From Terriglobia bacterium (GTDB lineage Bacteria; Acidobacteriota; Terriglobia; 20CM-2-55-15): 64,000 nt of DNA. The translations under genes were made by a program, and so were the position numbers. Below the pieces are notes generated by a model. That model saw nothing but the letters and a program-made list of their open reading frames with translations, was not told the DNA's origin and did no database searches. This document shows, piece after piece, positions 1-64,000 of this stretch (positions are counted from its first letter, which is position 1; every line of letters begins with the position of its first letter). The stretch is taken from the NCBI GenBank assembly GCA_965198225.1, contig CBDAOY010000008.1:192001-256000 (forward strand), read 5' to 3'.

Positions 1-2208
1 CATCCCCCGGTTCACGTCGACCAGACCGAAACCGAGGAACGGCAGGCCCGGACCTGCCGGGTAGATCCCGTTGATGTCGACTTCGGCGTAGTTGTGCTCG
101 ACGTGCTTCATCGTACCGGCGATGTCGACCACCACCTGGCCCGGGAACTGCCTCCGGTAGGCCAGGATGAACTCGTCGATGTAGGGTTGGCTCAGGTCCG
201 GGTGGAACCGTTGCTTGATCAGCGCGTCTCCCGACCGCGACGACAACTGAATGGTTTCGAACGTGCCGTCAAGATCGTTGTCGTACTCCGTTCGGATCGT
301 TGTCGCACCCGTCGAGGCGAAACGCGTCGGCCCGTCGCGGCCGGTCATTCCCGCGTGCAACCGGACGGCGCTTCCCCGGATCACGTTCTTGGCATCCGCA
401 TCGAGCATGAGCGAAAAGCCCAGGCGTGGCGCGACCTCGGTGCTGTCCTGTCGGGTGAAGTTGAACAACACGTCGTCCCGCTTCACGAAGTCCACGCGGA
501 TACCCAGGTTGAGTGTGAGCCGGTCGATCGGCCTCCACTGATCCTGCACGTAGAACGCGTAGTTGTTCTCGCTGGCATCGATGACGATCGGGTCGAATGG
601 ATCCGCATAGGAGCGGCGGAAAGGAACATGGCCGCCGCTCTTGTTGGCGGAATCGATCAGCACGCGTTGTTCCTGGTAGAAGCCGTTGTTCGAGAAAACG
701 TCCGTCTGGCGGTACAGGCTCCGCGGGGCCGCGAAGAACCCCGTCTTGAGCTCGTGCGACACCCCGCCGCCCTGCATGAAGTAGGTCAGGTCTCCCTTGA
801 ACTCCCAGTGCGAGGATACCTGGTACCGGCGCCGGTCATCGTTGTCGAGGACACCGAGGAGGGTGTCGCCGGAAAGGTTCGATCCGGAGATTGCCGCGTC
901 GTCGTAGATGAGCCTCTCGGGTGTCGTGTTGGCCAGGTCGGCAAAAGTCGCCTCGTTGGCGCCGCTCTTGTCGTTCCAGGAGCCGACGACCTGCGTGCTC
1001 AGGGCCGACGACCAGATCGAATTGAGTTTGGCCGTGTACTGGTAGCCGCCCGTGGAGTTGAACCGAAGGGGCTGGAGAATGTCCTGGTTGTTCTGCTGGT
1101 AGTTGGTCCGGTCGTTGGCCACCGAGAACAGTAGGTTGTGGTTCTGATTCAACTGTGCGGTCATCTTGATGAACCAGTTCTGGGCGTTTGTCTTGTTCTG
1201 GAAGTCTTCCTGACCGGGAGCCAGCGCCGCCCCGTTGTCGATGAAGAACTGGGTCCGGGAGATGAAGTTCTCGATCCGTTGATCCCTGAACGATCCGAAG
1301 AACCAGACTCTATTGCGTACGATCGGCCCCCCCATAGAACCATCGATCATGCCGATGTCTTGCTTGGTCGGCGAGCCGCCGTTGTTCTTGAACGTGTTGG
1401 CGGTGTTGTCGCCGTTCCACTTATTCGGCTGGAAGGCGTAGCTGACCTTGCCGTGAAACTCGTTGCCGCCGCTGGGCGTGACGATGTTGAGCTGGATGCC
1501 GTTGCCCATCGGCAGGGACGCATCGTAGCCGCCGGTCTTGACTTCGACGTCCCCGAGCGTGTCCGTGCTCATGTTGAGGTATGCGGGCTGCGAATCGTAA
1601 TACGACGTCGCCCGCGTCCCGTCCATCTCGATGACGTGGCCGAAGTGGTGGACGCCACGGCCGTAGTACACCTGTCTGCCGCTCTGGTCGTTCCAGGGAC
1701 GGGTGTTGATGCCCGGCTGCATCTCCAGGATGTCACTCCAGTTGCGCCGGGATTGCACCGGAACCGCTCTCTGGAACTCGCCGGCGATGGCCACGGCGCT
1801 CACCGTGGACGTCGTTTCGACCATCGGCGTTTCGGCCGTGACGCTGATCGTCTCGGTCACGGCGCCGACCTGCATCTCGACGTTGATCGTCAGGTTCGTG
1901 CCTGCCCGGACGAGGATTTCCTCACGCCGGTAGGTCGCAAACCCGGGCAGCTCGGCGATCAGGGTGTAGTTGCCCGGTGGCAGGCCGATGATGCGATAGT
2001 TCCCGTTCTCGTCGGAGAACACCTGGCGTTCACCGATCATTTGGTCACTCGAAGCAGTGACCGTGATGCCCGGCAGAACCGCGCCGGACGGGTCCGAAAC
2101 GCGACCGATTAGGCTTCCTGCACCGGTCTGCGCAAAGGCGGCTCCGGTGAACAACAGAACCATTGCCACCGCTAGCCCTGCCTTGAAATAGTTCAACTCA
2201 CTCCTCAT
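1..2208 (-). CDS. TonB-dependent receptor with N-terminal carboxypeptidase-regulatory-like domain (3' end runs off the window)
   Basis: Manual translation from ATG at 2208 (GGGAGG RBS upstream): MRSELNYFKAGLAVAMVLLFTGAAFAQTGAGSLIGRVSDPSGAVLPGITVTA... It is a close paralog of 2548..3735 and 57880..60915. Absent from the ORF track because there is no stop in the window. Confidence 0.88.
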   Translation of the reverse strand, partial: MRSELNYFKAGLAVAMVLLFTGAAFAQTGAGSLIGRVSDPSGAVLPGITVTASSDQMIGERQVFSDENGNYRIIGLPPGNYTLIAELPGFATYRREEILVRAGTNLTINVEMQVGAVTETISVTAETPMVETTSTVSAVAIAGEFQRAVPVQSRRNWSDILEMQPGINTRPWNDQSGRQVYYGRGVHHFGHVIEMDGTRATSYYDSQPAYLNMSTDTLGDVEVKTGGYDASLPMGNGIQLNIVTPSGGNEFHGKVSYAFQPNKWNGDNTANTFKNNGGSPTKQDIGMIDGSMGGPIVRNRVWFFGSFRDQRIENFISRTQFFIDNGAALAPGQEDFQNKTNAQNWFIKMTAQLNQNHNLLFSVANDRTNYQQNNQDILQPLRFNSTGGYQYTAKLNSIWSSALSTQVVGSWNDKSGANEATFADLANTTPERLIYDDAAISGSNLSGDTLLGVLDNDDRRRYQVSSHWEFKGDLTYFMQGGGVSHELKTGFFAAPRSLYRQTDVFSNNGFYQEQRVLIDSANKSGGHVPFRRSYADPFDPIVIDASENNYAFYVQDQWRPIDRLTLNLGIRVDFVKRDDVLFNFTRQDSTEVAPRLGFSLMLDADAKNVIRGSAVRLHAGMTGRDGPTRFASTGATTIRTEYDNDLDGTFETIQLSSRSGDALIKQRFHPDLSQPYIDEFILAYRRQFPGQVVVDIAGTMKHVEHNYAEVDINGIYPAGPGLPFLGFGLVDVNRGM

Positions 2209-2547
2209 AACCATCCTCCCCTTCGGGTGTAGATTGACCGCACACTGCGGGCTGGAGCCGGCAGGTCCGGTAGGTTTGGCTTAGATTGCCACTAAGCTTC
2301 GGTTGTTCTTGCTTAGATTGTGTCTGAGTGTAGTTTTATATCGGTCCAGGGCCGCACTGTCAAGCAGTTACCCGCGCGGACGACCTCCTCTCGCGGCGGC
2401 AGCAGAAGACGCGCCATTCCACTTAATCTTCGTTGAGGGGAAATTTTTTGGCGTTGGCCGGGTATTGACGCGACAGGTAGAGGTTCGGCACGCCCCGATC
2501 GGCCCGGGTCGCGACGGCTGGAAATCTATTCCGCCTTCTTGACGTCC

Positions 2548-3735
2548 CTAGTTCGATCCCATCAACCGAACGACGCCGATTCCGTCCTCGAAAATGCGCT
2601 CGTGGATGCGCTCGTGGTTCTGCTGGTACTCGGTGCGATCGTTCGCGACGGAAAAGAGCAGGTTGTGGTTCTGGTTGAGCTGCGACGTGACCTTGACGAA
2701 CCAGTTCTCCGCGCTCGTGTCGTTGGTGAAGTCTTCGTAATTGGGAACCAGGGCCCTGCCCCGCCGGATAAATTCGTCGGACCGGGAGATGAAGTTCTTG
2801 ATGCGGTTGTCGCGGAACGACGTGAAGAACCACACCCGGTCGCGAGCGATCGGTCCGCCCACCGACACGTCGAGGATGCCGACATCCTGGACGGTCGGCA
2901 CGCCGCCGAGGTCGAGGAAGGTGCCCTGGGAATTGTCGCCGTTCCATTTTGTGGGCTGGAACGCGTAGGCGACTTTCCCGTGGAACTCGTTCCCACCGCT
3001 GGGCGTGACGATGTTCAACTGGATACCGTTGCCCATCGGCAGCGACGCGTCGTAGCCGCCGGTCTTGATTTCGACGTCCCCGAGGTTGTCGGTGCTCATG
3101 TTCAGATACGCCGGTTGCGAGTCGTAGTACGACGTCGCCCGCGTCCCGTCCATCTCGATGACGTGACCGAAATGGTGCACGCCGCGACCGTAGTACACCT
3201 GGCGGCCGCTCTGATCGGTCCACGGCCGCACGTTGATGCCGGGTTGCATCTCCAGAATGTCGGCCCAGTTCCGCCGCGGCTGCAACGGGATCTCTCGCTG
3301 GAACTCACCGGCGATGGCCACGGCGCTCACCGTGGACGTCGTTTCGACCATCGGCGTTTCGGCCGTGACGCTGATCGTCTCGGTCACGGCGCCGACCTGC
3401 ATCTCGATGTTCACCGTCAGGTTCGTGCCGGCACGCACCAGGATTCCTTCGCGCTGATAAGTGGCGAACCCCGGCAATTCGCCGGTCAACGTGTATTCGC
3501 CCGGCGGCAAGGTGATGATCCGAAAGTTCCCGTTCTCGTCGGAGAACACCTGGCGTTCGCCGATCAGGGCGGGACTCGTGGCCGTGATCGTGATGCCGGG
3601 CAGAACCGCGCCCGACACGTCCGTGACACGACCGATTAGACTACCGGCACCGGTCTGAGCAAAAGCGACTCCGGTGAACAATAGAGCCATTGCTACCGCC
3701 AGCGCGGCTTTAAAAAAGCTGAACTCATTCCTCAT
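2548..3735 (-). pseudogene. Truncated TonB-dependent receptor (signal peptide, carboxypeptidase-regulatory domain, plug, start of barrel only)
   Basis: 395 aa, versus about 1000 aa for the paralog at 57880..60915. Highly similar to the N-terminal part of 1..2208, but stops early in the barrel and lacks the terminal Phe. Confidence 0.7.
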
Positions 3736-4082
3736 AGCCTTTCTCCCATTCGGGTGTAGTTTTAGCGCGTACTGCGGGCGAAGAGCCTGCAGCTTCGGTT
3801 GAGTTTTTGTGGATTACCTTTGGCTAGCTTTTATACGAACCTCATGGCCGTGTCAAGGAATTCGAAGGAGGTGCTGTGGAGCCCCTTATCCTACACATGG
3901 CAGTCAATTTAGTCGACGGTGGCCAACCCGAATTCCTTTGACTTCACTCGAGGGTTCGACCGACAATTGCGGATGCTGAGCCGCGATCCATATATACCTG
4001 CTTTGTCTCGTTGCGGCTGATCTCCTGATGCGCGAGTTCCTTCCACCAGACAAAGCCATCCACCATCCGTAAGGGAGGTGCA

Positions 4083-5771
4083 ATGTCCAAATACCTAGTA
4101 CGCTTTCTATATCCGCTCCTGGGTTTGGCGATCCTGGCGGCGATTTCTAGCGAACCCCTGACGGCCCAGTATCCCGGTCGCAGCCAGCAGCGCGGGCCGA
4201 CGGCCCAGCGCCAGGGCCGTGCTGAAGCGGGTGCCGGCGGGCAGCAGCAGATCCAGGTTCCCGGTCCAATCAAGGACTTTCTTGGAACCACCGACGAGGT
4301 GATCCCGCCCGTTCCCATGACCGGTGTGCCGGCCAAGGCCCCCACGACCGACACCTATTACTACGACCGTGCCGTCGAGGACATGCTCCCCGACGAGTTC
4401 ATGTCGAATCCGGACGCGGAGTTCGACTGGAACACACTAAAGGCGTGGCATGTCCCGCCGCTGTTGAAATCGGTTCGGATCATCGGTCCGCGCAGGGTCG
4501 AAGCGGGTGCGACGATTCAGTACGAGGCCGAGGTGGCCGATCCGACGGCGACGACGACGGCCGCCTACCTGCGCTACTACGGCCCGAAAGGACGCCGCAG
4601 CTCGCCGCAGGCGACGTTCAAGCCGATCGCGGAAGGCTCCATGTTCCTGCGCGGAACCTTGAAGATTCCCGAGCATGCCGAGCCCGGTGTCTACCGGCAC
4701 ATCCGCTTCGGAATCACGAATGCGGTCCGAAGCGCGAAGGCTTATTTCTCCGATTATCATCCCGCAATGCGCGGGCAGCCTCTCGAAGTCGAAGTGCTGC
4801 CGAACCCGAACGTCGACGTCATCCCGCCCACGATGCACTGGCTGAGGCTCGGCGCGATGGATCGAACCGACGACAGTCTGATCACCCAGCCGATCGGGCG
4901 TGCGATCCCGATCTACGCCCACGTGACCGACAATCTCTCCGGAGTTGAAACCGTGAAGCTCCGGATGAACAAGCGGGACGTGAACAAGTTCCAGGAGTTT
5001 GAGCTGAAACCGCTGATGGGACAGGAAGATGTCTACGTCGGCTATCTGAATGTCCCGAAGTGGTGGGAGTCGGGCGTGTATCAGGTGACGACGGTCACGC
5101 TCGAAGACAAAGCCGGCATGCAGGTTTACCACTATTTCGCGACGAACGAGATGGTCGGCCACGCCCGGGTGCGTCTGGAGAACGATCCCGAAATGGTCGA
5201 CACGACCGTGCCGCAGCTCATATCGGTGTGGCTCGACAGCGAGACCGGCACGATGGGAGAGCCCGTCACCGTGAGCGCGATCGTCATCGACGACAAGTCC
5301 GGCGTCGGAACCGCCTCGGCGGTCTTCCAGTCGGTGCCGAGTTACCAGAACAACACCAGGGTGGTCTTGAGGAAGGTGCAGAACCCGGATGTCATCATGA
5401 AGTCCGGATTCGACACCGATCTGAACCTGTACCGGGGCGAGCTGGTGACATCGGTATGGCAGGAGCCCGGGCGCTGGCAGTTGATGCGATTTGTCGCCCG
5501 TGACAACGCGGACAATTTTCTCGACATGCTGCCTACCCAGCACCCGGAATTTCAGGGCGTGGCGGTGGAGTTCGGCGGCGGGATGCGGTTGCGGGAGAAG
5601 ATACTCGCCGTCATTTCAGACGGTGCCGGCGCCGGAACGCTCGACACGATGAGCCTCCCCGCGGCCGCCGCACCCGCCGCGCAACCCGCTGAGCCGGGAA
5701 AGATTCGTCGGATCGATATGATACCGCCCCACCCACCGCGCGGGGCGTGTCTGAATTGCCACGAACCGTAG
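4083..5771 (+). CDS. Exported protein with three Ig-like repeats and a C-terminal single haem c motif
   Basis: Signal peptide and GGAGG RBS. Three ~120-aa repeats with shared motifs (D..SGV, E[PS]G[VR][YW]). Ends in PPHPPRGACLNCHEP. Confidence 0.75.
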   Translation: MSKYLVRFLYPLLGLAILAAISSEPLTAQYPGRSQQRGPTAQRQGRAEAGAGGQQQIQVPGPIKDFLGTTDEVIPPVPMTGVPAKAPTTDTYYYDRAVEDMLPDEFMSNPDAEFDWNTLKAWHVPPLLKSVRIIGPRRVEAGATIQYEAEVADPTATTTAAYLRYYGPKGRRSSPQATFKPIAEGSMFLRGTLKIPEHAEPGVYRHIRFGITNAVRSAKAYFSDYHPAMRGQPLEVEVLPNPNVDVIPPTMHWLRLGAMDRTDDSLITQPIGRAIPIYAHVTDNLSGVETVKLRMNKRDVNKFQEFELKPLMGQEDVYVGYLNVPKWWESGVYQVTTVTLEDKAGMQVYHYFATNEMVGHARVRLENDPEMVDTTVPQLISVWLDSETGTMGEPVTVSAIVIDDKSGVGTASAVFQSVPSYQNNTRVVLRKVQNPDVIMKSGFDTDLNLYRGELVTSVWQEPGRWQLMRFVARDNADNFLDMLPTQHPEFQGVAVEFGGGMRLREKILAVISDGAGAGTLDTMSLPAAAAPAAQPAEPGKIRRIDMIPPHPPRGACLNCHEP

Positions 5772-5839
5772 AGATTCTTGTTTACTAATGCCTGTGTGAC
5801 CGCTTTATTTGGTTTTTCAAGATTCTGGAGGAGCCGAGT

Positions 5840-7015
5840 ATGGATAGACGAAATTTCATTAAAACGATGGGTGTTGCCGGAGCCGGCAGTCTCGCTGCCG
5901 CGCAGGTGGCCCCCGCTGCCCCCGCTCCCGAGTTCAAGACCAAACACCTGATCTGGATCATGAACGGGAACGGGAAGCGGAAGAAAGAGTTCATCGAGAA
6001 CCCGGAGCTGCAGCCCAACTACGCCCGGATCGTCCGAGAAGGTTTCGTGTTCGAAGAGGACCACAACAACACCGTCTCTGAACACGGGAACTCTTGGACC
6101 GAATACCTGATGGGCCATCAGGCCCAGGGCGGGGTTCCGCTCTACCCGACGCCGCCCAACTACGTCCGCAAGCATCACGGCGACAAAGCCACGAACTATT
6201 TCTACCTGAACGGCGTCAGCTACTACCGCCAGTGGAGGTTCAGCGAGAAGTACTTCACGTGGCATCCCGACTACGGGGAAGACACCCGGCCGATCAGCTT
6301 CACGGCGACCCACATCTTCAACGAGATGTTCAACAAGGGACGGGATCCACGCACGATCGTTCGCGAAGAGTTTCCGGACATGGGTGTGACGGAAGCCGAA
6401 TTCAAGCAACTCGAGGAATTCGTCGACGACGCTCAGAAGCGCCGTCTGTATGACGTCACGGGACTCCATAACAAGGCCATTCCACGCGACCCGTTTCTGG
6501 GCGATGCGATGGCTCTGCAGCTGTTGCCCGCCGTCATGCAGGCGTTCAAGCCCCGGATGTTGCTCTTCCAGCAGGTCGGGCACGACACCGGTCACGGGGC
6601 GGGCGGCTATCTGCGGCAGCAGACCGGCTACCACGAATACGAACGTGTGGCCAGGAGCACCGACGAGCAGCTGGGTCTTCTGTTCGACTTCATCAAGAAC
6701 GACCCCTACTTCAGCCAGAACACGGCCATCGTGATCCGGCCGGAGTTCGGACGTGACGACGAAGTCAACCTCTACGGTGAAGTGCACCACTCTTCGGGCT
6801 ACTACTACTGCCAGCGGTCGGCCAGCATCTGGTACGGGCCCGACTTCAAGGTAGGAAGCAGCAAAGATCTGGTCAACCGGCTCGACGTCGCCCCGACGAT
6901 AACGAAGCTCATGGGCGGCGACGCGACGTACTCGGAAGGACTGTTCCGTCCGCAGATGCTCAAAGACGATCTGGCGGCCGAGTTCGAACCGTACCAGAGC
7001 TACACGGTAGGCTGA
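5840..7015 (+). CDS. Tat-exported DUF1501/alkaline-phosphatase-superfamily-like protein
   Basis: MDRRNFIK twin-arginine signal; TAIVIRPEFGRD motif (cf. DUF1501 xEFGR); HDTGH and EVHH candidate metal ligands; C-terminal LDVAPTI as in AP-superfamily proteins. Confidence 0.62.
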   Translation: MDRRNFIKTMGVAGAGSLAAAQVAPAAPAPEFKTKHLIWIMNGNGKRKKEFIENPELQPNYARIVREGFVFEEDHNNTVSEHGNSWTEYLMGHQAQGGVPLYPTPPNYVRKHHGDKATNYFYLNGVSYYRQWRFSEKYFTWHPDYGEDTRPISFTATHIFNEMFNKGRDPRTIVREEFPDMGVTEAEFKQLEEFVDDAQKRRLYDVTGLHNKAIPRDPFLGDAMALQLLPAVMQAFKPRMLLFQQVGHDTGHGAGGYLRQQTGYHEYERVARSTDEQLGLLFDFIKNDPYFSQNTAIVIRPEFGRDDEVNLYGEVHHSSGYYYCQRSASIWYGPDFKVGSSKDLVNRLDVAPTITKLMGGDATYSEGLFRPQMLKDDLAAEFEPYQSYTVG

Positions 7016-7047
7016 GAAGCAGGCCGGACAACAAGACGACATCGTGA

Positions 7048-7078
7048 GCGCCAGGCGGTCGCCCGCCTGGCGTTTTTT
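7048..7078 (+). terminator. Intrinsic terminator
   Basis: GCGCCAGGCGG-tcgc-CCGCCTGGCGT followed by a T-run, 33 bp after the stop at 7015. Confidence 0.8.
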
Positions 7079-7083
7079 CGTGG

Positions 7084-7238
7084 GTAGGTGCGGTCTATGA
7101 CCGCACAATTCTCGAACCGAAACACGTGCGCTCATAGAGCGCCCCTACACTCGGAGCAAGATGTTGCAAAAGTGTAGGTGCGGTCTATGACCGCACAATC
7201 TTTGAACCGAGACGTGTGCGCTCATAGGGCACCCCTAC
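7084..7238. repeat. Two REPIN-like doublets (GTAG-type REPs)
   Basis: GTAGGTGCGGTCTATGACCGCAC ... GTGCGCTCATAGAGCGCCCCTAC occurs twice. The same units recur at 37.5-38.4 kb, 46.0 kb and 55.6 kb. Confidence 0.85.
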
Positions 7239-7996
7239 ACCTGATCCGTAATCTCGATCCCGAAATACCGTTTGAGGGCATCGGTCCGCTCGAGGTCCGT
7301 TGCCAGCTCGCAATCCTCGGTCTCGTCGCCCTTGGTGGTGCTCAGGTGCATGTCCCGCAGGGTCACCCGGCCGTCCTCTGTCGCGATGGTCGCCACCTGA
7401 TGTTTTGGGAACGGGGAATCGGGTGACGTCTGGTGGTACCGGCACATACCCTCGAATTCACCGGCGTCGCGGGGAGTGAGGGTGAACAGGTATCGCGGGG
7501 TCCACGCGGCTTGCGTCCGGCCTACGTACAGCGCATGGTCTTCGTCTCGGGCTCCGACCCGGTACATCCGCCCCTCCGAGGCAACCACGTTCGACCCGTC
7601 GATTCGCAGGGGTTCCCTTGCCGACTGGCCGTTCCCGACGTCGACGAGGTAATCCTCGTCGAGATGCACCTGCAGGACCATGTGATCGAACTCGGGATTG
7701 ACCTCATCCCCGTTCAGCATTCGCGCCGAAAGGTACGCAACCTGAAAGCCGATCGCCGTCAGCAGTCGAGAGAAGAGAATATTGCACTCGTAGCAGAACC
7801 CGCCCCTCCGTTTCGATACGATCTTTTCAAAGATTCCCTCCGGGGAAAGTACGATCTTTCGCCCGAGGTGGATGTCGAGGTTCTCGAACGGCACGTGGAT
7901 CAGGAATGCGAGCTGCAGATCTCGCAGCACATCAATGTTCGGCGTTCGCTCGCCGCTGTAGCCGATCCGCTCCATGCATCGGTCGAGATCCATCAC
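7235..7996 (-). CDS. Arylamine N-acetyltransferase family protein
   Basis: VPFENL, RRGGFCYE (catalytic Cys), DHM and LVDVG give the Cys-His-Asp triad. Confidence 0.92.
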   Translation of the reverse strand: MMDLDRCMERIGYSGERTPNIDVLRDLQLAFLIHVPFENLDIHLGRKIVLSPEGIFEKIVSKRRGGFCYECNILFSRLLTAIGFQVAYLSARMLNGDEVNPEFDHMVLQVHLDEDYLVDVGNGQSAREPLRIDGSNVVASEGRMYRVGARDEDHALYVGRTQAAWTPRYLFTLTPRDAGEFEGMCRYHQTSPDSPFPKHQVATIATEDGRVTLRDMHLSTTKGDETEDCELATDLERTDALKRYFGIEITDQV

Positions 7997-8126
7997 GTGA
8001 CGCTCCGGTCCCCAGCCGCGAGAACCCCTGCGGTGTTCGAGGAACTTTGGCCGTTGTCAAATCTGAAAACCCGAATATACTGCCAATCTCGAAACTACTC
8101 CAACTAGGCTGAAAGGTGATGATTCA

Positions 8127-9614
8127 GTGTCTAAACCGTCCGACAGCACTTCTCCGTCCGGTTCTCCCGCGAGCCGGAACACCTCTTCAGACTCGAAACC
8201 GGCGCACCTGATCCACACCATAGCGGGGCCGATCGTCTTCCTGTTGATGCTCGTGGTGCCCGTAGAGTCCATGACCTACGAGATCCGCTGTAGTATCGGG
8301 CTGCTGTTGTGGATGGCGTGGTGGTGGATCACCAGGCCGGTCCATCTCGCCGTCACCGGCTTTCTACCTCTGGTCGTGGTGGCTCTCTTCAATTTTGCAC
8401 CCTTAGCGCGCATTCTCCCGGCCTACGCGGCGGAACTGGTGATTCTCCTGCTGTCGGCCAACGTCCTGACGACTGTCTGGACCCGGTGGGGGCTGGATCG
8501 CCGTATCGCCCTCGCTTCGCTCATCGGGGTCGGCACGAATACGACCCGGCAGATCCTGGCGTGGTTTGCGATCAGCATGATCATGAGCGCCTTTCTTCCG
8601 AACACGATCGTCGCGGCGACGATGATTCCGATCGTCGTGGCGATGCTCCGGTTCATCGGCATCGAGGACCTGTGGGAGAGCAACCTCGGCACCGCGCTCG
8701 TCATCGCCGTGGCATGGGGGACCAGCGCTGGCGGAGCGACGACACCTCTGGGCGGTGCTCCGAACCTGCTCACGGTCGAGTTCATCCAGGAGACCGTCAC
8801 CGGAAGGGAGTTCCTGTTCGTCACCTGGGTCACCCGTTTTCTGCCGCTCAGCCTGGCCGTGATGATCGTGACTTTTCTGTTCGTTCGGTTCGCGTTCAAG
8901 CCGGAGATCGCTGAAGTAGAAGGCACGCGAGATTATTTTGTCGGGGAATTGAAAGCGCTTGGATCGATGAGCATCCAGGAAAAGTGGGGTTTCTTTCTAT
9001 TCTCTATGGCTGCCTTGCTCGCGTTCACCCGGCCGCTGTACGCGGCCGCATTCCCCGCATTCAGCCCCGCCTACGCGTTTCTCAGTTTCGCACTGCTCTG
9101 TTTCCTGATTCGGCCGCGGGGTGAGAACCTCATGACCTGGGAGTACGCCCAGGGGAAGATGATGTGGGGACTGTTCTACCTGTTCGCCGGCGGCACCGCC
9201 CTGGGCCGGATCCTGAGCGAGACGGGCACGGCCGCCTACGTCGCGGACGTCCTGCTGCCCTACGCCAGCGGCGGCGGGTTTCTCGCGGTTGTCGTGTTTT
9301 CGGTGTTGACGCTGTTGATGACCCAGATCACCAGCAACACCGCGGCCGTCGCCGTCACGGTTCCGATCACGATCAGCACGTTCCAGAGCCTCGGCTTGAA
9401 CCCTCTGCCGTTCGTCTACATCGTGACGACAATTGGGAACTGTGGGTTCATGCTGCCGACCTCCGCCGGGGGACCTGCCGTCGCCGCCGGCTACGGCATT
9501 AACCTGAAGACGATGTTGATCAAAGGGTTCTGGGCCTGCCTCCTCGTTTTGACCGTGGTCGTTGTGCTGGGATACCTGCTCTCGGTCTACTGGCCGGCTT
9601 TCGGCACGGCCTGA
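8127..9614 (+). CDS. DASS/SLC13 family Na+:sulfate/dicarboxylate symporter
   Basis: Polytopic membrane protein with the SLC13 motifs SAFLPNT, GGATTPLGGAPN, TQITSNTA and GFMLP. Confidence 0.88.
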   Translation: MSKPSDSTSPSGSPASRNTSSDSKPAHLIHTIAGPIVFLLMLVVPVESMTYEIRCSIGLLLWMAWWWITRPVHLAVTGFLPLVVVALFNFAPLARILPAYAAELVILLLSANVLTTVWTRWGLDRRIALASLIGVGTNTTRQILAWFAISMIMSAFLPNTIVAATMIPIVVAMLRFIGIEDLWESNLGTALVIAVAWGTSAGGATTPLGGAPNLLTVEFIQETVTGREFLFVTWVTRFLPLSLAVMIVTFLFVRFAFKPEIAEVEGTRDYFVGELKALGSMSIQEKWGFFLFSMAALLAFTRPLYAAAFPAFSPAYAFLSFALLCFLIRPRGENLMTWEYAQGKMMWGLFYLFAGGTALGRILSETGTAAYVADVLLPYASGGGFLAVVVFSVLTLLMTQITSNTAAVAVTVPITISTFQSLGLNPLPFVYIVTTIGNCGFMLPTSAGGPAVAAGYGINLKTMLIKGFWACLLVLTVVVVLGYLLSVYWPAFGTA

Positions 9615-9634
9615 GGGGACGCGGGGACTTCTAG

Positions 9635-11304
9635 CCCGGATGGGTCACCAATCCGGGAATCGGCTGGTTTTCGGGTACGAGAAACGAATTGCGGCGAGTT
9701 CTGAATCCTGGAGTCGGTGAATCGGGGGAATCAGTCGTTGTTGAGGACGTGAGGTCGACTCGTTTGGCACGACAGGGGCATGATTCGGCGTGTGGAGGCA
9801 GACCTCGGCCCTGTGCAGATGAAGAAGTGAGTTTTTCGGTTGTGGGTGAATCGTGTCGTCAGCAACGAAGCGGAATCGACTGCAGGTTCCGCATGATAAG
9901 GGCGAAGGTTTCGGGATAGGGATAGGCCTCCGACATCGAGATCCAGACGTTGCGGACCGTCAGGCGGATTCGGGCGCCGATTTTGAGAAGCTTCAGACGG
10001 ATGGTCCCGCACTGGGCATGGGCCATCGCGGTATCTTTGAGCCCGAGGCGTCGCAGGGCATGCATGAGCATGTACGCAGCTGAGGAGAGATAGAGCCGGA
10101 GCTGATTGGCGCGCATGGTCGCCGCGCTGGTCCGGTCCGCAAATAGGTCCAACTGCTGTTCCTTGATACGGTTCTCCATGTCGCCCCGCGCGCAGTAGAA
10201 GTCCTCATACAAAGCGCGGGCTTGGAAGCGTTCCGGCGGCAGGGAGGTCACGATGAATCGGGGATTGGCGCCCTTGTCCAGGAACTCCGCCTTGCCGACG
10301 ACGCGTCGCGCGCGGGTCCAGCTGTTTAGAGTCCGGTACTGGAAATCCTTAAACACCCGCGCCGGTTTCCCGGTGGCGTTAAACTCCGCTTCCGCCTGAA
10401 CCATTTCTTCAGCGATTTCTTGCTTGAGACGACTGTTCTTGGCCAACCCGATCACATAATCGACCGGATGGGATTCACACCAGGCGAGCAGTTCATCCCT
10501 GCAAAAGCCCGAGTCGGCCCGGATGATGATCGATACTGTGGGCCACACCTGTCGGATCTGACCGACGATGCGCTCTAACTCATCCACCGCTCCGTCGGCC
10601 CCGTCAATGTTGGAACGCCGGAGCCGGGCGCACAGCAGATGTTCTCCCGAGAAGATGTACAACGGCAGGTAGCAGTAGTTGCCGTAGTAGCCGTGAAAGA
10701 ACCGTCCTTCCTGGTTGCCATGGATCGTATCGTCGGTGGCATCCAGGTCCAGAACGATCTCAGAGGGCTCCGATTCGTGGGCCGCGATAAACGCGTCGAC
10801 CATCCACCGGTCGATCTTGTCGCCATCCATGGCGATCTTCTTGTAAGACCTGCTCTGCGGATGTTCAGCGTGCACTTGCCTGCCAACGCCTTTCCCCGGT
10901 CTCCGGCCTGCCGCCGGTTTTTCCCCAGTGGGGCCTTCTCCACCGCCACGGCCAGCATCTGTCCGTAGCCTGTCGTTCAGGTCCTCATCGTCCATAAATC
11001 CGCTGGCCCAACAACTCCTTCACCGATCAACCTCGGGTCCCGGTGATGTAAAACACTGCAGTCCGGGATCAAACCCGTCCGCTTCTCGACTTCCCTCAAC
11101 AGCAGAACACCCGCGTCGGAGGTGACTTTCGCCGTCGAATCGCGCCTTCACTTTCCGTTGAAAAAGTCCGTGAAATTCGAACGTGGCTTGCTTACACTCT
11201 GTTCTCATAAGGGCCGTCTCCGTTTGGGTTTTTAAACGTTTCTCGTCAAACGCTTTATGCCAAACAGGGCGGCCTTTTCTGGTCCTATCCGTGAAATATA
11301 GGGG
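9635..11304 (-). mobile_element. IS1380-family insertion sequence (degraded transposase)
   Basis: Imperfect terminal IRs CCCGGATGGGTCACCAAT / CCCCTATATTTCACGGAT, flanked by CTAG at 9631-9634 and 11305-11308. Confidence 0.8.
9859..11208 (-). pseudogene. IS1380-family DDE transposase, frameshifted
   Basis: N-terminal piece MRTECKQATFEF..VKARFDG (11020..11208) is out of frame with the C-terminal ORF 9859..10995, which carries LDLDATDD, HGYY..YCYLPL, RADSGF and RGDMENRIKEQ. Confidence 0.85.
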
Positions 11305-11308
11305 CTAG

Positions 11309-12792
11309 CAGTCCGTGGTTAAAGTCGGCCTCATCGTAATTAGAAGAAGGACCGGATGCGACCATAACGCGAGGAGAATCAGGTTAGGAGATCGCGATAT
11401 GGGAATGGGACGGAGAAAGCACCGACAGGACACGTTGTGGGTTGCGACCGCGGAGTTGCCGCGAACAGCGGGCCACGTATTTTACGAACGGGTAAACCGA
11501 ATCCTGAACGAGACGGAGTTCGACCGGTTCGTCGAGGATGCGTGCGAGAAGTTCTACGCCGCAGTGATGGGTCGGCCGAGCCTGGCACCGGGCAAGTATT
11601 TTCGGATGCTGCTGGTGGGCTACTTTGAAGGGATCGATTCGGAGCGGGGGATTGCATGGCGGTGTGCCGATTCTCTAAGCTTGCGGGAATTCCTGGGAGT
11701 GGGACTGAGCGACGCGGTACCGGATCATTCGACGGTTTCGCGAACCCGACGGCTGATCGATCTGGAGACGCATGGAAAGGTCTTTTCGTGGATGTTGGGT
11801 GTATTGGCCGGTGAGGGCCTGATCGATGGGAAGACGGTGGGCGTGGATGCATCGACGCTGGAAGCCAACGCGGCGATGCGATCGATCGTGCGGCGGGATA
11901 CCGGGGAAGCCTACAACGAGTTCCTGACACGGCTGGCCAAGGCGTCGGGCATTGAGACGCCGACCCGAGCGGACCTGGCCCGACTGGACCGAAAGCGAAC
12001 CAAGAAAGGATCGAACAAAGAGTGGGAACATCCCGACGACCCGGACGCGCGCATTACGAAGATGAAGGACGGGCGGACGCATCTGGCGCACAAGGTCGAG
12101 CATGCCGCCGACATGAAGACCGGAGCCATCCTGGCGGTTACCGTGCAGGGCGCCGATCTGGGCGACACGACGACTATCGAAGACACGATGATCGAGGCGG
12201 CCCGTCAGATGGAGACACTGGCGGCCGATCCTGAATCGAAGCTGCCCGACGATTACCTTTCCGAAATCGTGGCCGATAAGGGATATCACAGTAACGATAC
12301 GATGACCGCCTTCAAAGACCTCGGTATTCGCAGCTATATCTCGGAACCGGACCGGGGTCGGCGTAACTGGAAAGGCAAGCCCGCCGAACAACAGGCCGTC
12401 TACGCCAACCGGCGACGGATCCGAGGTGAGCGGGGCAAGCGGTTACTCCGACAGCGGGGACTGATGTTGGAACGGCCGTTCGCGCACACTCTGGAAACCG
12501 GAGCCATGCGTCGGGTTCACCTCCGACATCGGGACAACATTCTCAAGCGCATCCTGATTCAGTACGCCGCGTTGAATCTGAGCCTGATTCTTCGGAACAA
12601 TTTCGGGAACGGCACACCGCGAGGCCTTCAGGGCCAGTATGTTGCTGCCTTGTTCACCCTGATACTGCTCTGGAGCCACTATCAATCGCTCTCTTTCGAT
12701 CCTGAACACTCCGGACACGATTTCAACGCTGTTCCGTCTTGGCCGACACCCGTGAATCCCAATTCAGGAAATTGCACTTCTGCCACGGACTG
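11309..12792 (+). mobile_element. IS1182/IS5-like insertion sequence, apparently intact
   Basis: Perfect 10-bp terminal IR CAGTCCGTGG...CCACGGACTG with duplicated CTAG at 11305-11308 and 12793-12796. Confidence 0.85.
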
Positions 12793-12796
12793 CTAG
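11399..12796 (+). CDS. IS1182-like DDE transposase
   Basis: GRPS, SERGI, PDHSTVSR (DUF772-like), VDAS, ADKGY and ERPFAH motifs. The stop codon is supplied by the CTAG target site. Start codon approximate. Confidence 0.88.
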   Translation: MGMGRRKHRQDTLWVATAELPRTAGHVFYERVNRILNETEFDRFVEDACEKFYAAVMGRPSLAPGKYFRMLLVGYFEGIDSERGIAWRCADSLSLREFLGVGLSDAVPDHSTVSRTRRLIDLETHGKVFSWMLGVLAGEGLIDGKTVGVDASTLEANAAMRSIVRRDTGEAYNEFLTRLAKASGIETPTRADLARLDRKRTKKGSNKEWEHPDDPDARITKMKDGRTHLAHKVEHAADMKTGAILAVTVQGADLGDTTTIEDTMIEAARQMETLAADPESKLPDDYLSEIVADKGYHSNDTMTAFKDLGIRSYISEPDRGRRNWKGKPAEQQAVYANRRRIRGERGKRLLRQRGLMLERPFAHTLETGAMRRVHLRHRDNILKRILIQYAALNLSLILRNNFGNGTPRGLQGQYVAALFTLILLWSHYQSLSFDPEHSGHDFNAVPSWPTPVNPNSGNCTSATDC

Positions 12797-12813
12797 GCTC
12801 CGGCGTGGGCGCG

Positions 12814-13632
12814 TCAGAGGATCTGGACGAGCATCACGATCGAGGCGACGTAGATCACGCCAATCACGATTGCCTGCAACGGCCGCTCGGGCATTTTCAC
12901 CGCGAGGCGACTGCCCGCAAACACTCCAGCCAGTGATCCCACCCACATCACAGCCGCGGTTATCAGCTCCAACTGGCCTCCCCACATGAAAATCACCGAC
13001 GTCTGGAGGGACAGGACGAAAGCGATCAGGATCGAGGTGCCGACGGCGCTGGCGGCCGACAGGCCCATGAGAATGATCAGCACCGGAAGTACGAGGATGC
13101 CGCCTCCGACGCTGGTTGCCCCCACGAGGCCCCCGACGATCAAGCCACACAGAACGCACAGAAACGTCCGGCTCCTGCCGCGCCCACCGGCGTCGGATGC
13201 GGGGATCGACGTCTTTCGGACCAGGTTCAACGTCAAAATGATGGCCGACAGCAGCATCGACAGCGCGATCACGAGTCCCAGGCTGTCCTGAAAGCTCTCC
13301 AGCCTGGGAGCGTCCTCAGTTCCGGCGGTCCGAATGTAGCTGTTGATGAAATAGGCCGTGACGACGTTGCCCGGGATAGCGCCGGCGAGGAAGGTCAGCG
13401 TTGCCGACCGGTCCAGGGTGCCCAGACGGTGGTGTGCGAACACGGCGTACGCCTTGGCCAGGAACGCGTACAGGCTCGCGGTGCCGACGGCGATCGAAGA
13501 AGGAAGCCCGAGAATGATGGTCAAGGCCGGAACAGTCAGCGCCCCGCCGCCGACTCCGGTCAGCGCGATGAGGAATCCGATGACCATCCCGGTGGCGAGT
13601 CGAACCAGGATTTCCCACGCGTCAAGGCCCAT
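12814..13632 (-). CDS. TauE/SafE family sulfite exporter
   Basis: Duplicated TGVGGG..VP.L / TSVGGG..LP.L and AVGT motifs with about 8 TM helices. TGATG overlap with the upstream HIT gene. Confidence 0.85.
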   Translation of the reverse strand: MGLDAWEILVRLATGMVIGFLIALTGVGGGALTVPALTIILGLPSSIAVGTASLYAFLAKAYAVFAHHRLGTLDRSATLTFLAGAIPGNVVTAYFINSYIRTAGTEDAPRLESFQDSLGLVIALSMLLSAIILTLNLVRKTSIPASDAGGRGRSRTFLCVLCGLIVGGLVGATSVGGGILVLPVLIILMGLSAASAVGTSILIAFVLSLQTSVIFMWGGQLELITAAVMWVGSLAGVFAGSRLAVKMPERPLQAIVIGVIYVASIVMLVQIL

Positions 13633-14042
13633 CAACTCTCGCTGTCCTTCCGCGCCGAGGGCCGTGGATAGTGGGCTTTTTCGGGAAGGATATGCCGGAC
13701 CCCTCCCTGCGGCCGTGGATGGTCTCCTAGGTAGCGCGGAATCAGGTGGAAGTGGACGTGGTGTATGCTCTGTCCCCCCGCCGAACCCACGTTGACGCCG
13801 ATGTTGTATCCGTCGGGGTGGTACTCATTCTCAAGGACATGCTGTTCCAGCTGGAGCAGATCGAAACAGGCAGCGGCTTCATCGGGACGGAGTTCGAAAA
13901 AACTCGCGCAGTGTCGGAGCGGAATGACGAGAGAGTGGCCCGGGCTGACCGGGTAACTGTCCCTCGCGGAGTAGGCGAACTCATTCCTTTCGGTCACGCC
14001 CCGCGGAGTGCAGAACAGACACGGACTATTCGGATCCCGCAT
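13632..14042 (-). CDS. HIT-family nucleotide hydrolase
   Basis: CLFC, PGHSLVIP and GQSIHHVHFHLIPR histidine triad. Starts immediately after the qmoC stop. Confidence 0.9.
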   Translation of the reverse strand: MRDPNSPCLFCTPRGVTERNEFAYSARDSYPVSPGHSLVIPLRHCASFFELRPDEAAACFDLLQLEQHVLENEYHPDGYNIGVNVGSAGGQSIHHVHFHLIPRYLGDHPRPQGGVRHILPEKAHYPRPSARKDSES

Positions 14043-15182
14043 TCACGTACTTGAATCCCTGTTGTCCGCTGCGAACAGCATCGCCACAAACCGGTACGAG
14101 AGGTGCGCGAACTTCGAGTAGGGGAGGTAGGCAAGGAGAAAGAAAATGAACAACAGGTGAACGAAATACATCCAGTAGGCCAGAGTCGCAACGTCGAGGA
14201 GCCGCAGCCACTCCGTGAAGAACCCGGTCAGCGTGGTCAGGCCCAGCACCGACAGAAACAGCACGTCCGAATAGGTCGTCTTGCCGGCTTTTTCCTTGTC
14301 CTTGCTCCGCCGGTAACCGAAGACGGCACACGCGATGATCACGGCGACGCCGCTCACATTGCCGAGAATCTTGACCGGGTGCCAGAGCGGCCACGGCGTC
14401 AGGTAACCAAACCCGTAGATGCCGATCCCGACCGACGTCGTCGTGATGACGAGACCGATGAACCCGTAGAACAGTGCCATGTGGGTCTTGAAGAGATGTT
14501 CCTTGTAGCTCTTCCTGTCTCCCGTTCTCTCGGATTCGCACTGGCGGAACCGGGTGTGTTTGAGGATCGAGACGATCGTCGGAATCAACCCCGCAGTCGC
14601 GTTCCCGTCGCTGGCAGCCTCCTGCCGGAGCGCCCGCCAGTAGTCGAAGGCGGTCTTGAGCGCCGCGATCACCGCCAGCCCGACCGCGATCGTAAACATG
14701 ACTTCGACGTAGATGATCGGCAGAAACTTCGAGTAGACGACCGTCCCATCCGGAAGGGAAGTCAGATTACCCAGGCTCGCGAGCATCGCGAGCAGGATGA
14801 CGGCCGGAAAACCGAACAGCAGGGGCAGGTACTTCGCCTGATCGACGGCCCGGCCCATGAACTGCGGCCAGGCATAGTGGGTGATGCTGTAGTCCCGGAC
14901 GGCCGCCATCACATCCGCGGGTTTCGCGTCCCGAGGACAGTAGGTATTGCAGACTCCGCACTGGTGGCACTGCCAAACCGAAGCGTCTGCCATCAGCCGG
15001 TCTTTCAGGCCCCACTGAACCCAGATCATTTCCTTGCGCGGGAACGGATCCGTCTCGGTCGAAATCGGGCAGATCACCGAGCAGGTTCCGCACTGGTAGC
15101 AGGAGGTCAGATCGTGGGCATCAAGGCCCATGATCTCGCGTTTGAAATCCAGATCCGGTTCGATTAAAGCTACCTTAGCCAT
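14043..15182 (-). CDS. qmoC: Quinone-interacting membrane-bound oxidoreductase subunit C
   Basis: Two CxxCxxCxxxCP [4Fe-4S] motifs followed by a NarI-like haem b membrane domain (LPYSKFAH). Lies after qmoAB. Confidence 0.92.
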   Translation of the reverse strand: MAKVALIEPDLDFKREIMGLDAHDLTSCYQCGTCSVICPISTETDPFPRKEMIWVQWGLKDRLMADASVWQCHQCGVCNTYCPRDAKPADVMAAVRDYSITHYAWPQFMGRAVDQAKYLPLLFGFPAVILLAMLASLGNLTSLPDGTVVYSKFLPIIYVEVMFTIAVGLAVIAALKTAFDYWRALRQEAASDGNATAGLIPTIVSILKHTRFRQCESERTGDRKSYKEHLFKTHMALFYGFIGLVITTTSVGIGIYGFGYLTPWPLWHPVKILGNVSGVAVIIACAVFGYRRSKDKEKAGKTTYSDVLFLSVLGLTTLTGFFTEWLRLLDVATLAYWMYFVHLLFIFFLLAYLPYSKFAHLSYRFVAMLFAADNRDSST

Positions 15183-15200
15183 CGCTTCTCCCGCAACTGA

Positions 15201-15314
15201 CTCCCCTCCTTAACCAAGGAGGTGTGGCTGCGCCAAAGGCGCAGACGGGGTGGTTCTTCCCGGTCAACACCACCCCGGCGCTTCGCGCCACCCCTCGTCA
15301 TCTGAGGAGGGGAG
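15201..15314. repeat. Short palindromic intergenic element between qmoB and qmoC
   Basis: Terminal IR CTCCCCTCCT...AGGAGGGGAG, inner IR CGGGGTGGT...ACCACCCCG and nested hairpins. Confidence 0.55.
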
Positions 15315-15327
15315 TTGGGTGGTTGGT

Positions 15328-17463
15328 TCAGAACCCCTTGAATGGATTCGGTCCAATTTCCTCGATCGACGAGGAGAACTCTTCGAGCATCCCCGGGATC
15401 TCCCGGTAGTCGGAAATCGCGACTTCCCTGACCTGAACTCTCTCCGGCTCCAGAGCCAGGCGGTCCAGGGTCTCGCGCACGTTCTCCATCCGTTGTCCCA
15501 GCAACTCGCTCCCCTGGATAAAATGGCACTGGTAGTCTTCGCCGGACTTGCAGCCCATCAAGGCGACCCCGTCGAACCCCCTGGACATCGCATCGGCAAT
15601 CAGAACGCTGTTGACCGAGCCGAGGCAGCGCACCGGAACGATCCGGACGTTCACCGGATAATCAAGCCTGTTGATGCCTGCGGCGTCCAGGGCCGGATAC
15701 GCGTCGTTCTCGCAGGCCAGTACGAGTATCCGTAGTTTCTCATCGTCGTCCTCGGGTATCTCGACGGCCCGTATCATCGACGAGAGCATGTCGACCGAAT
15801 AGTCGTCGAATGAGATGATCTGGACCGGGCAAGCGCCCATGCATATCCCACACCGCCGGCACCGATTCGGGTCCAGCGAAGGGTGGCTGTTCTCATCCAC
15901 CTCCAGCGCCCCGAACGGACACTCCTGGGAGCAGCGCCCGCAGGAGGTGCACTTCTGCATGAAGAAATCCGGATAGGACAGGTCGCCGGTTCGCGGGTGC
16001 ACCGCCGATCCCGCCGATGAGTTCTCGATACACTGAATGGCCTTGAGCGCCGCGGCGGTCCCGTCCTGAGCGCTGGAGCCCATGTCCATGGGCTTTCTCG
16101 CGCAACCGGCCGAATATATGCCGGTTCGTCGCGTCTCGTATGGGAAACAGATGAAATGAGAGTCCGCAAACCCGAACTGCGTTTGTGGAAGCTCGCCTCC
16201 CTGAAGGTAGCCGAGGTTGAGCGCCTGTTCGTCCATCCCGACCGGGGTCATTCCCGTCGACAGCACGAGCATGTCCGCCGTTATTCCGACGCTGCCGCCG
16301 AGTAGCGTGTTGTCGACTTCCAGGACGATGTTCCCGTTCGAGTCCTCCGAAACCGACCCGACATCGCCCTGTGAGAACATGATGCCTTCGTCGGCCTGAA
16401 CCTGCCGGTAGAAGTACTCGTATTGGCCGGGCGTCTGCATGTCCTGGTAGAAGACATACACGCTCGAGTTCGGGTAAAGCTTTCGCAGGTAGCTCGCCTG
16501 CTTCAGCGCGACCAGAGAGGTGACGTTGCCGCCGTACGGCAGGTGTTTTTCGTCGCCCTTGCCTTCGCACTGGAGGATTGCCACGCGCTCAACCTCACGT
16601 CCGTCGGACGGCCGGGTCACTTTTCCGGACGACGCCATTTCTTCCAGCTGAACGCTCGTGACGACGTTGGCGTATCGTCCGAAACCGTATGATTGGAACT
16701 GAGAGGCGTCGTAGGGTTTCCAGCCTGTGGCCACGACGACGGCGCCGACCGTCACGCTTCGAGATGTTCCGTCGTGGCTCAGCGTGACTTTGAAATTCCC
16801 CGGCTGACCCTCGACGCCTTCCACCTGCGAGGAAAGGCATACGGTGATATTCGCTTCCTGCTCCACCGCCCGAATCCTGTCATCGACGTCGGAATCCTGG
16901 AGGTCTGCGTAGGGAGGCCGGGTGGGAAAGTGTCTGTACATCTTCGTCGCGAATCCGCCAAGTTGCGCCTTCTTCTCGACCAACACGACCTTGAAGCCGG
17001 TTCGCGCGGCGTCGATCGCCGCCGCCATCCCGGTGATCCCACCTCCCACCACCAGGATGGTTCTCTCGTTGGCCTCCGTGTAGGGGGTTGGAGTCTCCGT
17101 CTTCTGCGCCCGCACGATACCCATCCGAAGATAATCTTCGGCGAGGCTCTGGGTCTCTTCAGTGTTCGGCGGGTGGCTCCACACCACCTGCTCCCGGATA
17201 TTCACCCGTTCCACGGGAGCGTTCTCGAATGAAAGAATGTCGGTGTTCACGCGTGGCGAGCAGGCGGCCACAACGACCCGATCGACCTCACCTTTTGCGA
17301 TGTCGCTCTTGATGAGGTTGACGTCTTCGAGACAGAAAGCGTCGGCGCTTCGGACGACGGCCGGGTTGAACTCGTCGGTCGCGATCTTTACCAGATCGTC
17401 CGGTTTGAGGCACTCCCCGATGTCACAGCCTTTGCAGACGTAGACTCCGACCTTATGTTCCAT
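15328..17463 (-). CDS. qmoB: QmoB (HdrA-like flavoprotein with Fe-S and MvhD-like domains)
   Basis: VVVAACSP, VVGGGITG FAD site, two ferredoxin motifs, C-terminal VRCLGSVN/GCKSGEDYQCHF. Confidence 0.93.
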   Translation of the reverse strand: MEHKVGVYVCKGCDIGECLKPDDLVKIATDEFNPAVVRSADAFCLEDVNLIKSDIAKGEVDRVVVAACSPRVNTDILSFENAPVERVNIREQVVWSHPPNTEETQSLAEDYLRMGIVRAQKTETPTPYTEANERTILVVGGGITGMAAAIDAARTGFKVVLVEKKAQLGGFATKMYRHFPTRPPYADLQDSDVDDRIRAVEQEANITVCLSSQVEGVEGQPGNFKVTLSHDGTSRSVTVGAVVVATGWKPYDASQFQSYGFGRYANVVTSVQLEEMASSGKVTRPSDGREVERVAILQCEGKGDEKHLPYGGNVTSLVALKQASYLRKLYPNSSVYVFYQDMQTPGQYEYFYRQVQADEGIMFSQGDVGSVSEDSNGNIVLEVDNTLLGGSVGITADMLVLSTGMTPVGMDEQALNLGYLQGGELPQTQFGFADSHFICFPYETRRTGIYSAGCARKPMDMGSSAQDGTAAALKAIQCIENSSAGSAVHPRTGDLSYPDFFMQKCTSCGRCSQECPFGALEVDENSHPSLDPNRCRRCGICMGACPVQIISFDDYSVDMLSSMIRAVEIPEDDDEKLRILVLACENDAYPALDAAGINRLDYPVNVRIVPVRCLGSVNSVLIADAMSRGFDGVALMGCKSGEDYQCHFIQGSELLGQRMENVRETLDRLALEPERVQVREVAISDYREIPGMLEEFSSSIEEIGPNPFKGF

Positions 17464-17521
17464 GATTCATCAGTGTCCAATTTAGGGGTTCGAACGCGTG
17501 CCCAGCCGCGTTCAACCAGAC

Positions 17522-18826
17522 TCAGGTGTTTACGGGCTCCGCTGCCCGCTCCCCTGCACGATGGATGGCTTGAATCGCCTTTAGCGTGGCTGCCGTCGCA
17601 TCCTGGACGGAAGTTTCGACGTCCACCGGTCCCCGCGCGCATCCGGCGGCAAAAATCCCGGGCGCGGTCTCATCGGGCAGGATGAAAGCGTCGGAATCGT
17701 AGCCGGCAGGGACACTGGATTGCGTCGGATCCACGCCTGACGCCATTCCCGTGGCGAGAACCACGAGGTCGACATTTGTCTTCGTCTTACGGGCGGAGAG
17801 GATGTCTTCCGCTTCGACGACCAGCTTGCCGGTAGTCGAGTCTTCAGCAATCCTGGCTACTTTCCCCTTCACTACCGACACGTTCGGATCGCTCTGCACT
17901 TTCTCGGAAAAGAATTCGTACGTACCCGGTGTCCTCAAGTCGATGTAGAAAATGTAGACCTTCGATTCCGGATTCTGCTCTCTCACGTACGTCGCTTCCT
18001 TCAGGGATGCCAGGCAACAGATGCTGGAGCAATAACCCAGGTGGTTCTCGTCCCTGGAGCCCGCGCACTGGATGAACGCGACGGAATTCACGTCGCCTCC
18101 GTCGGACGGCCGGACAATCCTGCCCTGGGTGGGCCCGTCCGGAGCGGCCATGCGCTCGATCATCATGTTGGTGACGACATCCGTATAGCGACCGAACCCC
18201 AGATTGTCGATCCGTGCGGCGTCGTAGGGTTGCCAACCGGTGGTCATGATCACCGCGCCGACCTTGAGGCTGAGGCTCGCGGGTTTCATATTCAGGTCAA
18301 TCGCATCGTAGTTGCACGCGTCGACGCATTTCGCGCACGCGCTGAGCTCACACGCGGAATCGTCGATCGCGTACTTCATCGGAAACGCCATCGCATGGGG
18401 CAGGTAGATCGCCTTGGTCGTACCCATACCGAGATTGAAGGCGTCCGGTCGATCTTCAGGACAAACTGCAACGCAGTCGTTGCATGCAGTGCAGCGGTCG
18501 TTCACGTAGCGAGGGTGCTGCTTGATGGCGACATCGAAATTCCCGGGTTCACCCGCGATACTCTCGACCTCCGCCATCGTGAAGAATCGAATCCTCCGAT
18601 TCTTTTTCATACGTTGGAAATTGATCTCAAGACCACAGTTGGGAGGACACAGTTTGGGGAAATACTTGGCGAGTTGCGCCACACGTCCACCCAGGTAGGG
18701 TTGTTTCTCGACGATGTAGACCTCGTATCCCACCTCGGCGGCTTCGACCGCTGCTGTGATTCCGGCGATGCCCCCGCCGACGACCAGGATGCTCTTGTGG
18801 ATTGAAGGGACTGTTTCTGCCGTCAT
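17522..18826 (-). CDS. qmoA: QmoA (HdrA-like flavoprotein)
   Basis: True start is ATG 18826 (MTAETVPSIHKSILVVGGGIAG). Motifs KYFPKLCPPNCG, QCAGSRD and YCSSICC. Confidence 0.93.
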   Translation of the reverse strand: MTAETVPSIHKSILVVGGGIAGITAAVEAAEVGYEVYIVEKQPYLGGRVAQLAKYFPKLCPPNCGLEINFQRMKKNRRIRFFTMAEVESIAGEPGNFDVAIKQHPRYVNDRCTACNDCVAVCPEDRPDAFNLGMGTTKAIYLPHAMAFPMKYAIDDSACELSACAKCVDACNYDAIDLNMKPASLSLKVGAVIMTTGWQPYDAARIDNLGFGRYTDVVTNMMIERMAAPDGPTQGRIVRPSDGGDVNSVAFIQCAGSRDENHLGYCSSICCLASLKEATYVREQNPESKVYIFYIDLRTPGTYEFFSEKVQSDPNVSVVKGKVARIAEDSTTGKLVVEAEDILSARKTKTNVDLVVLATGMASGVDPTQSSVPAGYDSDAFILPDETAPGIFAAGCARGPVDVETSVQDATAATLKAIQAIHRAGERAAEPVNT

Positions 18827-18837
18827 ATTCTGCTCCG

Positions 18838-20712
18838 CTACGGGACGAGCGGAATAAACGGTTTCTTGGACATATGCCACTCCCCGGTTGCGGGATCGTA
18901 CCTGGAATTGACGAACACCTTCCAGTTCTCTTCGTCCAGCTTCGGGAAATCGCCGCGGTAGTAGTACCCGGGCCACCGGGTTTCTTCCCTGAACTGGATG
19001 TGACGCAGGTGCGATTCCGCGCACCACGTCCGATCCCACAGCTCCCAGCACCGGAGCAGATCGTGGAGATCCCGCGCGCCCAGCTTCTGGAGGTCTTCCC
19101 GGTAAAGACCCAGCAGCTCCAGGCCCCTCGCCAGGGTGGGGCCGTTTGTCATGTAGAAGTTCCCCGGACCCGCGACGTACTCGTCCATCGTCTTTTGGAG
19201 CCGCATCAGAGCCTGCTTGGGCAGGAGGTAATGGGGATTGACCTCCACGCGTGTCGAGGCATCCTTGTGCTCCTCCAGGGTCTGGAACGGCTGATAGAGC
19301 TCTGCCTTGATGGCCTCGACCCTGCCGTCGTCGTAGCGCAGCGGATTGGGATGGTCGGCGATGTAGGCGACCGCCGCCTTGCCCGCCATCCGTCCCTCGG
19401 TGAACGAACCCGACGAGAACTTGTGCGCCGATGCTCCCACTCCGTCCCCCGCCGCAAACAGGCCGTTGATGGTCGTCATGCGGTTGTAGCCCCAGAAGTA
19501 TTCCTTCGGTGAAATATCTTCCGGTCCGCTGACCCAGGCGCCGCATGCCGAGGAGTGCGAGCCCATCAGGTAGGGTTCCGTGAGAATGATCTCCGATGGC
19601 GTCTTCGCGGGATCGATGTTCTCCGATGCCCACAGCAGAGCCTGCGACATCGTCATGTCGAGAAAGTCTTCCCACGCATCGGACTCGATCTCCTTCATCT
19701 TCTTCTTGTCGTTCTGCACCTCGGTGAACAACTTCTGGAGCGCTTTGTCGGTCCGCATGTAGTGAGGCCCCCGGCCGTCCTTGATGTCGTTCAACATCAA
19801 ATGGTTCCGGAGCGGTGTCGGCACAGGCTTCGCCCGGCCGTATTCCCCCCACTCGAGCAGCTCGTGGGCGCGAGTCTTCTCCAGTTCGTCGCCGTATGCG
19901 TTCTCGGCTTTGGCCTTGAAGAGCAGGAACCAGGCACCGACCGGGCCGTAGCCGTCCTTGAAGCGCGTGACGACCACGCGGTGCTCCATCTGGGTCATCT
20001 CGGCGCCGGCTTTCTGCATCAGGCTGTATGCGGAGCCGGTATTCCACACGGCGTACCAGATCCGGCCGAGTCCCTCGCCAGTTGCACGGGGACGGAAGAC
20101 GTTCGTGGCGCCGCCAGCCGAGCAGATCACGGTCCTGGACTTGAAGACATAGATTTTGTGGTCCCTCACGCTGAACCCGACCGCGCCCGAGACCGTCGTC
20201 GGCTCGTCGGCGTCGGTCAGCAGATGGGAAACGAAGATTCTCTCGTAGACGTTCCCCTCGCCGACCGCTTTCTTTGCCGCTTCCGCGACGATCGGCTTGT
20301 AGGACTCGCCGTGGATCATCACCTGCCACTTGCCTTCCCGTTTGTAGGTCCCGTCTTCGTTCTTGAAGAACGGCAGGCCCCATTCTTCGAACATGTGGAC
20401 GCTCTCATCCACGTGCCGGGCGATGTCATAGACCAGGTCCTCGCGCGACAGGCCCATCAGGTCGTTCCGGACATACCGGACGAAATCCTCCGGCTGGTTC
20501 TCGCCGTTCTTCATTCCCATGTAGCAGTTGATGGCGGACAGGCCCATCGCGACCGCCCCGCTTCTCTCCGTGGCGGCTTTCTCGACGAGCACAACCCGCA
20601 ACCCTTTTTCCTTGGCCCAGTAGGCGGCTTCGAAAGCGGCCCCGGTACCGGCCATTCCGCCGCCGACGACCAGGACGTCACATTCGACTGTTTCGACTTC
20701 AGGCTCAATCAT
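18838..20712 (-). CDS. aprA: Adenylylsulfate reductase alpha subunit
   Basis: RSGAVAMGLSAINCY, WQVMIHGESYK, RFKDGYGPVGAW, HKFSSGS and EETRWPGYYYR. Confidence 0.97.
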   Translation of the reverse strand: MIEPEVETVECDVLVVGGGMAGTGAAFEAAYWAKEKGLRVVLVEKAATERSGAVAMGLSAINCYMGMKNGENQPEDFVRYVRNDLMGLSREDLVYDIARHVDESVHMFEEWGLPFFKNEDGTYKREGKWQVMIHGESYKPIVAEAAKKAVGEGNVYERIFVSHLLTDADEPTTVSGAVGFSVRDHKIYVFKSRTVICSAGGATNVFRPRATGEGLGRIWYAVWNTGSAYSLMQKAGAEMTQMEHRVVVTRFKDGYGPVGAWFLLFKAKAENAYGDELEKTRAHELLEWGEYGRAKPVPTPLRNHLMLNDIKDGRGPHYMRTDKALQKLFTEVQNDKKKMKEIESDAWEDFLDMTMSQALLWASENIDPAKTPSEIILTEPYLMGSHSSACGAWVSGPEDISPKEYFWGYNRMTTINGLFAAGDGVGASAHKFSSGSFTEGRMAGKAAVAYIADHPNPLRYDDGRVEAIKAELYQPFQTLEEHKDASTRVEVNPHYLLPKQALMRLQKTMDEYVAGPGNFYMTNGPTLARGLELLGLYREDLQKLGARDLHDLLRCWELWDRTWCAESHLRHIQFREETRWPGYYYRGDFPKLDEENWKVFVNSRYDPATGEWHMSKKPFIPLVP

Positions 20713-20818
20713 TCGCTGCCTCCAGTGATCACGGCGTGAGGGCGCGGGCCCTCGTCTTCATCCAGATATCTCGTCAGGGCCGGTTGTCGGGAAGGAAAAC
20801 CCTCTGACCAGAACGGCT

Positions 20819-21265
20819 TCAGTTCGAAAGTGCGGGCAGGTTGTCAACGCCCAGGTACTCCGACTGGCCGTACAACGCCTGTGTCCGCAGTGCATCGGGT
20901 GGGGGGCTTGCCGACACCCGGAACGGCTCGATCGTTCCCCAGGCGGTCGTGCGGATCGCGTATTTGAACCGCTTCATCTGGCCGTTCCGGTACTTCACGG
21001 TCCACATGATGGAGTCCGTGCCCCTGAGCGGCGTCAAGCTTGCGCCCAGCGGAACGACGTCATTGTACCCGCGCATGTCGATCGCGGACTGCGGGCACGT
21101 CTTGACGCACGAATAGCACTCCCAGCACATGTCCGGTTCCAGGTTGTACGCCTTTCCCAGCGCCGGATCCAGCGCCATGATGTCGCTGGGACAGATGTAG
21201 TGACACGCCGGCCGATCCAGAGCCTTGCAGCCGTCACACTTGTTCGGGTTCACATACGTGGGCAT
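20819..21265 (-). CDS. aprB: Adenylylsulfate reductase beta subunit
   Basis: MPTYVNPNKCDGC...CHYICP, CWECYSCVKTCP and IMWTVKYRNG. Confidence 0.97.
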   Translation of the reverse strand: MPTYVNPNKCDGCKALDRPACHYICPSDIMALDPALGKAYNLEPDMCWECYSCVKTCPQSAIDMRGYNDVVPLGASLTPLRGTDSIMWTVKYRNGQMKRFKYAIRTTAWGTIEPFRVSASPPPDALRTQALYGQSEYLGVDNLPALSN

Positions 21266-21283
21266 GTATTCATTCCTCCGGGC

Positions 21284-22498
21284 CTATTCACCCTCGGCGT
21301 ACTTGTGGAGTTTGACCTCCACCCTGTCCTCGAGTGTTCTGTAGTATTCCTTGAGAATAGCCAGCACTTCGGGCCGACTGAAGTGGTCGGGCACGTCCTC
21401 CCCGCTCGACAGCCACTTCCGGAGCATCGTTCCGCTCACCAGCAGCCGATCCTCCTTGCCGTGCGGACAGGTCTTCATCGACGCGACGCCGTCACACCGG
21501 GCGCAGTAAAAAGTCCAGTCGATCTTGAGAGGCCGTATCTCCAGCGCGTCTTCCGGAATCTCGTCGAAGATGTGATGAGCGTCGAACGGACCGTAGTACT
21601 CTCCCACCCCGGCATGGTCGCGTCCAACGATGAGGTGGCTGCAGCCAAAGTTCTGCCGGAACACCGCATGCAACAGTGCCTCTCTCGGTCCTCCGTATCG
21701 CATCTCCATGGGATACACGGCCTGGATGCAGGTATCGTCTACAAAATAGTTCTCCACCAGCATGTCGACGGCGCCGACGCGAACCTCCGCGGGAATGTCT
21801 CCCGGCTTCAGTTTTCCCACCAGCTGGTGGATCAGGATTCCGTCGCAGACTTCGATGGCGATCTTCGCCAGGTACTCGTGGGAACGATGCATCGGATTTC
21901 GCAGCTGCAGCGCTGCGACCGCGCTCCATCCCTTCTGCTCGAACAGTTGCCGCGTTTCCACCGGCCGGAGGTAGCTGCCGGAGTACTTCTTCGGGTACGG
22001 GCCTTCGCTCAAGACCCGGACCTTCCCGCCGATGTTCACATCCCCCTGGGCCATCACCGTGGCGACGCCGGGATGCTCCGAGTCGGTGGTCTTGAAAACC
22101 TGTTTGCACTCGTGAGCCTTGTCGATCCGGTATTTCTCGTCGATGACGAGGCTTCCCATGAGCTCGTCGCTTTCGGAATCGACGAGAGCCACCTCCTGTC
22201 CGTCTCTCAAGCCGTCCGCCTCTTCCGGAGTTGCCGAAAGCGTGATCGGAATGGGCCAGAAGCAGCCGGCGTCAGTCCGAAGCGCGTCGCACACGCCCTG
22301 CCAGTCGGCACGACCCATGAAGCCGTCCAACGGTGTGAACGCTCCGATACCCATCATGATGAGGTCGGAAGTTTCCCTGGACGTCATCCGAACCTGAGCC
22401 AGCCCGGCGATCCTCTCCCGTTCTTCTCGAAGCTCGGCTCCTGAGGTCAGGAGCGGCTTCAACTTGCGTTCTGAACCATGCGGGTTCGCCAGAGCCAT
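21284..22498 (-). CDS. sat: Sulfate adenylyltransferase (dissimilatory-type ATP sulfurylase, no APS-kinase domain)
   Basis: [32 protein letters not shown] and a CxxC...CxH Zn site. Confidence 0.97.
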
Positions 22499-22798
22499 TC
22501 AGATCCTCACCTAAACCTGCGCCAACCGAACAGAAGCGTTCGGTGCTGCGGGTAAAGAACTGGAAAAATGAACGAACGTAAACGCTGGACTCAATAAGAT
22601 GCTTCTTACAAAGGCCTTAGCGGGCGACCGAATCATAGACGGAGATGCCCGGCAACGCAACCGTTTTGACGAAAACGTACGCCGCCGGGAAAAAGTTTGA
22701 CTTTCGAAACGGGAGCCGTTTAAACAGGCAAGTGGACTTGACCGGCGTCCGATCGGTGACCTCCAATTTCCGTACCGCCTTCCGAAGGAGACAGAGAC

Positions 22799-23726
22799 AT
22801 GAATCGCTTTCGAACACTCGTTTTCTTGTTTGCCCTTTCACTGATTCCGATCGGCGGCCTGGCGCAGACCAATCCCCTGTGGCACGGACAGAAGATCAAG
22901 AATTACCTGCCTCATATGACGAGGCCGGAGGTGGAAGATCTATTGACGCGGACCGACATGGCGTTGATCCCCGTTCCTTCGCTCGAACAGCATGGATTGC
23001 ACTTGCCGATCGGAACGGATTTTCTGAGCGGGATCGGTCGCGCGCAGTTGATCGCCCAGAAAACCGACGTTCTGGTGGCACCGGTTCTGTTCGTGGGCAA
23101 CGCCCCCTATCACATGGGCTATGCGGGCACGATGACGCTGTCGGCCGAAACGATCCAGCAGGTCTACTTCGAGGCGGCACAGAGTCTGATGCACCACGGC
23201 TTCAAGCGTTTCCTGATAATGAACAGTCACGGCGGAAACCGGGTCATTTCCCAATACATCGTCGACCGCATCAACCACGAGACTCCTGGGATTGCGGTGG
23301 AGCTTGGAGCGGCTTCGGCCCCGTTCCTCTCCCGCGAGACGAACAACAGCCCGCCCAGCACGGTTTTTGACCGCCACGGGGGAGTGGGGGAGACCTCCCG
23401 GGGGCTCTACATGTTTCCCCAGCCTGGTCGACATGGACAGCGCCGAGACGGCAACTCTGACGATGCCTGAACACATGGAAAGAATGCTGCCCGAAGTGGT
23501 CGCAGGCGACCGCACGGCACTGATGGTGTTGCTGGCGGAAGGGCTCAAGAAGGAGGAGACCGGCAAGAAGACTTCTGTCCGGGAGATGTCGAGCACGGGC
23601 GTCTGGGGAGTCCGGGACCTCCGGGAGGCCAGCGCTGAGAGGGGAGAGCAGGCAACGCTGAGGTCCGTTGAAGCGGCCGTCGCGTTCATCGAACGCTGGA
23701 AACAACTGCGGCCGAGGGAACCCTAG
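22799..23726 (+). pseudogene. Creatininase/MftE-family amidohydrolase with signal peptide, +1 frameshift
   Basis: EQHGLHLPIGTD, NSHGGN and DRHGGVGETS. Homology continues in another frame after ATG TTT CCCC AGC (C4 run at 23417-23420), so this may be a sequencing indel. Confidence 0.75.
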
Positions 23727-23988
23727 TGGCCTGTAACAGAGAGAGTGATAGTGGCGTTGCGAGCGCAACGGTACCGGATTCTAGGAGCGCCGCCCGAGGT
23801 AATGCTGCTTCATTGCGAGAAGGCGCGACGACGAAGACGGTGCTGTTCCGCCGCAACCCGAAGGGACGATGGGCCTTGCCGCCACGCAGAGAAGTTATGA
23901 AACACGCGATGTTTTTCGACTTGCAACGACTTATGAGAGGACCCGCAAGGCCCATCGGCGACGCTGTCACTATCTCTGTTACAGGCTG
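23727..23988. mobile_element. 262-bp MITE-like element
   Basis: 22-bp terminal IRs TGGCCTGTAACAGAGAGAGTGA / CAGCCTGTAACAGAGATAGTGA, flanked by duplicated CTAG (23723-26, 23989-92). No credible ORF. Confidence 0.8.
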
Positions 23989-24031
23989 CTAGGACTACCA
24001 CTAAAGATAGGCCGATAACTATAAAGATAGA

Positions 24032-24060
24032 TTGACAAGGCTTGCGAACGGAAGTATATC
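24032..24060 (+). promoter_or_regulatory. Candidate sigma70 promoter upstream of the TonB receptor leader
   Basis: TTGACA-N17-TATATC. Confidence 0.45.
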
Positions 24061-24212
24061 TCCCCTGAGACTAAACCTTTTGACAGATTGGTAGATCGAA
24101 AGGTGGTTACGCGAGCTTTCGAGACACGACCCGAAATTGGCGCAGCATATCCGTTTCGAGACACGAGCCGATGCTTGGGTCCGGTTCGCGAAGAGTCCAG
24201 TTTCTAGGACGG

Positions 24213-24244
24213 AGGCTGGGGGCTCGAGCCCCGGCTTTTTTTTT
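24213..24244 (+). terminator. Intrinsic terminator inside the 5' leader of the TonB receptor gene
   Basis: GGCTGGGGGCTCGAGCCCCGGC hairpin followed by T9. Confidence 0.65.
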
Positions 24245-24381
24245 GGCAAGGATGCCGAACTGGTACTGTCGGAACCCCGAAATTGGCGCAGCATATCCGT
24301 TTGAGGCTTGAACAAGCGATCAAGTCGCAGACAGGCTCAACCTTGGCACATTTCCGTTTTTGGGATGGGAGGTAGAGATTG

Positions 24382-27300
24382 ATGTTTGAGAAGAGGCGAA
24401 TATTTACTATAGCAACCGTGGTTCTGGCTCTCACGCTGTCGGTAACCGGGCAAGCGTGGGCTCAGGGCAGCACCGGAACGATCTCGGGAACGACCGCGGA
24501 CCAGACGGGTGCGGTACTTCCGGGAGTCACCGTCCGGGCCACCAACAGCGGGACGAACCTGACGCGGGAAGTTCTGACGAACGAGAGCGGTCAGTTTCAG
24601 CTGACGTTCCTGCCGGTCGGGACATACGACGTCAGCGCGGAGTTCCCCGGTTTCAGGACCGAGATCCGCAGCGGGATCACCGTCCAGACCGACCAGCGGG
24701 CGACGATCAGCTTCAGCCTGGAGGTCGGCCAGCTCACCGAAAGCATCACGGTCAGTGAAGACGCCCCGCTGGTGCAGAGCGAAACGTCGTCCATCGGCAA
24801 CGTCATCGATAACAAGAAGATCACGGAACTGCCGTTGAACGGTCGGGCGTTCCAGAACCTGACCCTCCTCGCGCCGGGAGCCATGGAGCCGGCCGAAGGC
24901 TCAGGCCTCGGCTTCCGCGGAGGTATCACGGTCGCGGGAGCGCGGGAAGAGTCGACGGTCTTTTCTCTTGACGGCATCGACATCGTCAACGGACTGGTCG
25001 GCATGACCACGTTCAAGCCCTCGATCGATTCGGTCCAGGAATTCAAGGTCCAGACCTCGACCTATTCCGCGGAACTTGGACAGATGGCTGGCGGCCAGAT
25101 CGCGGTCACGACGAAGTCGGGATCGAACCAGTTTCACGGTGTTGCCTACAATTTCCTCCGCAATTCCGTGATGGATGCGAAGAATTTCTTCCACCCGTCT
25201 GGCGAAGACATCGCCGCTTTCCAGCGGAACAACTTCGGTGGCAACATCGGCGGCCCCATCGTGCAAGATAGGACATTCTTCTTCTTCAATGCGGAGTATT
25301 TGAGGGAGAGGCGCGGTGTCACTGCAGCGGCCACGGTCCCGCTGCCCGCAATGCTGGACGGTGACTTCTCTGCGCTGTCCAAACAATTGGTGAATCCGTA
25401 CACGGGGGAGCCGTTTCCGAACAACCAGATTCCGTCCAGCATGTTCAATGCTTCGGGAAAGGCTCTGGTCGAGCTGGGTTACCGCCCCTACGCCCCCAAC
25501 CAGGCCGGGCTGACCCGCAACTTTTCGTCGAACCCGAAGAACCAGCACGACACCGAACAGTACACCGTCCGATTCGATCACCAATTCTCGGACTTCAACA
25601 GCTTCTTCGCGCGCTATTCGTTCAACGACGACTTCGTTAAAGACCCCTTCAACGAGTTCGGTGGAATCACCAGCATCCCCGATATCGGCACCCGCCTGGA
25701 CACCCAGAAGGCCCAGAGCCTGTCGCTCACCGACACGCATGTCTTCTCGGCCGCGACCGTCCTTGAAGTTCGTCTGGGCTACAACCGTCTGTCGCAGTTC
25801 CGTCGGGGACTTATCCGGACCGATATCCCGCGTCAGGTGGGCATCTCCGGCACGACCGACAACGAGTTTAACTTCGGCTGGCCACGCATCCAGATGACCG
25901 GCTACGACGATCTCGGCACGCAGTCGTTCCCGACCGACCGAGGCGACAACACCTACCAGGTTGTGATGGGCCTGACCCACACGCGCGGGAACCACAACAT
26001 CAAGACCGGTTTCAACATCGAGCAGTTCCGGTCCAACCGGCTGAACAACTCCCGATCGCTCGGCCTCTACCGCTTTGGCGGTGGCTTTACCGGCGATGCC
26101 GTTGGCGATCTACTCTTGGGTCTGCCGAACCGTGCACAGCGGCGCCTCGGCGACACGCGAAATCCGATCCGGCACGAAGCCTATGGTTTCTACGTTCAGG
26201 ACGACTGGAAGGTCATGCCGAACCTGACGTTGAACCTCGGCCTCCGATACGAGCTCATCACGCCGTTCACATCCACTTCGGACCGGATGTCGAACTTCAA
26301 CCCCGATTGCACCTGCATCGAAATCGCGGGCACGGCCAACACACGCCGGGACATTTCCCGGCCCGAGAATACCGATCCGGATATCGCGGCTCTGCTGGCC
26401 AATGTCACTTTCGTGGACCTCGGGGTTAAGAAAGTCTTCGAGGGCGACCACAACAATTTTGCACCCCGTTTCGGGTTCGCCTACGACGTGTTCGGCACCG
26501 GGCGGACCGTGTTGAAAGGCGGAGCCGGCGTCTTCATGGACATGATGCGCCTGAACAACGGGATCGGGCTCTCCAACAACGTCCCGTTCCGGTTCACCCA
26601 GACGTTTAACTTCAACTCCGGCGATCTCTCCTTCCTCGACCTCTCGAATCCGTTCCCGGCTGGCCGCGGGGCCTCGACTCTCGGGCCGGTCTCGACACAG
26701 AAAGACTGGAAGAACGCGCACGTCGAACAGTGGAACCTCGGCTTCCAGCACGAACTTCTGTCCAACATGGTGCTCGATTTCAGTTACGCGGGGGCGAAGG
26801 GCAACAACCTCCATCAAACCACCAATATCAATCAGCCGCGTCCAAGCCCCACCGGGAGCATCAACTCGCGGCGGCCGATCCAGGGATTCGCCAACATCAA
26901 TCAGCGCCAGTCCGCCGCGCAGTCGAGTTTCCACGCCCTGCTGGGGCGCATCGAAAAGCGATTCTCCGACGACATCACGTTCTTGATGTCCTACACGTGG
27001 TCGAAATCGATCGACAACTTCTCCGGACGCCGGACCGCGGGGGATGGGAGCACACCACAGGATTCCCAGAACTGGGCCGCCAACCGTGGTGTCTCGGGTT
27101 TCGACGCCACGCACCGGATGGTGTTCAACTACGTCTACGAACTGCCGTTCGGTCGAGGAAAACAGTGGCTGGCCGACGGCCCGGCTAGCTACATCTTAGG
27201 TGGCTGGGAATTGTCCGGGATCTGGACGTTCATGTCGGGTCGCCCGCTGACACCAAGGCTGAGAAGCGACAACAGCCGGACCGGCTCCTCCAGTACGGAT

Positions 27301-27642
27301 CATCCGAACCTCATTGGAGATGTCGTCCTGTCGCGAGGCCAGCGTACGATCGATCGGTGGTTCAACATCGACGCTTTCGCGATGCCGGCTCGAGGCACGT
27401 TCGGAAATTCGGGTCGCAATATCGTGCGCGGCCCCGGCACTGCAAACGTCGACATGTCGTTCTTGAAGAACCACTACTACGGCGAGCAGGGCAACATTCA
27501 ATTCCGGGTGGAGGTCTTCAACCTTCCCAACCACCCGAACTTCAACATGCCGAACCGAGACTTCGGCACGAGAAACTTCGGAAAGATCTTCTCAGCGCGC
27601 CCGTCGCGCCAGATTCAGTTGAGCATCAAGATGTATTTCTAA
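24382..27642 (+). CDS. TonB-dependent receptor (Oar/carboxypeptidase-regulatory type)
   Basis: Signal peptide, DQTGAVLPGV, LPLNGR, TKSGSNQFHG, QDDWKV, LNLGLRYE and a C-terminal Phe. Confidence 0.93.
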   Translation: MFEKRRIFTIATVVLALTLSVTGQAWAQGSTGTISGTTADQTGAVLPGVTVRATNSGTNLTREVLTNESGQFQLTFLPVGTYDVSAEFPGFRTEIRSGITVQTDQRATISFSLEVGQLTESITVSEDAPLVQSETSSIGNVIDNKKITELPLNGRAFQNLTLLAPGAMEPAEGSGLGFRGGITVAGAREESTVFSLDGIDIVNGLVGMTTFKPSIDSVQEFKVQTSTYSAELGQMAGGQIAVTTKSGSNQFHGVAYNFLRNSVMDAKNFFHPSGEDIAAFQRNNFGGNIGGPIVQDRTFFFFNAEYLRERRGVTAAATVPLPAMLDGDFSALSKQLVNPYTGEPFPNNQIPSSMFNASGKALVELGYRPYAPNQAGLTRNFSSNPKNQHDTEQYTVRFDHQFSDFNSFFARYSFNDDFVKDPFNEFGGITSIPDIGTRLDTQKAQSLSLTDTHVFSAATVLEVRLGYNRLSQFRRGLIRTDIPRQVGISGTTDNEFNFGWPRIQMTGYDDLGTQSFPTDRGDNTYQVVMGLTHTRGNHNIKTGFNIEQFRSNRLNNSRSLGLYRFGGGFTGDAVGDLLLGLPNRAQRRLGDTRNPIRHEAYGFYVQDDWKVMPNLTLNLGLRYELITPFTSTSDRMSNFNPDCTCIEIAGTANTRRDISRPENTDPDIAALLANVTFVDLGVKKVFEGDHNNFAPRFGFAYDVFGTGRTVLKGGAGVFMDMMRLNNGIGLSNNVPFRFTQTFNFNSGDLSFLDLSNPFPAGRGASTLGPVSTQKDWKNAHVEQWNLGFQHELLSNMVLDFSYAGAKGNNLHQTTNINQPRPSPTGSINSRRPIQGFANINQRQSAAQSSFHALLGRIEKRFSDDITFLMSYTWSKSIDNFSGRRTAGDGSTPQDSQNWAANRGVSGFDATHRMVFNYVYELPFGRGKQWLADGPASYILGGWELSGIWTFMSGRPLTPRLRSDNSRTGSSSTDHPNLIGDVVLSRGQRTIDRWFNIDAFAMPARGTFGNSGRNIVRGPGTANVDMSFLKNHYYGEQGNIQFRVEVFNLPNHPNFNMPNRDFGTRNFGKIFSARPSRQIQLSIKMYF

Positions 27643-27660
27643 GCGAACGCTCTAACCGAA

Positions 27661-27689
27661 GGGGTGCCGGAAACGGCACCCCTTTTTTT
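27661..27689 (+). terminator. Intrinsic terminator
   Basis: GGGGTGCCG-gaaa-CGGCACCCC followed by T7. Confidence 0.85.
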
Positions 27690-27849
27690 GGGTTTGCAAC
27701 TTTTTCGGTGTTAGTCTTTTCCCCACATTCGAGAATCCCCGCCAATCGAGGAGCCCGTTGCAAGATTCGCGGACAGTTGTGTTGGCCCGTCCTGCTTGTT
27801 TCGCGTGCGATCCGGCTTCGGACGGGGAACGGAGTGTATGGAGGAACCG

Positions 27850-28650
27850 ATGAGCTCGACTCTGTCCTGGCTTAAGAAGTTCGTGGTGTGCGCGTGCCTG
27901 ATCGTCGCAGTCGCGAGCGCCGGTTTGTCACAGTCTCAACTTGTACGAATTGAGGACATGACCTGGGAGGAGGTATCCGAAGCCATCCAGGCCGGGAAGA
28001 CCACCGCGGTGTACTACGCCGGGAGCATCGAGCAGAATGGTCTCCACATGGCGTTTGGGAAGCACGGGCTTGTCGCCGAATGGGTCGGTGAGCGCATCGT
28101 TCGTGAATTGGGCAACGCGATTCTGTACCCCGTCATGCCGTTCGCGCCATTGGGCGACCCGTTGGTCAAGGAGAACTTCATGGCCTACCCGGGTTCGATC
28201 AGTCTGACGGATGAGACTTACGGAGCGGTTGCGCGCGACGTGGCCCTGAGCGCGATGACGTCCGGTTTCAAGCACATCGTCCTGATGGGCGATCACGGAG
28301 GCGGACAGGCAACGCTCAAGAACGTCGCCGAGGAGCTCGATCGGGAATACCGCGCTAATGGGGTTCGGTTTCACTACGGGGACGACGTCTACAGGCTGGC
28401 CGGTGCGAAGTTCCGCGAATACCTTGCCTCCAAGCATCTCGAAGGCGCGGGACATGCCGGGATTCAGGACACGTCCGAGATCATGTACCTGCGCCCGGAG
28501 TGGATTCGATTCGACCGGATCGACGAGGCCGGCTCCGACAACGGCGTGGCGGGCGATCCACGGGATTCGGCACCGGCGCTGGGCAAAGTGTTTCTCGACA
28601 TGAAGGTCGAACTGGCGGTTAAACAGATTCGCAGCCTGGTCGGAAACTGA
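27850..28650 (+). CDS. Creatininase-family amidohydrolase with signal peptide
   Basis: MTWEEV, GSIEQNGLHM, PGSISL, GDHGG and HAGIQDTS. Start is 27838 or 27850. Confidence 0.85.
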   Translation: MSSTLSWLKKFVVCACLIVAVASAGLSQSQLVRIEDMTWEEVSEAIQAGKTTAVYYAGSIEQNGLHMAFGKHGLVAEWVGERIVRELGNAILYPVMPFAPLGDPLVKENFMAYPGSISLTDETYGAVARDVALSAMTSGFKHIVLMGDHGGGQATLKNVAEELDREYRANGVRFHYGDDVYRLAGAKFREYLASKHLEGAGHAGIQDTSEIMYLRPEWIRFDRIDEAGSDNGVAGDPRDSAPALGKVFLDMKVELAVKQIRSLVGN

Positions 28651-28799
28651 CGTCGCCGGGCCTTCGCCGGCAGCTTTGTACGCCAGCATGAGAACCGCGC
28701 CCGAAGTCGTCCCGGCTCGCTATCGGCGAACCTTCTTCATGGCGTGTGGCCACCAACCGGAGGCTTTTACCCTCCGGCCGCCGTCGGTATAGTATTCGG

Positions 28800-31520
28800 A
28801 TGATAACAGTCCTGTTCGCAGCTCTTGTCAGTCTGACGGTGCACGTCAGTGAGGTAGTGGAGGGTCTGACGCTGGTCGTCGTCGATCCGGCCGGGACGGT
28901 TGTGGGTGCAGTCGAGGTGCCCGAACCAGGGGACTACGTCTTCGAGGTCGACGAGGGTCTGTACACCATCCGCGCCGTCGTGGCCGACATAACCATCATC
29001 TCCTTTCCCGACATCGCGGTTCCACGCACCAGCCCGCTCGACATCGCCATCAATGAAGAGTCTCTGGAACGTGCCGAGGAGCCGGAAATGGCGAGCGGCT
29101 CGCAGAGAAATCAGAACATCCAGGTCAACCTCATCGACAACCAGGCGATCACCGAGTCGTTGGGCCGGCAGGGCGGAACCGCATTCCCGATCACCGAGTT
29201 CTCAGCCGTGCGGGGCAACTATGCCGCCGAGCTGGGAGGTATGGGTCCGGATCCTCAGGTCGTGGCCGCCGATCAACGCAATGCCTACCACGGGGAAATC
29301 TACGATTCCCTGCAGAACAGCGTGTTCAACGCGCGAACGTTTTTTCAGGTTGGACCGGTCCAGCCGTCACGGAGAAACCAGTATGGTTTCCGTATCGGCG
29401 GCCCGCTCGGCGGTGGGGATCGCCTCTCGTTCGTCTTGACGGGCGAAGAGACGCGCGAGTCCGGCTTCGTCAACGGCAACGTCCTGGTCCCACTGCCGGA
29501 TGAACGCACACCGCGGGCGTCCGACCCGGCGGTGAACGCCGAGCTCGCCCGTTGGCTTTCCGCCTATCCCGATGAATTGCCCAACCGCCCCGAGATCGAC
29601 AAGCGCCTGCTGAACACGAATGCGATCCAGACCATTCGGAACTCCGGCGGCACCTTCCAGATGGACTGGTCGCCCCGCGACTCCGACCGAGTTTCACTCC
29701 GCTATTCGATCAACGACAACTTCATCGATTCGTTCGAGTTCGTCGTGGGGCAGAACCCCAATCAGCGCCTTCGGCCGCAGACCTTGAATCTCGGCTTCGA
29801 ACGGTTGGCGTCGGGTAACACGACCTTCCGGCTCGGCTTCAACTACTTGAGACGGAAAGTTCACGTCCTGGTGCCGCCCGGATCGGTCGGCCCGTACGTC
29901 TTCACCAGTTTCGAGATCGAGCCTCTGGGTCCCCGACTCACGTTTCCGGTGCGCCGCGTCAGCAACGATTTCCAGTACCTGGTCCAGGGGACGACGAGCT
30001 CCGGGAGGCATCAGCTGGACTGGGGCGGAGGAGTCGTTCGGTCCCAGCTCAACGAGTTCCAGAGCGACGGGACTCGCGGCAATTTCAGCTTCAGGCCGAA
30101 CTTCGGCCGGAGTGCGCTCGAGAACATCCTCGTCGGGGAAGCGAGCGACTACCTGAGCGTTCAGGGCGATCCGTATCGAGGATTCCGGCGTACCGATTGG
30201 GACATCTACGTCAATGACCGCATTCGCGTGACGCCGAACCTCAACCTGACGCTGGGCCTGCGCTACGAATTCGCCGGTACTCCCAGCGAGGTCAACGATC
30301 TCACTGCGTTTTCCTACGATTCCGACGCGAACAATTTCGCTCCGCGCGTGGGCCTCGCCTATTCCGTGGGGCGACAGGTCTTCCGAGCGGGCTACGGGAT
30401 TTCGTTCGGCGAAGTCTTCCCGGCGACGTATCGGGTCGCCAGGCTGAATCCACCGGCGATCTTGCCCGTTTCCCTGCAGAGTCCCGACCTGCTGGATCCT
30501 CTCGGGGATTTCCAGGGGACCCCCGGCGAAACGCCCCGATCGGGCCTGAACCTGATCAGCCCGGACCTGGTGACGCCGTACTCCCATCAGTACTCCCTCC
30601 AAATCGACCGTGAGCTCCCGGCCCAGGTGTTCTTCAGGGTGGCCTACGTGGGAAGCCGGACCCTGAAGCTGTTCCGATCCGTGAGGGGCAACCGAGCCGT
30701 GCCGGTGGAAGGTATCGAGCGTACCACCGCTACGATCAACCTGCGCCGACCGGATCCGCGGTACTTCACCGTCGCCGAGGTTGGGAATCGGACGCGTGCC
30801 TATTTCGACGCCTTGCAACTGGCCGTGGAGAAGGTCTTCAGCCAGGGACTGGCTTTGCGGGCCAACTACAGCTTCAGCAAGGCGCTCGACACCGGAGGGG
30901 ATTTCTATGGAACAGGCGTCAGCATGATGGACCAACGGGCACAGACCGAAGACGCGGTGTTCATCGACTTGAAGTCCTTCAGCCGGTTCGATGCCCCGCA
31001 GAGCTTCGTCTTCGGCTATTCCTGGGAGGCGCCCAGCCGGCTGGGAGGCTGGACCCTGTCCGGCACGGCCATCCTTCGCTCCGGGACGCCCTTTACGGTC
31101 GACACGGGGTCGGACGCCCCGCCGGTCGGCAACGTCGACGGGGAGTACCACGACCGGCCCTCGATCCTTGACACGAGCCTGATCGGGCGCAGCGTCGATG
31201 ATCCCGACACCGCGCTCCAGGTGCTCAAACCCTCCGCGTTCGATCCCACGGCCCCTTTCCGTGAGGGGCGTGGCAACCTCTCCACGAATGCCTTGCGCAA
31301 GGACGGGATCACAAACTTCAACTTCGCTCTATCACGGACCTTCCCGATTTCTCGGGATCAGATCCGCACCGTGTTGTTCCGCGCAGAGGCCATCAACGCG
31401 TTCAACCATCCGCAGTTCGAGAAGCCCAACTCGAGTCTTTCCTCGCAGTCCTTCGGACAGATCACCAACACGCTGAACGCGGGGAGGATCCTGCAGTTTC
31501 ACCTGAGGTTTGCGTTTTGA
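28800..31520 (+). CDS. TonB-dependent receptor-like outer-membrane protein with reduced plug
   Basis: NARTFF, RRNQYG, LTLGLRYE, NNFAPRVG, FRAEAINAFNHPQF and a terminal F. The N-terminal region is atypical. Confidence 0.85.
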   Translation: MITVLFAALVSLTVHVSEVVEGLTLVVVDPAGTVVGAVEVPEPGDYVFEVDEGLYTIRAVVADITIISFPDIAVPRTSPLDIAINEESLERAEEPEMASGSQRNQNIQVNLIDNQAITESLGRQGGTAFPITEFSAVRGNYAAELGGMGPDPQVVAADQRNAYHGEIYDSLQNSVFNARTFFQVGPVQPSRRNQYGFRIGGPLGGGDRLSFVLTGEETRESGFVNGNVLVPLPDERTPRASDPAVNAELARWLSAYPDELPNRPEIDKRLLNTNAIQTIRNSGGTFQMDWSPRDSDRVSLRYSINDNFIDSFEFVVGQNPNQRLRPQTLNLGFERLASGNTTFRLGFNYLRRKVHVLVPPGSVGPYVFTSFEIEPLGPRLTFPVRRVSNDFQYLVQGTTSSGRHQLDWGGGVVRSQLNEFQSDGTRGNFSFRPNFGRSALENILVGEASDYLSVQGDPYRGFRRTDWDIYVNDRIRVTPNLNLTLGLRYEFAGTPSEVNDLTAFSYDSDANNFAPRVGLAYSVGRQVFRAGYGISFGEVFPATYRVARLNPPAILPVSLQSPDLLDPLGDFQGTPGETPRSGLNLISPDLVTPYSHQYSLQIDRELPAQVFFRVAYVGSRTLKLFRSVRGNRAVPVEGIERTTATINLRRPDPRYFTVAEVGNRTRAYFDALQLAVEKVFSQGLALRANYSFSKALDTGGDFYGTGVSMMDQRAQTEDAVFIDLKSFSRFDAPQSFVFGYSWEAPSRLGGWTLSGTAILRSGTPFTVDTGSDAPPVGNVDGEYHDRPSILDTSLIGRSVDDPDTALQVLKPSAFDPTAPFREGRGNLSTNALRKDGITNFNFALSRTFPISRDQIRTVLFRAEAINAFNHPQFEKPNSSLSSQSFGQITNTLNAGRILQFHLRFAF

Positions 31521-31598
31521 CCGGTCCGGCCCCTGTTCGGGTCGCGAGAGGCGAGTCTCGAGCCGGTTCGCGCAGGGCACGCCTGGCTGCCCAAAGGA

Positions 31599-32534
31599 AT
31601 GGAGTCGATGCCACGTAAGAAGATTTCGGTAATCGGGGCGGGCAACGTCGGTGCGACAACCGCTCTGCGCCTGGCCGGCCTGGGTCTGTTCGACATTGCC
31701 CTGGTGGATGTGATCGAGGGCATGCCCCAGGGACGAGCCCTGGATATGCTGCAGGCCGGGGCGGTCACCTTGTCGGACAGCTCCATTGTGGGGAGCAACG
31801 GCTATGACGTCACCGCGGACTCGGACATCGTGATAATCCCAGGCGGGCTGCCGCGGCTGCCGGGAATGACCCGCGACGATCTGCTGTTGAAGAACGCCGA
31901 GATCGTGACCCAGGCAGTTCGGGGCGTGATGGAGAAATCTCCGGAACCGATTATGATCGTGGTAACGAACCCGCTCGATGCGATGTGTCACGTCGCAGCC
32001 CGGACGAGCGGACTCCCGCTTTCGCGGGTGATCGGTATGGCCGGAATTCTCGATTCTGCGCGCTTCCGGACGTTCATCGCCCTCGAACTGGGCGTGTCGG
32101 TCCGCAACGTCGACGCACTGGTTCTCGGAGGCCATGGCGACACCATGGTTCCACTGCCCCGACTGTCGACGGTGGCCGGCGTGCCGATCACGGAGTTGCT
32201 TTCCCCCGACCGGATCGACGCGCTGGTGGACCGAACACGGAACGGCGGCACGGAGATCGTGAAGCTGCTGAAGACCGGCGGCGCGTACTATGCACCTTCG
32301 GCGGCCATCGTCGAAATGGTTCGGGCGATCGTGCTCGATGAGCAGAACATCCTGCCCTGCTCCGCGTATCTTCAAGGACAGTACGGGATCGAGGATGTTT
32401 ACGTGGGCGTCCCGGTGGTTCTGGGCGCCGAAGGGATAAAGCGGATCGTCGAGCTCGACTTGCTGCCTGACGAATTGGAAGCACTGCACCGATCCGCGGA
32501 CGCAGTCCGGTCGCTCAGAGACAAGTTGCCCTAG
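31599..32534 (+). CDS. mdh: Malate dehydrogenase (LDH-like type)
   Basis: [31 protein letters not shown] and GGHGD. Confidence 0.9.
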
Positions 32535-32561
32535 TCACATCCTTCAACGGAGGCCCTGAAA

Positions 32562-33758
32562 ATGAGGAATCAATGGAACCGTCGAGAGCTTCTGATCAAC
32601 GGAGGGCGCGCTGCGGCGGCTTTCGCCGCTCTCGGGATACCCGAAACTGTCTGGGCGCTCCAGGATGGTGAAGAGTTGGTGGACTTTGCCGACTACACCG
32701 ATCAGTTTCGCGTCGAGTTTCAGCAGAGAAATCCGCGCGTTCGCTGCTTCGACCTGCGTCGGCTGACGAGTTGGGCCACCCCCAACGACGAGTTTTACGC
32801 TTTTCATCAGACCGAGACAATGCGCGTGGATGCCTCCCAGTGGCGTCTGCGCATCGGAGGATTCGTCGAGCGACCCATGGAGTTCACGCTCGAGGAACTC
32901 AAGCAGAGAGCGGACAAGCGGGAGGAGGCCGTGACGCTCGAGTGTTCCGGCAACTCCCCGCGCCCGGCACGTATGAGCGGCTTGTTGAGCAATGCCGTCT
33001 GGTCGGGTATCGGCCTTCGATCGATCCTTACCGAATGCCGCGTGAAGCCGGAAGCCCGCGAGGTCGTGTTTCTCGGAATGGACATGGAGAAGGAGAACAA
33101 GTGGCAGGCCAGGGGCCAGGAGTACGAGATCCCGCATGGACGCAGTGTCTACATCCAGGACGCGCTGAACCCGGAGGCCATGCTTGCCTACGAAATGAAC
33201 GGGGAGCCGTTGCCGCCGGATCAGGGTTTTCCGCTCCGACTGATCCTGCCCGGCTGGTACGGGATGACGCAAATCAAGTGGTTGACGCGTATCGAAGTCC
33301 TCGATCGCCGCTACGAAGGCGAGCATATGGCACGAAACTACCTGAGCCTGCGATCCGTGGAAGCTCCGGAAGGAACGATCTGGCTCGACACTTCGATCTC
33401 CAGGAACAACATGAAGTCGCTCGTGGCCCGCGTGACGCGCCGCCCGAGCGGCAGCGGCTACGCTTACAGGATTTCCGGAGCCGCCTGGGGGGGCCGGACA
33501 CCGATCGAGAAGGTCGAGGTCCGTGTCGACGAAGGCCCGTGGCGCAGAGCCACGATCACCGATCGCCGTGGCAAGTATGCGTGGATGTTGTGGTCCGTCG
33601 ATTGGCCTGCCCCTTCACGTGGCGAGCACACCCTGGTGTCTAGGGCGACCGACGCGAACGGTCGCGTCCAGCCTCCGCTGGATGAGCTGAGGAAGGATAT
33701 TGCGAGCGGTCGTGAGAACTACTCCCAGTGGCCGCGACCCATCGTGATCAGGAACTGA
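32562..33758 (+). CDS. Tat-exported sulfite-oxidase-family molybdoenzyme (SorA/SoxC-like)
   Basis: NRRELL Tat motif, TLECSGN Mo-ligating Cys, GFPLRLILPGWYG..IKWL and a Moco dimerisation domain (SRATD). Confidence 0.88.
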   Translation: MRNQWNRRELLINGGRAAAAFAALGIPETVWALQDGEELVDFADYTDQFRVEFQQRNPRVRCFDLRRLTSWATPNDEFYAFHQTETMRVDASQWRLRIGGFVERPMEFTLEELKQRADKREEAVTLECSGNSPRPARMSGLLSNAVWSGIGLRSILTECRVKPEAREVVFLGMDMEKENKWQARGQEYEIPHGRSVYIQDALNPEAMLAYEMNGEPLPPDQGFPLRLILPGWYGMTQIKWLTRIEVLDRRYEGEHMARNYLSLRSVEAPEGTIWLDTSISRNNMKSLVARVTRRPSGSGYAYRISGAAWGGRTPIEKVEVRVDEGPWRRATITDRRGKYAWMLWSVDWPAPSRGEHTLVSRATDANGRVQPPLDELRKDIASGRENYSQWPRPIVIRN

Positions 33759-33861
33759 GCTTTCTTCTTGTCAACCGGCCTTTCCCTCGCCGTGGCCTGG
33801 AACGGGTATGTCATCGTCTGGGCGGATAAGGCCTAACTAAAGTTATAGGAAATAGAGCGTC

Positions 33862-33889
33862 CATCGATATATGTAAATATATATCGATG
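33862..33889. promoter_or_regulatory. Perfect AT-rich inverted repeat, candidate operator
   Basis: CATCGATATAT-gtaaat-ATATATCGATG, about 160 bp upstream of a TonB receptor gene. Confidence 0.6.
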
Positions 33890-34045
33890 TAGGAGTTACT
33901 GTGCTGCGAGCCCTCTGCTAGTATACGCTGACCGAAAGTTGTGAAAGTCCAACGATTAATAAATCGGGTTCATTGCGAGAGGTGCGGACCGCTTGTCGTG
34001 CGAGTTCCGTCAGGACGCGGTGAATCCTGCACTTGAGGAGGGATC

Positions 34046-37000
34046 ATGGAGAGGTCTAGGCTGCAGCTCGTCCGGGCATCGCTTTGGGCGATGTCTCTGC
34101 TGATCTGCATCAGCATTACGTCGTTTGGCCAGGTGAGCGGAACGATTTCCGGCACCGTGACGGACGTCACCGGAGCCGTTTTACCCGGGGTTGAAGTGAC
34201 GGCGACCAACGCCGGCACGGGTCTCGCCCGTACGGTCATCACCAACGAGAACGGGGTCTACGTCATCCCGGTGCTCCCCGTTGGGGGGTACCGCGTAGCG
34301 GCGGGCCTGCCAGGGTTCCAGACCGGGGTCCGGGAAGGGATCGAGCTGAACACGGATGACCGCATTGCGGTGAACTTCGCGCTCGAAGTCGGCGCGATCA
34401 CCTCGGAGATCCTGGTGACCGAAGCGGCGCCGCTGATCCAGTCGGAGACTTCCGAGATCGGCGCCGTGATCGAAAACAAGCGGATCGTAGAGCTGCCGCT
34501 CAACGGCCGTGAGTTCCAGCAACTGGCACTGCTGGTTCCGGGCACCTTCACGCCGCCTGCCGGATCCTCGAACGGCTTCCGCGGAGGGATCTCGATTGCC
34601 GGATCCCGGGAGAGGGACACCGGTTTCTTCATCGACGGGATCAACATGGTGGATACGATCACCAGTTCGGTGACGTTCCGTCCGTCCGTCGACATGATCC
34701 AGGAATTCAAAGTACACACGAGCCGGTATTCAGCCGAGGTCGGGCGCAATGCGGGCGGTCACGTGACCGTTACGACGAAGTCCGGCACCAACCAGTTACA
34801 CGGTGCTCTCTTCGAGTTCGTCCGCAATCACATCTTCGACGCCAAGAACTACTTCGACCCGCACGATGAACCGATTCCCCCATACAAGCGGAACCAGTTT
34901 GGCGCGACCGTCAGTGGGCCCATCATTCAGGACAAGACATTCTTCCTGTTCAACTTCGAGTCGCTCCGGCTGAGGCAGGCGCTGACGAAGACCGCAACGG
35001 TACCGAGTACGGCCATGAGGCGTGGGGATTTCTCCGCGCTGAGTACACCGATCATCGACCCATTCACCGGTTTGCAGTTTCCCGGCAACATCATCCCTGC
35101 GGATCGAATTTCCTCGATCGGTCAAGAGACCGCCAACTGGTATCCGGACCCGAATCTTTCTGGAAGCTCACGGAACTTCGTGTCGGCGCCGACCGATCGG
35201 AGGGATATCGATCAGTTCACGGTCCGAATCGATCATCGCGTTTCCGAGAGCAACAACTTGTACGGTCGATTTTCCTGGAGCGACGACGTGGAGCTGGATC
35301 CGTTCGATGCCTTCAACGGCATCACGAATCTGCCCCAGTTCGGGCGTTTGGACGATCAGGGCGCCTGGAACCTTTCAATCGTGGACAACCATGTCTTCAA
35401 TCCGAACGTGGTCGGAGAATTCCGCCTCGGATACAACCGTTTCCGCCAATTCCGGTCGGTATTCCCGGAGGAACAGCGAAACCAGACGCTGGAGCTGGGC
35501 ATCCCCGGAACCACGACGAATCCGGTCAATTTTGGTTTCCCGACCTTCAGCGTGACGGGGTTCGATACCCTCGGCAAGAGCGGCCTTCCGAGCGATCGAA
35601 GTGACAACCACTACCAGGCAATCGGTAACCTGACGTGGACGCGTGGCAATCACACGATCAAGTTCGGAACCGACGTATCCTGGCAACAGAGTGACCGGAT
35701 CAACAACAGCAACAGTCGCGGCATCTTCCGGTATGACGGGCGGTACACCGGGAACTCGATGGCCGACCTGCTGATGGGATTCCCCCGTCAGACTTCGAGA
35801 AGAATCGGGGAGAGCAAGGCCTATCCATCCACCTGGGTTTTCGGCCACTATCTGCAGGATGACTGGAAGATCACGCCCAATCTCACCCTGAATATCGGCG
35901 TCCGCTACGATTGGCAGACGCACCTCGTCGCCGGCAACAACCGGTTCAGCCGTTACAATCCGGCCACCGGCAACATCGAGATCGCCGGGACCGCGAGCGA
36001 TCTCCGGGATATTTCGCGGCCCGATAACCCGCTTTCCACGAACTTCAGCCCGGCAATTCAGGCTCTGGCCCAGACCGTAACCTTTGCCGATCTCGGCAGG
36101 CGGCACATGACCACGCACGACCGCAACGACTTTGCGCCCCGGTTCGGTCTGGCGTACAGCATGTTCGACGACAGTGTGGTGCTCCGTGCCGGTTACGGCG
36201 TCTACTTCAACGAGTACGAGTTGGGGGCCTGGAGCCGGATCGGCAACGACACGTATCCTTTCAAGGTCGACCAGTCCTTCAACGGTGCACCCAGGGGTTC
36301 CGCTCCGACTATCATGATCGCCGATCCCTTCCCGGACTCCCTGTCACGGGCCACGATCTCCCCGAAGAGCGCCCAGGACCATCTTCCAACGATGTATGTC
36401 CAACAGTACAACTTCGGACTGCAGATCCAGCCCGTGTCGGACCTCATGATCGATGTCGGCTACGTCGGCAGCAAGAGCACTCACTTGCCGGAGGTCCGCA
36501 ATCTGAACCAGGCCCGTCCCTGTGACACCAGGTTGGCGAGCTGCGGCTCGATCGCCTCACGGCGACCCTTCCAGGGCCTCGGCAACATTAATCATTACGA
36601 AGGCACCGGCCTCGCGAATTTCAATTCGCTCCAGATGCGGGTCGAAAAACGCTACGCGCAGGGCCTGACGTTGATGGGTGCCTATACCTGGTCCAAGTCC
36701 ATCGACCTCAGCTCGGCCGGCGCTTCGGCCGGTCGGATCAGCATTCAGGATCACTACAACATCCGCGCGGGTATGCGTGGCCCGTCGGGCTTTGACGCGC
36801 GTCAACGCCTGGTCCTCAGCTACGTAATTGAGTTACCGTTCGGGTCGGGTCAACGCTTCCTGTCCAACGCCAGTGGGATTGGCAACTGGTTCTTGAGCGG
36901 CTGGGAGTTATCCGGCATCAACACATTCCAATCCGGCCGCCCCTTCACGGTCCGGCTACCTTCTGACAACAGCGGTACCGGCGCGCGAAGGACGGATCGC

Positions 37001-37336
37001 CCCAATCAGATCGCCGATGGGAATCTGTCGTCCGGCCGGACGATCGATCGATGGTTCAACCTGGACGCCTATGTCATGCCGCCACGCGGAACTTTCGGGA
37101 ACGCCGGCCGGAACAACGTTGTTGGACCGGGCCTGAACAACACCGATTTCTCGGTCATCAAGAACAGCCGGTTTGGTGAGGATATGAACGTCCAGTTCCG
37201 TGCGGAGTTCTTCAACGCCTTTAACCACCCGAACTTCGATTTTCCGAACCGTGACTTCGGCACCCGTAACTTCGGTAAGATCTTTACGGCTCAGTTCTCG
37301 CGCCAGATTCAGTTCGGGTTGAAGTTCATCTTTTAG
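34046..37336 (+). CDS. TonB-dependent receptor (paralog of 24382..27642)
   Basis: Same motif set as 24382..27642, including shared RDISRP and NRDFGTRNFGKIF. Confidence 0.93.
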   Translation: MERSRLQLVRASLWAMSLLICISITSFGQVSGTISGTVTDVTGAVLPGVEVTATNAGTGLARTVITNENGVYVIPVLPVGGYRVAAGLPGFQTGVREGIELNTDDRIAVNFALEVGAITSEILVTEAAPLIQSETSEIGAVIENKRIVELPLNGREFQQLALLVPGTFTPPAGSSNGFRGGISIAGSRERDTGFFIDGINMVDTITSSVTFRPSVDMIQEFKVHTSRYSAEVGRNAGGHVTVTTKSGTNQLHGALFEFVRNHIFDAKNYFDPHDEPIPPYKRNQFGATVSGPIIQDKTFFLFNFESLRLRQALTKTATVPSTAMRRGDFSALSTPIIDPFTGLQFPGNIIPADRISSIGQETANWYPDPNLSGSSRNFVSAPTDRRDIDQFTVRIDHRVSESNNLYGRFSWSDDVELDPFDAFNGITNLPQFGRLDDQGAWNLSIVDNHVFNPNVVGEFRLGYNRFRQFRSVFPEEQRNQTLELGIPGTTTNPVNFGFPTFSVTGFDTLGKSGLPSDRSDNHYQAIGNLTWTRGNHTIKFGTDVSWQQSDRINNSNSRGIFRYDGRYTGNSMADLLMGFPRQTSRRIGESKAYPSTWVFGHYLQDDWKITPNLTLNIGVRYDWQTHLVAGNNRFSRYNPATGNIEIAGTASDLRDISRPDNPLSTNFSPAIQALAQTVTFADLGRRHMTTHDRNDFAPRFGLAYSMFDDSVVLRAGYGVYFNEYELGAWSRIGNDTYPFKVDQSFNGAPRGSAPTIMIADPFPDSLSRATISPKSAQDHLPTMYVQQYNFGLQIQPVSDLMIDVGYVGSKSTHLPEVRNLNQARPCDTRLASCGSIASRRPFQGLGNINHYEGTGLANFNSLQMRVEKRYAQGLTLMGAYTWSKSIDLSSAGASAGRISIQDHYNIRAGMRGPSGFDARQRLVLSYVIELPFGSGQRFLSNASGIGNWFLSGWELSGINTFQSGRPFTVRLPSDNSGTGARRTDRPNQIADGNLSSGRTIDRWFNLDAYVMPPRGTFGNAGRNNVVGPGLNNTDFSVIKNSRFGEDMNVQFRAEFFNAFNHPNFDFPNRDFGTRNFGKIFTAQFSRQIQFGLKFIF

Positions 37337-37399
37337 CCCGACAGGCATCGGACGACGGGTGCCCTACCCGTCGTCCGATGGTTGCAAGAATGTAGAATC

Positions 37400-37428
37400 G
37401 GGGCGGCTTCACCAGCCGCCCCTTTTTT
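37400..37428 (+). terminator. Intrinsic terminator
   Basis: GGGGCGGCT-tcacc-AGCCGCCCC followed by a T-run. Confidence 0.8.
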
Positions 37429-37490
37429 CTTACCGATCTGAAATCTCGAATCTCGATCCTCCAATTTCGATTGCGGAATTCCCGTCGGAT

Positions 37491-38429
37491 GTGCGCTCAT
37501 AGAGCGCCCCTACACCAGAGCGGGAAGAGTCGCTGGGCCCGTGTAGGTGCGGTCTATGACCGCACATTGTTCGGGTTGGAGGGATGTGCGCTCGTAGAGC
37601 GCCCCTAACAGCAGGAGCGTGTCACCGGGCCCGTGTAGGTGCGGTCTATGACCGCACGTTGTTCGGGTTCGAGGAATGTGCGCTCATAGAGCGCCCCTAC
37701 ACCAGGAGCGTGTCACCGGGCCCGTGTAGGTGCGGTCTATGACCGCACGTTGTTCGGGTTCGAGGGATGTGCGCTCATAGAGCGCCCCTACACCGGAGCG
37801 GTGGGACTCGCTGCGCCCGTGTAGGTGCGGTCTATGACCGCACATTGTTCGGGTTTGGGGATGTGCGCTCATAGAGCGCCCCTACACCGGAGCGGTGGGA
37901 CTCGCTGCGCCCGTGTAGGTGCGGTCTATGACCGCACATTGTTCGGGTTTGGGGAATGTGCGCTCATAGAGCGCCCCTACAGCAGGAGCGTGTCACCGGG
38001 CCCGTGTCGGTGCGGTCTATGACCGCACATTGTTCGGGTTGGAGGGATGTGCGCTCATAGAGCGCCCCTACAGCAGGAGCGTGTCACCGGGCCCGTGTCG
38101 GCGCGGCCTGTGACCACACATTGCTCCGGTTCGAGGGATGTGCGCTCAGCGCCCCTAGAGCGCCCCTACATTGCTCCGGTTCGAGGATGTACACCAGGAC
38201 TCGCGGTGTAGGAGTCGCTGGGCCCGTGTAGGTGCGGTCTATGACCGCACATTGTTCGAGTTGGAGGGATGTGCGCTCATAGAGCGCCCCTACACCAGGA
38301 GCGTGTCACCGGAGGTGCGGTCTGTGACCGCACGTTGTTCGGGTTCGAGGGATGTGCGCTCATAGAGCGCCCCTACAGCGGGAGCGGTAGGAGTCGCTGG
38401 GCCCGTGTCGGTGCGGTCTGTGACCGCAC
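37491..38429. repeat. Tandem BIME/REPIN-like array of about 10 REP doublets (period about 91-95 bp)
   Basis: Alternating GTAGGTGCGGTCTATGACCGCAC and inverted GTAGGGGCGCTCTATGAGCGCAC, with two recurrent linker types. Confidence 0.9.
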
Positions 38430-38503
38430 AGTGCCGCAGTTTGGTAGGAACGGTGAGAAGGTGGAAGCCTGGATTTCTTATGAAGAAATCCAGGCCCAGG
38501 GCG

Positions 38504-39472
38504 TCAATTCAAGGCAAAGCAGTAGAACAGGCCGTCGCCGCCAGAGCCGCGAAGGTCTTCCTGGCTGCAGCCTCTGGAGGGGTGGGCCGAATTCCACGAG
38601 CTTCCGCTGTCGCCCCCACCCTGGCGGTCGTGATGGCCGACCATGGCGTTGCCTTCGCCGTTGCTCGTCCAGTTGTCGCAGGTCATGCCGACCGCCGCCG
38701 TTCCGTCCGGCAGGGAACCGGTCAGGATGTCGTGCCGGTTGGGATCATCTCCCCGGCCGCTGATCATCTCGCCCCGTTCGTTGATCGCCATCTCCTTGCT
38801 CAGAAAGTTCCCGGCGTGCAGGCCCACGGCGCCGCGGGCGATCATGCTCCCATTGGCGTTGTGCCACGGTCCGCTGCCGATCCGGTCGCCGGCGTTGATC
38901 GCCGGCTCGTCTCCGAAGCTCGTGCTGAGGTAGGCGCGCCAGCTCTTCTCGCCTGCCCCCACCTCTGCAGCCAACGACTGGCAGTGACGGTCGGCTCCAG
39001 CCAGGCCGCCCAGACGGCCGCCGCCACCGGGTCCCTCGCTCGTCACGAAAAAGCTGAGAGTGTTACTCGGCTCGGGTACTTCCTCCTCTTCGCCGGTATC
39101 GATCGCCAGAGCTACCAGGTCGATGAGAAACTTCTCCCCCTCACGCTCGAGAACCGCATATTGGCTTTCAGGATCCGAGAAGTAGAAAACCTTCCCGTCG
39201 GCAAGCTCGGCTGTTTCAACTTCGAAACGGTCCGGAAAGTTCGCCCGGATCATGGGCGTCATGACGTGGTCCGCTGCTTCGACGGCGGAGCCGAATTCGT
39301 TTCGCTGGCCCCCACCGTTGGGATCGACATGACAGGTGACACATCCGTCTACGTCGGCACGCCGGAACGGATCCGCCCGGAAGACCTCGAGATATGCCGG
39401 ATGGGAGATGACAGGTTCAACCAGCCAGATGAGAAGAGTCAGCGACACAAAAACCCCGGCAATTCGAATCAT
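38504..39472 (-). CDS. Exported monohaem cytochrome c fused to an endostatin/lectin-like (DUF1554-like) domain
   Basis: Signal peptide; CVTCH; C-terminal FFVTS..GGLAGADRHCQ.LA, WRAYLS, HDILTGS and GLFYCFA. Confidence 0.7.
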   Translation of the reverse strand: MIRIAGVFVSLTLLIWLVEPVISHPAYLEVFRADPFRRADVDGCVTCHVDPNGGGQRNEFGSAVEAADHVMTPMIRANFPDRFEVETAELADGKVFYFSDPESQYAVLEREGEKFLIDLVALAIDTGEEEEVPEPSNTLSFFVTSEGPGGGGRLGGLAGADRHCQSLAAEVGAGEKSWRAYLSTSFGDEPAINAGDRIGSGPWHNANGSMIARGAVGLHAGNFLSKEMAINERGEMISGRGDDPNRHDILTGSLPDGTAAVGMTCDNWTSNGEGNAMVGHHDRQGGGDSGSSWNSAHPSRGCSQEDLRGSGGDGLFYCFALN

Positions 39473-39592
39473 ACTACCTCCTCGACATTCCTTACACGCG
39501 ACATGTTCGACCGTTTGGGAGCACCCAGTCTAAGGTAAACGGGAGGGCACAGCAACCCCGGGACATCAAACCCGTGGATTTCATTCGGCCTC

Positions 39593-39623
39593 AAAAAAAC
39601 AGCCCCCGATGAGCGGGGGCTGT
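39593..39623 (-). terminator. Intrinsic terminator after the ankyrin gene
   Basis: ACAGCCCCCG hairpin with an A7 run on the + strand (T7 on the -). Confidence 0.75.
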
Positions 39624-39660
39624 GGCTGTTCGCCAGTTGTAGTTCTTCTATGTAATGCCT

Positions 39661-41295
39661 CTATCGAGGGTTCGGTTGCTTCTTGTCTTCTGGCACCTCG
39701 ATTACTCGCTTGATGGTACCGAGTATTTCCTCGTCGTCGACCTGGATGAGCTCCGGTGCACCGAACTCCCTCAGGAGGGCAACGGTCTCGGGGTGTTTCA
39801 GCGGGACGCTGCTCCGAAGGTACGGGCCATTCGCCATGTCCGTCACCGACCAACCAAGGTGGGTTCGGACATCCAACCGGGCACCCTTCTCGACGAGGTA
39901 GGAGACCAGCTCATTGTCACCTCTCCAGGCTGCGCCCATCAAAGCGGTGTAGCCGGCGGTGGTGTGCTCAGCATTCACGTCGACTCCGACCTCCTCGACC
40001 AGATACCGGGCGGTAGTGAGGAACGCGTCCGGCGCGTTGACGCTGAAGTTGCCCGTCCAGCCGACGCCGGCCGCGGCCATCAGCGGCGTCGTATTCTCGT
40101 CGGACGGAATCTGTCCGTCAGCGCCATAAGCCACCAGCAGTTTGACCGCCTCGAGGTCGGTTGACTGCGCGGCTCGCCAGAGCGGCGTCGTTCCGGCCCA
40201 TTCGACCCACCGTTGGGCGTGATGGGGCGGGTTGTACCAGGGAGTCTTGGCGATCTTGGCATTCGGGTCGGCGCCTCGGTCCAACAGCATCTTCATCAAC
40301 TCCAGATGGGTCACCTTCTGCTGGACGATGCCCGAATCGGTCGTAGACGCCGTTGGCGTCCAGGCCACCGGAGCCCATCGGCTCGCCACCACGGCGTATA
40401 GCGGTGTCAAACCCTCGATCTCGGTCGCGTTGGGATCTGCGCCGTGATCGAGTAGGTACTTTGCGATGTCGTACCGACCGTTGATCGTCGCAACGATCAG
40501 CGGCGTCGTGCGGTCCACCGGATTGATCCGATCGACGTCAGCTCCAACCTCGACCAGGGCGCGCACGGTGTCGATCAAGCCCCCGCGGGCGGCGTAATGT
40601 AAGGCAGTCATGCCACCCATACCGGTAACCCTGCCTTCACCCCGGGGTCTTGTTCGCGTGATGCCGGTCCGGGACGGGGCCGGTATCGGGTTGCCCTCCT
40701 CGTCAACGAGGTCGTTGCCGACCGGGACCATCTTGCTGATTGCGTCCAGGTCTGCGCCGCGCTTCGCCAGGAGCCGGACTACGGGTGCACGGTCCAGACC
40801 GGCCGCAAACATCAGCGCTGTCTGTTCGCGAGCCCTTTCCCGGACGTCCAGGCTCGCCCCGTTGTCGAGCAGGTGAGTCACCGCGTCCACGCTGCCCGAG
40901 GCGGCCGCCTTCATGAGGACGGTCGTTCCCAGTTCGTTCGTGGCGTTGGCATCGGCCCCGGCGTCGACCAGCATCTCGATCATGGACGCGCTCCCGTTCG
41001 TTGCCGCCAGAAAGAGCGGCACGATCGAGCCAAGGCGGGTTCCGCGCTCGACATCCGCGCCGGCGTCGAGCAGCAAGCGTGCCATCTCGAGGTTATCTTT
41101 GTGGGCGGCCCAATGCAGCGCCGTCATACCGTCGCCCTGGTCTACATTGACGTCGGCGCCCCCTTCGAGCTGGGACCGCACCGCATCGATGTCGCCCCGC
41201 ATGGCCGCGTCCGCAAGATCGGTGGCGGGGGCTGCTGCCATCACCAGCGACATACAGACCACGCAAAGCCCGACGAGTAAACTTCTTGCTAACAT
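39661..41295 (-). CDS. Secreted ankyrin-repeat protein (module copy 1)
   Basis: Signal peptide; multiple G.T[AP]LH.AA / LL..GAD.N repeats. Confidence 0.92.
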   Translation of the reverse strand: MLARSLLVGLCVVCMSLVMAAAPATDLADAAMRGDIDAVRSQLEGGADVNVDQGDGMTALHWAAHKDNLEMARLLLDAGADVERGTRLGSIVPLFLAATNGSASMIEMLVDAGADANATNELGTTVLMKAAASGSVDAVTHLLDNGASLDVRERAREQTALMFAAGLDRAPVVRLLAKRGADLDAISKMVPVGNDLVDEEGNPIPAPSRTGITRTRPRGEGRVTGMGGMTALHYAARGGLIDTVRALVEVGADVDRINPVDRTTPLIVATINGRYDIAKYLLDHGADPNATEIEGLTPLYAVVASRWAPVAWTPTASTTDSGIVQQKVTHLELMKMLLDRGADPNAKIAKTPWYNPPHHAQRWVEWAGTTPLWRAAQSTDLEAVKLLVAYGADGQIPSDENTTPLMAAAGVGWTGNFSVNAPDAFLTTARYLVEEVGVDVNAEHTTAGYTALMGAAWRGDNELVSYLVEKGARLDVRTHLGWSVTDMANGPYLRSSVPLKHPETVALLREFGAPELIQVDDEEILGTIKRVIEVPEDKKQPNPR

Positions 41296-41328
41296 GTATC
41301 TTCCCCTTGTGTTTGGACTTTCCTGGCG

Positions 41329-42708
41329 TCAGATAGAGATTTCCTCTCCGGTGCTGTCGCCGATTTCGGTTATATCAACCCCGAGCCTGTGCAGGACGGT
41401 CAGCCAGAGATTTGCCAGGGGAGTTCCTTCCTCGTTCTTGACATGGAGGTTGCCCCGGACCTGTCCGCTGGCGTGGCCGGCAAGGAATATCGGTAGCCGC
41501 AGGTGTTCGTGAACGTGGGAGTCTCCCATGGGACTGCCGTACACGACGAGAGAGTGGTCTAAGAGATTCCCGTCGCCGTCGGGGGTGTTTCTGAGCTTTT
41601 CCAGAAACGGCGCCACCCGGCTGACGTGATACTCGTTCAGCTGGGCGAACTCCGTGATCTTGTCGGGAAGGGAGCCGTGATGCGAAGCCGAATGGAACGG
41701 TGTCGTCACTCCGCTTTCCGGATAGATCGCCGAACTGACGTCCATCGCCATCTTGAAGGCCGAGACGCGGGTGGTCTCGGTCATGAAGGCCAGTGCCTGC
41801 AGATCCCACATCAGGCTCACATGTTCCTCGAACGAATCGGGCACGCCGACCGGAGCGTCCGGCAACGACCGCTCTCCGGACTGGTCGCTGTTGTACTGCT
41901 CGATCTTCTCTATCCGCCGCTCGATCTCGCGCACGTCTTCGAGATACTGACTGAGCCGGCTGCGGTCGCTCGGCGACAGATCCTTCGCGAGGCGGGTAAC
42001 CGACTGCGTGATCCGGTCCAGAACGCTGTTCTGCTCCCGGAGTCGCAACGCGCGCTCCTCGGCCGAGCCGCCGGCGCCGAACAAACGCTCGAAGACCACG
42101 CGTGGGTTTCTTTCCAGGGGCAGAGGACTTGTCGCGTCAGCCCAGCTGATCGTGTAGGAGTAGACGCAGGAATAGCCGTAGCCGCACGATCCCTTCAGCG
42201 AACCGCCGTCTTCGATGCCCAGCTGAATGGACGGCAAGGGGGTGTCCTGGCCGTGTGCTTGAGCGTAAAGCTGGTCTATCGACGGACCGCAATAGAAATC
42301 CGCACCCTCGGTCATCTTGGGCTTCGCGGCAGTCAGGAAGGTTGCGGCGGCACGCGTATGGTCGGCCCCCTCCTCCTTCAGTGAATGTGCCCTGGCGTTC
42401 TCGAGATCCGTGTTCGTGACGATCGTGAGATAGTCCTGGTACGGCTCCAGCGACTTCAACGTCGGCGTGATCTCGAAATCCGAGCCTTCCTTGGCGGGCG
42501 ACCAGAGGTTCAGCTTCTGGCCTGTTCGGGTGCTGCCACCCGCTCCATGCACGATTTCTATCGTACAGAGGCGGGATTTCGGAACCGCGGCCGTCTGACG
42601 CAATGGCGTCGCTGCCGGCGCCATTGCTTCCAGAAACGGCAACGCCACGGCAGCGCCCATGCCGCGGAGGACCGTGCGGCGGGACATGTGCTTCTTGGTG
42701 ATAAACAT
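41329..42708 (-). CDS. DUF1552 (HxxSHH) family Tat protein (module copy 1)
   Basis: SRRTVLRGMGAAVALPFLE, P.VVFERLFG and FHSASHH. Confidence 0.9.
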   Translation of the reverse strand: MFITKKHMSRRTVLRGMGAAVALPFLEAMAPAATPLRQTAAVPKSRLCTIEIVHGAGGSTRTGQKLNLWSPAKEGSDFEITPTLKSLEPYQDYLTIVTNTDLENARAHSLKEEGADHTRAAATFLTAAKPKMTEGADFYCGPSIDQLYAQAHGQDTPLPSIQLGIEDGGSLKGSCGYGYSCVYSYTISWADATSPLPLERNPRVVFERLFGAGGSAEERALRLREQNSVLDRITQSVTRLAKDLSPSDRSRLSQYLEDVREIERRIEKIEQYNSDQSGERSLPDAPVGVPDSFEEHVSLMWDLQALAFMTETTRVSAFKMAMDVSSAIYPESGVTTPFHSASHHGSLPDKITEFAQLNEYHVSRVAPFLEKLRNTPDGDGNLLDHSLVVYGSPMGDSHVHEHLRLPIFLAGHASGQVRGNLHVKNEEGTPLANLWLTVLHRLGVDITEIGDSTGEEISI

Positions 42709-42789
42709 ACGGTGCTCCTTTTAGCTCTTGAATATGTCTACGCTCGGTTTCTGACCGATCTACAACCGGATCTAAAATGGAGGGCGCGC

Positions 42790-45270
42790 CTACGGCACCC
42801 GTCCAGCGGCGGCGTCGAGGCCAGCCGCATCTACCGTTGGTGACTCCGCTCTTTTCAACCGGAATGGCGGGCTTTCCACGATACCCATGACGATGGATGT
42901 GAACCGATAGTCGTTCCCGGCCGCTTCTCGTTCGATCTGGCGAATCACGGGCATATCGACGTGTGTGACCCCGCGGCCCAGCGCGTAGGTCGTGAGGCGG
43001 ACGATGAAATTCCTCACAATCGAACCCTCATATTTCATCAGGGCCTGGCGAAGACTGGCAGGGCCGTTCACCTTGGTGCCGTCCACCAACTCGGACGACG
43101 GATCGACGGGGTAGCCACTGTCGAGATCGCGCCAGACTCCAATGGCGTCGAAGTTCTCGAGCGCCATGCCTATCGGATCGATGATCTTGTGACACGAGGC
43201 GCACGGTTCGACCATGCGGTGCTTCTCCAGACGCTCGCGCACCGATTGCAGCCTTACGGCGTCACCCCCAACCACGTTGTTTTCCTCCAGCTCAGGGACA
43301 ACGGGGGGGGGTACTGGGGGGGGCACACCCAGAATCTGTTCCAGAACCCACTTGCCGCGCACCACCGGGGATGTCCGATTCGAGAACGACGTGACGGTCA
43401 AAATGCCGCCGTGGCCCAGGAGCCCGAAACGGTTTTCATCGGTCAGCGTCACTCGCCGGAATCTGCTTCCGAGGACGTTGGGTATCCCGTAGTGCTTCGC
43501 GAGGCGTTCATCGACGAACGTATAGTTCGCCGTCAGCAGTTCGAACACGCTGCGATCCTCGCGCATGATGTGGTCGAAGAGGAGTTCCGTTTCGCGCCTC
43601 ATCGATTCGAAGAGATTCTCGTCGGAGTCGGGATACAGGTAGACGTCGGGAAGCACGTCCCTCAGATTGCGCAAAAGCAGCCACTGCACGGCGAAATTTG
43701 TCGCCAGCGATTCGGCGCGCGGGTCAGCCAGCATGCGCCGCACCTGCTGCTCGAGCACCGCGGGGTCGGAGAGCCTTCCTTCCCCGGCGACGGAAACGAG
43801 TTCATCGTCGGGCGTCGAACTCCACAGGAAATGCGACAGCCGGGAAGCCAGCTCCAGGTCGCTGATGGGATAGGCGGCGCCCGGGGCGACACCGGCCGGC
43901 GCGCGTTCGAAGCGGAAAACAAATTCGGGGTTCGCGATGATGAACTGCACGGCCAGACGGATTCCCGAGTCGAAGTCTCCGAGCCCGCGACCGTCATAGT
44001 ATGCCGCCATCAACTCTTCGAGGTGTTCCCCCGTCAATGGCTTCCGAAACGCCTGCTGCGCCAGCGTCGTGACGATCCGACGGGCGCACGGCTCCTCCTC
44101 GTCCGGGGTCGCCGGCTGGCAGACCAGAATCTTCCGGCGGCTCGGCATGTCGCTCACACCGGTCGCATTGTGCGGACCCTCGATCACTAGATCCGCCAGG
44201 TGCACCAGCGTTGTCACTCCAAAAGCCTGGCCGAGGAAATCATCTCTCAAGCTGCGTTCCGGCTGGTGCATGAAGTCGTCGATGGGACCGTCGGCCTTCG
44301 TGATGAACGAAGCTGTGACCCTTTGCGGTCCCGCCTCCACTCGAACCGGGTCCGTTCGAAAGTCGTTTTCACCGGCCAGCAGCAGCGGGTCGATGTCAAA
44401 CAGCCCGACCCTCTCGCCGTTAACGGTCACCTCGAGTTGCTCGCCCTCGCCGGTGCTCCCGAACAGAAACGTGTTTCTCGTGAAGTAGAGTGACATCCTG
44501 AAGACATATTCCGCGTCGGCCGGGAAGTTGTGCACGATGGCCATGCCTCCGCGCGTCCCGAATGGCGTGCCTTCAATGTGACGAAGCTGGGAAAAGGTCG
44601 TTGGGATTTTGTACGGCTCGACAGTGGACGACATCTCGGCATCGCCGATTGCAAGACGGCTGATCTTCCCGGCCGCTCGGACGTATGATTCCATCAGCGT
44701 CGGGTTCGATGTCAGGACATCCGCGATGTTGTCGAAGCCGTATGTCATGTTGTCGGCCGGCAGGAGCGATTCCACGTCGATGTCCAGTTCGAGAAGGTCG
44801 CGGATGGAGTTGCTGTATTCGGTTCGGTTGAGCCGATAAAGGGCCGGCCGGCCGGGGTTCGGTTCGGCCAGGGCAACTCGGTCGATGTTCCCTTCGAGTG
44901 CGTCAACGAAGGACTGGACGGTGTCCCACTCCGGCCGCGGCATTCCGGCCGGGGGCATCATGCCTCCTCGCAGCTTGAGAATGATCTCTTCGGCCAGCTC
45001 TGCGTTCTGGTCGGGATGCGACAGGTCAATGTCGGAGAGTGAGAAATCTCCCGTTCGCAGGTCGTCGTCGTGGCAGGAGCCGCAATACTGTTCGGCAAAT
45101 CCCCGTTGTGATTCCACCGACATCGTTCCGGCTGCTTGAGATGCCGTAGTCATCCCCGATGGACTGGTTGCCGTCGGGACGCCATTCACCGTGGCGAACG
45201 TCATCGACGTTTGTGCCAGCACCAGAGCTGCCAATAAGACCAAACCACCGAGAATCCAAACTCTCTTCAT
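42790..45270 (-). CDS. PSD/PSCyt (DUF1587/1595/1592/1588/1585) dihaem protein (module copy 1)
   Basis: CGSCH, RLNRTEYSNSIRDLL, ELASRLSHFLWSS.PD, RTSPVVRGKWV and CASCH..IDPIG.ALENFD. Confidence 0.92.
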   Translation of the reverse strand: MKRVWILGGLVLLAALVLAQTSMTFATVNGVPTATSPSGMTTASQAAGTMSVESQRGFAEQYCGSCHDDDLRTGDFSLSDIDLSHPDQNAELAEEIILKLRGGMMPPAGMPRPEWDTVQSFVDALEGNIDRVALAEPNPGRPALYRLNRTEYSNSIRDLLELDIDVESLLPADNMTYGFDNIADVLTSNPTLMESYVRAAGKISRLAIGDAEMSSTVEPYKIPTTFSQLRHIEGTPFGTRGGMAIVHNFPADAEYVFRMSLYFTRNTFLFGSTGEGEQLEVTVNGERVGLFDIDPLLLAGENDFRTDPVRVEAGPQRVTASFITKADGPIDDFMHQPERSLRDDFLGQAFGVTTLVHLADLVIEGPHNATGVSDMPSRRKILVCQPATPDEEEPCARRIVTTLAQQAFRKPLTGEHLEELMAAYYDGRGLGDFDSGIRLAVQFIIANPEFVFRFERAPAGVAPGAAYPISDLELASRLSHFLWSSTPDDELVSVAGEGRLSDPAVLEQQVRRMLADPRAESLATNFAVQWLLLRNLRDVLPDVYLYPDSDENLFESMRRETELLFDHIMREDRSVFELLTANYTFVDERLAKHYGIPNVLGSRFRRVTLTDENRFGLLGHGGILTVTSFSNRTSPVVRGKWVLEQILGVPPPVPPPVVPELEENNVVGGDAVRLQSVRERLEKHRMVEPCASCHKIIDPIGMALENFDAIGVWRDLDSGYPVDPSSELVDGTKVNGPASLRQALMKYEGSIVRNFIVRLTTYALGRGVTHVDMPVIRQIEREAAGNDYRFTSIVMGIVESPPFRLKRAESPTVDAAGLDAAAGRVP

Positions 45271-45398
45271 GAACGTATCCCCGTCGGCTGTCGCCTGTCG
45301 AAGGCCCTGGGTTCGAGGGCAAGACGCGTCTCACGATTGCGCACACCCCGCCCCCAGGAATTTGCATAGAACAAAATATATAGAGTAACCCGTCGACG

Positions 45399-45427
45399 AT
45401 TATAGAAGGCATGCTACCGATCTACAA
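45399..45427 (-). promoter_or_regulatory. Candidate sigma70 promoter for module copy 1
   Basis: TTGTAG-N17-TATAAT on the minus strand. Confidence 0.55.
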
Positions 45428-45471
45428 CAAAATATAGGGGGAAAAAGAGGCGTTAGGCCGCTGCGCGGCCA

Positions 45472-45950
45472 GTAGGCCGTAGGCCGTTGATGTGTTGCTC
45501 GGCGCGGTTTGGTCGGTAACTGGCGAGGGGCGAGTTTGTTCCGTAGGCCGTAGGCCGTTGATGTGTTGCTTAACGACAAGCTGCTGGTGACTGGCGAGGT
45601 GTGGACGGCAAGACCAAATGGTGTCGGACAATTAGGTAAAATACGTCGCCAGTCACCAACCGATCCTCGCTGGGTCGAAACCACAACGGCCTACGGCCTA
45701 CGAAAGACGGGCGGGACGGGGAAGTGACAAGTGACGAGTCAAAATTGACCAGTAAGAGCGTTGGGCCGCTGGGCGGACGAGTCAAAATTGACCACGTAGG
45801 CCGTAGGCCGTTGATGCGTTGCTTACTGACAAGCCGCGGGTAACTGGCGAGGCGTGGACGGCAAGACCACAATGCTGCAATAGGCAAAATGCGTCGCCAG
45901 TCACCAACAGATCCTCGCTGGGCCGAAACCACAACGGCCTACGGCCTACG
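45472..45950. repeat. Second palindromic repeat family: two ~160-bp copies (45542-45702, 45795-45950) plus a partial copy
   Basis: 19-bp perfect terminal IR CGTAGGCCGTAGGCCGTTG...CAACGGCCTACGGCCTACG and inner IR GGTGACTGGCGA...TCGCCAGTCACC. Confidence 0.85.
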
Positions 45951-46000
45951 AAAGACGGGCGGATGACGGGACGGGAAGTGACGATGACGAGTGAGAAGGT

Positions 46001-46066
46001 GTAGGTGGGCTCTATGAGCGCACGTCGTTTCGGCTCGAAGAATGTGCGGTCATAGACCGCACCTAC
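46001..46066. repeat. Single REPIN doublet
   Basis: GTAGGTGGGCTCTATGAGCGCAC ... GTGCGGTCATAGACCGCACCTAC. Confidence 0.85.
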
Positions 46067-46091
46067 ACTTCCTTTACGTCGCAGCAGCTTT

Positions 46092-47249
46092 TCAGGCGCT
46101 GCGGTAAAGTTTGGTGAGGACAAATTCCTCGTGTCCGAGTACCTCCGCCGCCGTCCGTCTTCCGTTCATCGTGCGGACCAGCATGTCGATCAATGCGTCG
46201 CCGGCCTGATCGAGATTCATTTCACGGCGCAGGATGCCGCTGATGTCGACGTCGATGTGCTCCGACATGGTTTCCACGGTGATCGGGTTGGCGGTGGTCT
46301 TGATGACCGGGATGATCGGATGGCCGACGATGTTTCCCTGACCCGTCGTGAAGAAATGGACGACCGACCCGGCGGCGGCCCACAGAGTGATCGCTTCCGC
46401 CGCCGCCGATGAAGTGTCCATAAACCACAGCCCCGGGCCCGTGGGTGCTTCGGCGGGCTTCAGGACCCCGATATACTTCGTCTTACCGATTTTCTGAAGG
46501 TTCCCGAGCGCCTTCTCTTCGATCGTCGTCAACCCGCCCGTGATGTTTCCCTTGGTGGGCTGGGATCCCAGCAGATCCACGCCCTGGCCCACTATGAAGT
46601 CGTTGTAGTCGCTCCAGGTCTTGTAGAACGCCTCCTGAACTTCAGGGGTTGCGCCTTGCGCCTTAGCGATTTCCTCGGCGCCCGTAATCTCCGAGGTTTC
46701 GCCGAACATGAATGTCGTTCCCATGGGAACGATTCTGTCCACGACGTTACCGATGGCGGGATTGGAGGCAAGCCCGGATGTCGTGTCCGATTCGCCGCAC
46801 TTCGTCGACAGGGTGAGATCCTCGAAGGTGCACTCGGTCCGTTCCTGCTCCGACGCCCACTGTACGAATTCCATCGCTTTTCGCGACGCCATCTCGACGG
46901 TCTTGAGATCGCCGTGGCGCTCGATGGCAAACCCGGCAACCGGTTTGCCGGTTTTCGCGATGCCGTCGACGAGCCGCTGGGTCCAGATGGGCTCGATGCC
47001 GATGACCACGCAAGCCGCCACGTTCGGGTTGGCGCCCGTACCAATCAAAGTGTCGAAGTACAGTTCCAGATCCTCGCCAAACTGCAGTCGGCCGTACGGG
47101 TGAGGCAGGGCGATAGTGCCGCGAATATGACTGGCAACCGCTTCACAGGCAGAGTTCGACAGGTCGTCGAGCGGAAGAATCACCACGTGATTTCGAACCC
47201 CGACGGTGCCGTTGCCGCGTCGATACCCTTGGAAGACAATCTTCTCCAT
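46092..47249 (-). CDS. suyB: UxaA-family large subunit, (2R)-sulfolactate sulfo-lyase beta-like
   Basis: [39 protein letters not shown] and [12 protein letters not shown]. Split architecture with a separate SAF subunit. Start ATG 47249. Confidence 0.8.
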
Positions 47250-47251
47250 CG

Positions 47252-47530
47252 CTACCACCTCGTAGTCTTCAGGTTGTGGGTGTGGACATGATCCCCGACC
47301 TCGAAGCTCTCTGACGCGATGCCGATGCTCACGCCGTACTTGATGACCTCTTCTCCCTTTCCTCGGGGGCTGATGGCGATCTTGTGGCCGAGTGGAATGT
47401 CCTCGGTCGCGGTCAGGGTCGACGTGGAGTCGTCCTCCATGGTCCAACCCTCCACCGATTCACCTTTCTTGAGATCGACCACCGCAACGCCCACCTGGTC
47501 CACCGTGTTGTGTCGAATGAATCCGATCAT
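47252..47530 (-). CDS. suyA: SAF-domain small subunit, sulfolactate sulfo-lyase alpha-like
   Basis: 92 aa: [25 protein letters not shown] and [11 protein letters not shown]. Confidence 0.8.
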
Positions 47531-47733
47531 TGTTGAAGTTTCCTCGCTGGTCAGTCTGGCGCATCGCCCCGCTCCGTTGATCCGGCGGTACCGGAAGAGC
47601 GTAAACCCCGGCAGCCAGGCGGGGAAAAGCGGCGACATCGTAGCACAGGTGTCGGAACCCGCCGCGCCAAATCAGTTGAATCGTCAGCCGGAAACCCGCC
47701 GGCCATCAGCGTCGCGAAGCCCACCGCCGCGGC

Positions 47734-48660
47734 TCAGTTCTGGGTGTCGAGTTCTCCGCGAAGTTCCATCAGGATGCGGTCGACAGCGATCGGAAGGTTG
47801 CGGTACGCGTTGATCAGCGTGGCATATTTCTTCAGCGGAGAACGATCCATGATTTCGTCTCTGCTCAGACGCCGATCGTAATAGCCCTTGACCTCGGCCC
47901 GCATGTCGAGCAGATCGTCGCGCATCTGGCGCACGGTTTCACGGAGCCGACCCCCGTTCTCCACGATTCCGTGGCCCGGGATGAAGATGTCCGCGTCGAG
48001 TTCCAGGACCCGGTTCAGGGTTTCGATCCATTCGGTGGGGTATCCGGAACGCAAACCGGGGAACTGCTTGTTGAAGAAAATCTCACTCAGGAAGACGACC
48101 CTTTCGTCCGGAAGGTAGATCACGCTGTCGCCCTCGGTGTGGGCCCGGCCCAGAAAACCGATGCGTATCTGCTTGTCGCCGAGAAAGAGCGTAAGGCTGT
48201 CCTCGTATGTCATCACGGGAGGGGCTTGAGGTATATCAGTGGCCCTCTCGTAGTATTGCAGTAACCCCTGCCTGGCCTTCCGGTGCCCGACGATCAAAGC
48301 TCCGGCGTCTCGAAACAGATGGTTTCCGTTGGTGTGATCGGGGTGCCAGCTACAGTTGATCAGGTACTTGATCGGCTGGTCGGTCAGCTTGCGAATCTCG
48401 TCGATCAGTTTCTGCGCTTTGACATCGCTTTCATGAGCGTCACCGACATGTCCCAGTTCGTCACCGACGAGGACACCCTCTTCGGTGATCACCACCAGCG
48501 AGCTCACCGTGGCGGGGTCCTGGCTGCCGTCCGATTCGGTGTAGACATAGACGCCGTCCGCAACGCGCTGCATCCCGAGCTGATCCTGTCCGAAAACTTG
48601 TGGCGCTGCGGCGATGATTGTCACCGTGCCGATGAGCATGGGGAGCCGAAACCAGGTCAT
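47734..48660 (-). CDS. Exported metallo-beta-lactamase-fold hydrolase (cyclase-like)
   Basis: Signal peptide; SWHPDH (variant HxHxDH), AHTEGD and IPGHG. Confidence 0.8.
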   Translation of the reverse strand: MTWFRLPMLIGTVTIIAAAPQVFGQDQLGMQRVADGVYVYTESDGSQDPATVSSLVVITEEGVLVGDELGHVGDAHESDVKAQKLIDEIRKLTDQPIKYLINCSWHPDHTNGNHLFRDAGALIVGHRKARQGLLQYYERATDIPQAPPVMTYEDSLTLFLGDKQIRIGFLGRAHTEGDSVIYLPDERVVFLSEIFFNKQFPGLRSGYPTEWIETLNRVLELDADIFIPGHGIVENGGRLRETVRQMRDDLLDMRAEVKGYYDRRLSRDEIMDRSPLKKYATLINAYRNLPIAVDRILMELRGELDTQN

Positions 48661-48928
48661 GTATCACTCCTTTCTGCCGACGGTTGGATGAGAGACGGGC
48701 GCTGGGCGACGCGACGGCAGGTCAAGGTCGTTTCAGCGCTTCGGAAAAGGTCGGATGATTCTAGCAGCACATGAATGCCCAGTCGAGAATCAGCAAGCGG
48801 CGGGTGTCAGGGATAGCGACGGCGTTGCCGGTTTCGTCGTTTCACCATCGCCGTCTTCTCCCGATCGGCCAGCTACACAAGCTTCGTGTTCGACGATCCG
48901 AGATAATTTGCTATATTTCCCAGATCGC

Positions 48929-49747
48929 ATGTCCATGTTTAGTCGACGCGCCAACAAACTCGCGCTCTTTCTCGTCCCCGCAGCGATGATCGCCGGAAGC
49001 CTCAGCGTTTTCTCCGCCGCCGCCGGTCAGGCTAGCGCAAGCCACGCCCAAAGCGCCGACCAGAAGACCGTCTGGGACGGCGTGTACACGTCTGCTCAGG
49101 CGAATCGAGGCCTCGTTGAATATCAGGCCAGCTGTAGTGGGTGCCATCGGGGCGAGCTCGACGGCGACACCGGCCTCAGCATGGATGGCCGACTGCGCGG
49201 AGACGGTTTCATGAAGCGCTGGATGGGGACCAGCCTGGACGGTCTTTTCACCGCGATCCAGGCCACGATGCCCCCTGAGAACGCCGGGGGCCTGAGTGCG
49301 AACGCCTACCTCGACATCGTCGCCCTGCTCCTGCGCGCGAACTCTTTCCCGGCCGGTGATGGAGAGCTGAGGGCGGATCTGCTCGGAAGCATTCTGATCG
49401 AAGGGGAACATGGGCCGGAACCACTGCCCAGCTTTTCGTTCGTTCAGCTGGTCGGCTGCCTCACCAAAGGCGCGGACGACACGTGGAACCTGACCCATGC
49501 CAGTGAACCGGTCCGGACGACGGAAACCGATCACTCCACCCCGGAAGAGCGGGAGGCCGCCCAAGCAAAGCCACTGGGGACGCAAACGTTCCGGCTACAG
49601 AATTTTGAGTATCTCGGGACGGATTTCAGCCCCGACGGGCACAGGGACCACAGGATGCAGACCAAGGGTGTCCTGATCAGAGTGGCCTCCGGTGACCGTA
49701 TCCAACTGACTTTGATGGAGATGCTGGCTCCGCGCTGCGATCCGTGA
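48929..49747 (+). CDS. Exported monohaem cytochrome c with C-terminal beta domain
   Basis: TVWDGVYT..QA.RG, CSGCH and distal Met (TMPP). Start approximate. Confidence 0.8.
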   Translation: MSMFSRRANKLALFLVPAAMIAGSLSVFSAAAGQASASHAQSADQKTVWDGVYTSAQANRGLVEYQASCSGCHRGELDGDTGLSMDGRLRGDGFMKRWMGTSLDGLFTAIQATMPPENAGGLSANAYLDIVALLLRANSFPAGDGELRADLLGSILIEGEHGPEPLPSFSFVQLVGCLTKGADDTWNLTHASEPVRTTETDHSTPEEREAAQAKPLGTQTFRLQNFEYLGTDFSPDGHRDHRMQTKGVLIRVASGDRIQLTLMEMLAPRCDP

Positions 49748-49784
49748 CCCCGCCTTGCGCCCACCGATTCTGTCCGCAATTTGA

Positions 49785-49814
49785 TTGCAGACAGGGGGGG
49801 TGCCGTCCTATAAT
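49785..49814 (+). promoter_or_regulatory. Candidate sigma70 promoter for module copy 2
   Basis: TTGCAG-N18 (containing G7)-TATAAT. Confidence 0.5.
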
Positions 49815-49928
49815 TCGCCCAGGTTTTTGCGTCATTTATCGAAATAATAACAAGTGGCCCTTCGGAACCCTCAAGTGATGGATCGTCGAGGGGGCCCGAC
49901 CCAGTCCCCGCAGCCGGTAGAAAGACCG

Positions 49929-52370
49929 ATGAAAAAAATATCCGTTTTCGTTCTCATAGCCCTATTCGTGGTGTTGCTTCTTGGACATGCGAACAGAATG
50001 CTGGTGGCCGGGCCCTCGTCGCCATCAGCGCAAACCTCCCAGACGATGACAGTCGCCGATCGAGTGGCACTGGTCGAGCAGTACTGTGCTTACTGCCACG
50101 ACGACGACGTGCGTGACGGAGGCTTTTCGTTCTTCACCGACGTCGACCTCGAGCATCCGGATCAAACCGCGGAGCAAGTCGAGAAAGTGATCCTCAAGCT
50201 GCGAACCGGAATGATGCCTCCGACCGGCATGCCGCGGCCCGGGGATGACTCCCTCATGGAATTCGCGGCGGCGTTGGAAACCGACGTCGATCGCGTCGCC
50301 GCCGAAAACCCGAATCCAGGCCGACCGTCCCTTCACCGGCTGAATCGAACCGAGTACCAGAACTCGATCCGCGACCTGCTGGATCTCGAAATTGACGCGG
50401 CTTCGTTCCTGCCGGCCGACGACATGAGTCACGGTTTCGACAACATGTCGGAGGTGCTGACCGTTTCCTCGACGCTGATGGAGGCCTACATTCGGGCCGC
50501 GGGCAAGATCGGACGCATCGCCGTTGGTGACCCTGGCATGCAGCCGGTAGTCGAGACGTATGCAGTCTCGACGAGTTTCTCCCAGGACAACTACGTTGAA
50601 GGGACGCCTTTCGGGACGCGGGGCGGAACCGCTTTTGTGCATAACTTTCCGGCCGATGGGGAATACATACTAATCGTTTCGCTGGTGTTCACTGCGAACA
50701 CGAACCTGTTTGGTAACAGCGCCAAGGGTGAAAAGGTCGAGGTCGCCGTGAACGGCGAGAGGGTCGCTCTGTTCGACGTCGATCCCACCATGCAAGTCGA
50801 CGAGCTCCTGGAAACGCCCCCGATCGCCATGAAGATGGGGCCTCAGAAGATTTCGGTCTCGTTTTTGAGAAGCGTCAACAGGAGCGACGGCCCCTACGAC
50901 GATCTGCTTCGGCCGATCGGACGGACCCTGGGTGATATCTCCGCCGGTTCGGTGATGGGACTGACAAACCTGCCCCACGTCCGGGATGTCGGGATCAAGG
51001 GGCCGTACAACGCAACCGGCGTGAGCGACACTCCCACTCGTCGCAAGATATTCACGTGTCGCCCGACCAACGCAGGCGAAGAGGCGTCCTGCGCCACCGA
51101 GATCATTTCGGTCCTGGCGCGCCAGGCGTTCCGGAAGCCTGTATCGGCGGAGCACCTCGAGGAGTTGATGGCGGTCTATGAGACCGCCCGGGAAAATGGG
51201 GACTTCGATTCGGGCATCCGTGTGGCGCTGCAGTTGATGCTGGCCCACCCCGAATTCGTTTTCCGCTTCGAGAAGACCCCCGTCGGCGTCGAACCCGGTA
51301 CAAACTACCGCATCGACGACCTGGAGCTGGCAGCCCGGCTGTCGTATTTTCTGTGGAGCACGGCCCCCGACGACGAACTCATCAACCTTGCCAGCCAGGG
51401 ACGTCTCTCGGATCCCGATGTTCTCGAGCAGCAGGTGCGGCGATTGCTGGCCGATCCTCGCTCCGAGGCGCTGGCGCGGAACTTCGCAGGACAGTGGCTG
51501 TACCTGCGTAATCTGAAAGACTCGCAACCGGACATTTACATCTACCCCGAAATCGACGACGGCCTGCTGCAGTCGATGCGGCGCGAGACGGAGCTTCTCT
51601 TCGACAGCATCGTGCGAGAGAACCGCAACGTGGTTGACCTGCTGACGGCGGATTACACGTTCGTCAACGAGCCCCTGGCGAAACACTACGGGATCTCCGG
51701 TGTTCTGGGGAACCGGTTCCGGCGGGTCGCGCTCACCGACGCGAACCGTTTTGGCGTGCTGGGGCATGGAAGCGTCCTGACCGTGACGTCGTTCTCCAAC
51801 CGGACCTCTCCGGTCGTACGTGGCAAGTGGGTCCTGGAACAGATCGTGGGTGCGATTGCACCGGTGCCTCCTCCCAACGTCCCGCCGCTGGAAGAAAACA
51901 CCGTTAACGGCGGCGAACTGGTCCAGCCCAAATCAGTGCGGGACCGTCTCGAGCTGCACCGCCAGAACGAGCCGTGCATGTCGTGCCACAAGATCATCGA
52001 CCCGATCGGGCTGGCGCTGGAGAATTTCGATGCGATCGGGGCCTGGCGTGACCGGGATAGCGGTTACCCTGTCGTCACAACGGGGGAGCTCGTAGACGGG
52101 ACTCCTGTGGAGGATCCGGTCAGCCTCCGGCGCGCGCTTTTGGGGTATTCCGACGCCTACCTCCGGAATTTCACCAAGCAGCTATTGACCTATGCGCTGG
52201 GCCGAGGAGTCGAATACTACGATATGCCGGTGGTTCGCCAGATCGCACGCGATGCGGCCGACGAGGACAACCGGTTCGTGCCGATCGTCATGGGAATCGT
52301 GAACAGCATGCCGTTTCAGATGAGAAGGGCGGAGCGGCCCACCGATTTGAATGAGCGCCAACAGAGGTGA
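49929..52370 (+). CDS. PSD/PSCyt dihaem protein (module copy 2)
   Basis: CAYCH and CMSCH with the same motif set as 42790..45270. Likely start MKKISVFVLIA. Confidence 0.92.
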   Translation: MKKISVFVLIALFVVLLLGHANRMLVAGPSSPSAQTSQTMTVADRVALVEQYCAYCHDDDVRDGGFSFFTDVDLEHPDQTAEQVEKVILKLRTGMMPPTGMPRPGDDSLMEFAAALETDVDRVAAENPNPGRPSLHRLNRTEYQNSIRDLLDLEIDAASFLPADDMSHGFDNMSEVLTVSSTLMEAYIRAAGKIGRIAVGDPGMQPVVETYAVSTSFSQDNYVEGTPFGTRGGTAFVHNFPADGEYILIVSLVFTANTNLFGNSAKGEKVEVAVNGERVALFDVDPTMQVDELLETPPIAMKMGPQKISVSFLRSVNRSDGPYDDLLRPIGRTLGDISAGSVMGLTNLPHVRDVGIKGPYNATGVSDTPTRRKIFTCRPTNAGEEASCATEIISVLARQAFRKPVSAEHLEELMAVYETARENGDFDSGIRVALQLMLAHPEFVFRFEKTPVGVEPGTNYRIDDLELAARLSYFLWSTAPDDELINLASQGRLSDPDVLEQQVRRLLADPRSEALARNFAGQWLYLRNLKDSQPDIYIYPEIDDGLLQSMRRETELLFDSIVRENRNVVDLLTADYTFVNEPLAKHYGISGVLGNRFRRVALTDANRFGVLGHGSVLTVTSFSNRTSPVVRGKWVLEQIVGAIAPVPPPNVPPLEENTVNGGELVQPKSVRDRLELHRQNEPCMSCHKIIDPIGLALENFDAIGAWRDRDSGYPVVTTGELVDGTPVEDPVSLRRALLGYSDAYLRNFTKQLLTYALGRGVEYYDMPVVRQIARDAADEDNRFVPIVMGIVNSMPFQMRRAERPTDLNERQQR

Positions 52371-52445
52371 GGGCAGCTCTATGGAGCCGCTCACCGAAAC
52401 TTGAAATTTTGATTTAGTTTTAGAAACTCAACTCAGGAGCACCGA

Positions 52446-53825
52446 ATGTTCATTACCAAGAAACACATTTCCCGCCGGACGGTTCTTCGCGGCATGGGGG
52501 CGGCCGTGGCGTTGCCGTTTCTGGAATCGATGGCGCCCGCGCAGACCCCATTGAAGAACACAGCCGCATCGTCGCCGACGCGGCTGTGTGCGATCGAAAT
52601 GGTGCACGGGGCGGCCGGCAGCACGCGGTTAGGCCAGAAGCTGAACCTCTGGTCGCCGGCAAAAGAGGGATCCGACTTTGAGATCACTCCAACGCTGATG
52701 TCGCTCGAGCCCTACCAGGACTACCTCACGATCGTCACCAACACCGACCTCGACCCGGCCCGAGCCTGGGTGGCCAAGGAGGAGGGTTCCGACCATACCC
52801 GTTCAGCGGCAACCTTCCTGACGGCTGCGCACCCGAAGATGACTGAGGGGGCGGACATCTATTGCGGCACCTCCATGGATCAGGCCTACGCGCACCACGC
52901 TGGCCAGGACACGCCGCTGCCTTCGATCCAGCTCTGCATCGAGAACGTCGGGTCGCTGTCAGCCGCCTGCGGCTACGGCTACAGTTGTGTGTACGCGAAC
53001 ACGATCTCCTGGTCCGATCCGACGACTCCTCTGCCGATGGAGCGCGACCCGCGGGTCGCCTTCGAGCGATTGTTCGGAAGCGGGGGCACACCGGAAGACC
53101 GTCTGAACCGGAGACGCGAGGACCGTAGCATTCTCGACACGATCACGCACGCTGTGGCGCGGTTGCAACAGGACCTTGGCCCGAGCGATCGCGAACGGCT
53201 CCAGGGTTATCTGCAGGATGTCCGGGAGATCGAGCGCCGGATCCTGAAGATCGAGCAGTACAACAGCGACAATCCCGACGTCAGGGAACTGCCGGCCGCG
53301 CCGATCGGCGTGCCGGATTCGTTTGACGAGCACGTGGCGCTGATGTTCGACCTGCAGGCGCTGGCGTTTATGGCGGATGTGACGCGGGTCTCGGCTTTCA
53401 AGATGGGACGCGACGTCAGCGCGCGGGTTTATCCCCCAAGTGGCGTCAAGACGCCGTTCCATTCGGCCTCACATCACGGCGATAAGGCGGAAAGCGTCGC
53501 CGAGTTTGCCCAGCTGAACCAGTATCACGTCAGCACGGTTGCCCCCTTCCTGGAGAAGCTGAAGAATACTCCCGATGGCGACGGCAACCTGCTGGATCAC
53601 TCGCTGGTCATGTACGGGAGCCCGATGGGGAACTCTCATGTTCACGAACACTTAAGGCTACCAATATTCCTCGTCGGACACGCCAACGGTAAGATCAAGG
53701 GCAACCTCCACCTGAAGATGCCGGAAGGAACACCCTTGGCTAATCTGATGCTGACCATGCTGCATCGACTCGGTCTCGACGATCTCACCGAGTTCGGCGA
53801 CAGCACCGGCGAGCTTGCTATCTGA
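52446..53825 (+). CDS. DUF1552 (HxxSHH) family Tat protein (module copy 2)
   Basis: 459 aa, same length as copy 1; CGYGYSCVY, FHSASHH and SHVHEH. Confidence 0.9.
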   Translation: MFITKKHISRRTVLRGMGAAVALPFLESMAPAQTPLKNTAASSPTRLCAIEMVHGAAGSTRLGQKLNLWSPAKEGSDFEITPTLMSLEPYQDYLTIVTNTDLDPARAWVAKEEGSDHTRSAATFLTAAHPKMTEGADIYCGTSMDQAYAHHAGQDTPLPSIQLCIENVGSLSAACGYGYSCVYANTISWSDPTTPLPMERDPRVAFERLFGSGGTPEDRLNRRREDRSILDTITHAVARLQQDLGPSDRERLQGYLQDVREIERRILKIEQYNSDNPDVRELPAAPIGVPDSFDEHVALMFDLQALAFMADVTRVSAFKMGRDVSARVYPPSGVKTPFHSASHHGDKAESVAEFAQLNQYHVSTVAPFLEKLKNTPDGDGNLLDHSLVMYGSPMGNSHVHEHLRLPIFLVGHANGKIKGNLHLKMPEGTPLANLMLTMLHRLGLDDLTEFGDSTGELAI

Positions 53826-53866
53826 GGCCCTTAACGGGAAAGAGAGAATTCAGGAGGAGACCGAAC

Positions 53867-55501
53867 ATGTTGCGGAAGACCTTGCTAATAGCAGTGATTG
53901 TGGTTTCGATGGCAGGCGTGCTGTCGGCGGCCCCGGGAGACGTTCGACTGGCCGATGCAGCACAGCGGGGTGACGTGGACGCCGTGCGTTCCCTGCTGGC
54001 GGAAGACGTCGATGTCAGTGCCTCCCAGGGAGACGGCATGACGGCCCTACACTGGGCGGCGTACAGGAACGACCTCGAATTGGCCCAGCTGTTGACCGAA
54101 GCCGGCGCCGACATTCACGCGGTGACGCGTGAAGAAGCGCTCACTCCGCTCCTGCTGGCCGGTGGTACGGGAAACGCGGCGTTGATCGAGTTGTTGCTCG
54201 ACGCCGGAGCGGATGCGAATTCAGCCAATTCGATCGGGACGACCGTTCTGATGGAGGCCGCGGCGGCGGGCAGCGTGGCCGCGGTGAAGACGTTGCTGGA
54301 TCGTGGAGCGGACCCGAACGAGAAAGCCCTCCGTGACCAGACCGCGCTGATGTTCGCGGCAGCTCGAAACCGCGCTGACGTCGTCCGACTGCTGGGGCCT
54401 CGCGGTGCGGATCTGAATGCGACGAGCGAGACACTCCCGATGGATTTGCCCCTCTTTGACGACAACGGCAACCGCATCCCGAATCGTACGGGTGCCGGTC
54501 GGCCGAAAGCGGACATGATGGGTGGGAACACCCCGCTGCATTATGCCGTTCGCGAGGGTCACTTTGACGCCGTCCGCGCCCTGGTCGAGACTGGCGCCAA
54601 CGTCAACGAGCGGAACCCCGGGGACAGGATGACGCCGATCGTCATGGCGATCGTCAACGGCGAGTTCGATATCGCGAAGTACCTGCTGGACCATGGTGCG
54701 GACCCGAACATGGCGACCGTCGACGGTCTGGCTGCTCTTTACGCCACGATCGACATGCGGTATGCCCCTGTCGCCTGGTCCCCGACCAGGCAGACCGCGG
54801 CCAGCGGCATCTCGCAACGGGAGTTGAGCTACCTCGGTTTGATGGAGATTCTGCTGGAGAAAGGCGCCGAGCCCAACGTTCGGTTGGTAAAGCCCCTGTG
54901 GTTCAGACCGCCCCATCACAACCAGATGTGGGTCAGTGCCGCAGGATCGACCCCGTTCTGGCGAGCCGCGCAGGCAAACGACCTCGGTGCGATGAAGCTC
55001 CTGGTCGCGTATGGCGCCGACCCGGCGGTCCAGTCGACGGAGGGCAACACGGCGCTGGCGATGGCAGCCGGGATCGGCTGGCTCGGGAATTTCGCCCTGA
55101 ACCATCCGGACGGCTATATGCCGTCGACCCAGTACCTTGTCGAAGAACTCGGCATCGAAGTAGAGACCGCGGACAAGAAGGGTTACACGCCGCTGATGGG
55201 CGCCGCGCACCGGGGCGACGAAGAGATGGTCCAGTATCTCGTAGACCATGGCGCGAACCTGCAAAGTCGAACCGAGCTCGGATGGGCGGTGACGGACATG
55301 GCGAACGGACCCTATATCGGTTCGAGCGTTCGCCTGTCCCATCCCGACACCGTCGCGCTTCTGCTCGAGTTGGGTGCTCCGTCGGTGATCAACCTGGGTG
55401 ACGAGGAAATACTGGGTGTTATCAAACGCCAGATCGAGGTGACCGAGGACGGATACCGGGAGAAGAAATCGGACCCCAAGAAGACCCCGAACCCTCGTTA
55501 G
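53867..55501 (+). CDS. Secreted ankyrin-repeat protein (module copy 2)
   Basis: 544 aa, paralog of 39661..41295. Confidence 0.92.
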   Translation: MLRKTLLIAVIVVSMAGVLSAAPGDVRLADAAQRGDVDAVRSLLAEDVDVSASQGDGMTALHWAAYRNDLELAQLLTEAGADIHAVTREEALTPLLLAGGTGNAALIELLLDAGADANSANSIGTTVLMEAAAAGSVAAVKTLLDRGADPNEKALRDQTALMFAAARNRADVVRLLGPRGADLNATSETLPMDLPLFDDNGNRIPNRTGAGRPKADMMGGNTPLHYAVREGHFDAVRALVETGANVNERNPGDRMTPIVMAIVNGEFDIAKYLLDHGADPNMATVDGLAALYATIDMRYAPVAWSPTRQTAASGISQRELSYLGLMEILLEKGAEPNVRLVKPLWFRPPHHNQMWVSAAGSTPFWRAAQANDLGAMKLLVAYGADPAVQSTEGNTALAMAAGIGWLGNFALNHPDGYMPSTQYLVEELGIEVETADKKGYTPLMGAAHRGDEEMVQYLVDHGANLQSRTELGWAVTDMANGPYIGSSVRLSHPDTVALLLELGAPSVINLGDEEILGVIKRQIEVTEDGYREKKSDPKKTPNPR

Positions 55502-55528
55502 AAGAGTAGAGCAAGAGTCAAAACACAC

Positions 55529-55562
55529 GCGCCAGGCGGTGTTGCCGCCTGGCGTTTTTTTT
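55529..55562 (+). terminator. Intrinsic terminator
   Basis: GCGCCAGGCGG-tgttg-CCGCCTGGCG followed by T8. Confidence 0.8.
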
Positions 55563-55567
55563 GTGGT

Positions 55568-55870
55568 GTAGGGGCGGTCTATGACCGCACGTCGCTGCGG
55601 TTCGAAGAATGTGCGGTCATAGACCGCCCCTACACTTGCCTGGAATAGAATTTCTGCCGAGGCGCGGGACAGTCTTGCTTTCGAGTGTAGGTGCGGTCTA
55701 TGACCGCACGTCGTTGGGGTTCGAAGAATGTGCGGTCATAGACCGCCCCTACACTTGCCTGGAATAGAATTCCTGCCGAGGCGCGGGACAGTCTTGCTTT
55801 CGAGTGTAGGTGCGCTCTATGAGCGCACGTCGTTGCGGTTCGAAGAATGTGCGGTCATAGACCGCCCCAA
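55568..55870. repeat. Three REPIN doublets in ~119-bp tandem units
   Basis: Same REPs as elsewhere; the linker ACTTGCCTGGAATAGAATT...TTTCGAGT is repeated twice. Confidence 0.88.
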
Positions 55871-55883
55871 CACCCTATAAACC

Positions 55884-57764
55884 TCAATTCTGGTTGCGGA
55901 TGCGGTCCAGGTTGGTTCGTGCAGTTTCGTTGGTCGGGTCGACGGCGAGCGCGCGTTCGAAATATTCGGACGCTTCCTCCAGTCGGTCGAACTCGATCTC
56001 CAGCAGGCCGAGGTTGTTGAGCGCGACGGTGTGGTACGGGTCGATTTCGAGTGCGGAAAGATTGTGCCGGCGCACGGTTTCGATCAGGACAAGATGGTCG
56101 AGCCTCGACATCGGTCCCGCAAGTCGCTCGCCTCTCGCCCGCGCGAGCGCGATGTGAGCGTCCGCGAAGCCGGAATCCTGCCGCAGGACCTCTTCGAGTT
56201 CAGGAATGGCGGCCGCCATGTTTCCCTGCCCGATCAACGCGATCGCGAGATTGTATCGGGCTTCCGTGAAGCCGGAATCGACGTCCAGAACCCGTCGGTA
56301 CGCGCGGATCGCGTCCGAGGTCCGGCCCAGGCTCTGGTACCCGGAGGCGAGATAATACAACGGAGGGACGGAGTCGTACTCATCCGCCTGTGTCAATGCT
56401 GCTAGTTGTTCCACGCCTGCAGGCACGTCCGCCCCGCGGGATAGCGCCAGCCCCATATACAGCTCTTCCTGCTCGTCTGGAAAGTAGAAGCGCAACGGCC
56501 CGGTGTAGGGCTCGGTAGGCTCTTTCCGTTCGGCAAGTAAGCCTGAAGGAATCCTTCGCTGGATGTAGTGGTCGGTCATCGTCGCGCGGACGACGTCGTG
56601 CGTGCGTCGTTCCGGCATATGGCAGGCGATACAGTCGTCGCCGTTCTCCGCACGTACGCTGCGAGTCTCAGTGCAGTCATCCGCTGATTGGTGACAATCG
56701 AGACACTTGGCCTTGTAGAAGGTCGCCGGATCTTCAGGAACGCGATGCGGATCGTGGCAGCTCGTACAGGTCATCTCGCTGGATGCGAAACACAGCGACT
56801 TCCGCAGGCGGTAGGCCTGGTGGACGATGTTGAACTCATCCCGTCCCGCCTCCGGTGGATAATCGAAAACCGCAACGTAATCCTCGAGCGGCTCACCCGG
56901 CCTGTAAGAAAAGACCCCTCTCCCTTCCTTCACGACGACGTCTGGAAGCAGTGCACTGCTGGTTTCCAGATGGCATTGCATGCAGATATCGAGTTGAAGT
57001 TTTCGCGTGAGGCGCGCGGGATTGACGATGCTGGCGCGCAGCTCTGTCGGCCGAGCGCCTCTTGAAGCCAGTCCGACGTGTTCCCGGCCCGGGCCATGGC
57101 ATCGTTCGCAGCCGATGCCTGAACGCAGGTCCGCGGTGAAGCGGGGCCGCCGGGCCTCGTAGCGCGTCCAGTCTTCGGGCAGATTCGGGTAGGCGTTGTG
57201 GCAGAAAAAACACCGGTACTCGACACGCCGGGAGAAACCCTCGTGATCGGCGCGGTCATAGCCCGGCGCCATACCCCACGACGCCTCGTCGGCGTACCAG
57301 ACCACCGGAAACTGGATCAATTCCCCGGCATCGGACAAGTAGAAATAGTCCCTCTCCTTGTTGCCCGATCCGAGGACGAATTCAATCTCTTTCTCGAAGC
57401 TGTGGATTTCGTCTTCGGACGCGTCGAGCTTGTAGCGGCGTTGAAAATAGCGCCCGTTACGCCGACTCATCTCGAAGTACTGGTCCGACGCCTCATGGTA
57501 GAGGCGATTGTTCCGGGTCCAGTCTTCGATGGGTTGGGTGCCCTCGATCCGGTTGAACGACCGGGCCATCCCCACTGCCTGGTAGCTCTCGTACTTAGAT
57601 GAGTGACAGGTCGCACACGCCCGGGACCCGACGTATTCTGGCAGCACCGCAGGCCCGGCCCCTTGTCCCGCCATGACGTAAGAGGTGAGCGCCCCCAGGC
57701 TGAAAAGAGAAAGCCACAAGAGCACCGCGGAGGACCCACGTACCCTTGTGGCTCTCGAATTCAT
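55884..57764 (-). CDS. Multihaem cytochrome c (7 CxxCH) with C-terminal TPR repeats
   Basis: CATCH, CFFCH, CERCH, CMQCH, CTSCH, CLDCH and CIACH; TPR-like helices (ARYNLA, ALNNLG). Confidence 0.9.
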   Translation of the reverse strand: MNSRATRVRGSSAVLLWLSLFSLGALTSYVMAGQGAGPAVLPEYVGSRACATCHSSKYESYQAVGMARSFNRIEGTQPIEDWTRNNRLYHEASDQYFEMSRRNGRYFQRRYKLDASEDEIHSFEKEIEFVLGSGNKERDYFYLSDAGELIQFPVVWYADEASWGMAPGYDRADHEGFSRRVEYRCFFCHNAYPNLPEDWTRYEARRPRFTADLRSGIGCERCHGPGREHVGLASRGARPTELRASIVNPARLTRKLQLDICMQCHLETSSALLPDVVVKEGRGVFSYRPGEPLEDYVAVFDYPPEAGRDEFNIVHQAYRLRKSLCFASSEMTCTSCHDPHRVPEDPATFYKAKCLDCHQSADDCTETRSVRAENGDDCIACHMPERRTHDVVRATMTDHYIQRRIPSGLLAERKEPTEPYTGPLRFYFPDEQEELYMGLALSRGADVPAGVEQLAALTQADEYDSVPPLYYLASGYQSLGRTSDAIRAYRRVLDVDSGFTEARYNLAIALIGQGNMAAAIPELEEVLRQDSGFADAHIALARARGERLAGPMSRLDHLVLIETVRRHNLSALEIDPYHTVALNNLGLLEIEFDRLEEASEYFERALAVDPTNETARTNLDRIRNQN

Positions 57765-57879
57765 GAAACGATGTTAGACCGCACCGCGATCGATTACAAC
57801 GGCGCGAGTTCCGGGACAGAAACCGAATTCTTATGCTGAATTCGGTCTCCGTCCTCAATCATTTCTCTTTCGTCCCTCC

Positions 57880-60800
57880 TTAGAACTTGTACTGCAGCAC
57901 GATCTGGTACGAGCGCGGAGGCTGCAGGTTCCGGAACCGCGAGAAGTTCGATGGAGACTCGGTCCGGCTCCCGTTGCGTGCAAACTGATAGTGACGCGAG
58001 CCGTTGAATGCGTTCAGGATGTTCAACGCCACCTGCAGCTTCTGGGTGTCGCCGAAGTTGAAGTCTCTCCCGATCTTGATGCTCAGGTTCTGGACCGCCG
58101 GCGCATTGAGCTGGTGGCTCCGCGTCGCCGCGATGTTCTGCTCTACCTCGGGTAACACAGCATCGATCGGGACCGCATCCGTGAAGTAACGCGTACTTGT
58201 CCGCAGCGGGTTCGAGAAGCGGAGCCCGTTCGGCGACGTGAAACTGGACGGTCCGAATACCGCCCGCTCCGCGCTGCTCGCCCTGCGGCGTACGGTTCCC
58301 GACCATGCCCCGTCGTGCTGGGTGTAGGAAGAAGACACCACGATGCCTGCAGGTGCGTTGTAGGTTCCCGCCAGGCTCATGGAGTACTTGCCCCAGATCG
58401 TACTCCCACCGGTCGGGGTTTGGTCGTCGTTGTTGCCACGGGTGTCCTGGAGCGAATTGTGGTTCTCGAACGCTTCAGGCTGGATGAACTTGGAATAGGA
58501 AGTCGGATTCCACGAGCCGCCTTCCCAGTGACGCTGCTTGCTGAACGTCGCCAGGATCATGTAGTTGTTGCTCATGTTCTTCGTGACGACGAAATCCACA
58601 GCCTGCAGGTTCATCCGGCTCCACGTGTTGTTCGTCATTCGCCGGACAACCCCGCGTTCCACATCGCCCAGTTCGGAAGTCAGGTTGCCGACCTTTCCGA
58701 AGCCGATGAACGGCAAGCCCGGTCCGGCTGGATAGATACCGTTGATGTCCACCTCGCCGAAGATGTGCTTGACCTGTTTCTGGATCGCGGAAATGTCGAT
58801 GCTGAACTGCCCCGGAAACTGGTGCCGGAAACCGAGGATGAACTCGTCGGTGAACGGCTGGTGCAGATCCGGATCGAACCGCTTCGCCGCCACCGAGTTG
58901 TCCGTCGCGGGAGAGTCTCTCCGCGTCTCGAAAACACCGTCACCATCGTTGTCGTAGAGGGTGAAGGAGGCCGAACCGGCCGCACCGATGTACCGGGTCA
59001 CGTTGTCACGGCCGGTCATCGCCTGGTGCTGCCGCTTGACACTGAGACGGAACACGTCGTTCCCGCTGGAGCCGATCATCCACGACAAGCCAAAATTCGG
59101 CTGCCATTCCGTGCTGTCCTGCCGTGTGATGTTGAAGATCTCGTCCTTGCGATTGACGAAATCCACACGCACGCCCAGGTTCAGCGTGAGTCGCTGGGTC
59201 GGCTGCCAGCTGTCCTGTATGTAGAGGCCCAGGTCGCTCTCACGGGACGCAAACTCGGTGATGTTCTGCTGGACCTCGAAGCTACGCGAGAACGGAATCG
59301 TTCCCGAGGTCAGATCATCCGGATCCACCAGGCGATGGTCTTCGTTGGTGAACCCGCCGTTGCTGTACTCCCGGGTCACGTCGAATCGATTCCGCGGAGA
59401 GGTGTAGAGTCCCCATTTAAACTCGTGCGATCCCCCTCCTCCCTGCTTGAAATATGCGAAGTCCGCCTTGAATTCCATCCGTGACGCCGGCTGGAAGAAC
59501 CGGGACGTGCTGTTGCCCATGTCGACGATCCGGCCGCTGCCGCTCAACACGCCGCCCGACAGGCTGGCGTCCCGGTGCACCTCGATCAGCGGCCCCGACA
59601 GGCCTTGCTCGTCCAACCGGTCGTAAGTGCCGGACTGGTTGTTCCCGCTCTTGTTGTTGTAGGAGAACAGGAGCTGGCTGCTGAAAGCGCTCGACCAGAT
59701 CGAGTCGAGCTTGAACGTGTACATCTTGCCGCCCGTGGACGCAAAACGGATCTGGTCCACGTTGTATTCCCGGTTCTGGCCGAAGTTCACCGTGTCGTCC
59801 GACAGCGAAAACAGGAAGCTGTGAGTGTCGTTCAGCTGCGCCGTGGCTTTCGCAAACCACTGCGTCGCCTGTGTTCTGTTGTTGAAAATCTCGGTCAGAC
59901 CGAACGCCTTGAGCTGTTCGATCTCCGGCGACGACCGGCTGATGCCGTTCTCCAGGCGGTTGTGCCGGAAGTTGCCGAAAAACCACAACCGGTCCCTGAC
60001 GATGGGACCGCCGAAGTTCCCGTCATACTGGAACACCTGCTGGATCGTGGGGCTTCCGCCGCTTCCGCCGAGGCGGCTCGCGACCGCAGCGACCTGGGAC
60101 TGGCCGTCATTCCAGCCGTCGCCGTTGCCCTGCATCGTCGCGGTGACCTGCCCGTGGAATTCATTACCACCGTTCGGCGTGACGATGTTGACGTTCAGGC
60201 CGACGCCCATCTCGGTGGATGCATCGGCGCCGCCGGACTTCAGTTCCACGTCGCCGATCGAATCCGTGCTCATGTTGATGAACGTCGGCTGCGCATCATA
60301 GTAAGAAGACGCGTTGGCGCCGTCCATCTTGATGACGTGGGTGAAGTGATGCGCGCCGCGGCCGTAGTAGACCATCCGGCCACTGTTGTCATCGAATGGC
60401 CGCGACATGATGCCCGGCGTCAGTTCGAGTATGTCACTCCAGTTGCGCCGGGCCTGGACCGGAACACTCCGCTGAAACTCGCCGTCCACCAGGACCTGCG
60501 ATTCCGCCGAGATCGTGTCGATCATCGGAGACTCCGATGTCACCGTGATCGTTTCCGTCACCGCGCCCACCTGCATCACGACGTTCACCGTGAACGTGCT
60601 GCCGGCGCGGACGTTGATCCCTTCCTGTCTGAAAGTTGAAAAGCCGGGCAGCTCCCCGGTGAGCGCGTATATTCCGACCGGCAGGTTGATGATCCGGAAA
60701 TAACCGTTTTCGTCGGAAAACACTTGCCGCTCCGCGATCATGCCCGGGCTCGTGGCGGTCACTGTAATGCCCGGCAACACCGCGCCGGACGCGTCTCGAA

Positions 60801-60915
60801 CATAGCCGATCAGACCGCCATCACCCGTCTGGGCGAAAGCGGAAGTTGAGATCAGAAGCGACAATCCCAGAACCAGAGCGATTCGGAACGACCGCCGCTT
60901 CGAAAGGGTCTTCAT
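57880..60915 (-). CDS. TonB-dependent receptor (same family as 1..2208)
   Basis: DASGAVLPG, RRNWSDILE, GGNEFHG, QDSW, LNLGVR and terminal YKF. Start MKTLSK after a GGAGG RBS. Confidence 0.92.
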   Translation of the reverse strand: MKTLSKRRSFRIALVLGLSLLISTSAFAQTGDGGLIGYVRDASGAVLPGITVTATSPGMIAERQVFSDENGYFRIINLPVGIYALTGELPGFSTFRQEGINVRAGSTFTVNVVMQVGAVTETITVTSESPMIDTISAESQVLVDGEFQRSVPVQARRNWSDILELTPGIMSRPFDDNSGRMVYYGRGAHHFTHVIKMDGANASSYYDAQPTFINMSTDSIGDVELKSGGADASTEMGVGLNVNIVTPNGGNEFHGQVTATMQGNGDGWNDGQSQVAAVASRLGGSGGSPTIQQVFQYDGNFGGPIVRDRLWFFGNFRHNRLENGISRSSPEIEQLKAFGLTEIFNNRTQATQWFAKATAQLNDTHSFLFSLSDDTVNFGQNREYNVDQIRFASTGGKMYTFKLDSIWSSAFSSQLLFSYNNKSGNNQSGTYDRLDEQGLSGPLIEVHRDASLSGGVLSGSGRIVDMGNSTSRFFQPASRMEFKADFAYFKQGGGGSHEFKWGLYTSPRNRFDVTREYSNGGFTNEDHRLVDPDDLTSGTIPFSRSFEVQQNITEFASRESDLGLYIQDSWQPTQRLTLNLGVRVDFVNRKDEIFNITRQDSTEWQPNFGLSWMIGSSGNDVFRLSVKRQHQAMTGRDNVTRYIGAAGSASFTLYDNDGDGVFETRRDSPATDNSVAAKRFDPDLHQPFTDEFILGFRHQFPGQFSIDISAIQKQVKHIFGEVDINGIYPAGPGLPFIGFGKVGNLTSELGDVERGVVRRMTNNTWSRMNLQAVDFVVTKNMSNNYMILATFSKQRHWEGGSWNPTSYSKFIQPEAFENHNSLQDTRGNNDDQTPTGGSTIWGKYSMSLAGTYNAPAGIVVSSSYTQHDGAWSGTVRRRASSAERAVFGPSSFTSPNGLRFSNPLRTSTRYFTDAVPIDAVLPEVEQNIAATRSHQLNAPAVQNLSIKIGRDFNFGDTQKLQVALNILNAFNGSRHYQFARNGSRTESPSNFSRFRNLQPPRSYQIVLQYKF

Positions 60916-61086
60916 GATTACCTCCAACAAACTTCCTTTGGACACACCTCCTGTGAGTGCCAAATGGTTATGGGAATCTAACGTAGGTCATCCTGCTGCT
61001 GCGGCGGCTCCTGTCCGTCCGGAGACCGATTCCCGGTACCCACTCAGTCGTGGCAAAAGAGATAGTTTCTACTCAATGCTTATATG

Positions 61087-61745
61087 CCAGGATTATACGA
61101 CCCGTCAATTTATTTGACCAGCAGCCCCCCCCCCCCCCCGCAAACGGTCTTCTCGCAGAGGTGTAAAAGCAGTATTTTCAGTGGGTTAGCTCTGGATGCG
61201 CGCTGACCCGGGCCGGTTTGGTTGCGTTAGAGACTCGCGGGAGGTGCGAACAACCGCTAACGACTTACGAGCAACTGACTACTGACTAGCGGTGAAGTCG
61301 CCGCTCCAACAACGTAGCCGTTGCGATAGCTCACCGGGCGCGTCGACTACAAGTCGGCGACGCTCATTCTTTCTTCGTCCCAGCAGCTGAATCAAGTCAC
61401 TTCTCCTCCAACAGTTCCTGTACGTAATGCGGTGAAGACCCAGACTGGATCTGCTCTCGGCTTACGTCGCACATCTTCCAGACTACGCGCCGGGTTTTTA
61501 ATTCAATGAACTCCGGAAGGATCCTAATCACCGTTCTATGCTACTTCTACACCACACTTTTGAGGGTGATCCCAGGATTATACGACCCGTCAATTTATTT
61601 GACCCCCCCCCCCCCCGCAAACGGTCTTCTCGCAGAGGTGTAAAAGCAGTATGTTCTAGATCTGGATGCGCGCTGACGTTAGAGACTCGCGGGAGGGTGC
61701 GAACAACCGCTAACGACTTACGAGCAACTGACTACTGACTACTGA
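61087..61745. repeat. Direct repeat of about 170-200 bp (61087-61288 and 61572-61745) containing poly-C and a promoter-like motif
   Basis: CCAGGATTATACGACCCGTCAATTTATTTGAC..C15/C14..GCAAACGGTCTTCTCGCAGAGGTGTAAAAGCAGTAT...AACCGCTAACGACTTACGAGCAACTGACTACTGACT appears twice. Confidence 0.9.
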
Positions 61746-61752
61746 CTACCGA

Positions 61753-62679
61753 CTACTGCCCCCCCTTTCTCAACACGAATTTCCTGAGGCTGGAGGTGCG
61801 GTTCGACGCCACGTAGACGTTACCCATCGGGTCGACTTCGATCCCGTGTGCGCCCTCGGCCCCTTCGATCACGTCGATCAGTTTTCCGTTCAAATCGGCT
61901 ATGGCGACCCGATGCAGTACGCCGTCCGCGATGAAAACTTTGCCTTCCCAGATAGCCAGACCGTACGGCCGGCCCAGGTCGGTCCATTGTTCGAGGAAGT
62001 TTCCTCGAGCGTCGAAAACCTGCACTCGATCGTTCTGCCGGTCGGCGACGAGCACGCGTCCATCGGGGTCGAGAGCGACTGAATGCGGCAGGTTGAACTG
62101 TCCGGGATCCTCGCCCCTGGTCCCCCAGCTCCGGATGAACGTACCGTCCTTCGAGAACTGGGCGACCCGGGAGTTGCCGTAGCCATCGGACACATAGAAA
62201 TCCCCGTTGGGTGCAACGGCGACATCGGTCGGCCGGTTAAACGTGTCGGGGCCATCGCCGGCGACGTCATACTTCCCGAGCGTCATCAAAAGTCGTCCGT
62301 CGGCGCTGAACTTCTTGACCTGATGGCCCTGCCCGTCGGTCGCCCAGATGTTGCCCGAGTGGTCGACCCTCAAACCGTGAGTCCACTTGGCTATTCCCTC
62401 GCCCCAGGACCGGAGAAACTTACCGTTGTTATCGAAGCTGAATATCGGTCCCTCACGTCGGAAGGCGTGGACGAAACCGCGCTCATCGATCGCGACCCAG
62501 GAGACGGCTCCCCATTCCGAACCGTCCGGAAGCTCGGCCCAGTTCTCGTCCAGTTCGTAGTTTCCGCTGGGCGGCACGGTCGCGGCGGACAGCAGGGTGG
62601 GCTGCCTTTGGCCACCGGCCGGGGTAGAGAGCAGGGTCAAGGTCATCATCAGGACACAAAAAACCCGTACACTCCGCAT
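61753..62679 (-). CDS. Exported NHL-repeat beta-propeller, peptidyl-alpha-hydroxyglycine alpha-amidating lyase (PAL)-like
   Basis: HGLRVD, FNRPTDVAV, SDGYGNSRV, FNLPHSVA and ADRQNDRVQVF. Confidence 0.85.
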   Translation of the reverse strand: MRSVRVFCVLMMTLTLLSTPAGGQRQPTLLSAATVPPSGNYELDENWAELPDGSEWGAVSWVAIDERGFVHAFRREGPIFSFDNNGKFLRSWGEGIAKWTHGLRVDHSGNIWATDGQGHQVKKFSADGRLLMTLGKYDVAGDGPDTFNRPTDVAVAPNGDFYVSDGYGNSRVAQFSKDGTFIRSWGTRGEDPGQFNLPHSVALDPDGRVLVADRQNDRVQVFDARGNFLEQWTDLGRPYGLAIWEGKVFIADGVLHRVAIADLNGKLIDVIEGAEGAHGIEVDPMGNVYVASNRTSSLRKFVLRKGGQ

Positions 62680-62789
62680 GCAAAGACCTCCCTTACGAGA
62701 AAGTTGGCTCGATTCTATCCGCACCGCGAGCGATTCCCTACGTAATTGAAACAGGTAAAGTGGACCTTGGAGTGGGTCTGCTCCTTCGC

Positions 62790-63335
62790 CTACGGGGAGA
62801 CTTCCATCCGTTCATCGTCGGGCATGTAGAGCCGGAGCCAGCGGATCTTGCCCTCCTGGATCTGGAAGAAGGCTGCGCCGGGAGACATCCAGCGCTTCGA
62901 TGTCTCACGATCGTTGTAGGCCCCGATCAGTTCGACTGCCACCGATGTTCCGCCCCAGGGCCCCTCAGTAATATGGAACAACTGTACCGCCTCTTCGTTC
63001 GCGGTCACTGCCCGGACGCGGAATTCGATGTTCGTGTTCGCGTTGGCAAAGTCCGAGGTGAACTTTCGGATCGCGCTATGCCCCTCGTAGAGTACCGTCC
63101 CGATCTGCCGGGGGTTCGGTCCGACCTGGTGATAGGCATCCCGAAGATACAACCCGACCACGCTTTCGGTGGCTTCGGCAGAACCATCCAGAGCATTCCA
63201 GGCGGCCAGCCAGTCCCGAACGACGGCTATCGGATCCTGGCCCGTTTCCTGATTCTGGTTGTCTTGGGCGCCGACCTCAGCTGCAGGCGCGATCGCGACC
63301 ACCAGCGCGGCGACGAGGGGTAGGAATCTTCGCAC
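62790..63335 (-). CDS. Exported NTF2/SnoaL-like protein
   Basis: Signal peptide from GTG 63335; VVRDWLAAWNA, YEGHSAIR and FFQIQEGKI. Confidence 0.7.
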   Translation of the reverse strand: MRRFLPLVAALVVAIAPAAEVGAQDNQNQETGQDPIAVVRDWLAAWNALDGSAEATESVVGLYLRDAYHQVGPNPRQIGTVLYEGHSAIRKFTSDFANANTNIEFRVRAVTANEEAVQLFHITEGPWGGTSVAVELIGAYNDRETSKRWMSPGAAFFQIQEGKIRWLRLYMPDDERMEVSP

Positions 63336-63520
63336 TTGTAATTCTCCCGACGAGTGGATCTTGACCGTGGCGAGTTTGGCCGAGCACTCCCTTGCTTGGG
63401 GGGGGCCGCTATCGTTGCGAGCAAACCTCGTCCCGCTCACGGGAAGCGGAGAAGCGCGCCGGCCAGTTTCGAATATCGGGGAGCATTTCTCCGATCGATT
63501 TCAACTGCGAAAACCGAATT

Positions 63521-64000
63521 CTATTTCTCTCTTGGCGCTTTGACAAATTGCCCTGTGACGGGATCGTACTTGCGGCCCTTGATGATGCCCAGGATTTCTT
63601 CATCATCCACCTGGATCGGTTCCGGAGCTCCCAACTTTTGCAGGAGAGCGATCGTTTCAGGGTGTTTCCTGGGAACGCTGCTAACCAGAGACGGACCATT
63701 TGCCATGTCCGTCACCGCCCAGCCAAGCTTGGTCCTGACGTCGACCCGGGAACCTCTGTCGACCAGGTATTGGACGAGTTCACTGTCTCCTCTCCACGCC
63801 GCGCCCATCAACGCTGTAAAACCGCCCTCATCGGACGCGACGTTGACGTCGAGTCCCAGCTGCTCGACCAGATACCTGACGGTCTCCAGGAAACCGTCCG
63901 GCGCATTGACCGAGTTTTCTCCCGCCCAGCCGATTCCCGCGGCGACCGCCAGCGGCGTCAAATTGTCGTCCGACGGAATCTTCGGGTCGGCGCCATAGGC
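63521..64000 (-). CDS. Ankyrin-repeat protein, C-terminal part (module copy 3, partial)
   Basis: TALMGAAWRG, GWAVTDMANGP, KHPETIALL and DDEEILGIIK are shared with copies 1 and 2. Confidence 0.88.
   Translation of the reverse strand, partial: AYGADPKIPSDDNLTPLAVAAGIGWAGENSVNAPDGFLETVRYLVEQLGLDVNVASDEGGFTALMGAAWRGDSELVQYLVDRGSRVDVRTKLGWAVTDMANGPSLVSSVPRKHPETIALLQKLGAPEPIQVDDEEILGIIKGRKYDPVTGQFVKAPREK

What the first reader, a model, noticed from the sequence alone, without database searches (positions are those of the whole stretch)
12814..47530. Candidate organosulfonate-to-sulfate pathway: suyAB + sat-aprBA-qmoABC-HIT-tauE + periplasmic sulfite oxidase, no dsr in the window
Seen: a complete sat-aprBA-qmoABC operon ending in tauE, a suyAB-like lyase, a Tat sulfite-oxidase-family enzyme and several TonB receptors, all within about 40 kb, with no dsrAB/dsrC/dsrMK. 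Established: SuyAB cleaves (R)-sulfolactate to pyruvate + sulfite; TauE exports sulfite; Apr/Sat are reversible, and QmoABC links Apr to quinones in sulfate reducers and some oxidisers. Inference: this probable acidobacterium may run Apr-Qmo-Sat oxidatively to conserve energy (ATP + quinol) from sulfonate-derived sulfite, with export and periplasmic oxidation as a second route. Sulfate reduction using dsr genes elsewhere in the genome is the alternative.
Basis: partly seen in the sequence, partly recalled or inferred. Interest (0 to 1): 0.8.

Follow-up and report, generated by a model that had tools for sequence, protein, structure and literature searches.

The report
Sulfite-oxidising APS reductase operon, no dsr
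A soil acidobacterium that has lost the usual genes for using sulfate carries an intact APS-reductase operon with an unusual HIT-enzyme gene, and most likely burns sulfite released from sulfolactate to sulfate rather than respiring sulfate.

Summary
Window 12814-22498 (- strand) is one intact eight-gene operon, sat-aprB-aprA-qmoA-qmoB-qmoC-HIT-tauE. A true SuyAB orthologue lies 23.6 kb away and a Tat-signal sulfite-oxidase-family gene 10 kb away.

The 97%-complete genome has no dsrA, dsrB or dsrC.

Further findings:
- The genome also lacks cysH/cysD, SulP and Sbp, and its only siroheme sulfite reductase gene carries a deletion confirmed in four sequencing runs. Sulfite cannot be reduced here by any siroheme enzyme.
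- The window's mdh is a second MDH paralogue found only in suyAB genomes, a candidate sulfolactate dehydrogenase.
- The HIT gene belongs to a subfamily found next to apr genes in 16 of 17 testable metagenome loci, and in 0 of 61 loci with more distant HITs.
- The AprA clade spans about eight phyla, and all 21 members tested lack dsrA.

Best reading (0.6): AMP-dependent sulfite oxidation, with HIT cleaving APS. Main rival (0.17): Apr replaces CysH for sulfate assimilation. The direction is inferred, not shown. The idea is already published for other lineages; the HIT link appears new.

The parts
21284..22498 (-). sat, ATP sulfurylase (404 aa), first gene of the operon
   Evidence: NF003166 505 bits against a cut-off of 387; PF01747 plus PUA_2. 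Single copy in the genome.
20819..21265 (-). aprB, APS reductase beta subunit (148 aa)
   Evidence: TIGR02060 198 bits against a cut-off of 135.65; APS-reductase_C plus ferredoxin domains.
18838..20712 (-). aprA, APS reductase alpha subunit (624 aa)
   Evidence: TIGR02061 987.5 bits against a cut-off of 641.75. 89% identical to the two sister species. Lies in a 24-row clade in which every tested member lacks dsrA.
17522..18805 (-). qmoA (427 aa), HdrA-like flavoprotein
   Evidence: Matches the HdrA2 model at positions 138-570 with E 7e-119, below its cut-off. Sits between aprA and qmoB and is conserved in relatives.
15328..17463 (-). qmoB (711 aa), HdrA-like with a C-terminal MvhD/FlpD domain
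   Evidence: PF02662 FlpD E 3e-41; Pyr_redox_2; Fer4.
14043..15182 (-). qmoC (379 aa), Fe-S plus membrane haem-b type anchor
   Evidence: NF038018 qmoC equivalog 393 bits against a cut-off of 300.
13632..14042 (-). HIT-family protein (136 aa), motif HHVHFHLIPRY. Proposed APS-cleaving enzyme (adenylylsulfatase or APS phosphorylase).
   Evidence: PF01230. Nearest solved structures are Ap4A phosphorylase (3WO5/3ANO, E 3e-17) and Fhit. Orthologues follow qmoC in 10 genome loci. 16 of 17 testable metagenome loci at >=63% identity have apr/qmo upstream, against 0 of 61 at <=57%.
12814..13635 (-). tauE/TSUP-family permease (273 aa), last gene; its start overlaps the HIT stop
   Evidence: PF01925 133.7 bits against a cut-off of 32.6. 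Only TauE-family gene in the genome. Also follows qmoC in L032 and follows HIT in L159.
31599..32534 (+). Second malate/lactate-dehydrogenase paralogue (311 aa); candidate (R)-sulfolactate/sulfopyruvate dehydrogenase
   Evidence: TIGR01763 429.7 bits. The housekeeping copy lies elsewhere at 58% identity. A second copy exists in 7 of 8 suyB genomes and in 0 of 26 others. It is adjacent to suyB in G012, G013, G015 and G026.
32562..33758 (+). Tat-signal sulfite-oxidase-family molybdoenzyme (398 aa); substrate not settled
   Evidence: Oxidored_molyb plus Mo-co_dimer. Scores for SorA, SoxC and SorT are all below cut-off. Best solved relative is SorA 2BLF, E 7e-36, with the CSGNS cysteine motif aligned. 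Several paralogues in the genome.
46092..47249 (-). suyB, sulfolactate sulfo-lyase large subunit (385 aa)
   Evidence: 65% identical to Paracoccus versutus SuyB and 63% to Cupriavidus pinatubonensis SuyB, both in sulfonate loci; other UxaA-family members are below 40%. Galactarate dehydratase model scores 146 against a cut-off of 731.
47252..47530 (-). suyA, small subunit (92 aa)
   Evidence: 49% and 41% identical to the small subunits of the same two loci. Start chosen at the ATG with GAGGAA upstream.
9859..12796 (.). Two transposase genes (IS4-like 9859-10995 on -, IS5-like 11315-12796 on +) just downstream of tauE; a later insertion, not part of the system
   Evidence: Pfam DDE_Tnp_1_4 and DUF772+DDE_Tnp_1. 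Synteny with G016/G017 resumes at window 4-2196.

Best explanation
The operon is an AMP-dependent sulfite-oxidising system in an acidobacterium of class Terriglobia that has no sulfate respiration and no sulfate assimilation.

Proposed steps (every step is inferred from homology and context; none was measured):
1. Cytoplasmic sulfite plus AMP is oxidised to APS by AprBA. The two electrons pass through QmoABC to the quinone pool.
2. APS is then cleaved. Sat does this with pyrophosphate and yields ATP. The operon's HIT enzyme, acting on the adenylyl-sulfate bond, yields AMP or ADP plus sulfate without needing pyrophosphate.
3. TauE exports the anion.

One sulfite source in this genus is (R)-sulfolactate, cleaved by SuyAB to pyruvate and sulfite. 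The second MDH paralogue would interconvert sulfopyruvate and sulfolactate upstream of SuyAB.

The Tat-exported sulfite-oxidase-family enzyme may oxidise exported sulfite, but this is the weakest link.
For: 1. No sulfide-forming route from sulfite.
- dsrA, dsrB and DsrC are absent.
- The only NIR_SIR locus is an orthologue of the assimilatory sir that sits within 3 kb of cysH/cysD in 9 relatives.
- In this genome that gene has a net deletion of about 355 bp plus a frameshift, which removes the ACPGTDTC cysteine motif.
- Error-free contigs from 4 runs of 4 studies bridge the junction.
- All eight operon genes are nevertheless intact, with dN/dS of 0.05-0.21 against G016.

2. No sulfate assimilation or recognised uptake.
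- PAPS_reduct: 0 matches here, while 14 of 14 control genomes match.
- No SulP and no Sbp.

3. The HIT subfamily is specific to apr.
- It follows qmoC in 10 of 80 genome loci.
- Among metagenome loci with HIT at >=63% identity, 16 of 17 testable have qmoC (11) or aprBA (5) upstream. The figure is 0 of 61 at <=57% identity.
- The five Qmo-less cases carry, before aprB, a protein with 3-5 predicted membrane segments that matches only the membrane half of QmoC. That is the AprM-type layout, which the literature describes for sulfur oxidisers (PMC8477390, passages).
- HIT enzymes cleave AMP-X bonds. An APS:phosphate adenylyltransferase is an accepted alternative last step of sulfite oxidation (PMC8232776, passage).

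4. Exporter-family genes occur in the operon in several lineages: TauE here, in L032 and in L159, and a PF03601 'sulfate exporter' family gene directly before sat in L037.

5. Phyletic pattern.
- AprA sits in a 24-row clade (SH-aLRT 96) from about eight phyla. All 21 members tested lack dsrA.
- 7 of the 30 genomes tested have Apr but no dsrA, no PAPS_reduct and no NIR_SIR at all. Two of those are closed chromosomes, L103 and L079.

6. A sulfite source is present: the SuyAB orthologue plus the co-occurring MDH paralogue.
Against: - Direction was never measured, and AprBA, Sat and Qmo are reversible.
- The sister species G016 and G017 keep an intact sir gene, so an assimilatory use there is not excluded.
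- 23 of 30 genomes with close AprA lack PAPS_reduct, and 16 of those 23 keep a NIR_SIR protein. That is exactly what replacement of CysH by Apr would predict.
- SuyB orthologues occur in only 5 of the 30 and Xsc over cut-off in only 5 of the 30, 7 genomes in all. A sulfonate source is therefore not general for this Apr clade. Other sulfite sources were not surveyed.
- suyAB occurs without apr in two sister genera and in G015.
- TSUP/TauE transport direction and substrate cannot be read from sequence.
- HIT carries the hydrolase-type HxHxH motif and a Fhit-like AGQS segment. Whether it hydrolyses or phosphorolyses APS, or acts on APS at all, is untested.
- Its nearest paralogues sit beside HNH nucleases, so the ancestral substrate may have been a nucleic-acid adenylate.
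- Most comparison genomes are MAGs of unstated completeness, and one (G046) is unpublished.
Confidence: 0.6

Rival explanations
1. Assimilatory displacement. Sat-AprBA-QmoABC works reductively and replaces the lost CysDN/CysH, supplying sulfite from sulfate to the ferredoxin-type Sir for cysteine synthesis. TauE would be the sulfate importer.
For: - PAPS_reduct is absent in all 4 genomes of the genus but present in 26 of 34 of the order.
- It is absent in 23 of 30 genomes carrying close AprA, and 16 of those 23 keep a NIR_SIR protein.
- G016 and G017 have an intact sir gene.
- No other sulfate importer was found, so TauE could fill that role.
- Neukirchen et al. 2023 (PMC10504309, passages) raise an assimilatory role for Sat/AprAB in Dsr-less organisms.
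Against: - In this genome sir is broken while the operon stays intact.
- 7 of 30 Apr genomes, two of them closed chromosomes, have no siroheme reductase at all.
- Two sister genera lack both PAPS_reduct and apr, so loss of cysH does not require apr.
- An APS-cleaving HIT in a reductive operon would be a futile drain.
- The same HIT subfamily also accompanies AprM-like operons.
Confidence: 0.17
2. Oxidative Apr as above, but suyAB is unrelated to it. Sulfite would come from other sources such as persulfide or thiosulfate oxidation, other sulfonates or external sulfite. SuyAB would serve mainly to supply sulfur or carbon.
For: - suyAB plus the MDH paralogue occur without apr in genera g4 and g9 and in G015. 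There they lie beside cysM-like and cystathionine beta-synthase genes.
- Only 5 of 30 Apr-clade genomes have a SuyB orthologue.
- The two loci are 24-47 kb apart with unrelated genes between them.
Against: - In this genome the broken sir means SuyAB-derived sulfite cannot be assimilated. It must be oxidised or exported.
- Apr/Sat is the only cytoplasmic sulfite-consuming system found here.
Confidence: 0.15
3. Dissimilatory sulfate reduction, as in the peatland Acidobacteria of Hausmann et al. 2018, using dsr genes elsewhere or another sulfite reductase.
For: The sat-aprBA-qmoABC gene order is the one found in sulfate reducers. Acidobacterial MAGs with this set plus dsr exist (PMC6018796, abstract and passages).
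Against: - No dsrA, dsrB or DsrC in a 97%-complete genome.
- No dsrA in the closed genomes of two sister species.
- The only siroheme reductase gene is a broken assimilatory type.
- All 21 tested members of the AprA clade lack dsrA.
- Multihaem sulfite reductases such as MccA were not searched.
Confidence: 0.03

Closest known systems
AMP-dependent ('indirect') sulfite oxidation by AprBA plus Sat in Dsr-less organosulfur-degrading heterotrophs, as proposed for SAR202 Chloroflexi (Mehrshad et al. 2018, PMC5864207, passages) and for subsurface MAGs (PMC12019592, passages)
   Same: Apr and Sat occur without dsr. Sulfite is expected from organosulfonate breakdown. The proposed role is oxidation to sulfate. 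SAR202-type AprA sequences are among the relatives found here.
   Different: - This operon has the full QmoABC complex, whereas most SAR202 loci found here show no Qmo match.
- It also has a HIT gene and tauE.
- The host is a soil acidobacterium.
- The sulfite source is SuyAB.
- The assimilatory genes are demonstrably lost or broken.
sat-aprBA-qmoABC of sulfate-reducing peatland Acidobacteria (Hausmann et al. 2018, PMC6018796)
   Same: Same phylum and same gene set and order for sat, aprBA and qmoABC. suyAB was also reported in some of those MAGs.
   Different: - Those MAGs carry dsrAB, dsrC and dsrMKJOP; this genome and its sister species carry none.
- In that paper suyAB was found in MAGs able only to reduce sulfite, and was read as feeding sulfite respiration.
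- The passages read mention no HIT or tauE in those operons.
APS:phosphate adenylyltransferase (APAT, 'ADP sulfurylase') of Thiobacillus denitrificans (Bruser et al. 2000, seen only as a citation in PMC8232776); also the APS-cleaving side activities of Fhit/Hint proteins (recalled, not checked)
   Same: A HIT-superfamily nucleotidyl transferase or hydrolase that removes sulfate from APS as the last step of sulfite oxidation. This is the role proposed here for the operon's HIT.
   Different: - Membership was not tested because no APAT sequence was at hand.
- The window protein has the HxHxH motif and is nearest to Ap4A phosphorylase and Fhit.
- From memory, APAT belongs to the GalT branch.
- Activity is untested.
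SuyAB (R)-sulfolactate sulfo-lyase of Paracoccus pantotrophus (recalled: Rein et al. 2005) and Cupriavidus pinatubonensis (hpsRNOUPsuyAB cluster; PMC11382572, passages)
   Same: Two subunits of about 10 and 42 kDa. 63-65% (large) and 41-49% (small) identity to the proteins of those loci.
   Different: No suyZ, suyR, hpsN, hpsO or hpsP orthologue in this genome. The conserved partner in this order is an MDH-family paralogue instead.

Membership tests
Dissimilatory APS reductase AprBA | AprA and AprB score above the curated equivalog cut-offs and are adjacent, aprB before aprA | tested here: met
   TIGR02061 987.5 against 641.75; TIGR02060 198 against 135.65; genes 106 bp apart.
QmoABC complex | QmoC equivalog; two HdrA-like subunits, the second with an MvhD/FlpD domain; placed downstream of aprA | tested here: met
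   NF038018 393 against 300; HdrA-type matches for qmoA and qmoB; PF02662 in qmoB.
Dsr-dependent sulfate or sulfite respiration | dsrA, dsrB and dsrC present in the genome | tested here: not met
   0 matches for dsrA and DsrC; dsrB only 31.8 bits against a cut-off of 341.5. Genome is 97% complete. dsrMKJOP and dsrL were not searched.
Assimilatory sulfate reduction (CysDN/CysH/Sir) | PAPS_reduct-family cysH and cysD; an intact siroheme sulfite reductase; a sulfate importer | tested here: not met
   PAPS_reduct 0 matches. sir has a deletion and frameshift. No SulP and no Sbp. DASS, CysZ and PiT-type carriers were not searched.
SuyAB sulfolactate sulfo-lyase | Split UxaA-type enzyme (small plus large subunit), closer to SuyAB of sulfonate loci than to sugar-acid dehydratases | tested here: met
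   65% and 63% identity to SuyB of the Paracoccus and Cupriavidus loci, against below 40% for the rest of the family. Galactarate dehydratase model scores 146 against 731.
SuyAB sulfolactate sulfo-lyase | Releases sulfite and pyruvate from (R)-sulfolactate; Fe2+ dependent | not testable with these tools
   Needs an enzyme assay.
SuyAB sulfolactate sulfo-lyase | Genomic link to sulfonate genes (suyZ, suyR, hpsNOP, slc/comC) | tested here: not met
   No orthologue of SuyZ, HpsN, HpsO or HpsP. A co-occurring MDH paralogue is the only conserved partner. Ldh_2-type ComC was not searched.
SorA / SorT / SoxC sulfite dehydrogenases | Score above the NCBIfam equivalog cut-off; cytochrome partner gene adjacent | tested here: not met
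   SorA 177 against 600; SoxC 178 against 420; SorT 129 against 570. The next gene is a TonB-type receptor. The fold family, Tat motif and Mo-cysteine motif are present.
HIT superfamily, Fhit / Ap4A-phosphorylase-like branch | HIT domain with HxHxHxx motif; nearest solved relatives in that branch | tested here: met
   PF01230 E 2e-19. Motif HVHFHLI is invariant in alignment A1. 3WO5, 6AF2, 3ANO and 1FHI match at E 3e-17 to 1e-16.
APAT (APS:phosphate adenylyltransferase) | Sequence membership in the APAT family; APS + Pi gives ADP + sulfate | not tested
Only the functional analogy is claimed.
TauE/SafE (TSUP) permease | Pfam PF01925 above the gathering score | tested here: met
   133.7 against 32.6. 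Substrate and direction cannot be tested here.

The most novel reading that the evidence does not exclude
A dedicated HIT-enzyme subfamily, found essentially only next to APS reductase genes (both Qmo-type and AprM-like operons) in many phyla, cleaves APS to sulfate plus AMP or ADP. This would make Apr-dependent sulfite oxidation independent of pyrophosphate and Sat. Its presence would then mark oxidative, sulfite-consuming Apr systems in Dsr-less heterotrophs that have abandoned sulfate assimilation. It would give a sequence marker for the direction of Apr, which AprBA phylogeny alone has not provided.
Probability: 0.35. Interest if true: 0.7.

Novelty: new variant of a known kind. Interest (0 to 1): 0.58.

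Why it matters
aprA and sat are widely used as markers of sulfate reduction in soils and peat. This genus, and a cross-phylum AprA clade in which all 21 tested members lack dsrA, show that many such genes sit in organisms that cannot respire sulfate. Gene-based budgets of sulfate reduction would then be inflated.

If the oxidative reading is right, soil Acidobacteria turn plant- and microbe-derived C3 sulfonates such as sulfolactate back into sulfate while conserving energy.

The apr-linked HIT gene is a cheap, directly assayable candidate for the missing 'direction marker' of Apr systems. The suyAB-linked MDH paralogue is a candidate for an unassigned sulfolactate dehydrogenase.

The strong co-absence of cysH/cysD also raises a testable question: does Apr replace CysH in assimilation?

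Tried and rejected
- Rfam scan of the whole window: 0 families at gathering score. The promoter and terminator scan of 12500-24500 gave counts at or below shuffle expectation and was not used.
- RNA evidence: no RNA holder was listed among the sequencing runs, so nothing can be said on expression.
- Sulfite-producing genes next to sat in other phyla:
  - The TPP enzyme in L035 and L039 is acetolactate-synthase or 2-hydroxyacyl-CoA-lyase-like and sits with a formyl-CoA transferase. It is not Xsc.
  - The metallo-beta-lactamase before sat in L097 is lactonase-like, not a persulfide dioxygenase.
  - For one search I gave 114 of the 125 flanking ORFs listed. The 7 ORFs of the unpublished L086 and 4 of L099 were left out.
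- Transposases as a transfer vehicle: rejected. Synteny with G016 and G017 resumes beyond them, and the operon with both flanks is shared by three species.
- An early note said suyAB was absent from the 80 kb fetched around the operon in G016 and G017. That was an artefact of where the fetched stretch ended. It lies 47 and 41 kb from sat.
- Literature on a HIT-apr link:
  - 'qmoABC' together with 'histidine triad' gave 0 papers.
  - A looser search on 'histidine triad' with the apr terms listed 15 of 361 papers, and none of the 15 contained 'histidine triad'.
  - A search on 'Rv2613c' gave one irrelevant paper.
- The DsrD search had no positive control and counts for nothing.
- AprA phylogeny against curated reductive and oxidative reference sets was not possible. 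Only the 80 nearest loci were at hand, and the tree used the quick method without bootstraps and without classical Desulfovibrio or Allochromatium references.

Full report
**What is there**

ORF listing and family scans confirm an eight-gene, same-strand cluster at window 12814-22498 (- strand):
- sat (NF003166, 505 bits against a cut-off of 387)
- aprB (TIGR02060, 198 against 135.65)
- aprA (TIGR02061, 987.5 against 641.75)
- qmoA and qmoB (HdrA-like; qmoB ends in an FlpD/MvhD domain)
- qmoC (NF038018, 393 against 300)
- a 136-aa HIT protein (PF01230)
- a TauE/TSUP permease (PF01925)

Gaps between genes are at most 145 bp. qmoC/HIT abut and HIT/tauE overlap, so a single operon is likely. That is an inference from spacing.

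The SuyAB-like pair is at 46092-47249 (385 aa) and 47252-47530 (92 aa), once the starts with ribosome-binding sites are chosen. The sulfite-oxidase-family gene at 32562-33758 begins MRNQWNRRELL, a twin-arginine motif. Three TonB-type receptors are present. Two transposase genes lie just beyond tauE.

**The whole genome**

The window is G000:C8:192001-256000 of a 6.41-Mb, 9-contig genome rated 97.04% complete and 2.75% contaminated.
- dsrA: 0 matches.
- dsrB: 31.8 and 24 bits against a cut-off of 341.5.
- DsrC: 0 matches.
- DsrD: 0 matches, but that search had no positive control.
- sat, aprA, aprB, qmoC, tauE and suyAB are single-copy.

The only NIR_SIR locus is a NirA/Sir-type gene on contig C7 that reads in two frames. 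Compared with the intact 722-aa frame of sister species G016, about 355 bp net are missing. The gap removes the second ferredoxin-like half-domain and the ACPGTDTC cysteine motif, and it shifts the frame. In nine genomes of the same order this gene lies within 3 kb of a cysH/cysD pair (coordinates), so I take it to be the assimilatory sulfite reductase.

The deletion is not an assembly artefact. Contigs without any difference bridge the junction in four runs from four studies, one of which may be the source sample.

The genome also has no PAPS_reduct-family gene (no cysH or cysD; 14 of 14 control genomes match). It has no SulP and no Sbp. Its only TauE-family gene is the one in the operon.

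So this organism can neither respire sulfate through Dsr nor assimilate it by the known route, and it cannot reduce sulfite with a siroheme enzyme.

**Relatives**

In the order (34 species genomes), aprA occurs in 3: G000 and two closed genomes, G016 and G017, all in one genus. The fourth member of the genus, G015 (94% complete), shows none.

The full operon, including HIT and tauE, is conserved in G016 and G017 at 63-89% protein identity. So are the flanking genes: receptor, creatininase-like gene, mdh, receptor, SO-family gene, ankyrin, DUF1552 and DUF1592. Synteny resumes beyond the transposases. The insertion elements are therefore later arrivals in G000, and the operon was already in the common ancestor of the three species. 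All eight genes are intact, with dN/dS of 0.05-0.21 against G016. dS is near saturation, so these values are rough.

**The AprA clade**

A scan of one genome per species found 333 relatives of AprA, and the best 80 were kept. The nearest are:
- the two sister species, 89%
- Bryobacteraceae and Acidiferrales MAGs, 83%
- 70-75% matches in Methylomirabilota, Rokubacteria, Nitrospinota, 'Deltaproteobacteria' MAGs, Acidimicrobiia, Alphaproteobacteria, Vulcanimicrobiaceae and Dehalococcoidia

A quick maximum-likelihood tree (79 rows, SH-aLRT only, no classical sulfate-reducer or Allochromatium references) places the window protein in two nested groups. The inner one is a 5-row acidobacterial group (support 98). 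The outer one is a 24-row clade (support 96).

I searched the 30 genomes behind the Qmo-linked and nearest loci.
- dsrA is over cut-off in 3, all alphaproteobacterial MAGs outside the 24-row clade. All 21 tested members of that clade lack it.
- PAPS_reduct is present in only 7 of the 30.
- NIR_SIR is present in 23 of the 30.
- Seven genomes have Apr with no dsrA, no PAPS_reduct and no NIR_SIR. Two of them are closed chromosomes (L103 and L079).

These counts include one genome flagged unpublished (G046, locus L086: dsrA-negative, PAPS_reduct-negative, NIR_SIR-positive, Xsc-positive). Most of the others are MAGs of unstated completeness.

**The HIT gene**

Orthologues at 50-75% identity directly follow qmoC in 10 of the 80 loci, from Acidobacteriota, 'Deltaproteobacteria', Methylomirabilota, Rokubacteria, Nitrospinota and Acidimicrobiia. 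One of the ten is truncated. Their alignment has 71% mean column identity, an invariant HxHxH motif and a conserved C-terminal GGVRxxxPxKAxY tail.

To test the link from the HIT side, I scanned metagenome contigs with that alignment.
- 19 loci have a HIT at 63-74% identity, followed by a gap down to 57% or less.
- Of the 19, two have no upstream DNA. Of the 17 testable, 11 have qmoC immediately upstream, 5 have aprB-aprA upstream without Qmo, and 1 has neither.
- None of the 61 loci at 57% or less has any apr, qmo or sat match.

In the five Qmo-less loci, aprB is preceded by a 249-292-aa protein with three to five predicted hydrophobic segments. That protein matches only the membrane half of the QmoC model (positions 149-355 of 360, E 8e-11 and 1e-6) and aligns with window QmoC at E 1e-6. 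This is the layout of AprM-type operons, which the literature assigns to sulfur oxidisers (PMC8477390, passage read).

The HIT subfamily therefore tracks APS reductase itself, not Qmo.

Its nearest solved relatives are Ap4A phosphorylase (3WO5, 3ANO, 6AF2) and Fhit, at E 3e-17 to 1e-16. An APS:phosphate adenylyltransferase is an accepted alternative to Sat in the last step of indirect sulfite oxidation (PMC8232776, passage read). That Fhit/Hint proteins cleave APS is recalled, not checked.

I therefore propose that this HIT cleaves APS. Whether it does so by water or by phosphate cannot be read from the sequence.

Two literature searches found no paper linking HIT proteins to apr or qmo operons.

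The more distant HIT paralogues sit beside HNH-nuclease genes. I scanned 18 of the 62 neighbouring ORFs listed, covering 15 loci, and 12 of those loci had an HNH neighbour. This is a caution about the ancestral substrate.

**SuyAB and its partner**

The large subunit has very close homologues. Some are named '(2R)-sulfolactate sulfo-lyase subunit beta' by one source and 'UxaA family hydrolase' by another.

Against plasmid and chromid records, 13 records match at 60-80% identity and 449 below 60%. The listed rows fall from 62-67% straight to below 40%.
- The top group includes Paracoccus versutus, whose locus reads regulator, small subunit, large subunit, 'putative sulfate exporter'.
- It also includes Cupriavidus pinatubonensis, whose locus reads hpsN, hpsO, MFS transporter, dehydrogenase, suyAB. 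That matches the published hpsRNOUPsuyAB cluster (PMC11382572, passages read).

Direct comparison gives 65% and 63% identity for SuyB, and 49% and 41% for SuyA. No orthologue of SuyZ, HpsN, HpsO or HpsP was found in the genome.

Within the order, SuyB orthologues (78-100% identity) occur in 8 of 34 genomes: the genus of the window (4 of 4) and two other genera (2 of 2 each). Three further matches at 30-33% are other UxaA proteins.

In G015 and in three genomes of those other genera, an MDH/LDH-family gene lies directly beside suyB. The window's mdh (31599-32534) is the orthologue of that gene. It is 64-73% identical to it, against 56-62% to the housekeeping MDHs.

A second MDH-family copy occurs in 7 of the 8 suyB genomes and in 0 of the 26 others. 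The three genera may be a single clade, so this could be one evolutionary event.

I infer a sulfopyruvate/(R)-sulfolactate dehydrogenase. L-malate-type dehydrogenases acting on sulfolactate are recalled from the coenzyme M literature, not checked here.

The same genomes are the ones lacking PAPS_reduct: the window's genus 4 of 4, genus g4 2 of 2, and one of two in g9. The remaining genome without a match is an 84%-complete genome in another genus.

suyAB lies 24, 47 and 41 kb from sat in G000, G016 and G017. This is shared synteny of close species, not an operon.

**The periplasmic enzyme**

It belongs to the sulfite-oxidase fold family and aligns best with SorA of Starkeya (2BLF, E 7e-36), with the molybdenum-binding cysteine motif conserved. 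It misses all three curated sulfite-dehydrogenase cut-offs, has several paralogues and has no cytochrome gene beside it. Its adjacency to mdh in G000 is not conserved: in G016 and G017 mdh follows the creatininase-like gene, and the SO-family gene follows a receptor. Sulfite oxidation by this enzyme is possible but unsupported.

**Weighing the readings**

*Dsr-based sulfate respiration* is effectively excluded.

*Oxidative reading.* It explains four things:
- the intact operon in a genome with a broken sir gene and no sulfate assimilation genes
- the apr-specific HIT, which also accompanies AprM-like operons
- the exporter-family genes in or beside such operons (TauE here, in L032 and in L159; a PF03601 family gene directly before sat in L037)
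- the seven Apr genomes with no sulfite reductase of any siroheme kind

*Assimilatory rival.* It is fed by the striking co-absence of cysH/cysD (23 of 30), with NIR_SIR kept in 16 of those 23, and by the intact sir of G016 and G017. Neukirchen et al. 2023 raise both possibilities for Dsr-less Apr organisms (PMC10504309, passages read).

*The sulfonate link.* It is specific to this genus rather than general. SuyB orthologues occur in 5 of the 30 genomes and Xsc over cut-off in 5 of the 30, 7 genomes in all. Other sulfite sources were not surveyed.

I put the oxidative reading with SuyAB as a source at 0.6, assimilation at 0.17, oxidation with suyAB unrelated at 0.15, and Dsr-type respiration at 0.03.

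**Novelty**

Oxidation by Apr/Sat of sulfite derived from organosulfur compounds in Dsr-less heterotrophs is in print for SAR202 (PMC5864207) and for subsurface MAGs (PMC12019592). Acidobacterial sat-apr-qmo and suyAB are in print in Dsr-bearing MAGs (PMC6018796).

New here, as far as two literature searches show:
- the apr-specific HIT subfamily
- the suyAB-linked MDH paralogue
- the documented loss or breakage of every sulfate-assimilation step alongside an intact apr operon

Supplements of the cited papers were not opened. They may list operon neighbours that bear on the HIT claim.

Noticed in passing
G000 contig C7:874214-875898 (outside the window; locus L001): The genome's only siroheme sulfite/nitrite reductase gene has an internal deletion of about 355 bp and a frameshift relative to the intact 722-aa gene of the sister species. 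The junction is carried by error-free contigs in four runs of four studies.
   Followed up: yes
Metagenome loci L178-L238, e.g. L178:5876-8020, L199:6977-8369, L208:6989-8544: The HIT proteins most similar to the apr-linked subfamily (45-57% identity) sit next to HNH-endonuclease-domain genes in 12 of 15 loci examined, and are fused into a longer 339-aa protein in L178 and L187. This is a recurrent HIT-HNH pair of unknown role.
   Followed up: partly
window 39661-45270 and 49854-52370; G016 and G017 stretches L022-L029: Cassettes of an ankyrin-repeat protein, a DUF1552 (HXXSHH) protein and a DUF1592/1588/1587/1585/1595 protein recur three times in the sister genomes at 63-82% identity. They fill the space between the apr operon and suyAB.
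   Followed up: no
window 22499-24378: About 1.9 kb lies between sat and the first TonB-type receptor, against about 0.6 kb in G016. Its ORFs (22645-23370 on +, 22940-23689 on -) have no Pfam or NCBIfam match, and the stretch has no tblastx match in the sister genomes. It is a G000-specific insertion of unknown content.
   Followed up: partly
window 4-2196 and 2605-3717: The gene at 4-2196 (88% identical to its G016 counterpart) has a partial second copy at 2605-3717 that matches the same G016 gene at about 78%. Together with the two transposases at 9859-12796, this marks roughly 8-9 kb of extra DNA between tauE and the conserved neighbour.
   Followed up: partly
window 27796-33758 compared with G016 and G017: Local rearrangement. 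In G000 the order is creatininase-like, receptor, mdh paralogue, SO-family gene. In the sister species mdh follows the creatininase-like gene, and the SO-family gene follows the receptor about 5 kb further on.
   Followed up: partly
L122 (G012), L123 (G013), L124 (G026), L128 (G015): In the genera that have suyAB without apr, suyAB and the MDH paralogue lie beside a cysM-like PLP enzyme, a GNAT acetyltransferase, a cystathionine beta-synthase and, in genus g9, a CitMHS_2 transporter. This hints that sulfolactate sulfur feeds cysteine metabolism there.
   Followed up: partly
L035:3498-7747 and L039:3727-7885: In two 'Deltaproteobacteria' MAGs the sat-aprBA-qmoABC-HIT operon is preceded by a GntR regulator, an acetolactate-synthase or 2-hydroxyacyl-CoA-lyase-like TPP enzyme and a formyl-CoA transferase (over cut-off). 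This is an oxalate or 2-hydroxyacyl-CoA module with no evident sulfur link.
   Followed up: partly
window 47734-48660 and 48755-49747: A SoxH-related metallo-beta-lactamase-fold gene (below cut-offs, many paralogues in the genome) lies upstream of suyA and is conserved there in G016 and G017. It is followed by a 330-aa ORF with a weak cytochrome c match.
   Followed up: no

What the first reader, a model, noticed from the sequence alone, without database searches (positions are those of the whole stretch)
39661..55501. Triplicated uncharacterised periplasmic system: dihaem PSD protein - Tat HxxSHH (DUF1552) - secreted ankyrin
Seen: two complete copies in divergent orientation (39661-45270 on -, 49929-55501 on +) with the same gene order. 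The DUF1552 (459 aa) and ankyrin (544 aa) proteins have identical lengths between copies, the promoters are similar (TTG[CT]AG-N17/18-TATAAT), and a third ankyrin starts at the window end. Conserved candidate ligands: DUF1552 E.VHG, DH, CGYGYSCVY, HSASHH, SHVHEH; PSD 2x CxxCH. Established: DUF1592-type/DUF1552 pairs are widespread in Planctomycetes, Myxobacteria and Acidobacteria with no assigned function. Inference: a cofactor-loaded Tat metalloenzyme wired to a cytochrome, with a dedicated ankyrin third subunit or maturation factor. Flanking suyAB, cytochromes, PAL-like, SnoaL, MBL and TonB genes suggest oxidative periplasmic breakdown of imported organics, possibly organosulfur compounds.
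Basis: partly seen in the sequence, partly recalled or inferred. Interest (0 to 1): 0.8.

Follow-up and report, generated by a model that had tools for sequence, protein, structure and literature searches.

The report
Cytochrome, sulfatase-fold protein, ankyrin operon
Two full copies (and the tail of a third) of a three-gene periplasmic operon of unknown function, in which a secreted ankyrin-repeat protein turns out to be a faithfully conserved companion of a two-haem cytochrome and a sulfatase-shaped enzyme across soil bacterial phyla.

Summary
Two intact operons lie at 39661-45270 (-) and 49929-55501 (+). Each encodes a PSCyt3/PSD dihaem cytochrome, a Tat-signal DUF1552 (HXXSHH) protein and a signal-peptide ankyrin. 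The copies are 60/76/57% identical, so they are old paralogues. A third ankyrin exists at the window end, but it is the 3' end of a minus-strand gene, not a start.

New findings:
- The ankyrin is a dedicated partner. In 79 related genome loci, 85 of 89 evaluable ankyrin genes sit directly downstream of DUF1552, and 79 of 79 of those have PSD upstream. The three genes co-diverge.
- DUF1552 folds as a sulfatase/alkaline-phosphatase-superfamily protein (AF2 pLDDT 88; 35 PDB hits, all that superfamily). It lacks the formylglycine motif and has an invariant His at that place in the motif (alignment from recall).
- The ankyrin-linked clade has its own residues at the ends of core strands (E51, H54, K319).

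The PSCyt3-DUF1552 pair and the "Tat enzyme plus cytochrome" idea are already in print and function is unknown. The organosulfur link is not supported, because flanking genes are not conserved. The most likely reading is a redox-coupled periplasmic metalloenzyme with an ankyrin assembly or stabilising subunit. The mechanism is inferred, not shown.

The parts
45399..45427 (-). promoter-like motif TTGTAG-N17-TATAAT upstream of triad A
   Evidence: 1 match in the window, 0 in 100 shuffles. It aligns with the copy B motif over the -35 to -10 region. Function untested.
42790..45270 (-). PSD-A: Sec-signal, dihaem PSCyt3/PSD multidomain protein (826 aa)
   Evidence: CxxCH at C63/C66/H67 and C690/C693/H694, M105, and C384/C395 are conserved in 73-74 of 74 sequences.
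41329..42708 (-). DUF1552-A (HXXSHH), twin-arginine leader, sulfatase/alkaline-phosphatase-superfamily fold (459 aa)
39661..41295 (-). Ankyrin-A: signal-peptide ankyrin-repeat protein (544 aa)
39599..39623 (-). terminator-like hairpin (10 pairs, 8 GC, T-run) just after ankyrin-A
49785..49814 (+). promoter-like motif TTGCAG-N18-TATAAT upstream of triad B
49929..52370 (+). PSD-B (the ORF opens at GTG 49854; ATG 49929 is the likely start)
52446..53825 (+). DUF1552-B (459 aa)
53867..55501 (+). Ankyrin-B (544 aa)
55529..55555 (+). terminator-like hairpin (12 pairs, 9 GC, T-run) just after ankyrin-B
63521..64000 (-). 3' end (C-terminal ~159 aa) of a third ankyrin paralogue; the rest lies beyond the window
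   Evidence: 72% identical to ankyrin-A residues 389-529, 60% to ankyrin-B

Best explanation
Each triad is a self-contained periplasmic three-protein module made from one operon.

The three proteins:
1. A Sec-exported ~800-aa PSCyt3/PSD protein carrying two covalently bound c-type haems: an N-terminal His/Met class-I-like site and a second CxxCH in the PSCyt3 domain.
2. A Tat-exported DUF1552 protein. It has the alpha/beta core of the sulfatase/alkaline-phosphatase superfamily but has lost the formylglycine nucleophile. It carries instead a conserved His-rich set (H117, H339, H343, H344, H400) plus invariant acidic residues. I read this set as a metal centre.
3. A Sec-exported ankyrin-repeat protein.

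Proposed mechanism (inferred): DUF1552 is the catalytic subunit and acts on a small, probably anionic, periplasmic substrate. Electrons pass between its metal centre and the two haems of the PSD protein, which connects it to the periplasmic cytochrome pool. The ankyrin binds the enzyme or cytochrome as an assembly or stabilising subunit, as AnkB-type ankyrins do for periplasmic catalases.

The ankyrin belongs to one clade of the family, found mainly in Acidobacteriota and Gemmatimonadota. In that clade the residues at the ends of the core strands are remodelled (E51, H54, T100, D101, K319, F338), so this clade probably has its own metal or substrate specificity.

Shown: gene content, operon-like layout, export signals, haem motifs, fold class, synteny and co-divergence.
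Inferred: metal binding, redox coupling, complex formation and the ankyrin's role.
Unknown: the substrate.
For: Layout: gaps of 81/33 nt (copy A) and 75/41 nt (copy B), with a terminator-like hairpin after each ankyrin.

Export: R10 and R11 are each present in 95% of 98 DUF1552 sequences, and a weak Pfam TAT_signal match occurs in 37 of 93. The PSD and ankyrin proteins have hydrophobic N-termini with Ala-rich ends (by eye).

Haem: C63/C66/H67 and C690/C693/H694 in 73 of 74, M105 in 74 of 74, H684 in 73 of 74. There are weak cytochrome c Pfam hits at the N-terminus.

Fold:
- AF2 with 93 diverse sequences gives pLDDT 88.1 and pTM 0.89.
- Foldseek against PDB gives 35 hits at E<=1e-3. Every listed row is an S1 sulfatase, LtaS/LtaP or an alkaline-phosphatase-superfamily protein, with probability about 1.0 and TM 0.29-0.45.
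- The poorer first model gave the same superfamily.
- The DUF1552 profile finds a DUF1501 protein at E 9.2e-6 among 645 sequences. hhalign gives 79% probability over 92 columns and aligns H400/H402 with the DUF1501 DHNH motif.

Conserved site: H117, D145, D231, D248, E263, H339 and H343 are kept in 180-181 of 181, and H400 in 177 of 181.

Ankyrin linkage:
- 85 of 89 evaluable ankyrin genes have DUF1552 directly upstream (gap 9-288 nt, median 111).
- 79 of 79 of those with at least 2 kb upstream have PSD upstream of DUF1552.
- The loci are labelled 47 Acidobacteriota, 23 Gemmatimonadota and 9 other phyla.
- Distance matrices correlate: DUF-ANK rho 0.82, PSD-DUF 0.84, PSD-ANK 0.82. Nearest neighbours agree in 42 of 64 triads, against a mean of 3.7 and a maximum of 8 in 500 within-phylum shuffles.
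- 19 longest-contig lengths are shared between the DUF1552 and ankyrin hit lists.

Clade signature: E51+H54 in 77 of 79 ankyrin-linked DUF1552 genes but in 2 of 96 family representatives. The top discriminating positions are 319, 51, 58, 177, 53, 112, 100, 338 and 54.

Precedent: ankyrin proteins encoded with periplasmic catalases interact with them and promote their activity (PMC10294975 section 4.1, passages read).
Against: - No metal, haem or activity has been measured.
- No redox enzyme is known in the alkaline-phosphatase superfamily (my recollection, not a call), so the redox reading has no precedent on this fold.
- Canonical superfamily features are missing. The sulfatase C/S-x-P/A-x-R motif is found in 1 of 181 sequences and at an unrelated place. 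No alkaline-phosphatase-clan Pfam family matches any of 93 members, even at E<=10. PDB sequence searches with profiles A1 and A3 found no sulfatase.
- TM-scores are modest (0.29-0.45) and identity is 8-13%.
- I could not obtain model coordinates, so clustering of the His residues is inferred only from their positions at strand ends and helix starts.
- The ankyrin is not universal. 4 of 89 ankyrin genes lack an upstream DUF1552 (L029, L054, L060, L072). 6 of 89 DUF1552 genes in these loci lack a downstream ankyrin. Only 2 of the 96 family-wide representatives carry the E51+H54 state of the ankyrin-linked clade; their gene context was not seen.
- The loci are the best 80 of 548 ankyrin matches, were chosen through the ankyrin, and are all MAGs.
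- Co-divergence of adjacent genes follows from linkage alone and does not prove contact.
- The clade node has weak support (0.32, FastTree, midpoint root).
- Flanking genes give no substrate clue.
Confidence: 0.5

Rival explanations
1. DUF1552 is an ordinary, non-redox hydrolase or transferase of the sulfatase/alkaline-phosphatase kind, acting on phosphate, sulfate or phosphonate esters. The PSD protein is then a substrate-binding, anchoring or sensing partner whose haems are not on the catalytic path, and the ankyrin is a scaffold.
For: Every structural neighbour is a hydrolase or transferase. K319 and other strand-end residues resemble anion-binding residues of sulfatases (the analogy is recalled). 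He et al. report CBM domains on some PSCyt proteins and sulfatase genes nearby.
Against: The nucleophile motif is absent. Both haem motifs, the axial Met and H684 (a candidate ligand of the second haem) are kept in 73-74 of 74 sequences across two phyla, which argues that the haems matter. The tight 1:1 gene pairing is described in the literature.
Confidence: 0.2
2. The dihaem PSD protein acts on DUF1552 itself, as MauG acts on its target: it oxidatively matures a protein-derived cofactor from the conserved C175-G-Y-G-Y-S-C181 / Y183 / W189 segment. The ankyrin holds the two together during maturation.
For: C175 and C181 are kept in 102 of 109 clade members and about 75% family-wide, and Y183 and W189 in over 90%. 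Dihaem maturases are a recalled precedent, not a call.
Against: There is no sequence or profile similarity of PSD to any solved protein. The PSD protein is very large and multidomain for a maturase. The Cys pair may simply be a periplasmic disulfide. The 1:1 stoichiometric gene pairing in every copy fits a stable partner better than a maturase.
Confidence: 0.1
3. The ankyrin is not part of the enzyme. It is a secreted 'eukaryote-like' effector or an unrelated periplasmic protein that merely hitch-hikes in the operon.
For: Ankyrin repeats are generic. The NCBIfam best hits are Legionella Ank effector models, all far below their cut-offs. Four family members are not next to DUF1552.
Against: Adjacency is 85 of 89, with a median gap of 111 nt on the same strand. 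Co-divergence is as strong as for PSD-DUF. Family-specific invariant Trp, His and Asn positions lie outside the repeat consensus. Tandem arrays duplicate the three genes as a unit.
Confidence: 0.08
4. The similarity of the two copies is an assembly artefact or a chance resemblance.
For: None found.
Against: The copies are 57-76% identical, not near-identical repeats. Both paralogue types have separate close relatives elsewhere. Tandem triads are common in other genomes.
Confidence: 0.01

Closest known systems
PSCyt3/PSD (DUF1587-1595-1592-1588-1585) + DUF1552 two-gene module of Planctomycetes/Verrucomicrobia (He et al. 2017, PMC5615132, section 13 and Text S1 read; Studholme et al. 2004 recalled only)
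   Same: Same Pfam domain set and order in the large protein, and the same neighbour family. Function is unknown in both.
   Different: Here a third gene, a secreted ankyrin, is part of the unit, and the DUF1552 belongs to a clade with E51/H54/K319 instead of Y/N/M. No ankyrin is mentioned in the main text of that paper. Its Fig. S7, which draws the gene order, is a picture I could not read.
PSCyt1/PSCyt2/PSD1 + DUF1501 module (Kamneva et al. 2012, PMC3542564, passages read)
   Same: A large CxxCH protein is paired with a Tat-signal protein. DUF1552 and DUF1501 are distantly homologous at least in the C-terminal third, and the atlas places them nearest each other (lead only). Those authors proposed electron transport plus a Tat-exported cofactor enzyme.
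   Different: The Pfam families of both partners differ, and no ankyrin is described. In locus L012 the two module types lie side by side.
S1 formylglycine sulfatases / alkaline-phosphatase superfamily (e.g. PDB 8eg3, 6bia, 3lxq, 4uor)
   Same: The overall alpha/beta core fold. A conserved 'FLTG'-type helix follows the residue at the nucleophile position, and a D/N-x-H motif follows a late strand (comparison with the sulfatase signature is from memory).
   Different: There is no C/S-x-P-x-R motif (1 of 181, off-site), and His117 stands where the nucleophile is expected. The strand-1 residues are Y/N or E/H rather than Asp-Asp (recalled). There is a long helical hairpin insert at about 216-310 and no Pfam clan match. 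It is paired with a cytochrome.
katB-ankB / katE-ankyrin / Cj1386-KatA: ankyrin accessory proteins of periplasmic haem catalases (PMC10294975 section 4.1, passages read; original papers seen only as references)
   Same: An ankyrin-repeat protein with an export signal is encoded in one operon with a periplasmic haem protein. It is proposed to stabilise the enzyme or help its haem loading.
   Different: The partner here is a c-type cytochrome plus a sulfatase-fold protein, not a catalase. This ankyrin is much larger (544 aa) and forms its own family. No interaction has been shown.

Membership tests
PSCyt3/PSD - DUF1552 module | Large protein with PSD3, PSD5, PSD4, PSCyt3 and PSD2 domains | tested here: met
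   all five domains are above the gathering score in both copies.
PSCyt3/PSD - DUF1552 module | Adjacent gene of Pfam PF07586 (HXXSHH/DUF1552) | tested here: met
   (E 3.6e-83 and 1.3e-83). The genes are adjacent with gaps of 81 and 75 nt. PSD lies upstream of DUF1552 in 79 of 79 related triads.
c-type cytochrome (PSD protein) | CxxCH haem-attachment motif(s) with a conserved axial ligand, plus export by Sec | tested here: met
   both CxxCH in 73 of 74, M105 in 74 of 74, H684 in 73 of 74. The N-terminal signal-like segment was judged by eye.
c-type cytochrome (PSD protein) | Match to a curated cytochrome c model above its cut-off | tested here: not met
   Cytochrome_CBB3 at 17.3 and 23.6 bits against a cut-off of 27; PSCyt1 at 17.6 and 17.8 bits against 22.
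c-type cytochrome (PSD protein) | Covalently bound haem in the protein | not testable with these tools
   Needs pyridine haemochrome or haem staining of the purified protein.
Tat substrate (DUF1552) | Twin-arginine motif S/T-R-R-x-F/V-L-K/R followed by a hydrophobic stretch | tested here: met
   SRRTVLRG at residues 9-16 in both copies. R10 and R11 are at 95% in 98 sequences. The Pfam TAT_signal match is below its cut-off (17 against 22.7 bits).
Alkaline-phosphatase / sulfatase superfamily (DUF1552) | Shared alpha/beta core fold | tested here: met
   35 PDB matches at E<=1e-3, with all listed rows from this superfamily. TM-scores are only 0.29-0.45.
Alkaline-phosphatase / sulfatase superfamily (DUF1552) | Ser/Thr/formylglycine nucleophile (sulfatases: C/S-x-P/A-x-R) | tested here: not met
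   the motif occurs in 1 of 181 sequences, at an unrelated position. The corresponding segment is GDH[FTA]R..A.FLT, with His117 kept in 180 of 181.
Alkaline-phosphatase / sulfatase superfamily (DUF1552) | Acidic metal ligand(s) at the end of strand 1 | tested here: inconclusive
   Position 51 is E in 84 of 109 clade members but Y/F in 64 of 72 others. Position 54 is H in the clade and N elsewhere. There is no structural superposition to fix the equivalence.
Alkaline-phosphatase / sulfatase superfamily (DUF1552) | Sequence-profile match to a clan family | tested here: inconclusive
   No clan family matches in 93 members at E<=10. There is, however, a profile link to DUF1501. That DUF1501 belongs to the Pfam alkaline-phosphatase clan is my recollection, not a call.
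AnkB-type periplasmic ankyrin accessory | Ankyrin repeats plus an export signal, encoded in an operon with a periplasmic haem protein | tested here: met
   The signal peptide was judged by eye only.
AnkB-type periplasmic ankyrin accessory | Physical interaction with the enzyme, and a requirement for its activity | not testable with these tools
   Needs pull-down and knockout experiments.

The most novel reading that the evidence does not exclude
DUF1552 would be the first redox enzyme built on the sulfatase/alkaline-phosphatase scaffold. A His-ligated metal centre has replaced the formylglycine/Ca site and exchanges electrons with a dedicated dihaem cytochrome. In one Acidobacteriota/Gemmatimonadota clade, a periplasmic ankyrin has become an obligatory third subunit or assembly factor of a remodelled (E51/H54/K319) active site. 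On this reading, the very large PSCyt-DUF1552 and PSCyt-DUF1501 gene families of Planctomycetes, Verrucomicrobia, Acidobacteria and relatives would be an unrecognised class of periplasmic oxidoreductases acting on ester-type or anionic substrates.
Probability: 0.25. Interest if true: 0.85.

Novelty: new variant of a known kind. Interest (0 to 1): 0.6.

Why it matters
PSCyt/PSD proteins with their DUF1552 or DUF1501 partners are among the largest uncharacterised gene families in Planctomycetes, Verrucomicrobia and Acidobacteria. Two papers call them intriguing and state that function is unknown.

This work adds three practical handles:
- A fold class for the Tat-exported partner, with a defined set of invariant His/Asp/Glu residues to mutate.
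- A sequence-level link between the DUF1552 and DUF1501 partners, so that results on one module should inform the other.
- A clade in which a third protein, a periplasmic ankyrin, is kept with the pair in 85 of 89 cases. This offers a natural bait for pull-downs and a rare case of a bacterial ankyrin with an evident house-keeping partner.

Ankyrin-repeat genes in bacterial genomes are often read as eukaryote-directed effectors (general knowledge). This family shows that some belong to periplasmic enzyme systems instead.

Tried and rejected
- Complex prediction of mature DUF1552 (residues 33-459, alignment A3) with mature ankyrin (25-530, A4): no verdict, score 0.00 in both runs, controls not run. 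This counts neither for nor against binding. PSD could not be included because of the 1000-residue limit.
- The first AF2 model, from 44 close homologues, was mediocre (pLDDT 66.6) and gave only weak fold matches. It was replaced by the model from 93 diverse sequences.
- PDB sequence searches found nothing relevant. The DUF1552 profiles A1 and A3 matched only coiled-coil noise, and PSD as a single sequence and as profile A2 found nothing below E 0.3.
- Pfam at E<=10 on 93 DUF1552 members showed no alkaline-phosphatase-clan family. Pfam on the unannotated middle of PSD (residues 205-395) showed nothing.
- NCBIfam has no model for PSD or DUF1552.
- The atlas searches gave leads only, with scores <=0.82, and no structure search was possible.
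- Rfam found no family at gathering score anywhere in the window, so there is no known riboswitch in the leaders.
- Flank analysis for a conserved neighbour found none beyond 9 of 79 loci.
- The look-up of cluster names to find a cultured carrier returned no organism names.
- 'suyAB' is only partly borne out. A SAF-domain ORF (47252-47638) precedes a GD_AH-family large subunit (46092-47447), which is the split layout expected of SuyAB. The only NCBIfam hit is galactarate dehydratase at 146 bits, far below its cut-off of 731.

Full report
**What is there**

The window (about 60% G+C) carries two intact three-gene units in divergent orientation.
- Copy A (minus strand): PSD 42790-45270, DUF1552 41329-42708, ankyrin 39661-41295.
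- Copy B (plus strand): PSD 49929-52370, DUF1552 52446-53825, ankyrin 53867-55501. The open frame for PSD-B begins at GTG 49854, but the alignment with copy A starts at the ATG at 49929.

Pfam finds PSD3, PSD5, PSD4, PSCyt3 and PSD2 in both large proteins, HXXSHH/DUF1552 (E about 1e-83) in both 459-aa proteins, and ankyrin repeats in both 544-aa proteins. The copies are 60%, 76% and 57% identical, so they are old paralogues. Gaps within each unit are 33-81 nt.

Each unit is preceded by a promoter-like TTG[TC]AG-N17/18-TATAAT that occurs nowhere else in the window. Each is followed at once by a strong terminator-like hairpin.

A tblastn of the six proteins against the window finds one more piece. 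It is the C-terminal 141 residues of a third ankyrin, 72% identical to ankyrin A, on the minus strand at 64000->63578. It therefore ends in the window, and the rest of any third unit would lie beyond it.

**The large protein**

In 74 sequences (72 from related loci plus the two here) the following are conserved:
- both CxxCH motifs in 73
- Met105, in a G-M-M-P-P context typical of an axial ligand, in 74
- a Cys384/Cys395 pair in 74
- His684, six residues before the second CxxCH, in 73

The N-terminus is signal-like. This fits a Sec-exported protein with two covalent haems.

**The Tat protein**

Both copies start MFITKKH.SRRTVLRG, and the arginine pair is kept in 95% of 98 diverse family members. 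A first AF2 model from close homologues was poor. A second, from 93 sequences down to 32% identity, reached pLDDT 88.1 and pTM 0.89.

Foldseek against the PDB gave 35 matches at E<=1e-3. All listed rows are formylglycine sulfatases, LtaS/LtaP or another alkaline-phosphatase-superfamily protein, with TM-scores of 0.29-0.45 and 8-13% identity. So the fold class is clear, but the protein is a distant and elaborated member.

By sequence the link is invisible to Pfam and to PDB profile searches. However, the DUF1552 profile picks out a DUF1501 protein in locus L012 at E 9e-6 among 645 sequences. hhalign aligns the C-terminal third at 79% probability, matching H400 and H402 to the DUF1501 DHNH motif. 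The two Tat partners of the two 'planctomycete cytochrome' modules are therefore distant homologues.

**The candidate active site**

The sulfatase nucleophile motif is absent (1 of 181, off-site). Where it would be expected, the family has G-D-H-[FTA]-R-x-x-A-x-F-L-T, with His117 kept in 180 of 181 sequences. Placing His117 at the nucleophile position rests on my recalled sulfatase signature and on its place at the start of a helix after strand 2, not on a superposition.

Family-wide invariant or nearly invariant residues are H117, D145, Q146, S160, D231, D248, E263, H339, H343, H344 and H400.

**The ankyrin**

Homologues are full-length and form a family of their own, with invariant Trp, His, Asn and Pro positions outside the repeat consensus. 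548 of 568 pattern matches encode a relative, and the best 80 gave 79 loci. By record label these are 47 Acidobacteriota, 23 Gemmatimonadota, 4 Pseudomonadota, 3 Actinomycetota and 2 Cyanobacteriota. All are MAGs, so the odd labels may be binning errors.

Counts from a tblastn of the loci:
- 94 ankyrin genes with at least 70% coverage were found. Two weaker partial hits were set aside.
- 5 had less than 300 nt upstream and could not be judged.
- 85 of the remaining 89 have a DUF1552 gene directly upstream on the same strand (gap 9-288 nt, median 111).
- All 79 of those with at least 2 kb upstream have a PSD gene upstream of that.

The four exceptions:
- L054: the ankyrin follows MacB/FtsX and DUF4147/MOFRL genes.
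- L072: PSD is followed directly by the ankyrin, with DUF1552 missing.
- L029 and L060: two more distant ankyrins.

Conversely, 6 of 89 DUF1552 genes in these loci have no ankyrin after them. Four of these sit in tandem arrays next to a full triad. Tandem arrays of triads are common (9 loci with two complete triads), so the multi-copy state of this window is typical.

**Evolution as a unit**

For 62 complete triads plus the two here, pairwise distances correlate as well for DUF1552-ankyrin (rho 0.82) and PSD-ankyrin (0.82) as for PSD-DUF1552 (0.84). The nearest neighbour by DUF1552 is also the nearest by ankyrin in 42 of 64 triads, against a mean of 3.7 (maximum 8) in 500 within-phylum shuffles. 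This shows that the three genes are inherited and duplicated together. Adjacent genes would do so even without touching, so it does not show binding.

**A clade with its own site**

On a FastTree of 181 DUF1552 sequences, all 79 ankyrin-linked genes fall in a clade of 109 tips. Node support is weak (0.32), the tree is midpoint-rooted, and 26 tips are of unknown context.

E51+H54 is found in 77 of 79 ankyrin-linked genes, in all 4 ankyrin-less genes inside arrays, in neither of the 2 ankyrin-less genes outside the clade, and in 2 of 96 family representatives. The best discriminating positions are K319 (others M), E51 (Y), V53 (P), H54 (N), T100 (L), D101, E112 and F338 (H). Many of these lie at the C-terminal ends of the core strands in the model, which is where this superfamily builds its active site (general knowledge).

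I read this as a remodelled site, and so a distinct metal or substrate, that arose together with the ankyrin. It is one evolutionary event, so the association carries no statistical weight beyond that.

**Context**

Around the triads in the window lie the following:
- a SAF ORF plus a GD_AH large subunit (SuyAB-like layout, unverified)
- an MBL-fold protein
- a small cytochrome c and a multihaem-TPR protein
- TonB-dependent receptors
- an NHL protein and a SnoaL-like protein
- further away, aprB, Qmo/Hdr-like genes, TauE and a SorA-like molybdoenzyme

Across the 79 loci, 605 flanking ORFs form no family present in more than 9 loci: TonB-dependent receptor 9, MacB-like 8, DUF5916 7, NHL 5, SusD 5. 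The organosulfur reading therefore rests on this one neighbourhood and is not supported as a property of the module.

**Literature**

- He et al. [quoted passage not shown] 'Ankyrin' does not occur in their main text. Their Fig. S7 is an unreadable picture.
- Kamneva et al. 2012 (passages read) proposed electron transport plus a Tat-exported cofactor enzyme for the DUF1501/PSCyt module.
- Full-text searches found no functional study and no ankyrin partner. The terms were DUF1552 (3 papers), DUF1592 (2), PSCyt3/PSCyt2/DUF1588/DUF1501/HXXSHH (15), DUF1553/DUF1549/PSCyt1 since 2018 (3), DUF1501+sulfatase (3), and ankyrin+Acidobacteria+Gemmatimonadetes+periplasmic+cytochrome c (1).
- A review (PMC10294975, section 4.1) records that ankyrin proteins encoded with periplasmic catalases interact with them and promote their activity.

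**Verdict**

- The 'pair plus cytochrome wiring' idea is known.
- The dedicated ankyrin, the sulfatase-like fold with His in place of the nucleophile, the DUF1552-DUF1501 link and the clade-specific site were not found in print in the library searched.
- The mechanism (redox-coupled metalloenzyme with an ankyrin assembly or stabilising subunit) is my best inference at about 0.5 for the whole statement.
- The architectural part is near certain. The chemistry is open.
- Physical binding of the three proteins has not been shown by any search.

Noticed in passing
window 4083-5771 (+) and 5840-7015 (+): Two adjacent ORFs (562 aa with a signal-like N-terminus; 391 aa starting MDRRNFIK..., Tat-like) match no Pfam or NCBIfam family. 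This may be another unknown periplasmic pair.
   Followed up: partly
window 14043-21265 (-): A sulfur-energy gene cluster: aprB-like (APS-reductase_C, 20819-21265), two HdrA/QmoA/B-like flavoproteins (15328-17463, 17522-20383) and a QmoC equivalog above its cut-off (14043-15182, 393 bits against 300). TauE (12814-13635) and a HIT protein lie next to it. My greedy ORF call may have hidden aprA.
   Followed up: partly
window 46092-47638 (-): A SAF-domain small ORF (47252-47638) directly upstream of a GD_AH-family large subunit (46092-47447). This is the split layout of SuyAB-type sulfo-lyases, but only family-level matches were found, so identity is unverified.
   Followed up: partly
window 45472-45571 (-): Upstream of the triad A promoter-like motif, a direct repeat of about 28 nt (agcaacacatcaacggcctacggcctac) occurs twice about 72 nt apart (seen).
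   Followed up: no
window 9859-12796: Two transposase genes (DDE_Tnp_1_4 on the minus strand; DUF772+DDE_Tnp_1 on the plus strand) lie between the CitMHS transporter and the TauE/Qmo cluster.
   Followed up: no
window 32562-33758 (+) and 31599-32534 (+): A SorA/SoxC-like molybdopterin oxidoreductase (177 bits, below the equivalog cut-offs) lies next to a malate dehydrogenase that scores above its cut-off.
   Followed up: no
L012 1757-6144 (+): A 966-aa ORF followed by a DUF1501 protein (E 1.6e-137) lies immediately upstream of a PSD-DUF1552-ankyrin triad, so the two module types sit side by side.
   Followed up: partly
L029 15436-20704 (+): A different order: a more distant ankyrin (36% identical) precedes a PSD and a Y51/N54-type DUF1552 that has no ankyrin after it.
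   Followed up: no
L007, L008, L020, L022, L031, L034, L056, L063, L068: Triads occur in MAGs labelled Bifidobacteriaceae, Gammaproteobacteria, Cyanobacteriota and Acidimicrobiia. A periplasmic Tat/cytochrome c system is implausible for some of these, so binning or labelling errors, or gene transfer, should be checked.
   Followed up: no
ankyrin homologues: Many carry a precomputed Pfam accession, PF28177.1, that is absent from the local Pfam copy. Its name and extent are unknown to me. It may be a recent model that covers part of this ankyrin family.
   Followed up: no
window 47734-48660 (-): The best NCBIfam matches of this MBL-fold protein are the 'quinoprotein relay system zinc metallohydrolase' (SoxH-related) models, far below their cut-offs. 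Metallo-beta-lactamase models also match weakly.
   Followed up: no
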